Part shown: one piece after another, positions 1 through 41,138 of the stretch
Layout: each line of letters starts with the position of its first letter
How positions within the stretch are numbered: the first letter of the stretch is position 1
Source: a phage
Reading direction: 5' to 3' (one strand)
Assembly: GCA_033178465.1 (NCBI GenBank)
Contig: GCA_033178465.1_4726.2
DNA: 41,138 nucleotides
Translations under genes and position numbers: made by a program
The notes under the pieces: generated by a model
The model's input: the letters and a program-made list of their open reading frames with translations, nothing else
Told to the model about the DNA's origin: nothing
The model's database searches: none

Positions 1-185
1 CCCCCATCAAAGACGCTTAAAATACCAGCCAGGCGATACATACTTACCTTTCCTGAAACGCCCACCACGTAATTGCCGTACACGGTTTCTTCCAGTTTAG
101 CAACAACGGTGCGATCGTCGGAGGTTTTCATCGAAACCTCAATACCATCACCAACTTCTGTTAACGTTAAATCAACGATACTCAT
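1..185 (-). CDS. hypothetical protein, 5' part only (gene starts at 185 and runs off the window edge)
   Basis: ATG at 185..183 preceded by GGAGAA about 7 nt upstream; minus-strand frame is open to position 1 (MSIVDLTLTEVGDGIEV...). Not in the ORF track because no stop falls inside the window. Confidence 0.4.
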   Translation of the reverse strand, partial: MSIVDLTLTEVGDGIEVSMKTSDDRTVVAKLEETVYGNYVVGVSGKVSMYRLAGILSVFDG

Positions 186-207
186 TCATTATTCTCCGCT
201 TTCATGT

Positions 208-894
208 TTAACACATGATTTCACCATGTTTCTTTTCAACATACGTATAAACGTCATCCAAATAAGCAATGAGTTTATCACGATCCGCACAGAGCGATTT
301 AATCACCGCAATCTCTTTCATATAAAGCTGCTGACCTAACGCCGGATACGTAATCCAAGCGTAGCCGTCAGGCGCAAATTTAGAAATAAGATAATCGGCG
401 GTTTCCTGTAATGCGAACTCTTTACTCATCTGGCCGTAACGATGTTCGATTGCACGGATACCAAAACGTTCGTTATCAAGACGACCCATATCCGCCAAAC
501 GAAGCACCTGAGAAGCAACCGAGCTACGTGGACCGGAGTACGAGGCGCGGTGTTCAGCAATAAGTACGCGTATCTCCTCGATGTCCTCCGGTGTGAAAAT
601 TTGCTGCTCGTTACGAAGCAGGATAACCGACGCACGAATACCCCCGATAAGGTGGTGGTATGTTCTGTTTTCGTGGCAAGCGATATCATGCATAAAAGCA
701 GCGGTTAATAGACGACGACGTTCCGTGGGTCTGATGATCCCAACTACATCAGCAAGTTCATTTGCCAGTTCAACAACAGCAAGCACATGTTCTTCTTGAT
801 GTGCAAGATCGTTCTTCCGAATATTTTCAATTACTTCAGCGCGAGTTTCCTGAGATAAGAAATTTAAACAATCCAACGAATATAAAGATTTCAT
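208..894 (-). CDS. HD-domain phosphohydrolase
   Basis: 228-aa ORF with an HD signature (H..HVLAVVELA ... AAFMHDIACHE); GAGGT Shine-Dalgarno about 7 nt upstream of the ATG; early-promoter motif about 50 nt upstream. Confidence 0.7.
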   Translation of the reverse strand: MKSLYSLDCLNFLSQETRAEVIENIRKNDLAHQEEHVLAVVELANELADVVGIIRPTERRRLLTAAFMHDIACHENRTYHHLIGGIRASVILLRNEQQIFTPEDIEEIRVLIAEHRASYSGPRSSVASQVLRLADMGRLDNERFGIRAIEHRYGQMSKEFALQETADYLISKFAPDGYAWITYPALGQQLYMKEIAVIKSLCADRDKLIAYLDDVYTYVEKKHGEIMC

Positions 895-934
895 CGCACG
901 TACCTCTTTGAATCTATTAATAAATTTTCTTTAC

Positions 935-962
935 TCACGTAAGTAATATAGCCGTGAAAGGA
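935..962 (-). promoter_or_regulatory. putative phage early promoter (minus-strand TTTCACGGCTATATTACTTACGTG)
   Basis: One of three near-identical copies (935-962, 24208-24235, 30415-30445), each 50-70 nt upstream of a minus-strand start codon. The core TATATTAC resembles the AT-rich early promoter element I recall for phiKZ-like phages. Confidence 0.5.
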
Positions 963-1008
963 TTTGTGTTGGTCCGTTTCGATGTCCATCGTATTTTATG
1001 GATTGTCG

Positions 1009-1020
1009 AATGACGTCATT
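1009..1020. repeat. 12-bp palindrome AATGACGTCATT (copy 1 of 2 exact; a third TGACGTCATT at 37694)
   Basis: Exact 12-mer also at 30383-30394, both near early-promoter motifs; chance recurrence in 41 kb is unlikely. Confidence 0.4.
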
Positions 1021-1037
1021 TTAAGGGACATCCCCGG

Positions 1038-1072
1038 CCTCCTCCCCAGGAAAGGTGTGGGGAGGAGTTTTT
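1038..1072 (+). other. GC-rich stem-loop with T-tract (terminator-like hairpin in the 5' region of the helicase gene)
   Basis: CCTCCTCCCC (1038-1047) pairs with GGGGAGGAG (1059-1067), followed by TTTTT. Belongs to the CCCTCC/GGGAGG hairpin family. No plus-strand gene lies upstream, so its role (terminator, attenuator or RNA-stability element) is unclear. Confidence 0.35.
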
Positions 1073-1102
1073 ATCATACATTCTATTAAATCGAGCGCGA
1101 TT

Positions 1103-3184
1103 ATGTTGGATAGAATCAATCGTTTAATGAACCGAATAACGGTTAAAAATCAGAGTAACAACACCGTGCATATCGGGGGTATCGATGCCTGGCGTCTTTC
1201 AGATGACATTCAGCGAATATGGGGTACCTCCCGATTTATGAAACATATGTTTCGTAATTTCTCTTCTAGTGGACTCAGTCTCCACAACTTTTACCTTCCC
1301 GATTTCGTTTATATTCTCGAAACGATCATCGAAGCAAAGAATACCCGCAGTAATAAACGCATGCTGAAACACCTTATTGAGGTACTGCTGCAGGAAACCT
1401 GGTTGCAAAATACCACAATCGAGCAACCTGCAATCCTCGATAAAGCACGCATGAACAAAATGCTAACGCTCTCTTTGTTCGATTATCAAGATGAGTTTAT
1501 CGACATCTATAACCGTAACGTACCTAAATACCGACTGAAAGGATACGTGTGCGCAATGGGTGCCGGTGCGGGTAAAACAATCACCGCGTTGGCTTTAAGC
1601 GCCGCAATGAACGTCGATGTATTTGTGGTCTGCTGTCCTAAGAACACCATGCGTTCAGCATGGCAATCCGATGTAAACAAAGCCATCGTTGACCCCGCAA
1701 CAGAAACCGCATTCTGGTCAGATACAATGCCACCATCACAGCTGCAGAAAAGCGATAAGTATTATTTTCTGCATTACGAGTCGATGGGCTTATTAAACGA
1801 TGTAATGATCAAGCATAAACGCACAGCGAAGCGAGTTCTTATTGTTGTTGACGAAAGCCATAACTTCAACGACAAGAACAGCCAGCGTTCCCAACGATTG
1901 GTTGATCTCGTACAGACGATGCGTCAGACCATGAATGCGGACGTGCATGTCTTGTTTATGTCGGGTACGCCTGTTAAACAAATGGGTTCTGAGATGATCC
2001 CCTGTTTAGGTTGTATCGACCCGATGTTCCAAGGACAGGTGGTCGATAGCTTCAAAGCAATTTACGGTTTAACCAGCAGTCGTGCTAACGATATCCTCAG
2101 ACATCGTCTTGGGTTCATGATGCATGTTGTGCCTAAAGAGGCTTACCGTAAAACCCGGCCGGAAGTTCAGGATGTTTACGTGAAGCTCCCTAACGGTAGC
2201 GATTATACCATCTCAAGTATCCGCGACGACATGGCGATATTTGTACGCGATCGGGCGAAGTATTACAAGGATAACTGGGGGCATTACCGAAAGATTTTTG
2301 ATGACGCCTTGGACTACTATCGCAAGACTATTCGTACCGATGGTGAACGTAAAGAGCTATCTCGATACGAATCGATTGTTGCTCGTTTCCAGAAAGGTTA
2401 CGACCCCGTCAGAGACAAAGAAGATGCGATGTTCTGCAACACGTTTGAAAAACGAGCGATCATGCCGGTTCTTCCTTCTGATTTAAGGATTGCTTTCAAA
2501 GACGCCAAGAGCGTCATCAAGTACGTTGGGTTGAAAATTCAGGGTGAGGCGTTAGCGCGTGTTCTAGGCGCAGCCCGCATTCGGTGTCATGTCGACATGG
2601 TGGAGTACATCGACTTCGAAGGGTACATCAATAACGCTGAAGCCAAGGTGTTGATCTTCACGTCGTACGTTCAGGTGGTTGAGCGCGTCGACAACATGCT
2701 TCGTGATGCGGGTTTCTTACCTGAACCCATTTACGGGAAGACCAACAAGAACATCAACCAGATACTTGCTCGTCTACGCGACGATCCCGACAGCGGTCCC
2801 GCTATCGCAACATTTGATAGCTTAGCTGAAGGGGTTCCAATGCTGATGTGTAATGTGGGTCTTTTCCTGAACAACCCGTGGCGTTCGTCCGATGAAATCC
2901 AAGCCATCAGCCGTCTCGATCGTGTAGGGCAAACGCAGCCTGTTCGGATTTATCGTTTCATGTTGGATACAGGAAGCGAGGGTAACGTTTCTACACGTAG
3001 CCACGAAATCATGGAGTTAAGTCGACAGCTTGTTGAAGAAATCACGGGCGTCAAATACGTGGTGAACAAGCAAGACGACGTTAACTTGCAAGAAACGTTG
3101 GCGATGGAAGGATACGATCAATACGTTACCGTAAACACCACGGAATACGATATTAAACCACGACCTGCGTTCTTGGAATGGTGA
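1103..3184 (+). CDS. SF2 helicase (SNF2/DExH-like ATPase)
   Basis: Walker A CAMGAGAGKT, motif II VVDESHNF (DExH), SGTP motif III and a helicase C-terminal region. The ORF track starts at a GTG (1055) inside the upstream hairpin, so I take the first ATG at 1103; the start is uncertain. Confidence 0.65.
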   Translation: MLDRINRLMNRITVKNQSNNTVHIGGIDAWRLSDDIQRIWGTSRFMKHMFRNFSSSGLSLHNFYLPDFVYILETIIEAKNTRSNKRMLKHLIEVLLQETWLQNTTIEQPAILDKARMNKMLTLSLFDYQDEFIDIYNRNVPKYRLKGYVCAMGAGAGKTITALALSAAMNVDVFVVCCPKNTMRSAWQSDVNKAIVDPATETAFWSDTMPPSQLQKSDKYYFLHYESMGLLNDVMIKHKRTAKRVLIVVDESHNFNDKNSQRSQRLVDLVQTMRQTMNADVHVLFMSGTPVKQMGSEMIPCLGCIDPMFQGQVVDSFKAIYGLTSSRANDILRHRLGFMMHVVPKEAYRKTRPEVQDVYVKLPNGSDYTISSIRDDMAIFVRDRAKYYKDNWGHYRKIFDDALDYYRKTIRTDGERKELSRYESIVARFQKGYDPVRDKEDAMFCNTFEKRAIMPVLPSDLRIAFKDAKSVIKYVGLKIQGEALARVLGAARIRCHVDMVEYIDFEGYINNAEAKVLIFTSYVQVVERVDNMLRDAGFLPEPIYGKTNKNINQILARLRDDPDSGPAIATFDSLAEGVPMLMCNVGLFLNNPWRSSDEIQAISRLDRVGQTQPVRIYRFMLDTGSEGNVSTRSHEIMELSRQLVEEITGVKYVVNKQDDVNLQETLAMEGYDQYVTVNTTEYDIKPRPAFLEW

Positions 3185-3190
3185 TTAAGA

Positions 3191-3224
3191 AGCTCTGCCT
3201 GACATTAGGCAGAGCTTTATGCTG
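3191..3224 (+). terminator. rho-independent terminator
   Basis: Perfect 10-bp stem AGCTCTGCCT / AGGCAGAGCT with a 6-nt loop, followed by TTTAT, immediately after the helicase stop. Confidence 0.55.
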
Positions 3225-3283
3225 TATTTGTTGCAAGATCGTATGACGTATATGCGTTGTACTTCTTTAATAAGGCAGAATAA

Positions 3284-4735
3284 ATGAAACTTAAACAAAG
3301 CTGGAAAGACGAACTTCTCGCGTTAGTAAATAGCAAAAACAGTTTACAGCTGACATTAGCCGACGTAAAATTTGAGTTAACTGAACCGGTAAGCGAAGTG
3401 CCCGGAACGGTTGTTGTTACGATCAAACCGAACGATGATAGCCGTTACTTTAACGAGCAATCTCTGACCTACATTCGTCGAGACATCGCTAAAAACTTCA
3501 CCGGGATCCCGTTACGGGTTATCGTTAAAAATGATACCGCCGTAAGGGATATCATCAACACGATCGCTGAACGTTACGGATTGGTATTTGACACAACCGT
3601 CGACTTCCTCGAATCCGAGCTGAATAAACAAATTACGTTCGAAGACACCGGTATTAAAGACATTACGGTTCCGGTTGCAAACACGTCTTATGTTTGGGCT
3701 GGTAATCTTCAGTTCAATATCGCTAACGATACGTTGAGCTTGATTACGATCATCAAGCAAACCAATCTTACGAATCTGGTTTATCTGGATGGTGTTGAAG
3801 CTGACACATCGGGTTCGTTACTATTAGCAACAACCTCGGTTATCGGCGAAAACGGAAATGCCGAAACAACTGAAGGTGTCCTTGACGCCGCGTACTTCCA
3901 GAATATCCTGAACGTCATGGTTCGTTATGGTGATATTACCAACGAACAAATGCAACAAGCAATGCAGACAATTAACGGAAGCGAAGACGCTCGTAGAGTA
4001 GAGGTGCGGTCATACGGTGACGCCGAATTACTGGTAACCACCAAGAAAGATTGGGTTATCGGTAGCCTTAAGGGTGCTATGGTTGTTGGTCACGCTTCAC
4101 CTAAACCAATCCAATACGTTCTTAAAACAAAAGGCGGCACCATTATATTGTCATTAGATGGTTGGACAAATGTCAATATCGATTGGGGTGATGGGAATAA
4201 GACGACGCAGGACTCAGGCGATAATGAATATCAGCACAATTATGCGGACACTACAGAACGTACGATCGTCGCTACGGGTACCCCTACCAACGTTGAAGAT
4301 ACAGACGTACAGCAAAGCTTCACCGGTGGTAACATCACTGAAATCGTTGACTGGAACAACGGATTACCTAAGGCCCCATCATTACTTGCGGCGAACAGTT
4401 TAGTTAAGGTTCCCGATTATATCCCGGCATATTGGACGTCGTTAGAAAGTATGTTTACGCGATGCAGCGCTATTAACGACGTGAACATCACCAAATGGAA
4501 CACCCGCAACATTACTTCAATGAAGGACCTCTTCTACGGTTGCGCTACGTTCAACCAACCGATCGGTTCGTGGGATGTTTCGTCTGTTAAGAATGCAGAC
4601 AATATGTTGTCTGGGTGCTTCGCGTTCAATCAGGATCTGAGTGGTTGGACATTCCCGGCAGGCACTTCACACATCAACTACGACGCCATGACCGCCGCAT
4701 GGCAGGCTGGTTATAAACCACACTTCACCGAGTAA
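3284..4735 (+). CDS. hypothetical protein with C-terminal DUF285-like repeats (possible virion or host-recognition protein)
   Basis: 483-aa ORF. The C-terminus carries about 3 repeats of the pattern W-[DN]-x-S/T-x-V-x-x-M-x-x-x-F-x-x-C-x-x-FNQ (WNTRNITSMKDLFYGCATFNQPIGSWDVSSVKNADNMLSGCFAFNQDLSGW), which resembles the DUF285 (Mycoplasma-type) repeat. Terminators flank both sides. Confidence 0.55.
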   Translation: MKLKQSWKDELLALVNSKNSLQLTLADVKFELTEPVSEVPGTVVVTIKPNDDSRYFNEQSLTYIRRDIAKNFTGIPLRVIVKNDTAVRDIINTIAERYGLVFDTTVDFLESELNKQITFEDTGIKDITVPVANTSYVWAGNLQFNIANDTLSLITIIKQTNLTNLVYLDGVEADTSGSLLLATTSVIGENGNAETTEGVLDAAYFQNILNVMVRYGDITNEQMQQAMQTINGSEDARRVEVRSYGDAELLVTTKKDWVIGSLKGAMVVGHASPKPIQYVLKTKGGTIILSLDGWTNVNIDWGDGNKTTQDSGDNEYQHNYADTTERTIVATGTPTNVEDTDVQQSFTGGNITEIVDWNNGLPKAPSLLAANSLVKVPDYIPAYWTSLESMFTRCSAINDVNITKWNTRNITSMKDLFYGCATFNQPIGSWDVSSVKNADNMLSGCFAFNQDLSGWTFPAGTSHINYDAMTAAWQAGYKPHFTE

Positions 4736-4756
4736 AAAAAAAAATAGATAGCATAT

Positions 4757-4794
4757 CTTCCTCCCTACCCATAACGGGCGGGGAGGAGGGTTTA
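4757..4794. terminator. bidirectional terminator hairpin (CCTCCCTACCC ... GGGGAGGAGGG) between convergent genes
   Basis: Imperfect inverted repeat flanked by an A11 run on one side and TTTAT on the other, between the 3' ends of 3284..4735(+) and 4807..5145(-). Confidence 0.5.
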
Positions 4795-4806
4795 TGTCAA
4801 TTTAAT

Positions 4807-5145
4807 TTAGAACCAGAGTTCTTTCATGAAGTAGGCTTCCATATCGTAGATAAGCCACTCGTCAGGGATTTCTAAAGGATCGTCTTCGGTTAAGGTCAGC
4901 ATGTGCAGGGCGAACGCACGCTTAATATCGTTCAGCAGTTTCTCGTCGTCGTAACCTTCAGGTAGTTTACGGTCTACCAGCTGGGTTTGTTTATAGACAT
5001 CGCGGAATGCTTCAGGGCTGTGTTTGTCCATCGGAAATTGTTCAGCAGCCTGAACCATAGAAAGCGTCCAGCTTACAACATTGTAACGCTCACCGTTAAT
5101 TTCACTGAACTGATCATCGATTAAACAGATTTGTTGTACGTTCAT
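4807..5145 (-). CDS. hypothetical protein
   Basis: 112-aa ORF; its ATG overlaps the upstream gene's stop (ATGA); GGAG upstream. Confidence 0.55.
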   Translation of the reverse strand: MNVQQICLIDDQFSEINGERYNVVSWTLSMVQAAEQFPMDKHSPEAFRDVYKQTQLVDRKLPEGYDDEKLLNDIKRAFALHMLTLTEDDPLEIPDEWLIYDMEAYFMKELWF

Positions 5146-6035
5146 TCATTTTCTCCATTCTTATCTTGGTCGCAATCACACTCTTCGACGTCTTTCTTAC
5201 TTAAACGTAAGACACCGAGTGCGGCATGCTTGAGTTCTTGCAAAGCGCTTTTCAGCTGACCTTCTTCATCGAAATCAAAATACTTCTCGTTGTAGCTTAA
5301 CGCTGGAATCATATTTACGAGAGGTTCGATGGCGGGCATCAACATTTCAATGACGACCTTAGGATCAACAAAGCGTTCGAACCCTTCAGGAAGTTTGCTC
5401 ACTACAACCTTATCGTTTTTGATGTAGAATTTGTTCTTGAACAAATCGTCAAGAATAGCGTTCTCTTCATCCGTACGTTTTGCGTGAGGACGATCGATCA
5501 TCTGTACAAACACATCGCTCAACGCTTCAGGCAACGTCGGATTTTCACGAAGATAAGTTCCGGCCGGAATTTCAATATCGATCTTCGTCCACTCAACAAC
5601 CTGGTGGTCTCGCGTATAGATGACGTCAACTTCCCATGCCAGGCCATCAGCGCTTTCTACGGTGTAACGTGTTTTCGCTTGACCTTCCGGAGCCATGCGC
5701 TCAATGGCATCAAACATCTCGACTGGAATTTCTACCTCGCTTTCCGTTGCATCACCTGGGCCACGATATACCTTCGTGGTCATGATGTATTTCGGTTCTT
5801 CGTTATCGATCTGTATCGCACGTGCTCGTACTTGACCTTTCACACCACCAACGGCCGTGTTATCAAACAACCATTGATGTTGCACCATATGTTCGATTTT
5901 TGATGCGACTTGACGAAGACGTTCAACACCGTCTTCAGCCAGTTTACCAAAGAAGACCAGCTCACGTTCCTGCTGTGTCTCACCACTTAACATCATTAAA
6001 TTGGCGATTTGTTTCACGCCTCTTACTTGTGACAT
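5142..6035 (-). CDS. hypothetical protein (acidic C-terminus)
   Basis: 297-aa ORF; GGAG Shine-Dalgarno upstream of the ATG; translationally coupled to 4807..5145. Confidence 0.6.
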   Translation of the reverse strand: MSQVRGVKQIANLMMLSGETQQERELVFFGKLAEDGVERLRQVASKIEHMVQHQWLFDNTAVGGVKGQVRARAIQIDNEEPKYIMTTKVYRGPGDATESEVEIPVEMFDAIERMAPEGQAKTRYTVESADGLAWEVDVIYTRDHQVVEWTKIDIEIPAGTYLRENPTLPEALSDVFVQMIDRPHAKRTDEENAILDDLFKNKFYIKNDKVVVSKLPEGFERFVDPKVVIEMLMPAIEPLVNMIPALSYNEKYFDFDEEGQLKSALQELKHAALGVLRLSKKDVEECDCDQDKNGENE

Positions 6036-6103
6036 ACATGCTCCGGTTATAAGGGCCTACATCCAGACCCTTCATTGATTTTTGATGCAATCAAACGCTA
6101 TCG

Positions 6104-7678
6104 TTACAATTCAAAATCTTCATCGATAACGCGCTGGGTAAGCACTTTGTCGCTGAAGAACTCCACCTTGCGCTGATGGTATTTACGGTGCGCTTCGATA
6201 GATGTACATACCAGATACCAGAACGTTGGTGTCATTCCTTCAAACTTCCCTTTCAGCTGACGCAGTCGTCCCAACACCTGAATGTTGCCGGTTCGTGACC
6301 CCATCGCTAACGTCATGAACGTCATCACCAAGTCAGGAAGGTCGATACCGGTACCTGCCGATTTCACCGTCGTAACGCTAATATCGTTATCCAACAAGAC
6401 CATGAAATCTTCTTCAGCAGTATAAGGACCGATCTCTAACTCAGGAATACGTTCACTGAGGTAATGCGACAACGACTTACACATATCAACGGTTGCACAA
6501 TACACCAGCATCTTCATACCTTCCTGATACTGGTTCATGAAACCTTTGATGATAACCGTATAGATAAAGTTGAAATACGCGAGTTTGAGTTGCTTGTTCT
6601 TCATGATAGACTGTTCGAATATCGTGTGTGAATAAGCTCCACCAAACCCTTTGTATCTGACTTTATCTGTACTGCGTAGTCGGTACGTTACCGCATTTAC
6701 CGCAATGTATTTCTTGTATTCGCCTTTCGCATAACGGGCTTCTTTCGGATACATCAAATACAGCATCTGTTCGATAAACGGATCATCGGATACCGCTGTT
6801 GCCGACAGATAAATGATTTCCGGAATATTGGCGTAACACTTGACCTTAAACAAGAAATGCAATGCTTCGTGACACTCGTCATGAATCAGCAAACCTATGC
6901 CGGTCTTTTCCCAAAACTCAGCGGGATGGAAGGCATATGGCGCAACGCAGTTATTCTTCTCGTAGTCCGCAATATAACGTTGGAACATGTTCAAGGAGAA
7001 CAATGCGATTTTGAAGTCGAGTTCACCTTGTTCAACCAAGGTTTGAAACTCCAGCATGCTGTAACGAGGAATGTCGGGATGCGGTGGATCCTCCTTAGCG
7101 TTCCCACGTATTTCGATAACGTCCCCTGGTTCCATCCCGAAGAAGTTCAGTAGTGAGCTTCGCCAACCTGGCATGTATCTCGGCGACAGAATGATACCCG
7201 TCCGTACACCACGTCGGAAGGTAATCTCCTGCGACATGGCCGTTTTACCAGACCCTGTTTGAGCGGTGTTTAGGCTCATTCTGAAGGGGGTATCCTTACC
7301 CCCGTCCATGTACTCCAACCATTCTTGCTGATCTTGACGCCATGGAAACTTCCATTTCTTTACGAACTCCACTTCCTTACCTGGAACCGGATCATGGTAA
7401 ACGATTTCCAACCACTCTTTTCGTATCCCTCGGGAAAAGATAAAATCCAAAAACGATTTCAACTGTTCACGGAGTAAGTATACCTCGCTATAATCGCTTC
7501 TTGCCGCGGCATACGTGTTTATGGTATCGGTAACCATTCTCCGTGTACGAGGGTCACGCCGTTTCCTCAGATGCAAACAACGGTCTCGAAGGTAATGGCC
7601 TATCAAATGGGCAAATCGAAGTCCGTATCCGCTCAGCCTCATGCCATGCGAGAAGACGTCGATACGAGCTAACTTCAT
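6104..7678 (-). CDS. SF2 helicase (DExH-box ATPase)
   Basis: Motif I TGSGKT, motif II DECHE, motif III SAT, motif V-like TVKSAGTGIDLPD, motif VI-like GRLRQ. Start overlaps the stop of 7675..9681 (ATGA). Confidence 0.65.
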   Translation of the reverse strand: MKLARIDVFSHGMRLSGYGLRFAHLIGHYLRDRCLHLRKRRDPRTRRMVTDTINTYAAARSDYSEVYLLREQLKSFLDFIFSRGIRKEWLEIVYHDPVPGKEVEFVKKWKFPWRQDQQEWLEYMDGGKDTPFRMSLNTAQTGSGKTAMSQEITFRRGVRTGIILSPRYMPGWRSSLLNFFGMEPGDVIEIRGNAKEDPPHPDIPRYSMLEFQTLVEQGELDFKIALFSLNMFQRYIADYEKNNCVAPYAFHPAEFWEKTGIGLLIHDECHEALHFLFKVKCYANIPEIIYLSATAVSDDPFIEQMLYLMYPKEARYAKGEYKKYIAVNAVTYRLRSTDKVRYKGFGGAYSHTIFEQSIMKNKQLKLAYFNFIYTVIIKGFMNQYQEGMKMLVYCATVDMCKSLSHYLSERIPELEIGPYTAEEDFMVLLDNDISVTTVKSAGTGIDLPDLVMTFMTLAMGSRTGNIQVLGRLRQLKGKFEGMTPTFWYLVCTSIEAHRKYHQRKVEFFSDKVLTQRVIDEDFEL

Positions 7679-9681
7679 AACGTGATTACATCCTCCGGTT
7701 TAGGTTCTTTACGCGGTAGAAGCATGTAGTCGATCGGATGATCCGGCTTCATGGTTGGGATATAACTGTTCGGGTTTTGGAACGCATCCAGTTGCTCTTG
7801 GTGAGCGAACTTCATACTCAAGGAGCGCATGTTCATATTCTTCTTGAAGGTACTGAAGTATCGTGTTGTTCCCTGTTTCGGCATGCGATAATCTTTCGTG
7901 TGTGGCGAACGAATCATGCTGGCATAGAGAATAACATCGAGATGCGAAAGGTTCATTCGCAGACGCTGGGCACACAGACGATGCCAATAGTACAACACGT
8001 TTGCAACTTCTTCCGGCGTTGCTTCGTCTTCCGAAAGGAATCCGGCACTGAAAGAACCTTTCCCGAATTTGAACTCACGTTCGATTTCTTTTGCGTATTC
8101 CATCATGTTTTTGTGGATTAACGGCATCTGGAATAACGTACGTGAATTGTCCCAATGTTTCAAGTCGAAAATCACAATCCCGTCAGACGTCACTTCCCAG
8201 CTATGGCGTTTAAGATAACGGATAAACGCTTTACTCGGGACAACAGGACGACCGCAGAAATCGAAATTGACTTTAAGCTTACGATAGCTTTCATCTTTCC
8301 TGTCGTAAATCTCCATATCACAAAGCGTCATGTTAAACAGACGTTGCGGTATCAGCGAACTGATTTCTTCCGCTTCCGCTACGTCGTACAACATGTTCGC
8401 AAGACCTAACTTCATCTTAATCAACACGTGTTTACCTTTCAGCTCACGTGCGAGTTTGATGTCGTTCATGTTCTGGCTGTAGCGAAGGATATGTTGATAT
8501 TCCGGTGGGATTGGTGCTGTGGATACCGTTGACGAACCATCGTGGTGTTTGGTAGAAAGAATGTTCTGCGTTACCTGTTGCGAACAGGTACGCGCTGCAC
8601 CGTCGCCGACATTATCAGTCAGTGCGAAGTTATGACTTAATTCACCGTAACATGTCGTACAGACCCCAGCAGGATCGGGATGATGACAATAGTTAACGGA
8701 GCGCATGCGTACCGTCGTACCAATCAATTCTTTCATGTGTGGTTGTATCGCTACCAACGAACCGTCATCACGAATAATGAATCGACCGTGGAAGCCACGC
8801 AGGTCGGTCTCATCACGGATAGGCATCGGGATGGTCTCTTTACTACCACAATCACCAGGATGGAGTCGTTGTACAACCGCTGTCGCTATCTGAAGTTCAC
8901 GACCGAAATATTCAGACTTTTTAATCTGCTCTTTGTTGAACAGCAACGATTTCGCCGCAGAACGACTTTCTTTCAAGCTGTCGGGAAGAGAGATCAAACC
9001 AGCTGCGTATGACCGCATTACTGGATCACGGAATATCTCGGAGTTAATATCAGTCAAGAATCCACGCATCCCAATACACTGTAGCACCTGCCCAATCGAA
9101 ACGTGTTCGGTTCTTACCGCACGTGCAATAGGGTTTGCATGTAGCGTTTTATCGGTGCTCAGTACCTTCGTCAGTTTCTTGTATGCGCTTTCAATGCCTT
9201 CGCGGGTGGGTTCCGCTTCGGCGATGATTTTCTTAACTTCGGGGTGTACGGTAATCTGATAAAAATCATCCGCGCAAATCGTTGTTACGTATTCCTCCAA
9301 CGCATACGTAAAGAAGTTATATACATTGTTAAACATATCGAACAATGCTTTCCAGAGAACCTCACGATTCTCTTGTGGATAAGCATACATGCATTGACGA
9401 TACGCTGCGCTTTGCAACGCAACCGATGAACCCGCTGTGAACTTGCGTTTATCGACCAGGTTCTCTTTTGTCAATGGTGTCTCAGGATACATGCGATGCA
9501 CAGACCAGTGCATGTAACTAAAGAAAATGCGTCGCGCACGTAATTCATGAACACCATCGTCCATCTCGATATATACACGGTCATTAGGCTGTGCCCATTC
9601 GAACACCTCATCAACCGGCCAGTGCATAAGCTCGCGTGCCCTCACACGACGTTTCGTGGTGGTTGTCTGTGTTGTAATCAT
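7675..9681 (-). CDS. multisubunit RNA polymerase beta' subunit, C-terminal fragment (trigger-loop region)
   Basis: 668 aa. The segment CHHPDPAGVCTTCYGEL...GDGAARTCSQQVTQNILSTKHH parallels E. coli beta' CDTDFGVCAHCYGRDL...[21 protein letters not shown] (recalled from memory). Confidence 0.5.
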   Translation of the reverse strand: MITTQTTTTKRRVRARELMHWPVDEVFEWAQPNDRVYIEMDDGVHELRARRIFFSYMHWSVHRMYPETPLTKENLVDKRKFTAGSSVALQSAAYRQCMYAYPQENREVLWKALFDMFNNVYNFFTYALEEYVTTICADDFYQITVHPEVKKIIAEAEPTREGIESAYKKLTKVLSTDKTLHANPIARAVRTEHVSIGQVLQCIGMRGFLTDINSEIFRDPVMRSYAAGLISLPDSLKESRSAAKSLLFNKEQIKKSEYFGRELQIATAVVQRLHPGDCGSKETIPMPIRDETDLRGFHGRFIIRDDGSLVAIQPHMKELIGTTVRMRSVNYCHHPDPAGVCTTCYGELSHNFALTDNVGDGAARTCSQQVTQNILSTKHHDGSSTVSTAPIPPEYQHILRYSQNMNDIKLARELKGKHVLIKMKLGLANMLYDVAEAEEISSLIPQRLFNMTLCDMEIYDRKDESYRKLKVNFDFCGRPVVPSKAFIRYLKRHSWEVTSDGIVIFDLKHWDNSRTLFQMPLIHKNMMEYAKEIEREFKFGKGSFSAGFLSEDEATPEEVANVLYYWHRLCAQRLRMNLSHLDVILYASMIRSPHTKDYRMPKQGTTRYFSTFKKNMNMRSLSMKFAHQEQLDAFQNPNSYIPTMKPDHPIDYMLLPRKEPKPEDVITL

Positions 9682-9780
9682 TATTACTTTCCGATTTAAA
9701 TGGTTTTATCATACGGTTTACCAAATCCGTTGGACTTTACTATCGTTGTGATAGCATCGGGAATCCCTTCCCTTAGGTTA

Positions 9781-9805
9781 TGTAGGTGTTAATATATCTC
9801 CACTG
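9781..9805 (-). promoter_or_regulatory. possible weaker variant of the early-promoter motif (minus-strand GGAGATATATTAACACCTAC)
   Basis: Partial match to the TATATTAC motif family, about 100 nt upstream of the beta' C-terminal gene start. Confidence 0.2.
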
Positions 9806-9826
9806 CCGGAGTAAAAGTCGGCAACA

Positions 9827-10312
9827 TTACCCGGCTTTCTGTCGTAGAGCGTACGGATCCATAGCGTCTGATATATCCGAAACAACCGTGAGAATGAAGC
9901 CCTTTATCTGTCTCACTTCGGTCACACGCAATCCTTTATCGTTACGGTATACGTTTTCTTCACCAACCAACTTTGGTCGGATAACATAAACGCCATCAAC
10001 AAACGGGAATGTCGAATACGGATAAACACCAATAGAAATGATGTTTGGATAATCGCCTCGAAGGTCACGTCCGAACTTATCGACTCGACCATAAATTGCC
10101 CCATCCACACCTTCCACTTCAATGAGATCATTTCTAATATCCTGAAATAGCTGCTCTAACGTGTCGGCGGGATACGCGTATGCGACGCCTAACGCTGGAT
10201 CCTCAATGGTTTTGACATTGAATCCGTTAAGCCAAACAATCCGTTCATTCGCCCATGTTTCTTCATATACCGTTAACCCATCGCCGTATATGTTGGCGTG
10301 TGCTATCTCCAT
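9827..10312 (-). CDS. hypothetical protein
   Basis: 161-aa ORF with GAGGAAA upstream of the ATG. Confidence 0.55.
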   Translation of the reverse strand: MEIAHANIYGDGLTVYEETWANERIVWLNGFNVKTIEDPALGVAYAYPADTLEQLFQDIRNDLIEVEGVDGAIYGRVDKFGRDLRGDYPNIISIGVYPYSTFPFVDGVYVIRPKLVGEENVYRNDKGLRVTEVRQIKGFILTVVSDISDAMDPYALRQKAG

Positions 10313-10426
10313 AATCTCATTTCCTCTTCTACGTAGAAATAGATGACATGTTGGATATACGTTGCCTTTGCATATATTGCTTTATTTCCGTCAGAAATAA
10401 CGGAAAATAAAAACAACGACATAGTT

Positions 10427-10456
10427 CCCTCCCACCTCCACATGGGAGAGGGAGGG
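10427..10456 (-). terminator. terminator hairpin (CCCTCCC ... GGGAGGG family)
   Basis: Inverted repeat just downstream of the 10470..10832 stop; a T-rich tract follows on the minus strand. Confidence 0.5.
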
Positions 10457-10469
10457 CTATTCGTGTTTA

Positions 10470-10832
10470 TTACTCTATGCTGTCTTCTTCAACACAATCC
10501 TCTTCGGAACCGTCGAACGTTTTCTGCACTGCGGTGGTATCCCAGTTGGCAGCGTAATCAGCCATCGCTTCGCGCAGCGCTTCTTCACCAGCATCACCAG
10601 CCAGGTCAAGCACAACCAAACCCTGTGCGACGTTTTGAGCAACGGTATCGATAACGGTCGCATCTTCTTCAAAACTACGTACCGGTTCAATGGTGCCTAC
10701 ATCAACAGCATAGTTCGTGGTCGCTGTAAGCACGGCGACTTGTAGCGCATTGCTATCTTCATCATGCAGTGCTGCTTCAATACCGATCGGACGAGCCAGT
10801 TCTTGCAGTGTTAATTTGCGAATTAAGTTCAT
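10470..10832 (-). CDS. hypothetical acidic protein
   Basis: 120-aa ORF with GAGGAAAAC Shine-Dalgarno upstream. The overlapping plus-strand ORF 10343..10654 is judged spurious. Confidence 0.55.
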   Translation of the reverse strand: MNLIRKLTLQELARPIGIEAALHDEDSNALQVAVLTATTNYAVDVGTIEPVRSFEEDATVIDTVAQNVAQGLVVLDLAGDAGEEALREAMADYAANWDTTAVQKTFDGSEEDCVEEDSIE

Positions 10833-10864
10833 TATGTTTTCCTCAGGTGAATGTTAGCAATCGT

Positions 10865-11284
10865 TTAAAACTTTAAAACTTTTTCGATACGATGGTTGAC
10901 GAGTTCATTGAACGACTCTTCAGCTTGTTCGATGATTTCATCAACGTCGATATCTAATTGTTGGGGTTGGATAACATGCTCTTTCATGGTTTCCAGCCAG
11001 TATTCGGCTTTAATCATGACGTTAGCAACGTGTTCGACCTGGCTGCGTATGTCGACGATCTGGCAGTCAGGATTGTTAATATCGATGATGTGTCCGTGGT
11101 GGTTGATAAAACCTAGCTTATTTGATGCCCTTACCGCATCGCGGGTAAGTTCTTGCAAGATTAAATTATTAACGTAGTTCACTGCTACGGAACGATTTTC
11201 GTTGTCACTCATACCAGGGATCCTCTTTAAGTCGTCACATTCTAGTGTTAAGCAGTTAAAATAAACCGTTCCTTTTATCAGCAT
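10865..11284 (-). CDS. hypothetical protein
   Basis: ORF 10865..11290; the second ATG (11284) has better spacing from the GGAGGAGG Shine-Dalgarno, which is itself the 3' arm of the upstream terminator hairpin. Confidence 0.5.
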   Translation of the reverse strand: MLIKGTVYFNCLTLECDDLKRIPGMSDNENRSVAVNYVNNLILQELTRDAVRASNKLGFINHHGHIIDINNPDCQIVDIRSQVEHVANVMIKAEYWLETMKEHVIQPQQLDIDVDEIIEQAEESFNELVNHRIEKVLKF

Positions 11285-11290
11285 AAACAT

Positions 11291-11319
11291 CCTCCTCCCA
11301 CCACATGGGCAGGAGGAGG
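11291..11319 (-). terminator. terminator hairpin (CCTCCTCC ... GGAGGAGG) whose downstream arm doubles as the ribosome-binding site of the next gene
   Basis: Inverted repeat immediately after the 11331..11741 stop and immediately before the 10865..11284 start. Confidence 0.45.
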
Positions 11320-11330
11320 CGTAATATGCA

Positions 11331-11741
11331 TCAGAAAGGAGGACGATCTTTAAATTCTAGCAACGTGTCTTCGAAGCAAGCGATAAGTTCAGACTGCAAT
11401 TCGGTACGGCCTTGTTCACCGAAGAGTTCCAGCAACATTAATCCCCGAGCGGTCTTCGTAGCAACCTCTTCGCAGATGCGGAGATCGTGAACTTCATCAT
11501 CGTTGACATCTTTACGCAACTGTGCCGCAATGGGCTTAGGATTGCCGTTTTCATCGTGTTCGTCACGAAATGCATCATAAGCCGCATCGATGTTCGCGAT
11601 CCGTGTCAACCCTTCAGAATCCCGCCAGTCTCGATATAATCCAAGAAGACGATTATGATTCTTCGTTTTGACGTTCGGTGCTGGAAGGTTGCGCAACAGA
11701 TGTGGCGTAATCATTGCTATCACGCTATCCGAATGATCCAT
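11331..11741 (-). CDS. hypothetical protein
   Basis: 136-aa ORF with GAGGT Shine-Dalgarno. Confidence 0.55.
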   Translation of the reverse strand: MDHSDSVIAMITPHLLRNLPAPNVKTKNHNRLLGLYRDWRDSEGLTRIANIDAAYDAFRDEHDENGNPKPIAAQLRKDVNDDEVHDLRICEEVATKTARGLMLLELFGEQGRTELQSELIACFEDTLLEFKDRPPF

Positions 11742-11752
11742 CGTATACCTCG

Positions 11753-13921
11753 TTAGCTTTCGCAGTCATCTGCGTCGATGATTTGTCCGCCAGCAACGTT
11801 CAGCTGATGATACAGAATCCTCAACGCACGGTTGCCGCCAATGGGATACTTCTCGAAGTTGGTCGCAATAGGAATCGCTGACGGCTTATCGGTCGCATAA
11901 ATGCTTTCAGTGATGCTATCCACCTGTTTTGGATTGTTCGCATAATCCATAAAGACGCTTGCGAACCATCCGCCAGCAAAGGCGGTAACTTCGCGATGTT
12001 CAGATTCACCACAGTAACGAGTTGGTTGCTCTTTACCCGGAGAACTGTATTTATCGCTATTACTGAGTTTCGACGGTAATCCGTGCGCTTGCAGTTTAGG
12101 GATGCCCACAGCCGACCAATCGTTCGCCGTCTTCTCTAACATCATGATGTACGTGTCACCGATCGCAATATCGTTCTTGGTTGTCCGCCACTGTCCAGAA
12201 CGCCCACGGTACCGTACGGGACCTTTCTTCAACGGGAACTCACGAATCAGATTCTCCATACGTTCTGAACCTGCTGCGATACTGTCCGTCGGGATATAAA
12301 CTTCCGTACCGTGGCGTTGTACGTACCGTAAATGATCCCATTTATCCTCATCCGTGATACAGTATTTTTCAACAACCTGTTCCACGAACTCAGGACTGAC
12401 GATATAGTAGTAGCGCATCAGTGTGTTCCAAGCGGTCTCCAGATCGCCCGCATCCATCACTGGTTTCAGTTCACGCATGATCTGATCACCAACGCCGTTG
12501 ATGTACGGTGCGTTAACACGACTTAAACTCATCCTTTTGATTACCGTACTATCGTCGAACATGAAGTCCGCAACGTTACCCCATTGGTCGACCGGCATTT
12601 CATCGTCTTCCATGATGTCGGTTACGACGAATTTATCACCCGCCATACCAGTGAATTTAAACCCGATACCTGGAACAACGTCGTACGTGTACGTGATGGT
12701 CACACGCCAATCATCGAGATTCTCTTTTCGGTAATCGCGAGTCGGTAGCACATGACGTAGCTGTCCGTTAGGATTGCGGATATCAATACCGTGTTCAGCA
12801 TCAGCCAGGTTCAACCACCACATCACCGTTTGATGATGACGTATCGGCGTACCAACGCGTTCACGTTCGTACTTACGAACAGCATCCTGAATTCGGGTGT
12901 AAAGCAAACCGATTGCGTTCTCGTATTTCAGGAATTGACGATACGGAGGACGCATCTTCTCTTCCATCATAATCGCACGCTCGCGGGCTTGACGTCCAGA
13001 ACGACGATGTCGATCGCTGACAACATCGATATCCGTTACACGCGCATTCGGTTCAGCGTAAGTGAGGTCGTCGTAAACATAATCCACGCGCTGAAGGTTA
13101 CACGTCATCATGTCAACAACGCTGAGGATAGGATCGATTTCGCGTGTTGCTGCGAGTAACCCATCCTTACGAATACGCTCACCGTTCTCGGGTATTGCTT
13201 GATATACCTCATCATCACCGTAGAGATTGATTGGGTATCGTGATTTACCTGATGTGATCGTTCGCTTCTCAATGCCGGTACTGGTGAAATGCTTCAATAC
13301 ACCACGACGGGCAACACCACCATCCTCAATACACTGATAGAAGCTACCGAAACACACTTTGCAATCGCGACCGTAACCCCACTCGCGCGTTTCTTGATTG
13401 ATCGCTGGACTTTCCATCAAACGAGAATACCGCGGTACGATCTGGCCTCGACGAAGGGAATGGAACAAGTTGGTTGGTCGAAAACGGAAACCGTACTGCT
13501 GATGCATGATGTGATGCTCGGGCACTTCAAGCAAGCGTAGCTCGTGACGGTTACCATCCTCTTGGTTTTCATACAGCACGTAATGCATCGTGTTTGTTTT
13601 GATGCTGTTTGCTGTATGCCCCGGTTGGAAACGTGGGATGATATCTATGATGCGAGATTCAACTGGAAACTCTACTGACCAAGTGTTCTGTCCGTACTGG
13701 TATTCAATCCCCGTCGTTAATCGGGACGGCTTCGCATCTTTGATAACCAACGCTTGGCTAAGATGTCCACCAAACATCGCAGCGCGCTGTGCTGAGTTAT
13801 AATGCAGTAGCCCGTTAAGTCCAGTCCCTACGCCAGTATACTCCTGTTTAATGGGAATGATTTTACCTTCAGCGATTGCCTGCTTCACAGATTCATAAAG
13901 AGGTTTTTCTTTATAATGCAT
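11753..13921 (-). CDS. multisubunit RNA polymerase beta subunit, C-terminal fragment
   Basis: [49 protein letters not shown] parallels E. coli beta [62 protein letters not shown] parallels [37 protein letters not shown] parallels RQAVPTLRADKPLVGTGME. Start taken at the ATG at 13921 (GGAAG Shine-Dalgarno) rather than the ORF-track start at 14086. Confidence 0.55.
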   Translation of the reverse strand: [722 protein letters not shown]

Positions 13922-13952
13922 AGGACTTCCTATTATCGAATTGAGGTACGTC

Positions 13953-14306
13953 ATGTCTAACACGCCCCTGAACGACTTTCTTAAGACAAACCCCGATGAC
14001 CTCATCCACGATCTTGATTTCAGGAACGTTGTTGAGATGCATCTGGAATATTTCAAAAATGCCGGACTGGTCTCTACGATAGACATACCACCCGAACGCG
14101 CCTACGAATTCGATGGTAACTTTTATGGATTGTGTCGTGTTCTGCTCGGTGAGGGCAGTGAACCAATGCACTGGATAACCATGAGACTCAATGGTTATCG
14201 CGACCCTACGGAATACACCGCCGATGTTCTAACCATGAAGATTGTCGATACAAGCGCAATCAACACATTAAAACAACAGTACCGCACAATCCACTACAGC
14301 GCTTAA
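13953..14306 (+). CDS. hypothetical protein (plus-strand gene embedded between minus-strand genes)
   Basis: ORF track begins at a TTG (13941); I take the ATG at 13953, which has GAGGT upstream. Ends at a terminator hairpin. Confidence 0.4.
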   Translation: MSNTPLNDFLKTNPDDLIHDLDFRNVVEMHLEYFKNAGLVSTIDIPPERAYEFDGNFYGLCRVLLGEGSEPMHWITMRLNGYRDPTEYTADVLTMKIVDTSAINTLKQQYRTIHYSA

Positions 14307-14311
14307 GATAA

Positions 14312-14340
14312 CCCTCCCACAGCGTAAAGCGTAGGGAGGG
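14312..14340. terminator. bidirectional terminator hairpin (CCCTCCC ... GGGAGGG)
   Basis: Inverted repeat between the convergent genes 13953..14306(+) and 14372..15652(-). Confidence 0.5.
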
Positions 14341-14371
14341 CATTTATGCCGTCGTTCGTTGGCTTAGCACA

Positions 14372-15652
14372 TCAGAAACGATTTACGGTACGTCCTGTCC
14401 ATGCGCTCAGGATGTTGTTACGTTCCATCTCAGCCCGACGACGTAAACCGTTTGGCGACTGCGGTGCTTGCGGCATCCCCCACCCAGCAGGCTGCATACC
14501 CATACCAGGCCAAGCGGAATTATTGAACATCGTACCGTTACGTTCCGCAACACGGTTCATCAGCGCATCAAACGTGCTATTACCTGCCGGTTGGTTACCG
14601 CCACTTTCCCACTGATTAGGTTGGACAGGTGCGGTTTTACCTAACAGGTTATCGATCACACTGCCTGTTGAAGCAGGACGCGGTTGTATACCTTCATGTG
14701 CAGCTGCTGATGGATTTGGCTTAACCGTCGGCTGTGGACGACTGTTCAGCGTTACACCCATGTTGTATTTCGCTGGCGGAATCTGACCACGATGTTGATT
14801 GATCGGTTCAAAATCCTCAACCCAGGTAACATCACAGTAACCGTTCTCTTTACCGTCGTACTTATCACCAAACAGTTTGATGAGATTGTTCAGCGGTTCC
14901 ATCAGCTTAGCGAAGCTGTGGATAAGACAATCGAAATACGGAGCATGAGGATCGCTTGACCCGGCGTTGTACGTTTCGCTTACTTCACCCGCGTGCGGGA
15001 TAACGTACTCGACCAGGTTTCTCAGCATGTTAAGATCTTTCTTGGAAATCTCAACACCACACCAATACGTTTTCTTATCTTTCGTGCTGATATGTTCTTC
15101 TTCCATGAACGGGAAAGTAACTACTGCAACACGGGTCATCTTCTTACCCATGTAGGTTGCGCCGGTACGACGAAGATAAATTTTGGACAGCGTATACGGC
15201 GTATCACGTTTCAGCCAAACGGTGACCAGTTTACCCAGGGTCGTTAGTGTTTTATCGCTGGCGTCCGCAAGGATGTTGAAGAACTCTTTTTGCTTCGGTC
15301 CGAAACGTTTTGCTTCTTTAGGATTGATTGCGGTTTCAACCATCCAAATCAGCATGGAGCATAGCGTGGCGTTAAAACGAACAACCATCGCACGACGCAG
15401 GAACTGAAGTACTTCCGATTCGCCGTTCATCACGTCTTCACTTAGCGGATGGAACAGCACACGTTCAGCCAGCTGATTTCCGGTACGGACTTCGGAAACC
15501 GGCATCAGCAACGGCATGCTTTCCACGGTAGCGGCAACTGCAACAACTTTACCATCCCCATCCGTAAAACGATATTCTAATTCGTGGGCGTCATTCTCAA
15601 AATAGTTAACGCTCTGTAGTGCTTTGCGATAAGCTTCGATAAGCTTCGACAT
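14372..15652 (-). CDS. hypothetical protein with a low-complexity Q/P/G/N-rich C-terminal region
   Basis: 426-aa ORF with AAAGGAAA Shine-Dalgarno; the last ~110 residues are compositionally biased. Confidence 0.6.
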   Translation of the reverse strand: MSKLIEAYRKALQSVNYFENDAHELEYRFTDGDGKVVAVAATVESMPLLMPVSEVRTGNQLAERVLFHPLSEDVMNGESEVLQFLRRAMVVRFNATLCSMLIWMVETAINPKEAKRFGPKQKEFFNILADASDKTLTTLGKLVTVWLKRDTPYTLSKIYLRRTGATYMGKKMTRVAVVTFPFMEEEHISTKDKKTYWCGVEISKKDLNMLRNLVEYVIPHAGEVSETYNAGSSDPHAPYFDCLIHSFAKLMEPLNNLIKLFGDKYDGKENGYCDVTWVEDFEPINQHRGQIPPAKYNMGVTLNSRPQPTVKPNPSAAAHEGIQPRPASTGSVIDNLLGKTAPVQPNQWESGGNQPAGNSTFDALMNRVAERNGTMFNNSAWPGMGMQPAGWGMPQAPQSPNGLRRRAEMERNNILSAWTGRTVNRF

Positions 15653-15679
15653 ATTGTATTTCCTTTTCTTTACGTCAAC

Positions 15680-15701
15680 GGTCCCCCTACAACAGGGGAC
15701 C
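15680..15701 (-). other. intergenic hairpin GGTCCCC-loop-GGGGACC
   Basis: 7-bp inverted repeat between 15708..17294 and 14372..15652; no clear U-tract, so terminator function is uncertain. Confidence 0.3.
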
Positions 15702-15707
15702 TATGGA

Positions 15708-17294
15708 TTAGAAGTTGCCTTTGGTAGTTACCGCATCCACCAGGTTAAACAAATCAACACTCAGCTTATACACCTCCTGCTGGCTACGGTTGAGCAGCGG
15801 GCTGTATGCGGATGGGTTGATGTTCGGCATGGTGTACGGAATCGGTGCAGAGCCGTCAACGCTGATCTTGAACTGGCTGTCCAGGAACAGGTTAATCGCA
15901 CCGCTCACCATAACCGCATTCGGGTTGTTACCCAACATGGAGGGTAGGATATTGGTAATCATGTCAGAACGCATTTGTTCAGCAGCACGGTTACAATCGT
16001 ATCCTTTAATGAACGGTACAGCGTCGGTAACCGCAACCGCCCACTGACCAGGCATGATACCGAGTTCTGGGTGACCATGGTTGTCAGCAATGAAACGGAA
16101 CGACTCCAACATGCGATACGTCATCGCAGCAGGCATCATTGCAGCAAGCGATGAGCAATACAGTGTTGGATAATCGATCACGTCCCAGCTCTGGCTGTCG
16201 GTCGGCATCCAACCAAACTCGGTGGTTGCTGATGTACCGCGACGGGCTTCCACATACGGGAATAACGTTAAGACGTCACGGATATGTTCACCGAACATCC
16301 GTTTCATGTCCGCCCAACTCAGGCTACCGCTGAAAGCGAACCCTTCATCACGCATAATCGCACCGAATACCGGATGCGCAACCAGCGGTTCTTCACGAAC
16401 AGCTTGAGCGGCTTCTACGTAAATATCCTCGTTCTCTGCGCTACCTGGATGAGACCCGCTTTCGTACGTCTGACGAATAGCCCCGACGTTATCGAAGGCT
16501 TTTCTTAGATAGATGGTTGGGATGTTCGTATCAGCACTAGCCGGTTTGATTTTCTCCGTTGCGAAACACATTGCTGCTTCCACACCACGGAAAACCGGTT
16601 CCGGTTGCGGTGGGTAGGATGTACGATGAACCACGTCAGCGTAGGCGGGATCGAACTGCTGCATTACGTTCTGCATGGCTGGGTCCATGAACTGGTTATC
16701 AAAACCACCATTACCTACCCAACGTGCTGTTGATGCATAGGTCAGCGTATCCTGAACACGCGTACTGAACTGAACATCACGATTAACAGGGTCGTATGCG
16801 CCGGTCAACAGGTTCGTTGCGTCCATCGGGGTTGCACGAACGATTTGCTTACCGAACATATCTGTCGTGGTTGTTTCGGTTACCTGGATTACGTTCGTGA
16901 AGAAGAACACCAGTTCGTTCGGCAGATCGATAGCACGCGTTGTAAACGCATCGAGGCTTACAGAATGGTCGGTGTATCCAGAAATGTAATGGACACGCTT
17001 GGTTCCTGGTGCAAGGGCCAAGGATTCTTCTACAGCCATCATGAAATGGAAACGACGTGTGCCCCAACCATTCGCAATCTCCGAAACCCCCTCAGGTTCT
17101 GCAGACTGTTGTAACAAACCGGTTGCAAGCTTGTTGATTGCTGATGGGGTTGTTGCCGTACCGAACTTCGTCGTGTTAATAAAGTCTTCGATGCTACGCA
17201 TGCTATCTGCATGGAATCGTAGTGGACGACGTTGTACATTGTTGTACGGTGCGGTTTCAACCATCAGTATTTCACGAACATTCATCGGGATCAT
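15708..17294 (-). CDS. hypothetical protein
   Basis: 528-aa ORF with AAGAGGAAA Shine-Dalgarno; its start lies 1 nt from the stop of the upstream gene. Confidence 0.6.
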   Translation of the reverse strand: MIPMNVREILMVETAPYNNVQRRPLRFHADSMRSIEDFINTTKFGTATTPSAINKLATGLLQQSAEPEGVSEIANGWGTRRFHFMMAVEESLALAPGTKRVHYISGYTDHSVSLDAFTTRAIDLPNELVFFFTNVIQVTETTTTDMFGKQIVRATPMDATNLLTGAYDPVNRDVQFSTRVQDTLTYASTARWVGNGGFDNQFMDPAMQNVMQQFDPAYADVVHRTSYPPQPEPVFRGVEAAMCFATEKIKPASADTNIPTIYLRKAFDNVGAIRQTYESGSHPGSAENEDIYVEAAQAVREEPLVAHPVFGAIMRDEGFAFSGSLSWADMKRMFGEHIRDVLTLFPYVEARRGTSATTEFGWMPTDSQSWDVIDYPTLYCSSLAAMMPAAMTYRMLESFRFIADNHGHPELGIMPGQWAVAVTDAVPFIKGYDCNRAAEQMRSDMITNILPSMLGNNPNAVMVSGAINLFLDSQFKISVDGSAPIPYTMPNINPSAYSPLLNRSQQEVYKLSVDLFNLVDAVTTKGNF

Positions 17295-17295
17295 T

Positions 17296-18882
17296 TTATT
17301 TTTTTCCTCTTAAATTTACTACGTGTTCATTTAATCGAACAACTAATTGCACAAGCTGCTGACGGATATCTGCTGGACAAAGCATCAATCCTTTACGATC
17401 AGCTGGGACTTTCTCAAGGATTTCCGGGCCTGCTGCTGAAACATCCCAGTCCCATTCACAAAACGCATCGGCCACCATGTTAATACCGACAACCGGTAAA
17501 GTTGTACGTTCATCTTCATACATGGCGTGTGGATACAATTTATTGACAGTAATGATCTCCTGTGGTTTTAATTGGTGGATAATCTGATAAACATCGTCGC
17601 GTTTAACCTGGATACCTACGGTCAGCGCTGCCAGTTGAGGAAAACCCCAATGGTCTAACAAACAAGCTGCGATCGCTAACGCTTTTGCCTGATGCACGGC
17701 TTCAATCGGTGCCAGACTTCTCGCCGGAAGATGGCTATCAAGCAACCATTGCGCCAGTGCTCGGCATCCGCGGTTGATTGGTTTTAACTCAACGGTGTCA
17801 TCGTGTTTAGCGTACGTGTATCCGTCGTAACGTTTTGCGATACGCGCATACATGTCTTCAACTTTACCGTAAGGTGCCGTTTCGTCGACGTCGTGCAACA
17901 CACGTTCCATCTGGGTAAGATACGCGATGTCAAGAATGAGTACACGCGGTGAACGTTTATCTTTCACCATCAACGCATCAATCACGCCTTGACTGTCTTC
18001 ATCTTGCGCGTTCCCTCGTGGGGTTTTCTCACGAATCGGTCCACTGAAACGTCGTTCCGTACAAAGGTTATTCACATAGCTAAAGATCAGTGTTACCAGA
18101 TGCGTACAACTCACCAACACCCCATCTTTAACGACAGGCTGTACGGCTTGGTCCAAGTCGCGTACGGCGAGACGGCGGACGATGGCTTGTGAACGCAACC
18201 AGCCGGGCACTTTCTCCGTCGACATGTAATCCACGGTCATCGACAGCGTGATCTTTTTATCACCCGTCTGTGCGCGGATATAGTCTTCCAGTCGGTCGTA
18301 AGCGGCGATATCGTGAATGCGTGTTTTATACATCAACGACATAGCCACTTCTTCTTTACGAACCGTTCCGTACGTTTTCCCTGCGTCAATCAGAAACTCT
18401 GCCCAAATCGGCACCATCAGACGGACGTAGATCGCTAACGCCGTTAACTCAACGTAATCATTTCGTAAATAGGTTTTCTCAGGAATATCATCCTCACCTA
18501 ATGTTGTTTTCATGTCCGGCGGTAATTTTACCCAACCTGGGGTATTACACAATGCCAGAATCTCTTCGTACACAACCGGTTTGTAAATTTCACCAACAGC
18601 GCGACTCAACTCCTCCATTTGTTGTTGTGGAGCAATGTAGTTATCCATCGCTTCACGTGCTTTAACGAACCCTTCGAAGATGTCGTCAATTCGACGTGGG
18701 TTCTTTTGTTCTATCCAGGCGAGATACTTGTTAATCTCCCGCATCTGATTGCTAGCCATATCCCCATCAATCTTGATGTAACCCTGACCTGAAAATTCCA
18801 CAGTACGTCCATCACGGTGTTTGATGAGATAGTGATCCAGCTTTTCTTTTCCTTGCGTCGTAATGACGGGCACTATGTGCAT
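17296..18882 (-). CDS. hypothetical protein
   Basis: ORF 17296..19017; I take the internal ATG at 18882 (MHIVPVITT...) because it has AAAGAGG 5 nt upstream. Weak resemblance of GYIKIDGD to the beta-subunit GxFIINGxER motif is noted but unproven. Confidence 0.55.
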   Translation of the reverse strand: MHIVPVITTQGKEKLDHYLIKHRDGRTVEFSGQGYIKIDGDMASNQMREINKYLAWIEQKNPRRIDDIFEGFVKAREAMDNYIAPQQQMEELSRAVGEIYKPVVYEEILALCNTPGWVKLPPDMKTTLGEDDIPEKTYLRNDYVELTALAIYVRLMVPIWAEFLIDAGKTYGTVRKEEVAMSLMYKTRIHDIAAYDRLEDYIRAQTGDKKITLSMTVDYMSTEKVPGWLRSQAIVRRLAVRDLDQAVQPVVKDGVLVSCTHLVTLIFSYVNNLCTERRFSGPIREKTPRGNAQDEDSQGVIDALMVKDKRSPRVLILDIAYLTQMERVLHDVDETAPYGKVEDMYARIAKRYDGYTYAKHDDTVELKPINRGCRALAQWLLDSHLPARSLAPIEAVHQAKALAIAACLLDHWGFPQLAALTVGIQVKRDDVYQIIHQLKPQEIITVNKLYPHAMYEDERTTLPVVGINMVADAFCEWDWDVSAAGPEILEKVPADRKGLMLCPADIRQQLVQLVVRLNEHVVNLRGKK

Positions 18883-19086
18883 AACAACCTCTTTTCGCGG
18901 TTCCCTGTTAAAACGTCTTCGGTGACGTCTACCACAAAGGTAATATAAGCGTGAATAATTTTGGATTCCGGCTGAGTTATCGCTCAGCATGCAAGGCATC
19001 CCGCCGAAGCGAGACACCTTGCACTAACGGAAAATATTCGCGTTACCTTCTGAATTAATGATTCAGAATGCGATGCTAAAGCGTTA

Positions 19087-19872
19087 TTAGAACGCTAAGC
19101 CATCAAAGGCTATAGACGGATCATCATCGTCATTTGCGCTTGGCGCATCCCAACGGGTATCAGGGGCCGCTGAAGCCGAACTTGATGCGTTAGAGTTACC
19201 GTTGTACTGGCCGTTACCAGCATTACGGTTACCGCCACCGTTGTTGTTACGGTTATAGTTATTGTTGCCATTACTTACGCTACGGCTTTCACCGTCGAAA
19301 TTGGTTGCGAGGATGCTCGGCAACACTGCGCGATGAATACGTACAAATTCCAACGCACAAAGCGGAGAAACAACCCCGATCTGTAAAGGTTGCCCAGACT
19401 CATCAACCAGAGCGTGGAAGCGCGGTGGCTTGAATACGAATTGGATGTTCGGTTTTTGGTACGCTGTTACAGCGATATATACCGAACCATCATCGTTCTT
19501 ACCAACCCATGTTGTACTTTCGGTAATCTGTTTCTTCTTACCTGGGTTATTGCGATCGTCGATAACCTTTTCGTTCTTCATCGCAAAACGTTGGCCTGGT
19601 TTACCCTTAGCAACCTGCTCGAGGATCGCAAGCAGGTTATAGAACGCGTATGAGCTCATGCGTGCCCAAATGCTTTCAGCGCGACCCTGCTGGTCTTTAC
19701 GACCGGTGTAAACCGTGATACGCGGTTGATTCTTAGCAACGCTAATTTTCAATGAGGGGATTGAATTACCGCCCTCAACCTTTTCGTCCGCCCACAGTTT
19801 CCAGTTGTTGTCGTCATACGCTGTAGGAATAATGTTTCCTTGTGGTTTACTGCCCGAATTCCAATTGCTCAT
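19087..19872 (-). CDS. putative ssDNA-binding (SSB-like) protein with N/G-rich disordered linker and acidic C-terminal tail
   Basis: 261 aa with an N-terminal folded-looking region, then an N/G-rich low-complexity segment (NGNNNYNRNNNGGGNRNAGNGQYNGNSN) and an acidic tail ending ...DDDDPSIAFDGLAF, reminiscent of SSB C-terminal tails. Functional call is weak. Confidence 0.35.
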   Translation of the reverse strand: MSNWNSGSKPQGNIIPTAYDDNNWKLWADEKVEGGNSIPSLKISVAKNQPRITVYTGRKDQQGRAESIWARMSSYAFYNLLAILEQVAKGKPGQRFAMKNEKVIDDRNNPGKKKQITESTTWVGKNDDGSVYIAVTAYQKPNIQFVFKPPRFHALVDESGQPLQIGVVSPLCALEFVRIHRAVLPSILATNFDGESRSVSNGNNNYNRNNNGGGNRNAGNGQYNGNSNASSSASAAPDTRWDAPSANDDDDPSIAFDGLAF

Positions 19873-19945
19873 TTTCAGCCTCGTTACGTAGTGTGAATCA
19901 ATTTCTGGTTCAGATGATAGTTAATATTAGTTAAAAATTACAGCC

Positions 19946-20743
19946 TCAGCGGAACATGTCCAACAGAAAACGTTTTGCAAAGGGGTCACGTAACTGGTTG
20001 ACGCCAAAGCGCGTACGGTCTTCCGTTGTTAATGGATTCCACTGGCTCTGTTTCGCAAGATCTAACAGCATCCTTTTTATTTTCACCGGCCCACTGTTAA
20101 ACTGTACGGCTTGGTCACCGAACGTTCCCAAGGTCATCTTTGTAAATGGAAGATTCGCAACCTCTGGACGATCCCCACCAGTAAGTTTAGTCGACCACTG
20201 ATGTTTTCGTTTCAAGGTTCCGGTATGGCTCTCTACCAAAATAAGTTCACCAAAACCGGTTCTTGCCAACAAGTCAGAAACATAGTGCGTGGTGATATAC
20301 GATGTCTTGGTTATCGCAGGTAATTTACAATCCATCGATTCGATATTAGGGAGTCGATCTACAGACGTCATCAACCCACGATAAAGTGTAGCGAGTCCTT
20401 TTTGTTTTTCGGTGTGTGGCTCCTTATGTATAGCGTGCGGATATACACGCTTTATTGATGCGTAGGTTGGCGCATATATCCGCAAGCGAATATGGGGAAC
20501 GAGTTCATTCACTAGCTGCCTTAGCTGCAGTAACTCGTTTTGAAAATCCCCTGTTATCATCGATAACGGTAATTTATGTTGTTCAACGTCTTCAAAGCTT
20601 TCAACGAAATTGCGTGCTAAAGTACGCAGGTTGAACAACCAATCCATCGGTGTTTCTGGCTGTTGCTGCACGGCTGATACTGTTGCTGACGTCCCCACCG
20701 ATAAAGGATAATCACCTAACGTGCGGGCGTACATATTGCTCAT
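19946..20743 (-). CDS. hypothetical protein
   Basis: ORF 19946..20779; start taken at the ATG at 20743 (MSNMYARTL...) with AAGGAG upstream. Confidence 0.5.
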   Translation of the reverse strand: MSNMYARTLGDYPLSVGTSATVSAVQQQPETPMDWLFNLRTLARNFVESFEDVEQHKLPLSMITGDFQNELLQLRQLVNELVPHIRLRIYAPTYASIKRVYPHAIHKEPHTEKQKGLATLYRGLMTSVDRLPNIESMDCKLPAITKTSYITTHYVSDLLARTGFGELILVESHTGTLKRKHQWSTKLTGGDRPEVANLPFTKMTLGTFGDQAVQFNSGPVKIKRMLLDLAKQSQWNPLTTEDRTRFGVNQLRDPFAKRFLLDMFR

Positions 20744-20762
20744 ACCCCACAACTCCTTCTTA

Positions 20763-21905
20763 TCATGGCAACGTATCAAGCCAAGCAGAAACCTTTAAGG
20801 CATCAACGTTCGGGTATTTATTACGAATGCGTTCGACCAACAAACGCTTAACGTTGTCCTTTGTCAAGTCCCCACCTTTCTCGATAACGTTATTGACAAA
20901 ACTGTTCTTTAATAACGACTGGTTGTTCTTGGCGTCCGTTTTAATTGACCAGACAAAGCCCGGATACAAAGAAGGGATAGAACGAAACGTTTTCGCCGCA
21001 TCGTCTTCCTTATCGCAGCGTATTCGAATATGATCGCCCTTCTTCAATGGAGCCAATTCCCGTTCCAACACACGGACAATTTCATCTCCAACAAGACCAT
21101 GCAGTTTTATCGTCTTATAGACATCTGCTTTCTTGTTCTCGACAAATTCCCACTGGTCGTTAAACGTTTCCGTTAACATATAACGGAGATACCCTTTTGG
21201 ACCTTCTTCACCGTGCGCCAAGCGACCAAACGAACCGCCAACCATGATACGCCCTTTCTGGGATTGTAAATGGATGTGCCCGCTCACAATCCATCCCTGG
21301 GTCTTCTCTACCATTGCATTATACGCATCACTGCTATGAACACATGTTGCTTTTAACGCTTCTGGTGGAAGCTGATATTCGAACGCGCCATGCATCAGAA
21401 TAAAGTCTGGCGATCCCTTCTCATCAATAAGTCGGTTCACGGCTGACAACGTCACATCCGGATCGTGGCTGTAGTTATCTGGAAGATAGAGTACTTTTAA
21501 ACCAAAGTCTTCATCAACCATGCAGAGGTCATCGTAATAACGAACTTTCGCTCCTATCTCCATGACCTCGTTCTGTTCAACGAACCACTGACTTTGCTTC
21601 TGGTCGTGTAAATTGGTACCCTCAAGAAAGATCAACGTAATATCGTGTTTTCTCGCATACCGTAACAACCAGGTACCCCAGGCACGAACAGCAACCACGT
21701 CACTCGTTACAAACGTCGTAATACGATCGAAGACATCACCACTGAATGTAATCACGTCAAGCAGCGCAGGATCTTCTTTTGTAATGTAATAACGCAGTTG
21801 GCTAATCAGGTTTACTGTCGGTGTTTGACGATGGATAAAGTGAATATCCGACAAATTGATTCCACGTAATACCCCAGGCGTTTTATTTCGACTGAAGTCT
21901 CGCAT
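20763..21905 (-). CDS. SbcD/Mre11-like metallophosphoesterase nuclease
   Basis: Calcineurin-like phosphoesterase motifs in order: DIH (INLSDIHF), GDxxD (FSGDVFD), GNxHD (EGTNLHD), H (ILMHGAF), GHxH (VSGHIHL). Confidence 0.65.
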   Translation of the reverse strand: MRDFSRNKTPGVLRGINLSDIHFIHRQTPTVNLISQLRYYITKEDPALLDVITFSGDVFDRITTFVTSDVVAVRAWGTWLLRYARKHDITLIFLEGTNLHDQKQSQWFVEQNEVMEIGAKVRYYDDLCMVDEDFGLKVLYLPDNYSHDPDVTLSAVNRLIDEKGSPDFILMHGAFEYQLPPEALKATCVHSSDAYNAMVEKTQGWIVSGHIHLQSQKGRIMVGGSFGRLAHGEEGPKGYLRYMLTETFNDQWEFVENKKADVYKTIKLHGLVGDEIVRVLERELAPLKKGDHIRIRCDKEDDAAKTFRSIPSLYPGFVWSIKTDAKNNQSLLKNSFVNNVIEKGGDLTKDNVKRLLVERIRNKYPNVDALKVSAWLDTLP

Positions 21906-22687
21906 CAGAATTCCTCTAGGTTGCTGCTGCTAATAGTCCCCGTCGTAGACGGCATGTTTCTACTGCTAGCCGATGCAGTTGTTGAAGAAGTTCTGGCTAG
22001 ATTCAAGCCATTTAATAACCCACGCTCTTTTACCGTACGACGTGAACCATCACGAACGTCGTAAAGGGGTACGTTATAATGGTCAAAAATCCGGAGCCAT
22101 TGCACGTAATCAGCAACAACGTGGTCTTTGCTTTCATTCGGAGCAAAGCGATCAAGCTGATGGTCGACGTAAGCTTTAGCGCTTTCAGGATTGAAGTTAT
22201 ACTGTCGACGTGCTTTGTCCACCATCGCGAGGAAACACGTGTTGGGGTCACGATTGATGTATGAACGTGTCCGGATAAAGATAGCCGGTACTGTAAACAG
22301 AACCTTGTTGTTATTCCCATCAGCAACGATGTTAACCGCACGATGCGGTTGGCCTGCTATCTTACACCAATCGTGAACAATGGTGCTATTACTCAACATC
22401 TCCGCGTATTCAGGATCCTGCGAAAACATACCTGCGAACGGATACAAGAAATGTTTAACAAACAGCGACTCAGGCAGGATGTTGGGACGCGTCATCTCCT
22501 GTAAACCTTTTCGTAGAAGCTCGCTGTTGTCTACCAGCTCCTGCCACATGTCCGGTCGTGTTTTCGGGATGGACGGATCCTGAGCGCGGCGAATGCGCTC
22601 TTCCTCATTTACAACCACTACCCCAGCCGGATACCCCAATAAATCCGTTCCTTCGCTAACGTTGCTGTTAGTTTGGCGCGCCTTCAT
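21905..22687 (-). CDS. hypothetical protein
   Basis: 260-aa ORF; its stop overlaps the start of the SbcD-like gene. Confidence 0.55.
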   Translation of the reverse strand: MKARQTNSNVSEGTDLLGYPAGVVVVNEEERIRRAQDPSIPKTRPDMWQELVDNSELLRKGLQEMTRPNILPESLFVKHFLYPFAGMFSQDPEYAEMLSNSTIVHDWCKIAGQPHRAVNIVADGNNNKVLFTVPAIFIRTRSYINRDPNTCFLAMVDKARRQYNFNPESAKAYVDHQLDRFAPNESKDHVVADYVQWLRIFDHYNVPLYDVRDGSRRTVKERGLLNGLNLARTSSTTASASSRNMPSTTGTISSSNLEEF

Positions 22688-23075
22688 TTACTTCCTCCTG
22701 CCACTTGATAAAATTACCACGCTCGGATCGCAGAACACCGCCCAAATCGTACGATATACCTTTCTCTGTGACAATCCCACCGATCTGGAGATCAACACGT
22801 TCCGTCGTCGGATCGATATACTTGACACGGACTTTCAATTCCACGCGATCGTAATAACGCATTAAATAATCATACAACATCCGGTATGTCGCATCTTCCA
22901 ATTTGGGTGCGCTATACTGCGATGTTGCGATGAGGTACGGTAGTGAAACGATAGAGCCTTGGTAGCAATACGACTGGGAATAATTCGATATTGCGAAATT
23001 GGTCATTAACCCATCCAGCTTTTTTCCCGACGCGGTTAAAAAGCTCGACAGTCCCGGTAACGGATTCGATGCCAT
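22668..23075 (-). CDS. hypothetical protein
   Basis: 135-aa ORF in the minus-strand gene array. Confidence 0.5.
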   Translation of the reverse strand: MASNPLPGLSSFLTASGKKLDGLMTNFAISNYSQSYCYQGSIVSLPYLIATSQYSAPKLEDATYRMLYDYLMRYYDRVELKVRVKYIDPTTERVDLQIGGIVTEKGISYDLGGVLRSERGNFIKWQEEVNEGAPN

Positions 23076-23088
23076 GAGGAACTCCTCT

Positions 23089-23538
23089 TTAAGCGTAATT
23101 CATTCCAACCAATCTATCGTAGTTAGGCATATGCCCTAACTCCAGTTCGACGGGCATGGATACATTGGTGCGTGGTGCGTAAAATGTTCGCGTATGCATA
23201 TCGATATACCCACAGTCCAAATAAACAATATCGGACAACTCCGCTGGATGTTTAGGTGCGGGAATCTTTAAGCGATTGTAACACTCAAGCTGCCACCAGG
23301 CATGAAAAAAGTTATTGTAGGCGTACGATTTACTGTTGGCAACTTTAAGTCCGTAGATCACCCATAACGCCGCCATGAAGTTGGTCGCATTAACTCGCAT
23401 CGGTTGTTCATTATTGAGCATGTACGTGTAGGTAAACAACGGTGTGTTACCATCACCGAAACGTCCGACTAAGGTGTTGTTCGTGTGTTCGACCTCAAAG
23501 GAAAAATGCTGGCTGCTATTGCCATCAAAATGGATCAT
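23089..23538 (-). CDS. hypothetical protein
   Basis: 149-aa ORF in the minus-strand gene array. Confidence 0.5.
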   Translation of the reverse strand: MIHFDGNSSQHFSFEVEHTNNTLVGRFGDGNTPLFTYTYMLNNEQPMRVNATNFMAALWVIYGLKVANSKSYAYNNFFHAWWQLECYNRLKIPAPKHPAELSDIVYLDCGYIDMHTRTFYAPRTNVSMPVELELGHMPNYDRLVGMNYA

Positions 23539-23611
23539 TCCGTTCTCCTCAAGCTTTTCATTTCATAGAGTGGTGGAAATTCGTAGAAAGTTACAAAAAT
23601 AAAAAAGAATG

Positions 23612-23645
23612 GGCAGCCCCTCCCCACCCGAAGGTAGGGAGAGAC
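23612..23645 (-). terminator. terminator hairpin with UUCG-type loop (minus-strand TCTCCCTACC-TTCG-GGTGGGGAGGGG, then U-rich tract)
   Basis: Inverted repeat directly after the 23657..24142 stop, followed on the minus strand by CATTCTTTTTTATTTTTG. Confidence 0.55.
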
Positions 23646-23656
23646 CGCAAATATAC

Positions 23657-24142
23657 TTAAACCAAAGCTGCGATAACGTCGTTAACATTACGGCCTCGCA
23701 ACTCTGCCGCTAAACGAATAACTTCATCCAGGGAACGGTTTGTACGAATCTTGGCCACTTTCCAATTTTCAGGATACTGTTCGAAGTTAAGCAACCAAGT
23801 CATTACCTTTGCTTGTTCCATACCGTTGAGTTTGATTGTCGTGCGCGGATTGGCTTTGAACCACTTCTTGCTCAGCTGCGCCATACGGCGAACAGGGTAA
23901 GCGTAAGCGCGAGTCCAGTCTTTGGACAGATTGTCGAGTAATTCACAGTAGCTGCTGTCGTAGTCTTTGTTGATACGACGTAATAACCAGTTGGCGGTCA
24001 TCTGATAAAGTTTATCATCTTCACGTAACCGCATACCCGCTACTGCTAAATAAATGATAAGACCTGCGCCCAGGATGAGAGACAGGATAAACAGAATTTG
24101 GGTTTCTTGTGCTAAAGTCATTTTACTATCCTCGGATTTCAT
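23657..24142 (-). CDS. hypothetical membrane protein (early gene)
   Basis: 161-aa ORF with a hydrophobic N-terminal helix (ILFILSLILGAGLIIYLAVAG); early-promoter motif about 70 nt upstream. Confidence 0.55.
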   Translation of the reverse strand: MKSEDSKMTLAQETQILFILSLILGAGLIIYLAVAGMRLREDDKLYQMTANWLLRRINKDYDSSYCELLDNLSKDWTRAYAYPVRRMAQLSKKWFKANPRTTIKLNGMEQAKVMTWLLNFEQYPENWKVAKIRTNRSLDEVIRLAAELRGRNVNDVIAALV

Positions 24143-24207
24143 TAGGATTTAATTTCCAATATAAGAGCAATGTGATATGCCTTATACAGTCGATTGATGT
24201 TGTACAT

Positions 24208-24235
24208 CACCTAAGTAATATAGCCGTGAAAAATG
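24208..24235 (-). promoter_or_regulatory. putative phage early promoter (minus-strand TTTTCACGGCTATATTACTTAGGTG)
   Basis: Second copy of the conserved motif, upstream of 23657..24142. Confidence 0.5.
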
Positions 24236-24240
24236 TTGGA

Positions 24241-25038
24241 TTAACGTGTTCTCCTATCACGATGCGTATACGACTGAAGACCGATGTCCATATGTGGTAA
24301 CGTCAGCGTCTGCCAGATCTGTCGTGCGTAACGATCGAGCGTATGATCGTCAGTAACACAATCGACGGGTTCGATGAGGTGAGTCGTATACTGGCTTTTC
24401 TCAGAGAAAGGTTCGATGTTAGCTGTATCTCCTAATCCGCTTTTCACCGTGAAGACAAGACGTGTGACTATCATCGCCCTATGTTGCTGTTCGTTATAAC
24501 GAAGGCTGCGGTATACGGCATAGCTTCCTCCTTTTAGGCTTCGGGTATAACGAAGGTCGGAGGTCGTCTCGGAAATCTGATACAACATCCAATCCAACGT
24601 ATCACGCCAGTACGCATCATCCACATCAGGAACTGTAATACCATACCGCGTAGGCAGCAGTTCTAAAAGCAATTTATAAAGTCCGCGACGCAGACCATGC
24701 TCTTCTGTTTCCGATAAACCGTTTCCAACGTAACGTGAAATACGTGTACGTAAATACGTACGGATGAACATATTCGCCATCAGTGTTTTCACTCTGCTAC
24801 TGGTATCCTCAAAGCGATCAACGCTGAAACTCGTTTCAATCAGCCGTCCATTAAAATACAATGCGGCAACATACATCGCGTTATTACTATCACGTTCAAT
24901 GTTTAAACGACCGCAGATATTAGCCGCGTCGTTCATGGTAAATTCTAATTTATCGTGTTCGATACGATAGATAATATCCTCCTGGGTTGCTAGGCTCGCA
25001 ATACGACGATAGCCCGGAGAAGTACGTTTTACACTCAT
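24241..25038 (-). CDS. hypothetical protein
   Basis: ORF 24241..25077; start taken at the ATG at 25038 (MSVKRTSPGY...) with GAGGA upstream. Confidence 0.5.
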   Translation of the reverse strand: MSVKRTSPGYRRIASLATQEDIIYRIEHDKLEFTMNDAANICGRLNIERDSNNAMYVAALYFNGRLIETSFSVDRFEDTSSRVKTLMANMFIRTYLRTRISRYVGNGLSETEEHGLRRGLYKLLLELLPTRYGITVPDVDDAYWRDTLDWMLYQISETTSDLRYTRSLKGGSYAVYRSLRYNEQQHRAMIVTRLVFTVKSGLGDTANIEPFSEKSQYTTHLIEPVDCVTDDHTLDRYARQIWQTLTLPHMDIGLQSYTHRDRRTR

Positions 25039-25080
25039 GATTGTCCTCGTTTTCAATTTTAAGATTGCATGCGGCATAAA

Positions 25081-25105
25081 CCCTCCCCGCCTTATGCAGG
25101 GAGGG
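25081..25105 (-). terminator. terminator hairpin (CCCTCCC ... GGGAGGG)
   Basis: Inverted repeat after the 25121..25759 stop, followed on the minus strand by TTTATGCC. Confidence 0.5.
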
Positions 25106-25120
25106 TAGCCATTAAATGGA

Positions 25121-25759
25121 TTAACCTAATTTACCACCGGCGATGTTGGTGAAATCTTCGCCATCAGGAACTTGCAGTAGGATACGTGCCATGTCCCAGT
25201 TGGTTAATGTAATTGCTTTATCATCGATACTCAGTTCTGGTAGGTCGAGTTCATGATCGTCAAACTCGTAGGAAATACTCCACGTTTCGTCTGTTTTAGG
25301 ATCGGTTATCAACACACCGTCTGTTACACGCATGTAGTCCGGATGCAATTCATTACTGAATGTGCTGAACGGATCGGTGTAACATTCAGCATATCCCTCG
25401 ATTTGCTGACGCTGTGCCTTCGTACGTAATTCAGGGCACGCCATGATCAGTTGTCGAGATATGCCGTTTGCAGCTCGGAAATCCTCCACGGTGTTACATG
25501 GCATAACCACATCGTCATGGAAGATGTTCTCCGATTGTCTCAACAGCGTCTTACGGAGTTCAGCATAGTTTATCTGATTGAATGCGTCGAACGTTGCTAA
25601 CGATTCAGCGTAAAAATGCTTTACGTGTTCGCTTGCGCCGCCGAGGCTATTCATCAGCTTGTGGCCGTACTCCATAAAGCTTTTATCGAGACCGGAGGAC
25701 ATTTCTCCGAACCTCAGTGCACGATAACTGTCTCGTCCACCTGTAAATATTTGCGCCAT
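25121..25759 (-). CDS. hypothetical protein
   Basis: 212-aa ORF with a strong AAAGGAGGA Shine-Dalgarno. Confidence 0.6.
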   Translation of the reverse strand: MAQIFTGGRDSYRALRFGEMSSGLDKSFMEYGHKLMNSLGGASEHVKHFYAESLATFDAFNQINYAELRKTLLRQSENIFHDDVVMPCNTVEDFRAANGISRQLIMACPELRTKAQRQQIEGYAECYTDPFSTFSNELHPDYMRVTDGVLITDPKTDETWSISYEFDDHELDLPELSIDDKAITLTNWDMARILLQVPDGEDFTNIAGGKLG

Positions 25760-25774
25760 TACAGGCGTCCTCCT

Positions 25775-26008
25775 TTAGCAATGGTTGTTAGTTGCTTCTA
25801 TTTCGTCAAGATACGGTTCTACGTCATCGCCCTCCACGAATTCGTTGAACCAACAGTCAATGGTAGAAATAACCGGCGACTGGTGTTCACATTTCTTAGA
25901 TACCTTAAAAGGTACGTTATTATCCATCATACCGAGTTCGGGTCGAAAACGCCCGAAATGTTTCGCAGTCCAAATGTCTGGGACGATATGGTTGTTCATC
26001 GTAGTGTT
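25775..26008 (-). CDS. RNA polymerase beta' N-terminal subunit, proposed terminal exon (exon 4)
   Basis: In-frame translation NTTMNNHIVPD...ELGMMDNNVPF parallels E. coli beta' (DGD)QMAVHVP...ARALMMSTNNILSP, the region just after the catalytic motif. Begins right after a CTG that follows a conserved hairpin (26012-26037). The ORF track lists this as a 79-aa ORF 25775..26014. Confidence 0.5.
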   Translation of the reverse strand, partial: NTTMNNHIVPDIWTAKHFGRFRPELGMMDNNVPFKVSKKCEHQSPVISTIDCWFNEFVEGDDVEPYLDEIEATNNHC

Positions 26009-26357
26009 CAGCATGAGTCGCTACCTCATACCCGCAGCTTTACCTGCAGCTTCCGGTGTTACCGGAATGTCCAGAATACATCTTATCCATATTCCAAATG
26101 GAACGTAGGACTTCCGCGCTGGATCTCGCTTGAGACCACGTATTCGTTGAACGTTCTCCTGAACGGAGCTTCGCTGCTGATCGAACATTGTTACGTACGG
26201 TAGGCGTCCCCGAAGGGATTGTCATTGAAGCCGCGTACATCCGCTACCTTGTTTCTACCTTATCGGTTCCTCTTACGAGGCGTAGCGGCCTTAGCCCTTC
26301 CCAGCAATTCACGGAATCCAAGCTCTTCCTTTCGGAAGACAGGGCCTATGATTAAGC
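26009..26357 (-). ncRNA. group I intron-like element C (ORF-less), approximate boundaries
   Basis: Minus-strand core elements in canonical order: P-like GAATTGCTGGGAAGGG (26315-26300), Q-like GATCAGCAGCG (about 26183-26171), R-like GTTCAACGAATACG (about 26143-26130), S-like TAAGATGTATTC (about 26090-26077), then a 3' hairpin with GTAGCGA loop and CTG before the exon. Confidence 0.5.
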
Positions 26358-26367
26358 GTCACCGTCG
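26358..26367 (-). CDS. proposed 10-nt micro-exon (C GAC GGT GAC) supplying the DGD of NADFDGD
   Basis: Lies between S element of intron B and P element of intron C; preceded by ...AACAG (candidate terminal G). It is the only placement found that restores the catalytic aspartate triad in frame. Inference only. Confidence 0.35.
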
Positions 26368-26743
26368 CTGTTATCGACTATATCTTCATCCTCGTTGCGA
26401 GGAGTCTCCCGTTTTGGTCTGTGTTTAACAGAACCTACTCTACTCGACATCGCGTCTTTCGATAGTCTGTGAGCATACATCTTAACGAACATTCGTGGAT
26501 TCCTAAACAGGTGAATGTTCTTGTTGAGATGCTTCGCTGCGGATTATTCCCGTCCTACCTCTTTTACCATACCCAGTTCATTACGCTGGCCCTCATCTGT
26601 GTCACCACGATGAGTTGGTGTGTAGTCCGATTACAGAAACTTCCCGTCAATTAGAGAGTTTTAACTACGTTCCTGTTACCAGAAACCAGATCCCGACGGT
26701 ATCAATAAATCAACGTAAGTTATTGATTTAATTGAAAAAACTG
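26368..26743 (-). ncRNA. group I intron-like element B (ORF-less), approximate boundaries
   Basis: Minus-strand P-like AATTGACGGGAA (about 26657-26641), P5-like GGGTATGGTAAAAG, Q exact AATCCGCAGC (26544-26535), R-like GCTCACAGACTATC (about 26478-26461), S-like GAAGATATAGTCG (26387-26375). The 3' tail after S is unusually short (7 nt), so the junction is uncertain. Confidence 0.5.
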
Positions 26744-26765
26744 AAATCTGCATTATCTAAATCTT
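26744..26765 (-). CDS. proposed 22-nt micro-exon (AA GAT TTA GAT AAT GCA GAT TT) supplying ...DLDNADF
   Basis: In-frame N-A-D-F codons at 26754..26744, immediately after the intron A 3' hairpin plus CTG and immediately before intron B. Inference only; the exon may start at 26762 instead. Confidence 0.4.
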
Positions 26766-27140
26766 CAGTATGGTTCGCTACACCATACCCGCACATACGT
26801 GCAGCTTACGTCTTTCACGTAAGAAGAGACTATATCTTTCACCCTCAGCATTATCTGGTCGGGGCCCCCATTTCGGCGGTCAGATGACCGGTGGTTTCCC
26901 ACGCCGCTTGGCCCTAACGCCCGTAAGCGATAGTCGTTGAGCACATCTCCGTTCTGGAGACTTCGCTGCGGATTCCCCAATCCTTGCCGCTTTTACCATA
27001 CCTGAATGATTAGTTCAGCCCCACACTCTGTTCCCAGGCGTGGTTGGTGGACAAGGCTCTAAGTAGGTTCCCGCATTAGGGAGTTCCTCGTAACAACATT
27101 TCTGCGTTACTGGGCCTAACGACCCTTTCAAGATCATCAC
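26766..27140 (-). ncRNA. group I intron-like element A (ORF-less), approximate boundaries (5' splice site estimated 27130-27146)
   Basis: Minus-strand P-like TAATGCGGGAAC (27080-27069), P5-like CAGGTATGGTAAAAG, Q exact AATCCGCAGC (26974-26965), R-like CTCAACGACTATCG (26941-26928), S-like AAAGATATAGTCTC (26839-26826), and a 3' hairpin GGTATGGT-GTAGCGA-ACCATAC (26795-26770). Confidence 0.55.
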
Positions 27141-28364
27141 GCTTAACCCGATGGTATTATCCTGCGGATCGCGTTTAACCTTGGTGATTTCAAGACATTG
27201 GTTACTGCTTCGGTCAAGTGATGGGTTTCGAACAAAACCACACACAATCCCATCGAACGGTGTATCAGCAATAAGCTCATCGTGCAGCTCACTCATCATC
27301 GGATGATAATTACGGACATGTTCCGCAACGAACGCACGTGCAGCTCTTGGTGAATAACCACGATGGAATAACTTGGATTGGATATGTTCTTTATTGGTTA
27401 AAGTAAATGGCGCGTATGGGAAATGCAGATGATAATAACGATGGTTCGCTGTTATCGAACTGATTACGGTACGCGTGGTGAATGGATGTAATGTACCTAA
27501 TATGTTTTTACGTGTAATACCTTTCTTCTTACCGATGAACTCATCGAAAATCGCCGCGTGGTATTGCAGCAGCTTCAATTGCACTTTCGCCATCCAGTTT
27601 TCTTTCTTTCTGGCGCTCAAAGGTGTTGTTGGGTGATAGATACTATTCAACGTACCGATAGCATCGATCGCACCTTCCATTTTGCTATCCGCATAACGAC
27701 CGGTTGGCGTATTCTCGATAACGAACATCATGGCCGCAGGAAAGCTGATATACTGACTGAAGAACTTATCACGATGGATACGGATGAATTCTCGTAGCGT
27801 GTCAACTTTCTCCGTGTTCTTCGGTCCACGTAACGTCGGTCCTTTATACAAGATCTCCATGATGCGATCGAAGTTCTGTATAAAGCTATTTACACCACGA
27901 CGTATCCCGAATACATCGAATTGCTGCTCCAGATAGTTCTTGAGTTCGATGGGTCGTTTTACATTTGGACGGTAACTGGCATCAATGAGCCACGTCATCG
28001 TTTCAAAGCTTTTGATATTCAACTCGCTTGCCAGCACGAGATGGACCAACGGGTTAATGAACGCATCGATTCCTTCAGGAACGCGCGCCCAAACAGTCGA
28101 ACGAATCTCTTGTTCTGCTGGGTAGGTTACAACCGTTTTACAGTTTGGACACACCGTGCCGAGTAGCTCACCACGATTGTAGAAACCACAACCACATTGT
28201 GGTGTGATATCCAACGTATCGCTGGAGTAAACACGGGTGATAAAACTGTTTAATTTCTTCTTCTCTTCGACGACTTTTGTATCGTAATCATTCAACAAAA
28301 TCGGCGTAAAAGGAAGTTCTGCGAGCTGTCTATCGAAACTCACGATATCGAGCATGATGGCCAT
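27015..28364 (-). CDS. RNA polymerase beta' N-terminal subunit, exon 1 (ORF as listed; true 3' end probably about 27130-27146)
   Basis: Zinc-ribbon [20 protein letters not shown] matches the beta' N-terminal Cx(2)C...Cx2C; [26 protein letters not shown] parallels [35 protein letters not shown] parallels NRAPTLHRLGIQ. The ORF then runs into intron-like sequence and stops without NADFDGD. Confidence 0.6.
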   Translation of the reverse strand: [449 protein letters not shown]

Positions 28365-28406
28365 GGGGTATCTCCTACAAATGAAAAAGAACGTTAGGAC
28401 GTATAA

Positions 28407-28430
28407 GGGAGGGAGGTTGCCCTCCCTCCC
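28407..28430 (-). terminator. terminator hairpin (GGGAGGGAGG-TTGC-CCTCCCTCCC)
   Basis: Perfect 10-bp inverted repeat 27 nt downstream of the chimallin-like gene stop, with a U-rich tract downstream on the minus strand. Confidence 0.55.
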
Positions 28431-28456
28431 GTCAGATTACATCGAACGTTCTTCCA

Positions 28457-30352
28457 TTAGAACAGGTTGAATGCCCCACCCATGTTGTTAACGCCAACAT
28501 TCGGACGATCGCTACGTGCGTAGATGTTACCGGAGATGTTACCCAGACCACGAGCACGTGCTGCCATGTTACCACGAACAGCGGTACCTGCCAGATGCTG
28601 GATGTTCTCAGGACGGATGGTGAAGCCAGCGTCAGCAGCGGCTTCGATCAGCGCCTGCAGTGCTAACGGATCGAAGTCGTAACGCATTGCCCAGCCGGTT
28701 TGTTCCCAGCTACCAGACAGAACACGATCAATGATTTCGTGACGAGCGACAACACGCTGAGACATCGTCATATCGGTACGGTCGAAGCTGTCTTCCCAAG
28801 CTTCTACGGTATCCGGGTTAGTGATGTTCATCATGTACAGATCGTCCATATCACGAATATCGTGACGGTGGCCATCCTGGTGGTTGTAGTGACCCAGCGG
28901 GATACGGTTACCGGTAGCGTAGACCAGCGGTAAGCCGTACTGATATTTCTTGCTGAAGCAGCCCAGGGTAGTATCATCGAAGGCACGGTAGAGTGCTTTG
29001 TAACCTTCGGAGATTTCACGGACTTCGCCTTCAACTTTACCCGTATAGATCTTCTCAGCCGCCGGGATCATACGCAGCAGCCAGCTGTATTCGCCTTCTT
29101 CCGGTACGTCGATAGAAATCAGCAGAGACGGATACAGTACCTGTTGCAGGAACTTGTAAATCTGCTCGTTGGTTTGAGTAGACAGATCCAGCGGTGCGGT
29201 AACTTCCGGATCCAGTACCATTGCCAGAGCACCCGGGTTATGCGGACCGATGCCACGAGCAGCGTTGCTGATTAAAGACTGTGCCCACGCCATACCGCTG
29301 TTCAGCGTAGCGATGGTACCAATCAGACCCAACACGAAAGTGTTCGGTGTGAACGCATCCAGCTCCAGCGGGTAAGCACTGGTCATCACGTAACGCGGCT
29401 GGTATTGTACAGTCGGCGGTACCGGATAACCGTTAACCAGAACAGGGCCTTGGTTGAAGGTCGGGTTCTGCGGGCTGTAGGTCAGGTCAATGTAACCGGT
29501 GGTGGCGACCAGACGCTGTTGACTATCGTAATCGCTCATCGCTTGACGGATGCGGTTAGAGATAGTTACAGTGATGTCAGAACGCACAGGGTTACCAACA
29601 ATATCGCTGTCCTGCATACCGCTGGTGTTGTACTGAACGCTGCTGATTGGCTGATCGCTTGCCATCATGCCCAGGTTGAACTGCGGCAGACCCAGTTTAT
29701 CACCGAGACGGATTTCGATCGCGGTTTGGATTGCGTTATCTGCAGCAGACAGCAGGGTGGTTGCCAGATGCGCAGATTCAGCGGTGATTTCATTGGTCAC
29801 CACAGCCAGACCAGCGATACGAGCAGTACCATTAGACTTACCGCCAATAGCTGCATACATTGCCGCCATGACTTCGTTGATGAACGTACCGTTCAGGTTA
29901 TCAACCCAGGTACGCGGTACCAGAATGTTACCGTGCGGACCTTGTTCTTCACGACGCGGCAGCGGAGCCAAACCGGCAACCAGCGGAAGCACATAACCGA
30001 AGAAGTGGTTATGGTCACCAACTTTTGCACCACTCATAACGACCAGGGTCGGATACGGTACACTGTACTGGTTAGGATCGACGGTCACCATGATGAAGTC
30101 GTCTTTGAATCCTTTATCTTCCAGTTCTTTCTCCATCAGACGACGGAGATTCAGTACCTGCTCGGAGCCAGTATTACGGCTAATACGACGGCTCAGTGTA
30201 CGGTTGATCGTACGCATCGTATGAGTTACTTTAGGCTGGCCAGCAAAATCTGCAGCGGTTTCCAGCGCCTCATCAGCACGTTGTGCGGTGCGGGTTTCAG
30301 CTGCACGAATTTCTACATTATCGTTACCGTTATTACGTACGTCTAAGCCCAT
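28457..30352 (-). CDS. chmA: putative chimallin (phage-nucleus shell protein), alternatively another major early protein
   Basis: 631-aa ORF with AGAGGA Shine-Dalgarno, driven by an early-promoter motif and ended by a strong terminator. It sits immediately upstream of the beta' N-terminal gene, matching the gp54-gp55 arrangement I recall for phiKZ; the length matches known chimallins (~630-700 aa); both termini look disordered. No motif-level confirmation is possible by eye. Confidence 0.5.
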   Translation of the reverse strand: MGLDVRNNGNDNVEIRAAETRTAQRADEALETAADFAGQPKVTHTMRTINRTLSRRISRNTGSEQVLNLRRLMEKELEDKGFKDDFIMVTVDPNQYSVPYPTLVVMSGAKVGDHNHFFGYVLPLVAGLAPLPRREEQGPHGNILVPRTWVDNLNGTFINEVMAAMYAAIGGKSNGTARIAGLAVVTNEITAESAHLATTLLSAADNAIQTAIEIRLGDKLGLPQFNLGMMASDQPISSVQYNTSGMQDSDIVGNPVRSDITVTISNRIRQAMSDYDSQQRLVATTGYIDLTYSPQNPTFNQGPVLVNGYPVPPTVQYQPRYVMTSAYPLELDAFTPNTFVLGLIGTIATLNSGMAWAQSLISNAARGIGPHNPGALAMVLDPEVTAPLDLSTQTNEQIYKFLQQVLYPSLLISIDVPEEGEYSWLLRMIPAAEKIYTGKVEGEVREISEGYKALYRAFDDTTLGCFSKKYQYGLPLVYATGNRIPLGHYNHQDGHRHDIRDMDDLYMMNITNPDTVEAWEDSFDRTDMTMSQRVVARHEIIDRVLSGSWEQTGWAMRYDFDPLALQALIEAAADAGFTIRPENIQHLAGTAVRGNMAARARGLGNISGNIYARSDRPNVGVNNMGGAFNLF

Positions 30353-30382
30353 TTGGGATTCCTCTTTTCTTAAACTTTATTA

Positions 30383-30394
30383 AATGACGTCATT
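30383..30394. repeat. 12-bp palindrome AATGACGTCATT (copy 2)
   Basis: Exact repeat of 1009-1020, located between the early promoter and the chimallin-like start codon. Confidence 0.4.
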
Positions 30395-30414
30395 GAATCA
30401 GCTTCTACTCGCTC

Positions 30415-30445
30415 ATTCACCTAGGTAATATAACCCTGAAATTTT
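30415..30445 (-). promoter_or_regulatory. putative phage early promoter (minus-strand TTTCAGGGTTATATTACCTAGGTG)
   Basis: Third copy of the conserved motif, about 70 nt upstream of the chimallin-like start. Confidence 0.5.
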
Positions 30446-30606
30446 TTTCAATATTGGTGTAACCGCATTGAACGATATAAACCCCTAGGCGAACGCTGCC
30501 GAGAAGCAACATTCTTTCTACATATAATCAGGATATGTCTGTAAACTTTTACTTCTCTTATTGAGAGTAATGTCATATCCGTTTACTACCTTCTTACGGA
30601 GTTCGT

Positions 30607-31701
30607 ATGTTTCGTGTTTTAAATAACCTCCCGCGAACATCATCGGGTGTGCAACCCGTCCCTCAGAAAGACTATCTAATACGCGAAGTTCAAAGAAACC
30701 TACAGACAATCCAGAACCACTATCAAGGTTTTACCTTCGCGGTTCAGAGCGATCACATCCTTGCGTTGCTGCTCGCACAGCTCCCTATGAGATACGACAT
30801 CTCAGTACAAACTTACTACGACATGATTCTCGATCTTACCCCAGAATTGGGTAATCGTGTCAAGTTGACAACATCAAGATACGCGGGTAAGTTATTCGAC
30901 GGTGCTTTCTATCCGGGATTGCACGAAGCTATTATCGCAACCGGTGAAAGTCGTCTTATTTCACGTGACGTTCTTGACAACTGGCGTAATTGGTCACCAG
31001 TTAGAATCGTGACGCACCCATACGCAAATCTTCGTTACATTCCTCTTCACCGAAAGCAGGTTGAAGATGGGCGAGGTTTTGCAGTCATTATGGTTGACGT
31101 ACCTTTATTAGCGCTACAGTATCGAATGTGGTCTTTGGTCATGGGTCATAACGTCGACGGTAAATGGGTGGTTAAAGAACCGGTTACAAGCTTCCTTGCG
31201 AGTTTTCCGTTGGTTAACGCATTATACTCACACAACGATGTTGTTATACGTAATCGTTGTTTGTGGGTATCACCGGCTAAGAATCCACTCAAATCACCCA
31301 TTTACGTTAACGACCTTGATAACGTATTCAGCCAAGTCGTTCTGTCCGTACAGCATCATTTATTACGAAGAAGACGAAGCTACACCGATATGCTTAAACA
31401 GATACCGAGTTTATACGGGGATCAGTACCAAGCAACCCGGATGGGCTATACCGTCGATCTTCGACAAACTCGATGGGCAAGGGATCTGGGTTGTCTGTCA
31501 TTATGGCAACAACTCGTCACATTGCAAAACGTATCTGAAAGCGTCGGGTTCAGCAGTCAAATCGATAACGACCTGTACCGTGCTGCCGACCGGAGTCTAA
31601 AAGAAGGTAACTGGGAGTCCTCTCCGTTACCTGGCGATTTAAGACGTGAAGTTATCGCACAGGTTGCCGACCTCTTAAAAATTCTTCCCGCTGGTGCATA
31701 A
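30607..31701 (+). CDS. hypothetical protein (plus strand)
   Basis: 364-aa ORF ending at a bidirectional CCTCCC/GGGAGG hairpin. Confidence 0.55.
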   Translation: MFRVLNNLPRTSSGVQPVPQKDYLIREVQRNLQTIQNHYQGFTFAVQSDHILALLLAQLPMRYDISVQTYYDMILDLTPELGNRVKLTTSRYAGKLFDGAFYPGLHEAIIATGESRLISRDVLDNWRNWSPVRIVTHPYANLRYIPLHRKQVEDGRGFAVIMVDVPLLALQYRMWSLVMGHNVDGKWVVKEPVTSFLASFPLVNALYSHNDVVIRNRCLWVSPAKNPLKSPIYVNDLDNVFSQVVLSVQHHLLRRRRSYTDMLKQIPSLYGDQYQATRMGYTVDLRQTRWARDLGCLSLWQQLVTLQNVSESVGFSSQIDNDLYRAADRSLKEGNWESSPLPGDLRREVIAQVADLLKILPAGA

Positions 31702-31720
31702 TCACCTCCTCTTCCCTTGC

Positions 31721-31750
31721 ATCCTCCCTTCCCTTACGGGTTGGGAGGAT
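31721..31750. terminator. bidirectional terminator hairpin (ATCCTCCC ... GGGAGGAT)
   Basis: Inverted repeat between convergent genes 30607..31701(+) and 31768..33921(-). Confidence 0.45.
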
Positions 31751-31767
31751 GGGGATGGTGGGTTATG

Positions 31768-33921
31768 TTATTCTACGGTTTCTCGCTTCGGTAAATAACT
31801 TGCTGCAATGTCTTGGGCTAACAATGTATTGTTTTTATTCGAGATGAAAATACCGTAACTTTCCATTAACGCGTAATACGAACGAACGAGCGTAGAGATC
31901 AATCGACGAATATCCATACCTTGAATAAAGATATCGGGAAGCCCGGAGGCTTCGATCACCGGTAATGGTATCGTTAAGTTGCTTATCGTTTTCTTATCGT
32001 TACGTACAATCCAATCACGGAAACGTTGTTGTAACCCTTTATCCTCCCAGGAATCAATCCAATCGTTAAGAAGCGTTTTGTTCTTCGTCGCCAACGGCAC
32101 ACGAACCCCAACATAGGGTGGTTCCTGGCAATGGCCGTACGATTGAGCAAACACCTCTTCCCACATATCGTAAGACTGTTTCGTTACTGCAACATGCGGT
32201 TTCACTTTAACACGTGTTAAGAAATCAGGATCACCACGTTTCATGGACTCAACGATTTCGTTTTCTAACGAGATAATATCGTCAAGAACCAATCGAATGC
32301 TGATCTTCTCGTTACGTAACAGCTTATCCATGATACCACACATCATGCGTTCAACACGTTTGACGATCATTTTTGGTGCTGACGCATCGCGCATAACCGG
32401 ACCTTTCAATTCCAGCTTCGGTGGATTGATAGGAACCCCTTCACGCATGGTCATGTAACCGTAATAGTTTTTACCCATCGAGGTTAACGACAGAATCAAG
32501 AACATATATTCGTTCTTCATTTCCATCACGTACATATGCTCTTTCGCCACACCGATATTACCAGAACACATCGCCATCAGATGAACCGTAATCTGCGTAA
32601 CCAGATAGATAAGCGTGTTTGCTAAGCGCGTCGAAACTGGATTGATCTCCATATTTCCAAATCGCCACTGAACCCACTCCTGGCAGGTAAACACCGTCGA
32701 GTCGGTATCAGACAACACGCCCACTTCACGGATTGCTGATGGGAAAGCATAAACACCAGCCGGTTGGTTCTCGGTACGCCAGAACGCCATAATCAAATCA
32801 GCATAGCTTTGAATACGCTGTAGCATTAATTTTGTCGTTGCTGCAGTAAGACGATAACCAAGTTCATTTCCTTTTTCTAGCGCTACGTAAATCGCTTCCC
32901 CGTTCAAGAACTCCGTGCATTGTGCTGTAATCCAAGCGACCGTGTTGTTATCCATGGAAGCAATAATGGCTTTAGCCTCTTCCATCGTTTCAACCGGTTC
33001 GGATGCCAGTTCACATAACGAGTCAAGAAAATCTCGAACAAATTCAGGATTAAGCTCACGTAACGAGTACAGGTTATTGCTGTACATGTAGCAGGCACGT
33101 TCCAACGGTGTTAAACCGGTAATTAACTCCCGGATAGTCAGTTCTTTCTCTGGGTCGAAAGTATACCGATGCAAGCATTTCGATACGTTAGCCCAAACCT
33201 CTTCCGGCGTAGGGTAATGTAGTTTGTATTTTACCATTACCTGTTCAATGGCTTTACGATCGCTGTTGCGGACAATACTCACGATGTTTTCAATTGCGAT
33301 ATCACAATCGTAATAATGGAAATTGCCCGCAAGGAAGCGTTCGTTGTTCGCATTGGCTGAACCTGAAGCACAGCGACATGTTGTCGTTAAACTTGGATGC
33401 GCGATCGGATTATAAAAAGGGTTAAACTTGGACGCCTGGGTTCCCGACAAACTGTTGTTATCTAACTTGGTGTTGGTTTGTCGTTTATCGTGTAACTCAG
33501 CTTCATCTTTACGTCCGTGTGCTTGCGCTATCGACATTTGTTTCTTTTGTTTCTTACGCAACTTACCGTTTTCAACCGCGAAGTCGCTTAGCACACTGGA
33601 ACGTGTTTCACGTGGATAACAGTTAGCCCATACCGGCGTGATAATTAAATTATTTTCTTTAATATCATTGAAGTATTGGCTGAACTTGATGACTTCTTTT
33701 TCTCGATTTCCTTCGGTACGCTGTGTTAATACCAGGCAGTCGGGATCAACCATCCCGTATTTTCCACCGGGACGAACCGTATCAAGGACAAACTGCAACG
33801 CTTCCTGCTGTGATATCCCACGCATACGCATTAAGAACAGGGTATAATCCTGTACCGCTTCTTTGGTCATATCCAACGTACGACCGTATCCGTTTTCATC
33901 GTAAAAGAACGGATTTTCCAT
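31768..33921 (-). CDS. large hypothetical protein (717 aa) with acidic DxD-type motifs; function unassigned
   Basis: Long uninterrupted ORF. Contains LSDTDSTVF and KNYYGYM, which loosely recall polymerase motifs but in a non-canonical order, so no family is assigned. Confidence 0.6.
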   Translation of the reverse strand: MENPFFYDENGYGRTLDMTKEAVQDYTLFLMRMRGISQQEALQFVLDTVRPGGKYGMVDPDCLVLTQRTEGNREKEVIKFSQYFNDIKENNLIITPVWANCYPRETRSSVLSDFAVENGKLRKKQKKQMSIAQAHGRKDEAELHDKRQTNTKLDNNSLSGTQASKFNPFYNPIAHPSLTTTCRCASGSANANNERFLAGNFHYYDCDIAIENIVSIVRNSDRKAIEQVMVKYKLHYPTPEEVWANVSKCLHRYTFDPEKELTIRELITGLTPLERACYMYSNNLYSLRELNPEFVRDFLDSLCELASEPVETMEEAKAIIASMDNNTVAWITAQCTEFLNGEAIYVALEKGNELGYRLTAATTKLMLQRIQSYADLIMAFWRTENQPAGVYAFPSAIREVGVLSDTDSTVFTCQEWVQWRFGNMEINPVSTRLANTLIYLVTQITVHLMAMCSGNIGVAKEHMYVMEMKNEYMFLILSLTSMGKNYYGYMTMREGVPINPPKLELKGPVMRDASAPKMIVKRVERMMCGIMDKLLRNEKISIRLVLDDIISLENEIVESMKRGDPDFLTRVKVKPHVAVTKQSYDMWEEVFAQSYGHCQEPPYVGVRVPLATKNKTLLNDWIDSWEDKGLQQRFRDWIVRNDKKTISNLTIPLPVIEASGLPDIFIQGMDIRRLISTLVRSYYALMESYGIFISNKNNTLLAQDIAASYLPKRETVE

Positions 33922-33990
33922 AAATCCTCCAAAAGTTATTTAGTCTGTCTACATCATCTCGTATATCTGTTAAAAAAGAAGGACGGCATA

Positions 33991-34030
33991 AAAAAGAACC
34001 GATCCAGCCGAAGCCAGATCGGTTAAAAAA
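33991..34030 (-). terminator. terminator hairpin flanked by A/T runs (GAACCGATC-loop-GATCGGTT)
   Basis: 8-bp stem with A6 on one side and A6 on the other on the plus strand, which read as U-tracts on the minus strand; downstream of 34221..34634. Confidence 0.45.
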
Positions 34031-34220
34031 GGATAATAACTGACAGAAAGATATCGATGATGTTCGTGAAACAAGATCTTCTCTCGTGTACAATGATGCT
34101 AGATCAGAGGGAGGTTGTAACACGAGAGGTGGTCCGCCAAAGAAGGAATAAAAACACGAACCTATCTTATTTCACTGATGGCACTAACCACTCAAAATAT
34201 ATAGTACCGTATGTAAAAGT

Positions 34221-34634
34221 TTACTGATTAATCAAGTCGTTAGCAACAATCTTGGTGTAACCCGCCTGATTAAGAATTTGATTAATTTTCGTCACGTCGG
34301 TCGCATCCTCAATAACGATGCTGGGTTTATAGATCAGCGTCTTGGTAACGACGATTGTACTCTCCTTAATCCAAGGAATCCCTAGAATCACATACTCACC
34401 ATCGGCTGTAATGACCTCGACGTAATTGTATTTCGTCGGATCGTTCGGTACACTAGACGGGAGCCGGGAATAAATCTGTTGGTGAATGGCATCTACATCA
34501 CGACCGTTACGTACAGCTGTGCGATAATTGTACACAGCGCTAATTTCTACTCCGTTGAAGTTAACCCCAAGTTCTGGGGCGTACACATCAAAACTCACAA
34601 CAGAGCCAATCTTTTCTAAATCAGAAGCTGGCAT
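34221..34634 (-). CDS. hypothetical protein
   Basis: 137-aa ORF in the minus-strand array. Confidence 0.55.
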   Translation of the reverse strand: MPASDLEKIGSVVSFDVYAPELGVNFNGVEISAVYNYRTAVRNGRDVDAIHQQIYSRLPSSVPNDPTKYNYVEVITADGEYVILGIPWIKESTIVVTKTLIYKPSIVIEDATDVTKINQILNQAGYTKIVANDLINQ

Positions 34635-34645
34635 AATAGCATCCT

Positions 34646-35044
34646 TTATTTAAAAATGTATTCATATCCGAAAGTCGTCGCTGACCAGACCCGGATAGAT
34701 GATAGTGTTCCGCCACGATAAAACGTTTTTGTGAATTCCATATCCTGGACAACACGATAATAAACACGTCCGATAATACGCACGATAAGGTTTCGTGATA
34801 ACGATCTCTCCTCGCAGTATTCATCGATAAAGTCATCGTCGATATCCGATAAGACAACATCCGCAATTTCTTGCAGTAGATTCCTCATCAGCATCTGCCT
34901 TCCTTCGGTACCCCACCCAGACAAACAGTAATCGTCTTCTGCCTGACTATAGATGTCGTTAACCGCCTGTTCGAGCAGTTGCTCAAGATAGTAGTCATCG
35001 CGTTTTATAACGTGGCGACGGCGCTCAGTGGCGTATTTTTCCAT
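34646..35044 (-). CDS. hypothetical small protein
   Basis: ORF 34646..35167 trimmed to the internal ATG at 35044 to limit overlap with 35005..35493; start uncertain. Confidence 0.4.
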   Translation of the reverse strand: MEKYATERRRHVIKRDDYYLEQLLEQAVNDIYSQAEDDYCLSGWGTEGRQMLMRNLLQEIADVVLSDIDDDFIDEYCEERSLSRNLIVRIIGRVYYRVVQDMEFTKTFYRGGTLSSIRVWSATTFGYEYIFK

Positions 35045-35493
35045 CCTGTGTTTCTCTTGTTCGGCGTATGTATTAACGACGCCACAGTCTTTTCTGGATC
35101 GTCCCACAATGCACGACGAAAACTGGATACTACCATAACGGTAGGATAGATTTGTACAACCTCCCATCCGTAACGGTGTGCGTTAGTCGTACGTCCGACA
35201 TTGAACAGACATAACTGATTTAAGAAACAGAGCTGCATCTTCGTAAACAACACCATGTCTTCACGTTTAACGTATCCTAGGATATACGCATTCTCGAACG
35301 CCTCGCGCGACAAGACGGGACGATTAAGATACCGTAACGCTAATACCAACAACGTTGTTATGCGCAACGGATCTTCTGGGTCATTCATGGTGCTCAGCTC
35401 TGCTTGTAACCAGTCAGGGATAGTAACCGTCAGACGATAGGTATCTGTTCCACGATCAACCACATTCAATGTTGAAAAAGGCAACATATCCAT
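35005..35493 (-). CDS. hypothetical protein
   Basis: 162-aa ORF. Confidence 0.45.
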   Translation of the reverse strand: MDMLPFSTLNVVDRGTDTYRLTVTIPDWLQAELSTMNDPEDPLRITTLLVLALRYLNRPVLSREAFENAYILGYVKREDMVLFTKMQLCFLNQLCLFNVGRTTNAHRYGWEVVQIYPTVMVVSSFRRALWDDPEKTVASLIHTPNKRNTGWKNTPLSAVATL

Positions 35494-35950
35494 GAATTCC
35501 TTCTAGCTCGAGGTTGTTCTCGCCGGTCTTCGGTAATAACCCACTGGCCGTTAACATCTGTGTCATCGAGTAGTCAAAGCACGGGAATATCAGGTTAACG
35601 GTTTCCTGGATCGCGTCAACATAACTATAAATGGCTTCATAATACTCACCGTCATGATCCACGCTAACCAGTTCCTGACACAGTTCTTCGCTTATCATTT
35701 CATATACCGGCGGATACCACGATTGAAATGGTCGCTGCATACGTAACGACCAATACTCATACGTCGTATACTGAAGCACGTCATAAGCCGATACGTTAAT
35801 GCGGTCGAAGAAAGAATACTTGTCCATATGCTGATACAACATCGCCAGCACGGTTTCCAAGCACACCGATATCCGCACGCCGTCATCTTTCCCGTTAAGA
35901 AAATTAGGTTTCTGCCGATAACGCACAAATGCCGACGGCTTTGATTGCAT
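35456..35950 (-). CDS. hypothetical protein
   Basis: ORF 35456..36031; ATG at 35950 overlaps the stop of the upstream gene (TAATG), suggesting translational coupling. Confidence 0.45.
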   Translation of the reverse strand: MQSKPSAFVRYRQKPNFLNGKDDGVRISVCLETVLAMLYQHMDKYSFFDRINVSAYDVLQYTTYEYWSLRMQRPFQSWYPPVYEMISEELCQELVSVDHDGEYYEAIYSYVDAIQETVNLIFPCFDYSMTQMLTASGLLPKTGENNLELEGIHGYVAFFNIECG

Positions 35951-36435
35951 TATTCCACCACCAACCATAACGTCATACTCGTATCTAACGTAAAATTGAA
36001 ATGCCACCAATCTTCTACACGTGGAATCCACGTACGAAGGATTTGGTTAACTTCGCTTCGCATCACCGATAAACGACAACGAAAATCGAACTTCTCATCG
36101 TGGCCGTAGTCTTCATGCATGAAAACTTCATCCAAAACGAACTCAAGTTGCATGTCGACATCACGGCCAGAGATATTCCGTTTGTACAAATACAACTCAA
36201 TCGTGTCGTAAAGCAACGTATGAATATCATAATTTCCGTTCGGTGAGAAATAAGGTAATCGCTCATCGAGCATCGAAAACAGATATTCACTGTAGTTTAA
36301 TAACGGGATGATGTACCGACGCCCTGTCTGTGGTGTGCGAATATGTATCGAAACCTGACTTGGGCGCGGAATAACCGACGGCTTAGAATCGTCTCTCTGA
36401 AATTGCTCTAAAGATCGCAACAAAGGTGGCCGCAT
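35950..36435 (-). CDS. hypothetical protein
   Basis: ORF 35950..36501; ATG at 36435 has GGAGAG 5 nt upstream. Confidence 0.45.
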   Translation of the reverse strand: MRPPLLRSLEQFQRDDSKPSVIPRPSQVSIHIRTPQTGRRYIIPLLNYSEYLFSMLDERLPYFSPNGNYDIHTLLYDTIELYLYKRNISGRDVDMQLEFVLDEVFMHEDYGHDEKFDFRCRLSVMRSEVNQILRTWIPRVEDWWHFNFTLDTSMTLWLVVE

Positions 36436-36679
36436 TGTAACTCTCCAACGCCCAATTGTAAGGCCCTTCCAACATGTGTTCCCATACGTGAATAAACTCA
36501 CTACCGAAGACAGGCTCTAGTGCCATAGTGAGATTCGTAAGTTCTGACGCGGCCGCATGGTAAGCATCAACATGTCTTTCCATTGACGGATCGTCTTCAT
36601 TGAAAATACGTTCTGTATCGCCAGCGCGCTCAATAAGTTCGGTAATGAGATCTGTCCATGTCTCGTGACACGTCATCAT
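36383..36679 (-). CDS. hypothetical small protein (uncertain)
   Basis: C-terminal portion of ORF 36383..37012 from an internal ATG; overlaps neighbours in other frames. Confidence 0.25.
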   Translation of the reverse strand: MMTCHETWTDLITELIERAGDTERIFNEDDPSMERHVDAYHAAASELTNLTMALEPVFGSEFIHVWEHMLEGPYNWALESYNAATFVAIFRAISERRF

Positions 36680-37607
36680 TTCCTGTTCTCGACTTAGTAT
36701 GCCGATGTCTGCGTGGACGCTGGACTCGAACCGGTCTAAAAGGACCCGAAGAACGTGCACCTTGTCGATGTATTTCACCGTTATCCAAGAAAGCGGTTGC
36801 CACCGACTCAGCATCCATCCGGTACTCGGGAACCCCAAACTCATATAGTACGGGTTGCACCAGACCGAAGACGGAGCGACGTTGTTTAAATCGCTCCTTA
36901 AGGGCAAGGCCTTGTTTAATATAAACGGGTTCATTGGCGAGTTGTTCCGCTTTTCGTTTTGCGTGAGCCAATCGAAGTTCTTCCAATTGCCCAAGCCATT
37001 CAAATTGTTCATCTGTTAGCTCCTGGGGACGTTCAACAATCGCGCCAGACGGGCAGATATTGATCGTAATGTTAATTGACGGCATCGCCATCACTCGAGG
37101 ATTACTATTACGTACGCGGACAACATGTTCGGTTGCTGATTTACGATCGACGCAATACTCTGTTTCTTGGAACTCAAATGCTTTTAACGGTGTTGGTTTT
37201 GTTTGACGTTTAGGAACGCGGCCAAGATCGACAATATAGGCATAATCGCACACACGTTCTATTCCGTAAATACGGTTATCCGACCAGTTCTTACCAAACA
37301 GCTTATTGTGATGATAAGACAGATATTCGGTTACCATACCCTGTACAACATCGAAGTCTTCTCGAAATTCGGGTTGGTACCAAATCGGGCCGAGAATATC
37401 TGCGAACGATTCATGACGATATCGAGGATCATGTCGAGTCCAGGTCATTCTCTGATTAAGATCGAAATCCACCAACAACTCGGTTAATTGCAATTTTTCC
37501 TTCGGAGAAAGCTGGCGTTGATGATGCAAACTCAGGCAATCGATAAGCGGTAATGAAACCCACGATGCTAATGTGTACAAATCGATCCTGGCTAATCTCT
37601 TGGTCAT
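36630..37607 (-). CDS. hypothetical protein
   Basis: 325-aa ORF with AGGAAAAGAG Shine-Dalgarno. Confidence 0.5.
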   Translation of the reverse strand: MTKRLARIDLYTLASWVSLPLIDCLSLHHQRQLSPKEKLQLTELLVDFDLNQRMTWTRHDPRYRHESFADILGPIWYQPEFREDFDVVQGMVTEYLSYHHNKLFGKNWSDNRIYGIERVCDYAYIVDLGRVPKRQTKPTPLKAFEFQETEYCVDRKSATEHVVRVRNSNPRVMAMPSINITINICPSGAIVERPQELTDEQFEWLGQLEELRLAHAKRKAEQLANEPVYIKQGLALKERFKQRRSVFGLVQPVLYEFGVPEYRMDAESVATAFLDNGEIHRQGARSSGPFRPVRVQRPRRHRHTKSRTGNDDVSRDMDRSHYRTY

Positions 37608-37693
37608 ACTCTTTTCCTAAGTCCCCATTGTTTATACACACGATATCTGGGAATAGTTAAAATATACGGCGTAAAACGAAGCAGGAGAGTTTC

Positions 37694-37701
37694 TGACGTC
37701 A
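37694..37701. repeat. TGACGTCA palindrome (third occurrence, as CTGACGTCATTT)
   Basis: Shares the TGACGTCATT core with the two 12-bp palindromes; overlaps the stop codon of 37699..38019. Confidence 0.3.
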
Positions 37702-38019
37702 TTTTCTCCCTCTTCGAATACTACCGATACCTCTTTCGTCTAAGACGTCCCAGGCACGCTTTATTTCATCCTCCGTTGCTCTGGTATCTGGAGGGACAAC
37801 CATAACACAGTCGTGGAATGGCCAATGTGCAGGTCTGGGGCTCGCGAACAAATCATCCCATTCAAATGTCCATTCTTTCTTTGAGCGATTGTAGTAGAGC
37901 GTAAGGTACGTGTTGGTATACGCCGGATAACCGCGCATAACTTCAATATCCTTACGATCTTGCCGTTCCTGATTCCAATCGTTAAACCGCTTTCTTATTT
38001 TCTCCCACCACTTTCCCAT
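37699..38019 (-). CDS. hypothetical protein
   Basis: 106-aa ORF with AGGAGAAAGC Shine-Dalgarno. Confidence 0.5.
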   Translation of the reverse strand: MGKWWEKIRKRFNDWNQERQDRKDIEVMRGYPAYTNTYLTLYYNRSKKEWTFEWDDLFASPRPAHWPFHDCVMVVPPDTRATEDEIKRAWDVLDERGIGSIRRGRK

Positions 38020-38073
38020 GCTTTCTCCTAGACGGCATAAAAAGCCTGCCCCGAAGGACAGGCTCGATAGAAC

Positions 38074-38274
38074 TTAACGACCATCCAATTTCAATGAAGG
38101 ATGGTTGACGATATGTGCGTGTTTTGCTGGGTCATATAGCTGATATGGAAAATAGCCATGCCATTGACGGCCTTGGCATTTCGTACACAGGAACTGACCA
38201 ACACCTTGTCGATTCTCGTAAGCGAGTTCGGTACTATCAACATGTCCGCAACGTTCGCAGATAAACAGCGACAT
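38074..38274 (-). CDS. small zinc-ribbon protein
   Basis: 66-aa ORF with two CxxC pairs (CERCGH ... CTKCQG). Confidence 0.45.
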   Translation of the reverse strand: MSLFICERCGHVDSTELAYENRQGVGQFLCTKCQGRQWHGYFPYQLYDPAKHAHIVNHPSLKLDGR

Positions 38275-38311
38275 AGCGCATCCCCATTCACTTGAACCTT
38301 TTGGTTCGGCA

Positions 38312-39292
38312 TTAGAAAAGCAAGAAACCGCTATTCTTCGCTTCCGCTACAGTTTCGTCACCAACTTTCGGTGCTTGTTGACGCGCGTTACGATGTTCGA
38401 TGTAACGTTTCGCTTCGTCAGCGATTTGTTTGATAATACCCCCTAAACGATCGGTACTTAAAACAAACGACGTCGCTTCACGAATTGGGCTGCTTTCAGG
38501 CACAAAACCATCGCAGCTGTAAATAGCGCTAACGCCCATGACTTTTGTCGCGTCTTTCGGATAAAGCGTACAGAAAGCAATCGGGCTATCGTTCTCTTTC
38601 GTCCAATCGTATCCCATGAACGTATTCAGTTCGGTGATCGTTGGTTCCAAACCGGTAACACGTGGATGGTTTAAGAAGTTTTCCAGGTCGGCGCTGTCAA
38701 GACGACGGTTCTCGCCAGAAAACAGAACACAAAGCTGGCTGATAACAACCTGCACGTCCAGGTTGACATCCTGCTCCGATTTCCCATTTTCGCCATTCAT
38801 GTGATAGCTAACAATCACTGGACGTTTCAACCCTTCTGCAGCCGCCATCAGTCCTTTGAAGGTGCGATCGGCGTTGATCGTCTGGCGCTCATCATCGAAC
38901 GAGGCAACGATACAACACACCACACGTTCACCGCGTTCCAGCAGGTTAGCAACCAACGCAGGACCGGCAACAGAACCTGAACCACCGCTCAAACTAAAGA
39001 CCACGATATTAAATTTACCTGGCGTATGCTTATTGAGAATACCTGGGATTTGCGAGCAGATCAGCTCAGCGTTCTCGTCACGCTTCTTACCAGAACCGTC
39101 TAACTCACGACCAGCTGCATCTTTAAAGATGTAAATATGATCGTCGCCCAGTGTGCTATCGCGTAGGTTAGCGCGGCTGGTATCAACATACGTCATGCTG
39201 TGTAATCCTTTCGCGACTTCGCCTTCAAATGCTGAGCCGATTTCGCCACCACAACCACCGACAGCCCAAATATGTACTTGGTTCTCTTGCAT
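38312..39292 (-). CDS. phuZ: tubulin/FtsZ-like GTPase, PhuZ homolog
   Basis: 326 aa. N-terminal nucleotide-binding glycine motif HIWAVGGCGGEIG and tubulin signature-like FSLSGGSGSVAGP; overall pattern resembles the PhuZ sequence as I recall it; AGGAG Shine-Dalgarno. Confidence 0.75.
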   Translation of the reverse strand: MQENQVHIWAVGGCGGEIGSAFEGEVAKGLHSMTYVDTSRANLRDSTLGDDHIYIFKDAAGRELDGSGKKRDENAELICSQIPGILNKHTPGKFNIVVFSLSGGSGSVAGPALVANLLERGERVVCCIVASFDDERQTINADRTFKGLMAAAEGLKRPVIVSYHMNGENGKSEQDVNLDVQVVISQLCVLFSGENRRLDSADLENFLNHPRVTGLEPTITELNTFMGYDWTKENDSPIAFCTLYPKDATKVMGVSAIYSCDGFVPESSPIREATSFVLSTDRLGGIIKQIADEAKRYIEHRNARQQAPKVGDETVAEAKNSGFLLF

Positions 39293-39356
39293 GTGAACTC
39301 CTAATTTAATATGTATTTAACGCACAATGAATCTTTCTTTGCTAAAGGGGTGACCC

Positions 39357-40199
39357 ATGGGTGCTATTGACTACAGTGTAGATCGTATCTGTCGTACAAT
39401 ACCGGCAGATATCCTACAGTATTGCTATATCGATCGTTACGACTGGCGTAATCGCTATCCTCGTTCCGTAGAAGACATCATTACCGATTGGGTAATCCGT
39501 AAACGGGTTATCGGCGACATCGATATCTACGGGGGACTACAAACCGTTATCCCCCTTGATGATGCCGGTGTCACTATCGAGGAAGTCACCATTAACTGTT
39601 ATGTTTTCCACATCCCGTTGGAAGCCACGCAGGGACGTTATATCACGTCTGCATTATCCATTATTTCAGGGAGCGTGAACAACTACGGAATAAACTATAA
39701 CGGGCAATGGGGTGCTTTCAACCAAACCCAGTTTCAACGTCAGCTTTGTGGGTGGAACCCCGCAAGCAACACGTTACAGCAAGGGATGAACGCGTTCGGT
39801 CCCATGAACGTTCTTAGTACAGCCAACGTTGATATCATCGCCCCTAACACCATCATGGTGAACAACGTCACGCCTGTACAATTTCCCCTGAGCCTACGCT
39901 GTTTCCTTGCCCACGATCCGGAACTTACCAACCTCAGCATGGAGGTTTGGAACGACTTCTACAAACTCTGTTTATACGCCACACAAAGTGACATCTACAA
40001 TAGAACCGTTATCCGTCTCGATAGAGGTGTTACAGCACAAGGACAAGAAGTCGGTGCATTCAAGGAATACATCGATCGCTTTGCCGATGCTGAAAACACA
40101 TATCAGGAATTCCTGAACGAAACGTGGGCTGGCGTTGCTGCCTGGAACGATCCACAAACTAAACGTCGCGCCATTCGACTACAAACCGGTTACTTCTGA
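39357..40199 (+). CDS. hypothetical protein (plus strand)
   Basis: 280-aa ORF with AAGGGG upstream of the ATG, ending at a terminator hairpin. Confidence 0.55.
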   Translation: MGAIDYSVDRICRTIPADILQYCYIDRYDWRNRYPRSVEDIITDWVIRKRVIGDIDIYGGLQTVIPLDDAGVTIEEVTINCYVFHIPLEATQGRYITSALSIISGSVNNYGINYNGQWGAFNQTQFQRQLCGWNPASNTLQQGMNAFGPMNVLSTANVDIIAPNTIMVNNVTPVQFPLSLRCFLAHDPELTNLSMEVWNDFYKLCLYATQSDIYNRTVIRLDRGVTAQGQEVGAFKEYIDRFADAENTYQEFLNETWAGVAAWNDPQTKRRAIRLQTGYF

Positions 40200-40726
40200 T
40201 TAACGACAGCTTCCTCCCTCGGAGTTTTCGAGGGAGGTATTTGCCGTTTGAACACTTTCAGCATGTTCGCAAAATCAGCAGCAATAATACAGGCCGAGGT
40301 TGACAGCTTATTGCTGAAAATGAGATCGTCCGGTAAACAATCGAACTGAATACCGTATTGCGTCTTTGTCTCATCAACGATCAATGATGGTGTCGATCTT
40401 GTCTTCGCGATGTCGGTGATATACAAACGTAAAAATAATTCACCGTCTTCGCTATCCATAAAACGATAAGCGTTACCAGAAAACGCAGCATGCGGCGTAA
40501 CGATAAATTGAACACGGTCGTCGGTCGGATGGATATTTAACCAACGTTCGATATCACTGCTACTCACATTTTGCATATTTACTACGGTAAAAGCAAATAG
40601 CGTATCGTGATGTTTGGAATAATGCAGCACATACGCCGCATCTTTCTTTTTGTGAATCCCTTCAATGTATTCTATTGTCGTATAGCCGGATTTATATAGC
40701 TTTACTTGCGGTTTATCACTCATCAT
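40190..40726 (-). CDS. hypothetical protein
   Basis: ORF 40190..40807; ATG at 40726 overlaps the upstream gene's stop (ATGA). Confidence 0.5.
   Translation of the reverse strand: MMSDKPQVKLYKSGYTTIEYIEGIHKKKDAAYVLHYSKHHDTLFAFTVVNMQNVSSSDIERWLNIHPTDDRVQFIVTPHAAFSGNAYRFMDSEDGELFLRLYITDIAKTRSTPSLIVDETKTQYGIQFDCLPDDLIFSNKLSTSACIIAADFANMLKVFKRQIPPSKTPREEAVVNQK
40213..40237 (+). terminator. terminator hairpin (CCTCCCTCG-loop-CGAGGGAGG, then T-rich tract)
   Basis: Follows the 39357..40199 stop; the hairpin sequence lies inside the 3' coding end of the convergent minus-strand gene 40190..40726. Confidence 0.45.
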
Positions 40727-41022
40727 AACAACCCTTCCCGTTTCATCGCAGCACGCATACTTGCGTAAAGCGCATTCTTCATCGCACCTGGACGCAACGG
40801 ATAACAAATCTCATATCGACGTCCTTGTTTTACAGCAATTTTCCTTCCATTCAGAAACAACGTGCCATTATCCAGCAACAACTCACCTTGTAGTATCATG
40901 AGTCCTGCTTTAACATGACGTCCTTCTTCTTTCGTTAAGACCTTATAGCCGTGTTTATCCAATAACCACAATTCGTAGATACCATGCGCAGCCTTCGGCA
41001 TTACTTTCTTCTTCGTCGTCAT
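40723..41022 (-). CDS. hypothetical protein
   Basis: 99-aa ORF with AAGGAGGA Shine-Dalgarno. Confidence 0.55.
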   Translation of the reverse strand: MTTKKKVMPKAAHGIYELWLLDKHGYKVLTKEEGRHVKAGLMILQGELLLDNGTLFLNGRKIAVKQGRRYEICYPLRPGAMKNALYASMRAAMKREGLL

Positions 41023-41138
41023 GGAAGATCCTCCTTAAACTCCTTGTCGGATCATCACCAACCGGAGCATGTTGTATTCCAATGTAGCGCTTTCTAATTC
41101 GAATTCATATCGATACCAGAAATTCGGCTCTAATTGAC

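Follow-up and report, generated by a model that had tools for sequence, protein, structure and literature searches.

The window analyzed here, a 41,138-nucleotide stretch of phage DNA (GenBank assembly GCA_033178465.1, contig GCA_033178465.1_4726.2), shows 97.5% identity to the nucleus-forming jumbo phage Goslar, whose relatives serve as an E. coli model of the phage nucleus, and its gene positions are those of the Goslar annotation mapped onto it. Among its genes, which include those for chimallin and a DNA polymerase (gp244), lie eleven hairpins that a first-pass annotation had grouped as a family of terminators (named here 1038, 4757, 10427, 11291, 14312, 15680, 23612, 25081, 28407, 31721 and 40213). 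All eleven are present where it had placed them, with RNA folding energies between -16.8 and -34.5 kcal/mol (z-scores, relative to dinucleotide shuffles, of -3.4 to -5.8), and they rank among the most stable local structures of the window (Table 1). We add three hairpins that are not of the CCTCC type (3189, which that annotation had missed, 33997 and 38043); these carry the same downstream box (see below) and all follow gene ends, at a gap of 4–8 nt from the stop in two cases and of 196 nt at 33997.

Table 1. Hairpins of the window, with adjoining sequence and gene context (Py, pyrimidine; Pu, purine; a point in the strand column marks hairpins between convergent genes).
Hairpin	Coordinates	Strand	Structure and adjoining sequence	Folding energy (kcal/mol)	Context
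1038	1039..1067	+	hairpin CTCCTCCCCA-loop-TGGGGAGGAG, then TTTTTATCAT	-20.6	between divergent gp159 (minus, start 894) and gp160 (plus, start 1103); 35 nt to gp160 start
3189	3189..3218	+	mixed-sequence 13-bp hairpin; TTTATGCTGT starts within the last stem bases and ends at 3225	-21.6	4 nt past gp160 stop
4757	4755..4791	.	two-tier Py/Pu hairpin; + side TTTATGTCA; minus-side TATG overlaps stem base	-25.2 (+), -21.0 (-)	convergent gp161 (plus)/gp162 (minus)
10427	10427..10456	-	hairpin, then AACTATGTCGT on minus strand	-21.7	13 nt past gp168 stop
11291	11291..11319	-	hairpin, then ATGTTTATGCTGA on minus strand	-22.9	11 nt past gp170 stop
14312	14312..14340	.	hairpin; + side CATTTATGCCGT	-17.9 (+), -18.4 (-)	convergent gp172 (plus, 5 nt)/gp173 (minus, 31 nt)
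15680	15680..15701	-	GGTCCCC/GGGGACC hairpin; no TATG box on transcribed strand	-16.8	6 nt past gp174 stop
23612	23613..23648	-	terminator-type hairpin, then CCATTCTTTTTTATTTTTG	-31.3 (-)	after gp182
25081	25080..25106	-	hairpin, then TTTATGCCGC	-22.5	14 nt past gp184 stop
28407	28407..28430	-	reverse-polarity hairpin GGGAGGGAGG-GCAA-CCTCCCTCCC, then TTATACGTC	-23.8	26 nt past chimallin stop
31721	31704..31763	.	long imperfect Py/Pu hairpin, core 31721-31750; TTATG after both sides of extended stem	-34.5 (+), -33.2 (-)	fills gap between convergent gp245 (plus) and DNA polymerase gp244 (minus)
33997	33997..34024	-	mixed-sequence hairpin, then CTTTTTTATGCCGT on minus strand	-18.3	gp243/gp244
38043	38043..38065	-	hairpin GCCTGTCC-UUCG-GGGCAGGC, then TTTTATGCCGT	-18.0	8 nt past gp235 stop
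40213	40213..40237	+	hairpin; + side TATTTGCCGT; minus side without box	-18.9	13 nt past gp233 stop

The pattern CCTCC-N3-25-GGAGG occurs 12 times in the window, at nine loci, as against 0.24 expected, and none of the shuffled sequences reached 12; when a TATG within 9 nt is also required, eight matches persist against an expectation of 0.00. The CCCTCC-type 5′ and GGGAGG-type 3′ arms proposed for the whole family are borne out at nine loci, while 28407, the only occurrence of the opposite polarity (GGAGG...CCTCC) in the window, has the arms in inverted order and 15680 is of another type. An occurrence of CCTCC...GGAGG at 37770, within gp236, fails to fold into such a hairpin and was treated as a chance match. 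Between the perfect arms lie 4–16 nt, mostly 7–16, and the stems in the window and in Goslar are often two-tiered, with an inner CCC-GNRA-GGG module. A single stem with a tetraloop is seen only at 23612 and 28407; at 31721 it is the inner stem that ends in a loop of 4 nt. At 23612 the minus strand alone folds, via G-U pairs, into a perfect stem of 16 bp capped by a UUCG loop; the plus strand folds imperfectly (-14.6 kcal/mol).

As to placement, ten of the eleven hairpins lie 2–31 nt from a gene end, in keeping with the proposal that they mark gene ends; the exception is 1038, into which no annotated gene runs and which the Goslar record annotates as a putative terminator. It is a 5′-UTR or orphan copy and not a gene-end element, and it could be explained by the precedent of Pseudomonas phage 201phi2-1, where terminators are also found in 5′ UTRs, just past the start site (PMC11512511). 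A census of the Goslar genome (233 kb, 243 CDS checked), in which the hairpins were called first, yielded 42 intergenic and 4 in-gene calls of hairpins with a pyrimidine 5′ arm, amounting to about 36 distinct loci as compared to about 8 expected genome-wide, in a genome of which only 7% is intergenic. In 37 of 50 intergenic hairpins the transcribed strand gives the more stable fold (p = 3e-4), and no such bias was seen when it was looked for in the in-gene hairpins. This G-U bias toward the transcribed strand disfavors a DNA-level role as a cruciform.

The recurrent element 3′ of the stem is not a U-tract but a directional (T)TATG-YYGT box, located 0 to 5 nt past the stem. The hairpins had been described as having, in most cases, a T-rich tract after them; the canonical tract, five or more T in 8 nt, follows only some sides, a T-tract consensus scan of the CCTCC hairpins flagged only 11319-11291 and 23648-23613, and the first 8 nt past the stem mostly contain 3–4 T. 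In Goslar a TATG starting within 5 nt of the stem is found on 32 of the 44 sides facing incoming transcription, as opposed to 3 of the remaining 22 sides and to 3% of background windows, and Y-Y-G-T follows TATG only where a hairpin adjoins. The exact TATG box is absent at 15680, 23612 and 28407, and the fuller form BY-TTAT-K-YYGT is also inexact at 1038. Comparison with relatives by tblastn on phage records shows that the box is kept across phages of Pseudomonas, E. coli, Erwinia and Klebsiella, even where the polarity of the stem arms is swapped: in Erwinia phage RAY and Klebsiella phage Eowyn the arm adjoining TTATG is CCCTCC, not GGGAGG. A chimallin-based search for related loci recovered Goslar-like contigs only.

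At convergent junctions in Goslar the box is present on 17 of 26 sides. The suggestion that single hairpins end transcription in both directions is plausible at 4757, a candidate two-way terminator, and at 31721, both with a TATG box on either side. It holds in part at 14312, where TATG lies on the plus side and TTATC alone on the minus side. The 40213 hairpin, as had been noted, overlaps the coding 3′ end of its opposing gene, falling within the last codons of gp232 (40190-40726, minus); with its box on the plus side only, it looks one-directional, serving gp233.

The closest known counterpart is the terminator of phiKZ, with the consensus BCCYCCCCHWWDGGGRRGGBYTTATKYYGT derived from 61 mapped terminators (Putzeys et al. 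2024, PMC10914365), which is similar to motif A (n=59) of the 201phi2-1 terminators (Poppeliers et al. 2024, PMC11512511). In both phiKZ (PMC10914365) and 201phi2-1 (PMC11512511) the motif is a site of mapped RNA 3′ ends, and eight 201phi2-1 terminators, picked for motif variety, cut downstream reporter expression in vivo (PMC11512511). We also scanned 50 kb of phiKZ and recovered nine such hairpins, all with a pyrimidine 5′ arm, seven of them followed by a TATG-YYGT-type box (for example, TTTATGTYGT). The elements share with the phiKZ motif the pyrimidine 5′ arm, the purine 3′ arm, the TTATG-YYGT box directly 3′, the location after genes and between convergent genes, and the density, with about 45–50 hairpin-plus-box elements in Goslar as compared to 61 in phiKZ. 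The published 3′ half-consensus, allowing at most three mismatches, recovers five window terminators versus 1.4 expected; 25081 is the best match of the window to the phiKZ consensus (1 mismatch), and 3189 matches with 2 mismatches.

A covariance model built from only six equal-length phiKZ copies returned as its top eight hits in the window 3189, 11291, 10427, 38043, 25081, 14312, 40213 and 4757, all of them gene-end hairpins and all on the transcribed strand. The E-values, which are rough, range from 1e-4 to 0.34 (3189, the best, 1e-4; 11291, 0.004; 10427, 0.005; 38043, 0.007; 25081, 0.01; 40213, 0.29), the last three hits being weak. The stems differ, in that those in the 50 kb of phiKZ scanned are plain, with 8–9 bp and 4–5-nt loops, whereas those of Goslar and the window mostly have 5–16 nt between the perfect arms, most window loops being longer than the phiKZ tetraloops, and many are two-tiered; the window copies as a group do not show the phiKZ-type short 4-nt loop (HWWD) on a 7–8-bp stem. 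The long-loop or two-tier form is a lineage variant of the phiKZ terminator architecture. Motif A of 201phi2-1, compared here by description only, is called strongly resembling the phiKZ motif by its authors, and a second motif there extends the stem, recalling the two-tier stems of the window copies. In phage PhiPA3, eCLIP of ChmC gave a peak in the interval that separates chmA from the gene after it, with no motif reported, which we take as a lead only. A literature search for Goslar transcript-end data found none.

One feature of the hairpins invites a translational interpretation, wherein the GGGAGG arm serves as the Shine-Dalgarno (SD) sequence and the ATG of the box as the start of the next gene, with the hairpin masking the SD and tying translation either to the gene before it or to termination. 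GGGAGGG-N3-5-ATG does resemble a strong ribosome-binding site, the upstream stops are just 11–14 nt from the hairpins, and the deposited Goslar annotation places the starts of gp167 and gp183, and of gp047 in another part of the genome, at the box ATG (box ATGs of the window lie at 10422, 11290/11284 and 25077). The arm GGAGGAGG at 11291 had indeed been taken for the only SD of the next gene. That claim is not supported: gp169 has its own AAGAGGA with an ATG at 11212, and the putative plus-strand gene there amounts to an arginine/serine-rich ORF of 61 aa that runs antisense to gp170, annotated at 136 aa. On the minus strand this strain and Goslar differ by a 1-nt indel that separates the hairpin-adjacent ATGs from the real frame of gp169, and another lies downstream of the box ATG of gp183, the real start of which is at 25038 with its own GAGGA. 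Since these indels fall between the box ATG and the downstream SD-bearing ATG, the stretch is not coding. Moreover, the box is also found at convergent junctions with no gene downstream, the usual SDs of this phage are AAGGA, AGGAG or GAGGA, and RAY and Eowyn have CCCTCC beside TTATG. We hence reject the purine arm as a supply of SDs, on the strength of the indels and the RAY and Eowyn arms, and regard the translational reading as highly improbable. The likeness to a ribosome-binding site appears to be incidental and to have misled gene annotation: the starts of gp169 and gp183, judged from the sequence, are misplaced by gene callers, and that of gp167, a doubtful short ORF (31 aa in Goslar) whose annotated start is the ATG of the 10427 box, probably likewise.

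Two further readings concern transcription and RNA fate. The hairpin-adjacent TATG could be a working promoter of the non-virion RNA polymerase, with the G as transcription start, such that each element ends the upstream transcript and restarts transcription of the next gene. The essential core of the phiKZ late promoter is 5′-TATG-3′ with G at +1 (PMC4666361), co-directional junctions of the window place the box 16–108 nt upstream of the real start and SD of the next gene, and in Goslar genes only two tetramers are more depleted than TATG on the sense strand (715 TATG versus 1042 expected, z = -15). However, convergent junctions, where a promoter would yield antisense RNA only, carry the box almost as often; the hairpin-linked TATGs extend with YYGT, whereas phiKZ late promoters are unconserved 3′ of TATG (PMC4666361); TATG alone is insufficient for promoter activity in vitro (PMC4666361); and the region before phiKZ gene 119, which holds the model late promoter, is without such a hairpin. 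We therefore consider such cassettes unlikely. A somewhat lower likelihood still attaches to the proposal that transcription reads through and that the hairpins act mainly in RNA stability or processing (as blocks to 3′ exonucleases or as sites for nucleases, with 3′ ends arising post-transcriptionally) or are repeats spread by recombination. Very stable stems with GNRA or UUCG loops and the mostly missing canonical U-tract agree with it, as do the inner module (AACCCGTAAGGGAA) that recurs almost unchanged about 13 times in Goslar, suggesting copying between sites, and the inversion of the inner 14 nt of 31721 relative to Goslar, a case of recombination within the repeat. Yet a directional, sequence-specific box past the stem would be lost from hairpin-trimmed RNA, which points to a signal read by the polymerase on DNA or nascent RNA, and the 201phi2-1 reporter results described above speak against read-through; a stabilizing role is compatible with termination and no replacement for it.

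Among better-known elements, bacterial Rho-independent terminators likewise have a G+C-rich hairpin near the stop codon and allow two-way use via A-tract...U-tract flanks, the counterpart of which in the window is CATAA...TTATG. They differ in that the U run is here replaced by the specific TTATG-YYGT box and in that the window arms are strand-asymmetric (all pyrimidine versus all purine). The PeSLs of T4-like phages, attributed to Comeau et al. 2014, are reportedly composite motifs of a promoter, said to be a sigma-70-type early promoter, and a stem-loop terminator. They too pair a repeated intergenic stem-loop with a short signal for the polymerase, recur in each genome as many nearly identical copies and show traces of recombination where they repeat; in the window, by contrast, the adjoining signal is TATG and lies 3′ of the stem.

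With the existence, stability, placement and strand bias of the hairpins, their directional box and the match to phiKZ all observed here, we posit that the window hairpins are very probably Goslar-lineage copies of a transcription terminator module conserved among phiKZ-like, nucleus-forming jumbo phages. Termination at them in the Goslar-like phage we infer by homology from phiKZ and 201phi2-1, where the signal has been mapped, and the kind of element is thus largely known already. The module comprises an RNA hairpin that is stable and G+C-rich, mostly with an all-pyrimidine 5′ arm of CCCTCC type and an all-purine 3′ arm of GGGAGG type, and the box on the transcribed strand. In the proposed mechanism, a phage-encoded multisubunit RNA polymerase (the candidate among two phage enzymes and that of the host) would complete the gene, the hairpin would fold in the nascent RNA, and the polymerase would stop or release at the weak UUAU(G) stretch; the transcription unit would be ended or attenuated, with the mRNA keeping the 3′ hairpin, and the CATAA-hairpin-TTATG DNA would act as a two-way element between convergent genes. 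As most copies are without a canonical U-tract, the release mechanism is not the textbook one. The 3′ ends mapped in the relatives could partly come from exonuclease trimming to the hairpin.

The cross-genus conservation of the box independent of stem polarity, its identity with the TATG late-promoter core and the avoidance of TATG in genes suggest that it is read by the unusual RNA polymerase of the phage itself, and they open the termination mechanism of that enzyme to direct test. We tentatively raise, as a possibility with the odds against it, that TATG is the promoter tetramer of the non-virion RNA polymerase reused in elongation as a sequence-specific pause-and-release terminator, and not a degenerate U-tract. 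The β-like subunit of this sigma-less, multisubunit enzyme might capture the non-template-strand TATG while the polymerase passes the hairpin, so that the enzyme would stall 4–7 nt past the stem and the hairpin would then release the RNA.

For Goslar-like phages, the hairpin-plus-box signature offers a simple rule for the ends of transcription units. A terminator that resembles a ribosome-binding site leads gene callers to place start codons wrongly, and the signature also flags such errors, as at gp169 and gp183 and probably gp167.

All eleven hairpins that the first-pass annotation had assigned to gene ends are present in the window, where they rank among the strongest local structures (in the folding-energy check, between -16.8 and -34.5 kcal/mol; z-scores between -3.4 and -5.8). 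The pattern CCTCC-N3-25-GGAGG gives 12 matches at 9 loci, as compared to 0.24 expected, with the reversed arm order found only at 28407 (hairpins are named by their window start). For ten of the eleven, a gene end is 2-31 nt away, the exception being 1038, which is situated between divergent genes; the reported placement of some between convergent genes was borne out at 4757, 14312, 31721 and 40213.

Features of the window and putative two-tier terminators of Goslar (box: directional (T)TATG-YYGT element just downstream of the stem on the transcribed strand)
Position	Strand	Feature and placement	Stem arm-box or detail
941-961	minus	intergenic motif	TTTCACGGCTATATTACTTA(C/G)GTGA
996-1006	plus	hairpin-less element ~35 nt upstream of the 1038 hairpin	TTTTATGGATTGT
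1038		hairpin between divergent gp159 and gp160	35 nt before gp160 start
3189	plus	gene-end hairpin without CCTCC arms	TTTATGCTGT
4757	plus	hairpin between convergent genes	...GTTTATGTCA
10427	minus	hairpin between co-directional minus-strand genes	GGGAGGG-AACTATGTCGT
11291	minus	hairpin between co-directional minus-strand genes	...ATGTTTATGCTGA
14312	plus	hairpin between convergent genes	GGGAGGG-CATTTATGCCGT
15680		hairpin between co-directional minus-strand genes	
23612		hairpin between co-directional minus-strand genes	
24213-24233	minus	intergenic motif	TTTCACGGCTATATTACTTA(C/G)GTGA
25081	minus	hairpin between co-directional minus-strand genes	GGGGAGGG-TTTATGCCGC
26352-26734	minus	group I intron-like element	50.7 bits, equal to Rfam's threshold
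26806-27142	minus	group I intron-like element	29.7 bits, E 2.5e-5 in a 1.3-kb search
28407		hairpin between co-directional minus-strand genes	
28457-30352		chimallin, among mostly minus-strand genes	
31721		hairpin between convergent genes	
33997	minus	gene-end hairpin without CCTCC arms	TTTTTTATGCCGT
38043	minus	gene-end hairpin without CCTCC arms	TTTTATGCCGT
40213		hairpin between convergent genes	
4149, 15778, 27746, 36846, 48107, 49776, 61009, 63715, 71990, 93445, 134586, 174267, 224384 (Goslar)		two-tier terminator copies	

The T-rich tract said usually to follow these stems does not describe them well, a canonical T-run being present after only a few. Instead, it is the TATG box that recurs on the transcribed strand, and the CCTCC-type hairpin pattern with a TATG within 9 nt matches eight times in the window, against 0.00 expected. 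As the hairpins at 3189, 33997 and 38043 carry the box without CCTCC arms, the family is defined more generally by the box than by arm sequence.

The nucleus-forming jumbo phage Escherichia phage vB_EcoM_Goslar matches window positions 10000-30000 at 97.5% identity (megablast), and we named the window ORFs by transfer of its annotation. The minus strand carries nearly all the genes, and these include RNA polymerase subunits, DNA polymerase and PhuZ. The two intron-like elements, about 70 nt apart, adjoin the nvRNAP beta' gene; the 26806-27142 element is largely inside a 367-nt stretch (26757-27123) absent from Goslar, and a 1065-nt HNH endonuclease segment of Goslar is absent from the window. 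The conserved TTTCACGGCTATATTACTTA(C/G)GTGA motif, which precedes gp159 by 50 nt and gp182 by 95 nt, has four close and three looser copies in Goslar, all in a single orientation, and includes TATATTAC, which we take to be the phiKZ early-promoter core.

For the whole-genome motif census, Goslar was assembled (233 kb, 243 CDS, every start and stop codon verified, coding fraction 92.9%) and hairpins of at least six perfect pairs were sorted by 5'-arm type. Pyrimidine-5' hairpins amount to 42 intergenic and 4 in-gene calls, or ~36 distinct loci, as compared to ~8 expected genome-wide from shuffles; purine-5' hairpins number 10 intergenic and 9 in-gene versus 10.6 expected. Of the 44 sides facing incoming transcription, 32 have a TATG starting no more than 5 nt from the stem, against 3 of the 22 other sides and 3% of background intergenic windows. 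Mixed-sequence hairpins bear the box in 10 of 28 intergenic and 2 of 86 in-gene cases. The bases behind hairpin-linked TATGs are Y (81%), Y (83%), G (52%) and T (52%), and no YYGT-like extension is seen at the other 124 intergenic TATGs of Goslar. About 13 near-identical Goslar copies are built in two tiers, CCCTCCTCC-AACCCGTAAGGGAA-GGAGGAGGG, around the inner module AACCC-GNRA-GGGAA; paired C/T and G/A substitutions distinguish their outer stems and leave the 5' arm all-pyrimidine. At 31721, the inner 14 nt (31730-31743) are inverted between strains, reading TTCCCTTACGGGTT in the window and one IMG/VR relative, and AACCCGTAAGGGAA in Goslar and another relative. The segment seems to have been flipped through recombination of one hairpin arm with the other, a change that switches which strand's RNA bears the GNRA loop.

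At co-directional junctions, the transcribed-strand fold is the more stable in 37 of 50 hairpins (mean -1.6 kcal/mol, p = 3e-4), and this bias is absent among 91 hairpins inside genes; the clearest strand difference is that of 23612 (-31.3 kcal/mol on the minus strand versus -14.6 on the plus). Thus, the bias points to the hairpins functioning in the transcript.

Breadth was sampled in the regions around the chimallin genes of other genera. Erwinia phage RAY and Klebsiella phage Eowyn each display about ten hairpins followed by TTATGCCGT, with stems mostly of the form GGGAGGG-loop-CCCTCCC, the opposite polarity to the window stems. In Ralstonia phage RSL2, a single mixed-sequence stem carries the box, and Bacillus phage AgentSmith has no hairpin with the box around its chimallin gene. 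Strand-asymmetric stems hence recur with lineage-specific polarity, and since the box is kept while that polarity differs between genera, it is the conserved part. Eowyn, like the window, has a terminator-like hairpin behind its chimallin gene.

On the minus strand, the purine arm together with the box ATG resembles a ribosome-binding site, and it is this ATG that the deposited annotation gives as the start of gp167 and gp183. The first-pass annotation had taken the 11291 arm as the only Shine-Dalgarno sequence (SD) of the next gene, a dual use that we reject on several grounds. The plus-strand "next gene" is an ORF of 61 aa, rich in arginine and serine, that runs antisense to gp170, the conserved gp169 frame is opened by AAGAGGA-N9-ATG (11212) in both the window strain and Goslar, and gp183 is opened by GAGGA-N6-ATG at 25038. 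Further, past the 11290/11284 ATGs, on their downstream side, the window strain and Goslar differ by a 1-nt indel (the 1-nt deletion in the window joins a 28-codon hairpin-adjacent ORF to gp169), and a 96% relative has a 1-nt deletion between the 25077 ATG and the gp183 start. The SDs usual in the phage are AAGGA, AGGAG and GAGGA, and the polarity flip in RAY and Eowyn shows that the purine arm is not present to supply one. The starts of gp167, gp169 and gp183 (window 11212-11290 and 25038-25077) are likely misannotated owing to the terminator's resemblance to a ribosome-binding site, and it is doubtful that gp167 (31 aa in Goslar, 39 aa in the window) is a gene.

The best-supported reading, and a very probable one, is that these elements terminate or attenuate transcription by the phage's own polymerases in a hairpin-dependent manner, acting bidirectionally where CATAA...TTATG flanks the stem. 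The terminator reading of the first pass largely stands, shorn of the T-tract, the SD role and the gene-end placement of 1038. As to the box, the late promoters used by the phiKZ non-virion polymerase have TATG, its G at +1, as their essential core (PMC4666361). When scored against synonymous-codon shuffles, TATG is also the third most depleted sense-strand tetramer across all Goslar CDS (715 versus 1042 expected, z = -15.3), and TATC, at z = +13.5, ranks with the most enriched. In the same comparison, GGAG and CCCT are depleted. From the promoter core and the depletion in genes, we tentatively suggest that the box could be a polymerase-specific pause-and-release signal. That it is a restart promoter appears distinctly unlikely, given that it is also found at convergent junctions and that hairpin-linked boxes have the YYGT extension, which phiKZ late promoters do not.

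The predicted terminators have close counterparts elsewhere. Mapped phiKZ transcript ends define 61 intrinsic terminators sharing 5'-BCCYCCCCHWWDGGGRRGGBYTTATKYYGT-3', with six bidirectional terminator regions between convergent genes; when all six phages of that study are taken together, 28% of termination sites are inside the next gene (Putzeys et al. 2024, PMC10914365). A strongly similar motif (n=59) is known from 201phi2-1, where eight terminators selected for motif variety were functional in vivo and terminators also occur in 5' UTRs, just past start sites (Poppeliers et al. 2024, PMC11512511). The Goslar genome paper covers terminators by a predictor run only, and we found no description of its hairpin-plus-box family in the literature searched. 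The Goslar census script, applied to 50 kb of phiKZ, recovered nine pyrimidine-5' and no purine-5' hairpins, with boxes such as TTTATGTYGT behind seven of the nine. The published phiKZ 3' half-consensus matches five window terminators at no more than 3 mismatches (1.4 expected), and the top eight window matches of a covariance model built from six phiKZ copies (3189, 11291, 10427, 38043, 25081, 14312, 40213, 4757) are all on the transcribed strand. However, in place of the phiKZ tetraloops, the loops of most window copies are longer and structured. Should TTTTATGGATTGT serve as a TATG-type start site, the 1038 hairpin would fall in the 5' UTR of gp160, a helicase gene, and act there as a terminator or attenuator, a situation resembling the early-terminated 5'-UTR transcripts reported in 201phi2-1. 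We conclude that the window element adds a new lineage to a terminator family that had been described before.

Follow-up and report, generated by a model that had tools for sequence, protein, structure and literature searches.

Four subunits of a split non-virion RNA polymerase in a Goslar-like phage, one of them predicted to require splicing of three group I introns

Introduction

Which RNA polymerase (RNAP) is encoded by the split subunit genes on this stretch of phage DNA, how much of the enzyme is present, and how does its beta' subunit obtain a catalytic motif? The stretch (41,138 nucleotides; contig GCA_033178465.1_4726.2), here called the window, was originally predicted to carry half-subunits of a bacterial-type enzyme arranged as in the non-virion RNAP (nvRNAP) of phiKZ-like phages. 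In phiKZ and AR9 the nvRNAP subunits co-purify, and the enzyme resists rifampicin and transcribes genes of the middle and late classes (PMC7598289, PMC12908238). Split nvRNAP genes are already known as a defining, well-studied trait of the Chimalliviridae; since the trait is well studied and a reference phage of 97% identity already has these genes annotated, the finding as first stated matters little. Less ordinary is the gene for the N-terminal half of beta' (beta' N), which is cut by three introns inside the codons for the catalytic site. We would argue that the window is very probably a segment of a Goslar-like nucleus-forming phage encoding four of the five nvRNAP subunits, with beta N located elsewhere and a beta' N that needs the splicing of three introns.

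Results

Source phage and gene order

The window matches Escherichia phage Goslar at 97% identity over 98% of 22 kb, and colinearity with Goslar spans 39 kb save for two indels; by its sequence, the source phage is a close relative of Goslar, a nucleus-forming E. coli jumbo phage of the Chimalliviridae. The RNAP genes described here, the PicA gene, and the DNA polymerase gene lie on the minus strand. Between 30352 and 6104 the window is collinear with the phiKZ segment that runs from gp54 (chimallin) to gp75, including gp68, gp69, and gp70, and the chimallin gene adjoins the beta' N gene in the window as it does in phiKZ. A genome-contig scan for relatives found none.

The RNAP matches might be thought to be fragments of bacterial rpoB and rpoC, or a plasmid or prophage remnant, as there are weak direct matches to bacterial beta and beta' and many of the database copies belong to assemblies that bear the label Salmonella, E. 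coli, Shigella, or Enterobacter. The bacterial subunits are, however, matched at E values of about 1e-4 to 6e-3, against 1e-86 for the phiKZ enzyme; the entire window is Goslar-like and also encodes chimallin, PhuZ, PicA, and a phage DNA polymerase; and the "bacterial" contigs measure 237–248 kb, which is the span of a complete Goslar-like genome. A bacterial origin thus has next to no probability, and the phage reading is retained.

beta' C-half and beta C-half subunits

The ORF at 7675–9681 (668 aa; homolog of phiKZ gp74 and Goslar HOV27_gp165) encodes the C-terminal half of beta'. It matches PHROG 3015 ("RNA polymerase beta subunit") at 4.7e-170 and phiKZ gp74 in the solved enzyme (PDB 7ogp_D) at 1.3e-86, and bacterial beta' at about 1e-4. 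The alignment to bacterial beta' takes in the F-loop, the bridge helix, and the trigger loop, the last reading "...GAARTCSQQVTQNILSTKHHDG" and lining up with a 21-letter bacterial stretch; the trigger-loop-like segment noticed originally is thereby borne out.

The C-terminal half of beta, which had likewise been placed correctly, lies at 11753–13921 (722 aa; homolog of phiKZ gp71-73 and Goslar gp171), with matches to PHROG 3295 at 2e-180, to PDB 7ogp_C (gp71-73) at 1e-85, and to residues 1063–1241 of E. coli beta at 0.0065. The mechanical ORF start at 14086 was dropped for the ATG at 13921, on which an AGGA ribosome-binding site and the Goslar annotation agree. Two motifs, "MPVDQWGNVADF" and "GESEHRE", can be read in this subunit; aligned by eye, they presumably correspond to MPYDENGTPVDI and GEMEVWA of E. 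coli.

Pfam profiles, by which the original reading was to be tested, nominally fail on the raw ORFs: beta' C has no match, beta C scores 16.3 bits with Rpb2_6, under the cut-off of 23.4, and unspliced beta' N has no match. Family placement therefore rests on the PHROGs and on the solved phage RNAP structures.

Fifth subunit and expected location of beta N

Three ORFs had been put forward as candidates for the N-terminal half of beta, and each turned out to be something else. The ORF at 17296–18882 (528 aa; homolog of phiKZ gp68 and Goslar gp175) is the fifth nvRNAP subunit, sigma-like and not a homolog of beta or beta', with matches to PDB 7ogp_B (PHIKZ068) at 5.6e-28, to gp68 by tblastn at 1.5e-35, and to PHROG 3209 at 5.5e-68; the role of gp68-like subunits is taken from PMC7598289 and PMC12908238. 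The ORF at 15708–17294 has no RNAP match, resembles the N-terminus of phiKZ gp69, and equals Goslar gp174, the nuclear import factor PicA; that at 31768–33921 is a divergent family B DNA polymerase (divDNApol, 2e-204). A further ORF, 14372–15652, was rejected as an RNAP subunit, being gp70-like and without a PDB match, and PHROG scans of ten neighbouring ORFs gave no additional RNAP subunit.

A homolog of phiKZ gp123 (beta N) was not matched in the window, where the best tblastn E value was 1.6. Because such a homolog is found in the 97%-identical Goslar at 39951–41621 (E = 4e-49), about 100 kb from the region that matches the window, beta N is expected outside the window.

Non-virion versus virion polymerase

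The original assignment to a phiKZ-type nvRNAP with split half-subunits holds: the best solved relatives are the chains of 7OGP (A, B, C, and D at 1e-59, 6e-28, 1e-85, and 1e-86, respectively), and synteny extends from gp54 to gp75. The Chimalliviridae encode two paralogous split RNAPs that PHROG labels do not tell apart, so the ORFs could in principle belong to the virion-packaged enzyme (vRNAP; the gp178/gp149/gp180/gp80 set of phiKZ). Since no vRNAP structure is among the PDB matches, the best solved match is biased towards the nvRNAP. Against the vRNAP, phiKZ gp55, gp71, gp73, and gp74 match the window full length by tblastn at 1e-39 to 4e-90, whereas the vRNAP subunits gp80 and gp149 have no tblastn match in it; the gene order, including the adjacent chimallin, is identical to the phiKZ nvRNAP block; and a homolog of gp68, the nvRNAP-specific fifth subunit, is present. 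Assignment to the vRNAP is very unlikely, and the genes are treated below as those of the nvRNAP, a function assigned by homology at 24–31% protein identity to phiKZ.

Exons of the beta' N gene

The ORF at 27015–28364 (449 aa) matches PHROG 2987 at 2e-113 and PDB 7ogp_A (gp55/56.1) at 1.4e-59; its homology ends at residue 414, and its last 35 codons (27121–27015) are read-through into an intron. Its identity as beta' N, proposed from the beginning together with unspecified further exons, stands, and its extent has to be redrawn: exon 1 proper is 28364–27122 and is followed by three more exons. Exon 1 (homolog of phiKZ gp55 and Goslar HOV27_gp247) comprises 414 codons and the first base of a Tyr codon, and colinearity with Goslar is interrupted at 27123/27124. 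Exon 2 (26744–26756; 13 nt, ATAATGCAGATTT) encodes (Y)NAD(F) and is a contiguous exon both in Goslar, which is without intron A, and in L013, which is without introns B and C. Exon 3 (26355–26367; 13 nt, CGACGGTGACGCT) encodes (F)DGDA, holds two of the three catalytic aspartates, and runs straight into exons 2 and 4 in the natural alleles L013 and L009. Exon 4 (25775–25999; 74 codons and stop, MNNHIVPD...) is matched by phiKZ gp56.1 at 2.7e-5 by tblastn; the Goslar annotation gives it a spurious start of five residues and lists it on its own as hypothetical protein gp185.

The predicted spliced product has 497 aa, contains YNADFDGDAMNNH, and agrees with intron-less homologs. It aligns to 7ogp_A through residue 495, with E improving to 1.6e-73, and passes Pfam RNA_pol_Rpb1_2 (36.9 bits; cut-off 25.3). 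The catalytic motif NADFDGD is present only once all three introns have been removed. Across the junctions P0002 and P0003, two homologs that have no introns, read YNADFDGDAMNHH and YNADFDGDEMNNH, and at exactly the predicted junctions the coding sequence is uninterrupted in natural alleles that lack A (Goslar), B and C (L013), or all three (L009–L011). The beta' N cluster, of 159 members, includes a 422-aa variant with the tail STLICNFV.

Group I introns A, B, and C

The beta' N gene is cut by three predicted group I introns of 365, 376, and 355 nt, all within the codons for YNADFDGDAM. From sequence features, A, B, and C are IA-type phage group I introns, presumably self-splicing; each is preceded by U and ends in G. 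The P1 and P10 pairings given below were read from the sequence and not computed.

Intron A (26757–27121; 365 nt), an insertion relative to Goslar, splits the Tyr codon of YNADFDGD behind its first base. It scores 29.7 bits with Rfam RF00028 (E = 3.2e-5 in a 1.7-kb search), under the gathering score, and has a P1 of 4 bp (GGGU/GCCC) and a P10 of 5 bp (UAAUG/CGUUA).

Intron B (26368–26743; 376 nt) scores 50.7 bits with RF00028, above the gathering score of 50. Its guide consists of the adjoining segments CCGUCG and GGAUCUG, which pair with exon 3 (CGACGG) and exon 2 (CAGAUUU), giving a 6-bp P10 and a 7-bp P1. Goslar intron B shows two compensatory changes in P1 (exon CCGACUU, guide GAGUCGG) and carries the HNH endonuclease gene gp186 three bases before the intron 3' end; this 1065-bp HNH segment is absent from intron B of the window.

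Intron C (26000–26354; 355 nt) is also found in Goslar, where it is unannotated. Its Rfam match is partial (16.8 bits, E = 0.24) and below the gathering score; it matches the phiKZ gp55 intron, which itself scores 75.6 bits in Rfam, at 6.5e-11 by nhmmer. In an alignment of the C, C', and D introns of this family, 95.9% of cells are paired, against 35–43% with the partners slid, and 32 pairs have double changes, against 1–2 with the partners slid; the compensatory support covers core helices, among them the P3/P7 pseudoknot and a P7.1-like hairpin. Intron C has a short P1 (3 bp) and a P10 of 4 bp. A 3' splice site after CATG, giving DGDALNTTMNNH, was discarded despite its gapped alignment with phiKZ "DGDQLNLTL"; the correct site is 12 nt further on and gives DGDAMNNH, as set by the intron-less P0002 and P0003 and by L013 and L009, and as indicated by the homologous 3' tail of the phiKZ intron and the P10 pairing.

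The coding strand from 26000 to 27121 holds no ORF of more than 71 aa, so that none of the three introns has an intron-encoded endonuclease gene. Endonuclease-bearing relatives are Goslar B (HNH_3, 31.1 bits; NUMOD1, 24 bits) and the L013 copy of intron A, which has an I-HmuI/HNH-like ORF (26.7 bits, just under the cut-off). A search of the rest of the window with Rfam at E <= 0.1 gave no other intron.

Spliced or decayed beta' N gene

The same region could be read as a decayed or truncated gene, with 27015–28364 as the whole product (449 aa, without the catalytic motif), 25775–26014 as an unrelated small gene, and the 1.1 kb between them as non-functional intron debris. Such a reading accords with the Goslar annotation, in which gp247 is a 423-aa CDS and gp185 stands apart, with the scores of introns A and C under the Rfam threshold, and with the lack of an endonuclease gene in all three introns. 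It is at odds with the two 13-nt exons, which supply exactly the missing NADFDGDA in frame; with guide sequences that pair and co-vary with both flanking exons; with the 32 compensatory pairs that preserve ribozyme helices; with the conservation of the three-intron allele in six independent genomes (92–99% identity); and with phiKZ, where gp55 and gp56.1 form one chain in the purified, solved enzyme. Moreover, a second nvRNAP beta' N gene was not seen in the window. Decay is highly improbable, and a gene restored by splicing is the preferred reading.

Intron variation among relatives

Twelve genomes with near-identical exons show five intron configurations at the YNADFDGDA codons: A, B, and C together; B (with HNH) and C; D and C'; D alone; and A (with an endonuclease-like ORF) alone, the last being that of L013. 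Across the Goslar-like phages and phiKZ there are five insertion sites, after coding bases 1, 6, 9, 14, and 27 of TATAATGCNGAYTTYGAYGGNGAYGCN. The bases of each 13-nt exon are split between P10 of the upstream intron and P1 of the downstream intron. A C-like intron occurs at two sites, those of D and C, and the 5' exon ends in GCU at both (AAYGCU and GAYGCU), an outcome that ectopic spread by reverse splicing would give. Whether the 27 nt encoding YNADFDGDA in nvRNAP beta' N constitute a hot-spot for independently mobile group I introns is, in our judgement, evenly balanced. A description of this intron arrangement was not found in the literature.

Discussion

Proposed expression of the enzyme

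Active beta' N would require self-splicing of three group I introns, by which exon 1, the two 13-nt exons, and exon 4 would be joined and the Mg2+-binding motif NADFDGD restored. The predicted spliced mRNA would read GGGT, ATAATGCAGATTT, CGACGGTGACGCT, and ATGAAC in direct succession, and the predicted protein would be of about 57 kDa with the peptide GYNADFDGDAMNNHIVPDIWTAK. If either 13-nt exon, or both, were left out, the reading frame would shift, and mis-splicing or exon skipping could reduce the yield of beta' N. The four subunits encoded here (beta' N-half, beta' C-half, beta C-half, and the gp68-like sigma-like subunit), with beta N supplied from elsewhere in the genome, would by homology with phiKZ and AR9 form an alpha-less, rifampicin-resistant enzyme, and transcription of the middle and late phage genes by the assembled nvRNAP would probably take place within the nucleus that chimallin encloses.

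Two practical points follow for annotation: the reference beta' N is mis-annotated as a truncated 423-aa CDS and a separate "hypothetical protein", for which a four-exon model is needed, and profile tests on raw ORFs overlook the beta' N catalytic motif. With its stacked introns, the gene offers a natural setting in which to ask how group I ribozymes in tandem achieve correct splicing over exons of 13 nt. It is relevant as well to the competition for neighbouring sites between endonuclease-bearing introns and those that lack one, and to a possible part of intron content in the competition of co-infecting nucleus-forming phages, as has been shown for PhiPA3 and phiKZ.

Comparison with known systems

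Goslar (NC_048170/MK327938; HOV27_gp165, gp171, gp175, and gp247 with gp185) shares with the window its gene order, its nvRNAP subunits, and the positions of introns B and C. The window differs from it by the additional intron A (365 nt), which lies one codon upstream of B, by the missing gp186 segment, and by five synonymous differences in the 27 nt around the insertion sites.

Four subunits of the phiKZ nvRNAP (gp55/56.1, gp68, gp71-73, gp74, and gp123; 7OGP) are homologous over their full length to those of the window and are split at the same points. In phiKZ, too, a group I intron breaks the NADFDGD codons of the beta' N gene; phiKZ has one such intron, between aat and gct, with the HNH gene gp56, whereas the window has three without endonucleases. 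The beta C gene of the window is uninterrupted, unlike its phiKZ counterpart, in which there is an intron with gp72.

Bacillus phage AR9 is much more distant, and is a uracil-DNA phage that forms no nucleus. The conserved cores of its subunits are detectable from those of the window at 1e-7 to 3e-17. Its nvRNAP (7S00/7S01) also has split beta and beta' and a gp68-like promoter-specificity subunit (PMC7598289).

A likeness in short exons is found in orf142 of Staphylococcus phage Twort, for which PMC10136302 describes three group I introns, a 23-nt internal exon, and exon skipping; several IA-type group I introns in one phage gene and very short internal exons are thus shared. The two consecutive 13-nt internal exons of the window are shorter than the 23 nt (Twort) and 34 nt (Coxiella) cited in the same source and, unlike those of Twort, sit in an RNAP catalytic motif.

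The PhiPA3 endonuclease gp210, of the HNH type, belongs to a mobile group I intron that interrupts an RNAP subunit gene of this nucleus-forming phage (Birkholz et al. 2024); related phages that co-infect differ in whether an intron is present (PMC11620839, PMC12908238). That intron lies in a virion RNAP gene, whereas those of the window lie in nvRNAP beta' N; and where PhiPA3 has gp210, the introns of the window no longer have endonuclease genes, such genes being retained only by relatives (as Goslar gp186 and the L013 ORF).

Identity and gene content

Escherichia phage vB_EcoM_Goslar matches a 22-kb window query covering the RNA polymerase (RNAP) genes at 97% identity over 98% of its length, and the two are collinear, two indels excepted, across the 39 kb compared (the retrieved Goslar stretch only). 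Goslar is a nucleus-forming jumbo phage of the Chimalliviridae; in accord with this identity, the window codes for chimallin (28457-30352; Pfam PF25677 at 1.7e-25), a divergent family B DNA polymerase (31768-33921; PF20286 at 2.4e-204), and PhuZ (from the Goslar annotation). Two helicases are also encoded; no tRNA genes were found in the window. Isolate assemblies that bear the labels Salmonella enterica, Shigella, E. coli, and Enterobacter hormaechei include contigs of Goslar-like phages at complete-genome size (237-248 kb), which suggests that jumbo phage, carrier-state or contaminating, is common in enterobacterial sequencing runs.

Split RNA polymerase genes

Three ORFs, all on the minus strand, had been predicted to encode RNAP half-subunits, and matches to PHROG families and to chains of the phiKZ non-virion RNAP (nvRNAP) structure 7OGP bear this out: the beta' C-half (7675-9681, 668 aa; PHROG 3015 at 4.7e-170; 7ogp_D, phiKZ gp74, at 1.3e-86), the beta C-half (11753-13921; PHROG 3295 at 2e-180; 7ogp_C, gp71-73, at 1e-85), and the beta' N-half (27015-28364; PHROG 2987 at 2e-113; 7ogp_A, gp55/gp56.1, at 1.4e-59, the match stopping at residue 414). 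The F-loop (IGQVLQCIGMRGFLTD), bridge helix, and trigger loop of 7675-9681 all lie within its alignment to bacterial beta'; the trigger loop, VTQNILSTKHHDG, is aligned to 12 bacterial beta' residues, so the trigger-loop-like segment of the original prediction is real. The beta C-half also matches E. coli beta residues 1063-1241; its start was placed at the ATG at 13921, which has an AGGA ribosome-binding site and coincides with the annotated Goslar start, and not at 14086, to which the mechanical ORF runs. The beta C and beta' C genes, adjacent in phiKZ, are kept apart here by four small minus-strand ORFs (9827-11741; 120-161 aa) that match no PHROG.

Pfam, proposed as a check, gave a divided answer. 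Among the raw ORFs, neither beta' ORF matched and beta C scored 16.3 bits, below the 23.4 cut-off; the spliced beta' N product matched RNA_pol_Rpb1_2 at 36.9 bits (cut-off 25.3). By itself, Pfam is nearly blind to these RNAP proteins.

The proposed phiKZ-like, non-virion character is supported by synteny: in tblastn searches with phiKZ proteins (gp54, gp55, gp56.1, gp59, gp62, gp65-gp71, and gp73-gp75 matched), the gp54 to gp75 order is kept along the window from 30352 to 6104, and the virion-RNAP subunits gp80 and gp149 have no match in the window. By sequence, the polymerase genes are the nvRNAP set.

None of three ORFs put forward as beta N is that subunit. ORF 17296-18882 is the homolog of phiKZ gp68 (7ogp_B at 5.6e-28; tblastn 1.5e-35), a sigma-factor-like protein that makes up the fifth nvRNAP subunit and shows no beta/beta' homology (PMC7598289, PMC12908238). 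ORF 15708-17294 (minus strand) has no RNAP or PDB match, resembles the phiKZ gp69 N-terminus (6e-8, tblastn), and is Goslar gp174, that is PicA, an essential protein-import factor of the phage nucleus (PMC11087766); as in phiKZ, it is flanked by the gp68-like subunit and a gp70-like gene. ORF 31768-33921 is the DNA polymerase (PF20286). The beta N-half itself (phiKZ gp123) has no match in the window (best E = 1.6); gp123 matches Goslar 39951-41621 (E = 4e-49, 96% coverage), ~100 kb away from the window-matching part. With beta N unmatched and four subunits present, the window holds four of the five nvRNAP genes.

Gene model of beta' N

The prediction of beta' N as 27015-28364 plus exons was right as to identity and further exons, and wrong at the 3' end of exon 1. 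From reading of the sequence, the gene (minus strand) consists of exon 1 (28364-27122, 1243 nt), intron A (27121-26757, 365 nt), exon 2 (ATAATGCAGATTT; 26756-26744, 13 nt), intron B (26743-26368, 376 nt), exon 3 (CGACGGTGACGCT; 26367-26355, 13 nt), intron C (26354-26000, 355 nt), and exon 4 (25999-25775, 225 nt). In an Rfam search, 26352-26734 scores 50.7 bits as a group I intron; a focused search added two more on that strand, one at 26806-27142 (29.7 bits, E = 3.2e-5), the other, at 26112-26316, being a partial core (16.8 bits, E = 0.24). Relative to Goslar, 26757-27123 is an insertion, and the Goslar HNH endonuclease gene gp186 (1065 bp) is missing.

U precedes each intron, and G is its last base. 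Splicing gives an ORF of 497 aa (with ...LKGYNADFDGDAMNNHIVPD...) that matches 7ogp_A better, at 1.6e-73, over an alignment spanning both junction regions. The 3' splice site of intron C was fixed by the closest intron-less homologs, P0002 (65% identical; YNADFDGDAMNHH) and P0003 (YNADFDGDEMNNH), which overturned a first placement.

In the Goslar record (NC_048170, L001 28771-32059, equal to window 25775-28364), beta' N is split over two annotated proteins: gp247, a truncated 423-aa CDS with the read-through tail ...YNADFSFFN, and 'hypothetical protein' gp185, which is exon 4 given a spurious start, MLNTT. One intron RNA is annotated there; intron C is not.

Intron pairing

Guide pairing (P1 and P10, read by eye) and compensatory changes provide evidence that introns A, B, and C would be functional ribozymes. 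The intron B guide, CCGUCG-GGAUCUG, forms P10 with six bases at the start of exon 3 and P1 with seven at the end of exon 2, with U-G at the splice site; Goslar intron B (exon CCGACUU, guide GAGUCGG) carries two compensatory changes relative to the window. Intron A has P1 GGGU/GCCC and P10 UAAUG/CGUUA (CAUUA in relatives), and thus the 13 bases of exon 2 are divided between A P10 and B P1. Intron C has a short P1, GCU/GGC, and P10 AUGA/UCAU.

In an alignment of C-type introns (C of the window and L012, C' and D of L005, D of L009), 30 of 89 predicted pairs show compensatory changes. With the P7 pseudoknot included (variants GAAUA/UAUUC, GAGUA/UACUC, GAUCA/UGAUC), 95.9% of cells are paired versus 35-43% with partners slid, and 32 pairs show double changes versus 1-2 in slid controls. 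Intron C matches the phiKZ gp55 intron (nhmmer 6.5e-11), which scores 75.6 bits with Rfam.

Intron polymorphism among relatives

The exon-1 protein cluster (90% identity) has 159 members, many on 237-248 kb contigs from assemblies that carry the label Salmonella, E. coli, Shigella, or Enterobacter, and their read-through tails vary (449, 434, 423, 422, and 421 aa). The window and eleven loci, drawn from IMG/VR and metagenomes, make up a set of 12 near-identical Goslar-like genomes whose NADFDGD codons carry five group I intron configurations: A+B+C without endonuclease (window, L006, L007, L008, L012, L014), B(HNH)+C (Goslar), D+C' (L005), D only (L009, L010, L011), and A with a ~1-kb ORF as sole intron (L013). 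Intron D resembles C and sits at GCT-GAC, where the A codon meets the D codon; matches of the L013 ORF are I-HmuI/HNH-like and weak. Two natural alleles, L013 and L009, lack B and C, and their contiguous sequence, ...GATTTCGACGGGGACGCGATGAAC..., confirms the junctions. The phiKZ site, AAT-GCT, is unlike any Goslar-like site, and there are therefore five sites within 27 coding bases. Near the insertion sites, 5 of 27 positions differ between window and Goslar, all synonymously (~98% identity elsewhere), a clustering expected from co-conversion and P1 co-evolution.

Window 26000-27121 (minus strand), seen beside loci L004-L014, is a candidate intron hot-spot, where the window's allele combines three introns with two exons of 13 nt. 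Introns resembling C occupy two sites with a common 5' exon end, GCU, and could have moved by reverse-splicing transposition. The exon-1 read-through variant P0080 (422 aa, tail ILKG-STLICNFV) is unlike the characterised intron starts (A, L013-A, B, D) and may represent either a sixth configuration or, at site A, a further form with an endonuclease. In L005 (5602-5620), intron C' is preceded by C (GATGCC-AGAGCC), not the usual U; at the 5' splice site, P1 would then carry C-G where a U-G wobble is conserved, and C' may not be competent to splice.

Comparison with known systems

The split RNAP is real and its original interpretation correct, and the system is already known: split nvRNAP genes, the gp68-like subunit, and chimallivirus RNAP genes with group I introns and HNH endonucleases have been described (PMC7598289, PMC12908238, PMC11620839). 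No literature was found linking Goslar or NADFDGD to the intron arrangement of the window. The intron stack and its polymorphism merit modest follow-up. Among known cases, PMC10136302 describes several group I introns, a short (23-nt) internal exon, and exon skipping in Twort orf142, and a 34-nt internal exon in the Coxiella 23S rRNA gene; here, the only unusual features are a tandem of three introns, none with an endonuclease, around two 13-nt exons inside the catalytic-site codons, and the presence/absence polymorphism there.

Follow-up and report, generated by a model that had tools for sequence, protein, structure and literature searches.

The defining features of group I introns of subgroup IA2, including the intron part of IStrons, are the helices P7.1 and P7.2, the extension of the P9 domain to P9.0, P9.1 and P9.2, and a motif of GAAC type that follows P9.2 (PMC4227781). 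P11 is a feature of subgroup IA1. In the three T4 introns, P9.2 reads GGUAAG-AUUAACGAC-CUUAUC-UGAACAUAAUG followed by exon CUACCG (td), GGUUGAG-AAUUAGCGAG-CUCAAUC-GAACAUACG followed by the exon (nrdB), and GGUAGAG-AAGUAGCGAA-CUCUAC-UGAACACAUUG followed by the exon (sunY, in nrdD, where it is located past the I-TevII ORF); a tail of 10-11 nt comes after P9.2 in all three. According to Michel et al. in 1992, sunY reportedly depends on long-range base pairing that joins a peripheral element of the core to the nucleotides immediately preceding the 3' splice site, and this pairing may be the contact between the P7.2 and P9.2 loops considered below. Group I introns also interrupt RNA polymerase genes of jumbo phages at catalytic residues (PhiPA3 gp210; PhiKZ; PhiPA3 gp65-66; PMC11620839, PMC11077065). 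These published cases are single introns, whereas the locus described here carries three introns in 26 coding nt, none with an endonuclease gene. For phage Twort orf142, a title cited in PMC11878797 announces a single gene with three group I introns and exon skipping; as far as that title goes, it resembles our locus in having several self-splicing introns in one phage gene, with a different host gene and phage.

The window (the whole stretch of DNA analysed, 41,138 nt) is from an E. coli jumbo phage similar to Goslar. On its minus strand, the codons of the RNA polymerase beta' motif YNADFDGDAM are split by introns A, B and C (365, 376 and 355 nt), three ORF-less group I introns of td/sunY type within 26 coding nt of the catalytic motif NADFDGD. 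The interrupted gene adjoins chimallin and encodes a protein alignable with intron-less homologs; it is predicted to be the beta' gene of the jumbo phage non-virion RNA polymerase, with a four-exon product of 497 aa. Its parts are as follows.

27122..28364, minus strand: exon 1, beta'-like (N-terminal) RNA polymerase subunit, 3' end ...AAA GGG U
26757..27121, minus strand: intron A, 365 nt, ORF-less group I intron, last base G26757 (Goslar comparison, Rfam Intron_gpI)
26744..26756, minus strand: exon 2, 13-nt micro-exon AUAAUGCAGAUUU (..Y N A D F..) (homolog alignment, ortholog DNA)
26368..26743, minus strand: intron B, 376 nt, group I intron without P9.2, last base G26368 (Rfam match, Goslar comparison)
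26687..26699, minus strand: internal guide sequence of intron B, CCGUCGGGAUCUG (pairing read from sequence)
26355..26367, minus strand: exon 3, 13-nt micro-exon CGACGGUGACGCU (..D G D A) (homolog alignment, ortholog DNA)
26000..26354, minus strand: intron C, 355 nt, ORF-less group I intron, last base G26000 (partial Rfam match, MFE fold)
25775..25999, minus strand: exon 4, MNNHIVPD... through the stop codon (homolog alignment, Goslar comparison)

Within exon 1, snoRNA-like matches to sR24/sR58 at 27265..27303 were weak (E 2-4.4) and were dismissed as chance.

The Rfam model Intron_gpI (RF00028, gathering score 50) scored intron B at 50.7 bits, intron A below the gathering score at 29.7 bits (E 4e-5 in a 2.1-kb search), and intron C, also below it, as a partial match at 16.8 bits (E 0.3). 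The last intron base was G in all three, and a U.G wobble was found in P1 at each 5' splice site (A, GGGU/C with GGCCC; B, CAGAUUU with GGAUCUG; C, GCU/UA with UAGGC). The guide of intron B was complementary to the ligated exons CAGAUUU/CGACGG (P1 plus P10) over 13 nt, with 11 Watson-Crick pairs and 2 G.U pairs, the splice-site U.G included. The 5' splice site after UUCAAU (26735) given by the Rfam alignment was rejected, as it breaks the NADFDGD frame and ignores this complementarity. The MFE fold of intron C contained P1, P2, P3, P4, P6, a P7.2-like hairpin, P9, P9.1 and P9.2, and its P7, read from the sequence, was GAAUA/UAUUC, a compensatory change relative to GACUA/UAGUC in A and B. Introns A and C shared the extended 3' domain of P9, P9.1 and P9.2 with a GAAC-type tail running to the terminal G. 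Compared with the PhiKZ genome, the 3' part of intron A was 74% identical to a region without annotation. We conclude that A and C are probably new members of the already known T4-type group I introns, and self-splicing is predicted for both.

The two hairpins near the 3' ends of these introns were recovered on the minus strand by exact pattern search, as GGTATGGTGTAGCGAACCATACTGAA at 26789..26764 and GGTATGAGGTAGCGACTCATGCTGAA at 26032..26007; the expectation from shuffled sequence was 0 matches.

26767..26789, minus strand: P9.2 hairpin of intron A, arms 26789..26782 and 26774..26767, loop GUAGCGA 26781..26775 (pattern search, fold)
26010..26032, minus strand: P9.2 hairpin of intron C, arms 26032..26025 and 26017..26010, loop GUAGCGA 26024..26018 (pattern search, fold)

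In isolation, the hairpins each had a folding energy of -10.1 kcal/mol (z -2.6 for A and -3.15 for C). Each came third in a row of three hairpins within the 3'-terminal 75 nt of its intron (z -3.5 and -3.1). The initial annotation had described them as homologous hairpins with an identical loop at 26795-26770 and 26037-26012; the hairpins and their shared loop were found as described, at positions 2-6 nt away from those given. It had also proposed paired stem substitutions, and every stem difference between A and C indeed retained pairing: two were double substitutions (G-C/U-A versus A-U/G-C) and one converted U-A to U.G. The stop codon that it had seen in the second hairpin is the UAG of the loop, which shares the reading frame of the exon that follows (GGU AUG AGG UAG). 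Its view of the hairpins as structured RNA of a functional type, located where two group I introns end, and not as coding sequence, is supported, and the compensatory changes are real. The name, which it had missed, is a long-known one: the hairpins are helix P9.2 of the T4 td/nrdB/sunY-type (IA2) phage introns.

Comparison with T4 showed that in sunY the P9.2 loop aGUAGCGAa, in a hairpin immediately upstream of the 3' splice site, was identical to that of introns A and C, the tail UGAACACAUUG matched the intron C tail UGAACACUACG, and the P7.2 hairpin GGGUC-AAGC-GACCC had the same loop as in A and C. sunY differs in its host gene and in an endonuclease ORF of about 800 nt between the core and P9.2, whereas the window introns are ORF-less. 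td and nrdB had the same layout as A and C (P9-P9.1-P9.2, 11-nt tail, terminal G), but their stem sequences were unrelated to the window hairpins and their endonuclease ORFs lie in other loops. Subgroup IA2 as a whole, including the IStron intron part, has P7.1/P7.2 and shares the extended P9 domain and the GAAC-type motif with the type seen here (PMC4227781); in intron C a single hairpin replaces P7.1 plus P7.2, and in IStrons an IS element comes after P9.2. The family consensus of the P7.1/P7.2 region was UCCC-GAAA-GGGA-GUA-stem-AAGC-stem. Between P7 and P3', intron A had UCGC-UUAC-GGGCG and then GCC-AAGC-GGC, weak stems of which P7.2 has 3 bp only, and intron C had the single hairpin GGUCUC-AAGC-GAGAUC.

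26906..26909, minus strand: P7.2 loop AAGC of intron A, in GCC-AAGC-GGC (family loop-loop covariation)
26122..26137, minus strand: P7.2-like hairpin of intron C, GGUCUC-AAGC-GAGAUC, loop AAGC 26131..26128 (MFE fold, family covariation)

The P9.2 loop varied together with the P7.2 loop: AAGC in P7.2 went with UAGCGA in P9.2, and AAGU with UAACGA. nrdB (UUAGCGA with AAGC) and sunY were in the first state, and td (UUAACGA with AAGU) showed the covarying alternative. Introns A and C combined GUAGCGA with AAGC, and intron B lacked both P9.2 and the AAGC loop. Among 66 distinct sequences (alignment A4), the loop pair was C-G in 49 introns, U-A in 15, U.G in 1 and another combination in 1, with 0 A/C mismatches; the neighbouring pair was G-C in 64 introns and A-U in 1. 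Loop-loop cells were paired in 98.5% of cases; shuffles reached 89.4%, and sliding the partner gave no more than 76.5%. These figures rest on a regular-expression parse of the loop positions in mutually related sequences, with shuffle controls that ignore phylogeny. The pairing of loop states was used here as our own operational criterion, not a published one, for an IA2-type feature. The literature search, which did not extend to the key papers of 1990-1993, returned nothing usable on a published contact between the P7.2 and P9.2 loops.

This covariation points to a tertiary loop-loop contact that would anchor the region of the 3' splice site to the core of the ribozyme. The P9.2 loop would dock on the tetraloop-like AAGC loop of P7.2, the hairpin between P7 and P3'. 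The pairs involved, one or two of Watson-Crick type, would join G4 of UAGCGA to C4 of AAGC and C5 to G3 (in intron A, G26778-C26906 and C26777-G26907). Such docking would complete a ring of peripheral elements encircling the catalytic core and keep the 3' splice-site segment near the G-binding site in P7, so that the correct terminal G, rather than a nearer G, would be chosen for exon ligation. As a search of 56 family members found no conserved complement of at least 5 nt to the P9.2 loop within the introns (5-6 nt searched), the proposed contact would be limited to one or two pairs. The 5-mers and 6-mers complementary to GUAGCGA were among the rarest words in these 56 members, which ruled out a long kissing helix. 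CGCUAC (intron C, about 26288) and UCGCUUAC (intron A, about 26925) were rejected as loop partners, each being a strand of a local helix and not conserved. Pairing out of a 4-nt P7.2 loop is sterically demanding. Taken together, we give a probability of roughly 0.88 to the reading that the hairpins of A and C are P9.2, the third and last hairpin of a td/nrdB/sunY-type (IA2-like) 3' domain, with a loop that would dock on P7.2. The covariation of the two loops would then supply a simple rule by which T4-type introns hold a remote 3' splice site to their core.

The most serious alternative accepts P9.2 but has its loop dock elsewhere, on a receptor in P1/P2 or the P3-P8 helix, or bind a protein, with the P7.2 covariation a product of phylogenetic hitch-hiking. 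One loop pair alone covaries often, the sequences are related, the shuffle controls ignore phylogeny, and the neighbour-joining tree is rough and its alignment noisy. However, hitch-hiking fits poorly with 0 A/C mismatches and a single G.U among the 66 sequences, with a double switch to AAAU/UGAUGA in one intron, and with the joint absence of both partners from intron B. Close sister introns differed in loop state, and about 13 independent switches were suggested, both on that rough tree built from a noisy alignment. We therefore consider docking elsewhere improbable.

The stems of the family bear on a second alternative, in which the likeness of the hairpins stems from recent duplication or gene conversion of 50 nt of DNA between A and C, with the paired substitutions arising by chance in the absence of RNA constraint. 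A and C were alike over the last ~47 nt only (39/47 identical) and the core of A resembled that of B, so the 3' domain seems to have been exchanged as a module. A scan of viral contigs in which only GG, the loop and CUGAA were fixed returned more than 120 loci; matches with an upstream group I P7' motif had 5-6 of the 6 free positions paired, compared with 1-3 of 6 in other matches. The covariation extended beyond the two copies: in 54 distinct P9.2 hairpins on other contigs from viral metagenomes, pairing held in 86.1% of cells versus 58.4% in shuffles. The covariation score was 0.694 versus 0.164, a value reached by 0/500 shuffles, and five stem positions each showed all four Watson-Crick pair types. 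An intron C ortholog (contig L008) carried a further stem, GAUACGAA/UUCGUAUU, around an unchanged loop. Thus the stem varies freely provided that it pairs, while the loop (n)GUAGCGA(a) is conserved. The closing position was mostly a mismatch across the family (C.A, A.A), so the closing-pair covariation put forward earlier is not a family feature. With more than 50 unrelated stems keeping their pairing around one loop, and that loop covarying with a distant one, duplication without RNA constraint is very unlikely, and module exchange is in any case compatible with constraint on the RNA.

The junctions were placed by homology and are predicted as GGGU/AUAAUG, GAUUU/CGACGG and GACGCU/AUGAAC. Goslar lacks intron A precisely between U27122 and A26756: exon 1 was 98.5% identical as far as 27124, and window 27123..26757 had no counterpart there. 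The spliced protein aligned without gaps to 12 homologs, with NADFDGD invariant, and Pfam PF00623 (RNA_pol_Rpb1_2) was matched after splicing only. In a syntenic intron-less ortholog (chimallin, RNAP and a 212-aa gene in order), the DNA was contiguous and of the same length. On the strength of the Goslar allele and this ortholog, introns A and C end 11 nt past P9.2, with UGAAGAUUUAG and then exon in A and UGAACACUACG and then exon in C.

26757..26766, minus strand: 3' tail of intron A, GAAGAUUUAG, ending at terminal G26757 (Goslar intron-less allele; T4 td spacing)
26000..26009, minus strand: 3' tail of intron C, GAACACUACG, ending at terminal G26000 (protein alignment, Pfam score, ortholog DNA)

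With U26767, the intron A tail forms an 11-nt single-stranded spacer, U-GAAGAUUUAG; its equivalent in intron C is U-GAACACUACG, and the consensus from P9.2 to the terminal G is U-GAACAUAAUG. A pairing of tail UGAAC with J6/7 GUUCA was dropped, as intron A (UGAAG, GCUCA) does not fit. The initial annotation had instead placed the 3' splice site directly after the CUG that follows each hairpin, making the hairpin the very last intron element. A G does follow the hairpin in both introns, and the CUG junction of intron C stays in frame, but it would add Asn-Thr-Thr between DGDA and MNN, an insert found in 0/12 homologs, and lower the Pfam score from 36.9 to 29.2 bits. In intron A, the CTG junction (CTG then AAG) joined to U27122 would create the stop codon UAA, and the Goslar intron-less allele sets the end 9 nt further on. 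Nine more intron nucleotides thus follow CUG, up to G26757 and G26000; the hairpins do not abut the splice site but are separated from it by the 11-nt tail, as in T4 td, and the 10-11-nt tails of td, nrdB and sunY leave the CUG junction with a still slimmer chance than duplication.

In the Goslar annotation, the counterpart of exon 4 is a separate hypothetical protein, gp185, starting at 26014 with an ATG inside the 3' arm of the second P9.2, which might suggest transcription terminators or translation signals for a downstream ORF; yet neither hairpin has a trailing U-run, P9.2 recurs in dozens of introns of unrelated genes, and the 79-aa ORF is the C-terminal part of the 497-aa protein, contiguous in intron-less orthologs, so the chance of this is negligible. 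The annotation of Goslar and its relatives gives the non-virion beta' gene as a truncated CDS, lists a "hypothetical protein" separately, and omits intron C altogether. Intron C is nonetheless present in Goslar at 98.9% identity, and the P9 loop of Goslar intron B contains an HNH/NUMOD1 endonuclease gene that is missing from intron B of the window.

The hairpins are ordinary, but their three-intron setting may be unusual. Both A and C have the P9.2/P7.2 lock, so docking of one intron on its neighbour is conceivable. We offer only tentatively, with the odds against it, the idea that the NADFDGD codons form an unusually dense homing hot spot where cross-docking of A and C could lead to exon skipping or ordered splicing; if true, polymerase production could hinge on correct intron folding. 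The pile-up of introns at these codons agrees with the view that homing elements are directed at the catalytic motifs of essential genes, and the cluster is a compact setting in which to study how neighbouring ribozymes escape mis-splicing. Pairing with the guide sequences of the introns on either side covered 12 of the 13 nt of exon 2 and 9 of the 13 nt of exon 3, and related jumbo-phage contigs had introns inserted at two or three other sites, if not more, within these ~30 nt.

The region matched Escherichia phage vB_EcoM_Goslar, a jumbo phage that forms a nucleus, at 98% identity; every feature described here is on the minus strand. The intron-bearing RNAP gene immediately follows the chimallin gene (28457..30352, Pfam Chimallin) on the downstream side. 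Its introns and micro-exons were placed as follows.

26000..27121, minus strand: introns A, B and C (365, 376 and 355 nt), ORF-less, within the YNADFDGDAM codons of an RNAP beta'-like subunit
26756..26744, minus strand: micro-exon 2, 13 nt
26367..26355, minus strand: micro-exon 3, 13 nt

The Rfam group I intron model scored 50.7 bits at 26734..26352, and relaxed thresholds gave two further, sub-threshold matches at 27142..26806 (29.7 bits, intron A) and 26316..26112 (16.8 bits, partial, intron C). The stretch 27123..26757 had no counterpart in Goslar, which reads AAA GGT TAT AAT GCC GAC TTC where the window reads AAA GGG T[365 nt]AT AAT GCA GAT TTC; this side-by-side reading places intron A at 27121..26757, starting after U and with G as its last base. 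The spliced model (...ILKGY-NADF-DGDA-MNNHIVPD) aligned without gaps to 12 homologs, and NADFDGD, the beta' catalytic motif, was invariant in all 12. The DNA of an intron-less syntenic ortholog (gene order: chimallin, 496-aa RNAP gene, 212-aa gene) was contiguous and of exactly equal length (AAAGGGTATAACGCTGACTTTGATGGTGATGCCATGAAC). The unspliced 449-aa ORF matched no Pfam family, while the spliced protein matched RNA_pol_Rpb1_2 across the junctions (36.9 bits). Taken together, these results set the predicted junctions, by homology, at 26743..26368 for intron B and 26354..26000 for intron C. In all three introns the 5' splice site falls at a U.G wobble of P1, and the intron B guide sequence CCGUCGGGAUCUG (26699..26687) can pair with 13 consecutive nt of the ligated exons (CAGAUUU/CGACGG); the wobbles and this predicted pairing are independent RNA-level support for the intron borders.

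An exact pattern search located the hairpins with the downstream CUGAA at 26789..26764 and 26032..26007 (expected in shuffles: 0). The initial annotation was right that the two share the loop GUAGCGA, and its coordinates were a few bases off. The stem differences between the two all keep pairing, and the stop codon it saw in the second hairpin is present as the loop UAG, in frame with the downstream exon. Either hairpin folded in isolation at -10.1 kcal/mol. The final ~75 nt of introns A and C each form three hairpins in a row (z -3.5 and -3.1), of which this one comes third. The claim that CTG and then exon sequence follow each hairpin did not hold. In both introns an 11-nt tail runs to the terminal G.

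3' tail, hairpin to terminal G, first listed: U-GAAGAUUUAG, 11 nt
3' tail, hairpin to terminal G, second listed: U-GAACACUACG, 11 nt

The earlier intron C junction would insert Asn-Thr-Thr, residues absent from every homolog aligned, and lowered the Pfam score to 29.2 bits (versus 36.9 bits for the adopted splicing); that of intron A produced a stop codon. Relative to the predicted junctions, the earlier 3' splice sites are misplaced by 9 nt.

To define the element, we compared it with the ends of the T4 introns. The td intron ends in GAUAUAGUC-[P9]-[P9.1]-GGUAAG-AUUAACGAC-CUUAUC-UGAACAUAAUG/CUACCG (100% identity check in T4), and its 1016-nt borders reproduced the 286-aa thymidylate synthase. 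The nrdB intron ends in GGUUGAG-AAUUAGCGAG-CUCAAUC-GAACAUACG/ and the sunY/nrdD intron, past the I-TevII ORF, in GGUAGAG-AAGUAGCGAA-CUCUAC-UGAACACAUUG/; the sunY loop is identical to that of introns A and C. Because all three T4 introns end in a matching element, the window hairpins are assigned, on sequence comparison, to helix P9.2 of td/nrdB/sunY-type phage introns. The initial sighting of an RNA element was correct, and the element is a known one; its host introns are new and largely unannotated. The defining traits of IA2 introns are P7.1/P7.2, an extended P9.0/P9.1/P9.2 domain and, behind P9.2, a GAAC-type motif (PMC4227781). Intron C, in contrast to the P7.1 plus P7.2 of IA2 introns, has a single hairpin there.

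Stem covariation was assessed by an IMG/VR scan in which GG, the loop and CUGAA were the sole fixed elements and twelve stem positions could vary; it returned at least 120 loci. Among the matches listed, pairing involved 5 or 6 of the 6 free positions where a group I P7' motif lay upstream, and mostly 1-3 where it did not. From the matches listed, 54 distinct hairpins were chosen by the upstream motif only; 86.1% of cells were paired versus 58.4% in shuffles, and the covariation score was 0.694 versus 0.164, the shuffle controls ignoring relatedness. Slid controls on this set reached at most 44%. Five stem positions showed all four Watson-Crick pair types. Next to the loop, mismatches (C.A, A.A) predominated, which makes the effective family loop nGUAGCGAa. 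The intron C ortholog in L008, a Goslar-like contig, had yet another P9.2 stem (GAUACGAA/UUCGUAUU).

No conserved complement of at least 5 nt to the P9.2 loop was found in the introns searched. The family did carry a conserved hairpin 3' of P7.1 with the loop AAGC, and that loop is present in two of the window introns.

26909..26906, minus strand: AAGC loop, intron A
26131..26128, minus strand: AAGC loop, intron C

Intron B lacked both AAGC and P9.2. A second scan left the P9.2 loop free, with our own parse of the loops, and P9.2 loops UAGCGA or UAACGA occurred with P7.2 loops AAGC or AAGU in matched combinations. Pair counts were C-G 49, U-A 15, U.G 1 and other 1, with G-C 64 and A-U 1 at the adjacent pair (shuffle controls ignore relatedness). 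On a rough neighbour-joining tree the U-A state was scattered among the C-G state (~13 changes). T4 obeyed the same rule (td AAGU/UAACGA; nrdB and sunY AAGC/UAGCGA). The matched states in the family and T4, the AAGC in introns A and C and the absence of both elements from intron B lead us to propose that the P7.2 and P9.2 loops form a tertiary contact, by which the 3' splice-site segment would be fastened onto the core. Reportedly, Michel et al. (1992) described a 'long-range pairing' necessary for sunY; the proposed contact may be that pairing.

More unusual than the hairpins is their setting: the codons of the polymerase's catalytic motif contain three introns and two micro-exons of 13 nt. 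Part of exon 2 belongs to P10 of intron A (UAAUG) and part to P1 of intron B (CAGAUUU); in exon 3 the corresponding parts are CGACGG, in P10 of intron B, and GCU, in P1 of intron C. Contig L008 (237.5 kb, Goslar-sized) had two C-type introns in the motif (4267..4991) at positions unlike the window's, after AAC GCT (4266) and GAT GCC (4634), separated by an 18-nt micro-exon (GACTTTGACGGTGATGCC). Its first intron follows a 5' exon ending in ACGCU, as intron C of the window does, and looks like an ectopic insertion directed by the same guide sequence; in the second, the base at the 5' splice site seems to be C instead of U. The NADFDGD region of a 185-kb viral contig (L003, 4760..5612) held a strong pair of group I introns in tandem (75 and 62 bits) with a 13-nt spacer (CTTCGATGGTGAT); the first had the P9.2 loop GUAACGA, and no frame-keeping 5' splice site on U could be placed for it. 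In a 261-kb viral contig (L071, ~1139..1190), the P9.2 tail of a td-type intron directly preceded GGATTTTGACGGTGGAAGC, so the intron again lies just upstream of a D-F-D-G coding stretch, here DFDGG.

RefSeq labels the Goslar locus 'RNA polymerase beta subunit' and places after it an Intron_gpI feature, then an HNH endonuclease and a hypothetical protein of 79 aa. In NC_048170 (3076..6364) the RNAP CDS is truncated inside intron B, exon 4 is listed apart as hypothetical protein gp185, and intron C, 98.9% identical to the window's, is without annotation. Goslar intron B has an extra 1065-nt module (3671..4735) that the window lacks at 26369..26371, with an HNH/NUMOD1 endonuclease ORF within a perfect 14-bp stem (UUACGUGCACCGAC/GUCGGUGCACGUAA); it ends one base short of the terminal G, where the window has only CA. 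The read-through product of exon 1 and the start of intron A (449 aa) exactly matched a protein cluster of 159 member sequences, so the intron-A-bearing allele is common in public assemblies.

Intron A (26757..27121) looks mosaic. Its P5/P4' region was identical to intron B (26368..26743) at 40/44 positions and its last 47 nt to intron C (26000..26354) at 39/47, with little similarity outside those stretches. Its 3' third was ~74% identical to unannotated stretches of PhiKZ-like Pseudomonas phages.

phiKZ NC_004629, 186350..186467: region matching intron A
OMKO1: region matching intron A
PhiPA3, 55162..55281: region matching intron A

Matches to its middle came from the PhiPA3 RNAP beta fragment region, from SPO1-like Bacillus phages and from DNA polymerase introns of rV5-like coliphages.

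Follow-up and report, generated by a model that had tools for sequence, protein, structure and literature searches.

Chimallin and PhuZ tubulin genes in a close relative of Escherichia phage Goslar

The locus and its surroundings

The window (the whole stretch of 41,138 nucleotides that we analysed) carries on its minus strand a gene for a 631-aa protein and, 8 kb away, a gene for a 326-aa tubulin homologue, here called chmA and phuZ (Table 1). Its DNA is 96-98% identical to that of Escherichia phage vB_EcoM_Goslar (98.4% over 28000-40000, 98.1% over 16200-41138 and 96.1% over 1-16300), and it runs collinear with Goslar gp158-gp228, a segment that holds two RNA polymerase subunits (gp165 and gp171) and ChmC (gp176). 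Goslar is the E. coli model among nucleus-forming jumbo phages. The core-genome context of the Chimalliviridae is present in the form of the beta'-N subunit, the PF20286 DNA polymerase and ChmC, and on sequence grounds the source of the window is a Goslar-like member of this family of nucleus-forming jumbo phages of E. coli. A megablast search of complete E. coli genomes with chmA gave no match, so none of those assemblies carries it as a prophage or a phage contig.

Table 1. Positions of the genes, exons, introns and putative signals discussed in the text.
Feature	Position	Strand	Remarks
beta'-N gene, part following exon 1	25775..27121	-	three introns, two micro-exons, last exon
beta'-N last exon	25999-25775	-	splice model
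beta'-N intron C	26354-26000	-	Rfam RF00028, 16.8 bits
beta'-N second micro-exon	26367-26355	-	13 nt
beta'-N intron B	26743-26368	-	Rfam RF00028, 50.7 bits
beta'-N first micro-exon	26756-26744	-	13 nt
beta'-N intron A	27121-26757	-	Rfam RF00028, 29.7 bits
beta'-N gene exon 1 (non-virion RNA polymerase)	27122..28364	-	PDB 7OGP_A (phiKZ gp55/56.1), E = 1e-59; homology ends at aa 414
Composite G+C-rich hairpin and T-run, terminator-like	28381..28454	-	between chmA and beta'-N gene; predicted function
chmA, chimallin (major nuclear-shell protein)	28457..30352	-	ORF of 631 aa, ATG; PDB 7SQT; Pfam PF25677; Goslar HOV27_gp246
phiKZ-type early (virion RNA polymerase) promoter-like motif TTCAGGGTTATATTACCTAGGTG	30418..30440	-	upstream of chmA; predicted function
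Divergent family B DNA polymerase, 717 aa	31768..33921	-	Pfam PF20286, E = 2e-204
Strong terminator-like hairpin, 12 pairs and T-run	33997..34024	-	between small-gene cluster and DNA polymerase gene; terminator in Goslar annotation
SH3-fold protein associated with phage DNA polymerases, 137 aa	34221..34634	-	Pfam PF20287, E = 1e-36
Intrinsic terminator-like hairpin, AGCCTGTCC-TTCG-GGGCAGGCT then TTTTT	38039..38064	-	after phuZ and a 66-aa ORF; Goslar-annotated terminator at the same place
phuZ, phage tubulin	38312..39292	-	ORF of 326 aa, ATG; PDB 9PM9; motifs; Goslar HOV27_gp234

Phages of this kind transcribe with RNA polymerases of their own, so a phage motif was sought in place of sigma-70 promoters, for which a scan was uninformative (18 sites against 22.6 expected). 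The chmA ATG is preceded, at a distance of 65-87 nt, by the 23-nt motif TTCAGGGTTATATTACCTAGGTG, which contains TATATTAC, the published core of the phiKZ early promoter (PMC7058600 Table 2); the flanks of the motif resemble the 201phi2-1 consensus. The window has four copies of it, each on the minus strand, where shuffles would give none; no copy was found upstream of phuZ within the window. On the other side of chmA, the RNA of the hairpin at 28386-28454 (minus strand) folds at -40 kcal/mol (z = -7.3, with 0 of 200 shuffles as stable), and its 3' arm continues into TTCTTTTTCATTT. A simple terminator scan missed this hairpin because of its internal loops; it is absent from the annotation of the Goslar record, and the Goslar sequence is identical here, with no mismatch over 28324-28623. 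We infer that both elements are functional: the virion RNA polymerase injected with the DNA would probably start at the TATATTAC-type promoter to transcribe chmA early in infection, and the transcript would end at the hairpin. The early promoter and the strong terminator that an earlier note on this DNA had ascribed to the 631-aa gene thus stand as predictions, and its placement of the gene directly upstream of a beta' N-terminal gene was correct, since the next gene downstream (28364-27122, minus strand) matches phiKZ gp55. The same neighbour follows chmA in Goslar, and the adjacency of the two genes is shared with phiKZ.

This beta'-N gene is itself split. Splice junctions were defined by intron-less alleles of related contigs, and the predicted spliced product aligns through NADFDGD to phiKZ gp55/56.1 with 255 bits. 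By this model three group I introns interrupt a stretch of just 27 nt coding for the catalytic NADFDGD motif, leaving two 13-nt micro-exons. Related metagenomic Goslar-like phages with identical ChmA use four insertion sites in the same stretch, some with HNH endonuclease genes and some without. We lean towards this arrangement, which would fit an ongoing competition of introns for one active-site target, and it may be new. Two contigs (L003 and L004) were rejected as simple intron-less alleles: their ORF reads ...YNASDEALPS..., with DFDGDAMNNH downstream, pointing to a related intron at another site. The related contigs also correct the Goslar reference annotation, in which gp247, the two micro-exons and gp185 would form one intron-split gene.

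Chimallin, PhuZ and the predicted phage nucleus

The 631-aa protein matches Goslar chimallin (PDB 7SQT) with E = 0 and 625 of 631 residues identical, and for the 326-aa protein the match is Goslar PhuZ (PDB 9PM9), with E = 4e-220 and a single substitution over 325 aligned residues. The Goslar counterparts, numbered gp246 for ChmA and gp234 for PhuZ, are annotated in RefSeq as 'nuclear shell protein' (HOV27_gp246) and 'tubulin PhuZ' (HOV27_gp234). We put at about 97% the probability that the two genes, as read from sequence, encode the chimallin and the PhuZ of a close Goslar relative; this agrees with the assignment in the earlier note, and no observation speaks against it. Shell and tubulin genes of this kind are already known, and the proteins have been solved and studied in Goslar. 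The phage nucleus was an important discovery to which the window adds no new system; the E. coli phage nucleus, with its chimallin lattice and PhuZ vortex, was characterised in Goslar, from which this natural variant has diverged by about 2%.

Identities, motifs and gene context were computed here, while assembly, rotation, the essentiality of ChmA and early expression come from published work on Goslar, a phage about 98% identical. There, the structure and lattice of ChmA have been published from cryo-EM, which also resolved its NTS and CTS segments, and square-lattice assembly of ChmA around phage DNA during infection was seen by cryo-ET, cryo-EM and knock-down. Infection was arrested on ChmA knock-down, making ChmA essential, and PhuZ and the nucleus genes were classed as early (PMC10541120). 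By analogy, ChmA of the present phage would self-assemble through flexible N- and C-terminal segments into a square-lattice protein shell, which would enclose the replicating phage DNA and exclude host nucleases. PhuZ, a tubulin-family GTPase, would form dynamic filaments arranged as a vortex around the shell, and these would rotate it.

The earlier note had PhuZ filaments centring the phage nucleus. A bipolar spindle that holds the nucleus at midcell is the classical model for the Pseudomonas phages 201phi2-1, phiKZ and phiPA3, but Goslar PhuZ builds a vortex instead. Experiments in Goslar covered the shell, the PhuZ vortex and a dominant-negative D202A mutant, and showed dynamic, GTP-dependent PhuZ filaments around the phage nucleus; D202A PhuZ reduced rotation, whereas positioning and growth were apparently unaffected (PMC9891218). 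A centring spindle is consequently unlikely in the present phage, and a rotating vortex is the role that we would expect of its PhuZ.

Organisation of the region between chmA and phuZ

Both genes had been assigned to a single early module. The two ORFs are indeed present, both on the minus strand, but they stand 8 kb apart, with some 12 genes and two or more terminators in between, and therefore they do not form one operon or tight module. The intervening sequence holds a divergently transcribed plus-strand gene (30607-31701), the DNA polymerase gene, which lies outside any shell or spindle module, and about 10 small ORFs. PHROGs and Pfam scans of these genes found no nucleus-related function, only the DNA polymerase, SH3DP, DUF7484 and ORFans.

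Co-transcription of chmA and phuZ as one early unit could draw on their common strand and on the early expression of both in Goslar (PMC10541120). Against it stand the 8 kb gap, with phuZ upstream of chmA, the two terminator-like hairpins and the divergent gene that lie in between, the promoter motif that chmA has of its own, and a family survey in which only 66% of chimallin-encoding phages had PhuZ. We consider it very improbable, and phuZ would rather be a separate transcription unit.

Fold assignment and sequence conservation of ChmA and PhuZ

The assignment of ChmA extends beyond its Goslar orthologue. Pfam PF25677 (Chimallin_Phikzvirus) scores 89.7 bits, where its cut-off is 27, with aa 21-595 aligned over profile positions 12-591 of 627, and other chimallins with solved lattices are also matched (8FNE of phiPA3, 5e-21; 7SQQ of 201phi2-1, 4e-10); phiKZ gp54, 201phi2-1 gp105 and phiPA3 gp53 belong to the same family at low sequence similarity. 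A capsid or other structural protein in place of a shell protein, the fold that would have spoken against the earlier chimallin assignment, has a negligible chance, as the PDB matches at E <= 0.001 are only chimallin/PhuN chains, Chimallin_Phikzvirus is the sole Pfam match, and nothing speaks for it, a weak PHROG 'virion structural protein' match belonging to the different gene at 30607-31701 (plus strand).

For PhuZ, the assignment rests on the PDB matches, because Pfam PF00091 (Tubulin) reaches 29.9 bits, below its 33-bit cut-off. PhuZ of phiKZ (3ZBP, 8e-29) and of 201phi2-1 (3R4V, 6e-15) are matched besides that of Goslar, and phiKZ gp39 and 201phi2-1 gp59 are of the same family, again at low sequence similarity. 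The glycine-rich GTP-binding motifs noted earlier are kept: GGCGG at aa 12-16 (T1) and SGGSGS at aa 102-107 (T4) align with GGAG and GGASGS of phiKZ and with GGGSGS of 201phi2-1. The T7 loop reads DSAD at aa 199-202, and its aspartates D199 and D202 align with D187 and D190 of 201phi2-1, so that the GTPase residues whose loss would have told against a PhuZ tubulin are in place. The catalytic aspartates of this loop, D187 and D190 in 201phi2-1 and D202 in Goslar, are needed for GTP hydrolysis. That the protein is instead of the TubZ/FtsZ type, serving DNA segregation or cell division, is hardly credible: Pfam detects no more than a generic Tubulin/FtsZ GTPase domain, which scores under its cut-off, but all tubulin-family PDB matches at E <= 10 are PhuZ (Goslar, phiKZ, 201phi2-1), with no TubZ, FtsZ or tubulin chain among them, and filaments of the Goslar orthologue surround the phage nucleus (PMC9891218).

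In MAFFT alignments with Goslar, 43 nucleotide differences in chmA produce 6 amino-acid changes and 12 in phuZ produce one, and both genes look constrained, which suggests strong constraint on ChmA and PhuZ within the Goslar-like population. PhuZ has the 326 aa of its Goslar counterpart (HOV27_gp234, also gp201; PDB 9PM9/9PMK), with identical T1, T4 and T7 motifs, D202 and C-terminal tail, and differs by the conservative D229 here for E in Goslar. ChmA likewise has the 631 aa of the Goslar protein (HOV27_gp246, also gp189; PDB 7SQT/7SQU/7SQV); no difference falls in residues 1-75 or 462-631, where the NTS and CTS segments would lie, and the substitutions (here/Goslar) are E76/Y, K80/T, G81/R, M88/F, T90/A and T461/V. 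Five of the six fall within 15 residues, aa 76-90, a patch that occurs in two forms among relatives. On a weaker reading, the two forms could determine shell compatibility between co-infecting lineages. The exact ChmA form of the window is common in metagenome assemblies, where it was found in 89 index blocks, 32 of them with contigs longer than 200 kb.

Shell and tubulin proteins of a Goslar-type phage

The sole GenBank phage matched by the window in megablast was Escherichia phage vB_EcoM_Goslar (MK327938 / NC_048170, 237,307 bp), with which it is collinear and shares a DNA identity of 98.4% over 28000-40000, 98.1% over 16200-41138 and 96.1% over 1-16300. The RefSeq record of Goslar names the chmA counterpart HOV27_gp246 'nuclear shell protein' and the phuZ counterpart HOV27_gp234 'tubulin PhuZ'; publications call ChmA gp246 or gp189, and PhuZ gp234 or gp201. 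The window is a natural variant of a Goslar-type phage, and its shell and tubulin biology is already known: Goslar serves as the model for the phage nucleus in E. coli, and structures of both proteins have been solved. Among public assemblies, 89 blocks list an identical ChmA sequence, and 32 of these blocks have contigs longer than 200 kb; it was not found in complete E. coli genomes.

The earlier note had read a 631-aa protein as the shell protein chimallin and a 326-aa tubulin-like GTPase as PhuZ. Both ORFs lie exactly where it placed them, on a strand (minus) that it did not give, and both identifications are borne out. The 631-aa protein is chimallin: its best PDB match is Goslar chimallin 7SQT (E = 0, 1417 bits, full length), followed by weaker matches to phiPA3 PhuN (8FNE, 5e-21) and 201phi2-1 chimallin (7SQQ, 4e-10), with no PDB match outside chimallin and PhuN at E <= 0.001, and Pfam returned PF25677 Chimallin_Phikzvirus alone (89.7 bits, cut-off 27). 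The gene differs from that of Goslar by 43 nucleotides, giving six amino-acid changes. Sixteen of the 43 fall within 66 nt (30062-30127, codons 76-97) and account for five of the six changes, namely (Goslar residue in brackets) E76 (Y), K80 (T), G81 (R), M88 (F) and T90 (A); the sixth, T461 (V), lies outside this patch. Relatives carry two patch forms, one in the window and the IMG/VR locus L009, the other in Goslar and the related contig L011, the latter form being uniform except at residue 81 (R or Q). Such a patch suggests a small recombination tract and not a mutational hot spot. No change from Goslar is seen in residues 1-75 or 462-631, which would take in the NTS and the docking segments CTS1 and CTS2 of Laughlin et al. 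Published chimallin has a flexible N-tail and CTS linkers, and the disordered-looking termini remarked on earlier would, by analogy, fit that flexibility.

As judged from its sequence, the 326-aa protein is PhuZ. Its best PDB match is 9PM9 of Goslar (4e-220), from which it departs by a single substitution, D229 for E, only one of 12 nucleotide differences altering an amino acid. Other matches are 3ZBP (phiKZ PhuZ, 8e-29) and 3R4V, 3RB8 and 3J5V (201phi2-1 PhuZ, ~6e-15), and no TubZ, FtsZ or tubulin chain was among the PDB matches even at an E limit of 10. The generic Pfam Tubulin model scores 29.9 bits, just under its cut-off of 33, and the assignment is therefore based on the PDB matches. The glycine-rich GTP-binding motifs proposed for this protein are present: GGCGG at 12-16 is the T1 loop and SGGSGS at 102-107 the T4 signature. 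The T7 loop keeps its aspartates, D199 and D202. All of these align with phiKZ and 201phi2-1 PhuZ, the aspartates with D187 and D190 of the latter. With D202A PhuZ, Goslar loses the vortex and its nucleus rotates more slowly (PMC9891218). PhuZ is missing in about one third of chimalliviruses and dispensable in phiKZ; it belongs to the accessory, not the core, components of the nucleus.

The two proteins end in similar hydrophobic tails (ChmA ...GGAFNLF, 28457-28480; PhuZ ...NSGFLLF, 38312-38335), which may be a coincidence or a common docking-type terminus. By collinearity with Goslar, the window also holds ChmC, a nucleus-associated RNA-binding protein, and two RNA polymerase beta-like subunits, and thus further nucleus-related and core genes outside the range of the earlier note.

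Transcription signals and the separation of chmA from phuZ

The window has four copies of TATATTAC, each on its minus strand, and all of them have in common a 23-nt motif, TTCASGSYTATATTACYTNNGTG, for which 100 shuffles gave 0 matches. For phiKZ, TATATTAC has been published as the core of the early promoter (PMC7058600); its flanks here resemble the 201phi2-1 and OBP consensus, and early motifs of this kind mark virion RNA polymerase promoters. Given the agreement of the motif with the phiKZ / 201phi2-1 early-promoter consensus, the four copies are probably promoters for a Goslar-type virion RNA polymerase, and the early promoter claimed for chmA is plausible, since one copy stands upstream of that gene. 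The strong terminator also claimed was found as a terminator-like hairpin in the gap from the chmA stop codon to the start codon that follows, GGGAGGGAGG-GCAA-CCTCCCTCCC within a longer stem (predicted -40 kcal/mol, z = -7.3), whose 3' arm leads into TTCTTTTTCATTT. The gene that follows has its match in gp55, part of the phiKZ non-virion RNA polymerase (7OGP_A, 1e-59), and chmA had thus been correctly placed upstream of a beta' N-terminal gene.

The proposal that chmA and phuZ form one early module stands only in part. They do not constitute one module or operon, as, on their shared minus strand, 8 kb and two terminators separate chmA from phuZ, the upstream gene of the two; a plus-strand gene, a 66-aa ORF, nine mostly ORFan genes, an SH3DP gene (PF20287) and a divergent family B DNA polymerase gene (PF20286) also intervene. 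No early-promoter motif was found upstream of phuZ within the window. 'Early' is probably right for both genes, since Goslar RNA-seq groups PhuZ with early-expressed nucleus genes (PMC10541120). The 66-aa ORF, just 3' of phuZ, has a weak, sub-threshold match to the Pfam Elf1-like zinc ribbon (E = 9e-4, 19.7 bits, cut-off 29.8).

By analogy with Goslar experiments, transferred via ~99% protein identity, a lipid vesicle would enclose the injected genome, and inside it the virion RNA polymerase would transcribe early genes, chmA included. ChmA would assemble into a tetramer-based square lattice held by its NTS, CTS1 and CTS2 segments, the genome would enter this shell, and replication would begin. 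Knock-down of ChmA in Goslar stops infection at the vesicle stage (PMC10541120). PhuZ would polymerise round the shell and rotate it, as in Goslar (PMC9891218).

Features of the window, with exons and introns as predicted
Feature	Position	Strand	Remark
RNA polymerase beta-like subunit	7675-9681	-	gp165 of Goslar
RNA polymerase beta-like subunit	11753-14086	-	gp171 of Goslar
ChmC	19087-19872	-	gp176 of Goslar
TTCASGSYTATATTACYTNNGTG copy	936-958	-	upstream of minus-strand gene
TTCASGSYTATATTACYTNNGTG copy	18933-18955	-	upstream of minus-strand gene
TTCASGSYTATATTACYTNNGTG copy	24208-24230	-	upstream of minus-strand gene
TTCASGSYTATATTACYTNNGTG copy	30418-30440	-	65-87 nt upstream of chmA (minus-strand) start codon
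Exon 1	28364-27122	-	ends ...MILKG + T of Tyr codon
Intron A	27121-26757	-	365 nt
First micro-exon	26756-26744	-	13 nt
Intron B	26743-26368	-	376 nt, without ORF in the window
Second micro-exon	26367-26355	-	13 nt
Intron C	26354-26000	-	355 nt
Last exon	25999-25775	-	Goslar 'hypothetical' gp185
chmA	28457-30352	-	ATG start, 631 aa
Intervening gene	30607-31701	+	between phuZ and chmA
Strong terminator	33997-34024		between phuZ and chmA
Terminator	38039-38064		between phuZ and chmA
66-aa ORF	38074-38274	-	just 3' of phuZ
phuZ	38312-39292	-	ATG start, 326 aa

Predicted group I introns in the beta'-N gene

In the 449-aa ORF downstream of chmA, homology to phiKZ gp55 stops at residue 414. Compared with Goslar, the window cleanly lacks the HNH endonuclease gene gp186 and carries a 367-nt insertion. 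Rfam matched group I introns at 26352-26734 (50.7 bits), at 26806-27142 (29.7 bits, E = 3e-5) and, weakly, at 26112-26316 (16.8 bits). Natural intron-less alleles occur in related contigs with the same ChmA, where KGYNADF (L005), DGDAMNNH (L006) and DFDGDAMNNH (L003 and L004) are contiguous, and a splice model for the window was therefore drawn from these alleles at each site. In this model T ends every 5' exon and G every intron; the predicted product of 497 aa contains ...LKGYNADFDGDAMNNH... and aligns with phiKZ gp55/56.1 across the motif (21-476 to 41-495) at 255 bits, versus 205 for exon 1 alone. The beta'-N gene (25775-28364, minus strand) seems to be interrupted by three group I introns within its catalytic NADFDGD codons, with splicing that we infer from these comparisons. 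The Goslar RefSeq record annotates a single intron here, leaving gp247 truncated and gp185 'hypothetical'. HNH-bearing mobile introns are known in general from chimallivirus RNA polymerase genes; a full-text literature search pairing 'Goslar' with 'group I intron' retrieved only a review and no description of the triple arrangement.

On the sequences compared (Goslar, the window, and L003-L009 and L011, contigs whose ChmA is the same or similar), intron presence differs across the Goslar-like population, and the beta'-N motif appears to be an intron hot spot, with four insertion sites in a 27-nt stretch, after KG+T, YNA, NADF and DGDA. A C-like intron, ~70% identical to intron C, follows YNA in L003, L004 and L011, and a C-like intron occupies two sites of L011 simultaneously. 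HNH endonuclease ORFs are present in L006, L008 and Goslar and absent from others; in L006 and L008 they follow exon 1, and in L008 the intron A sequence comes after the HNH gene.
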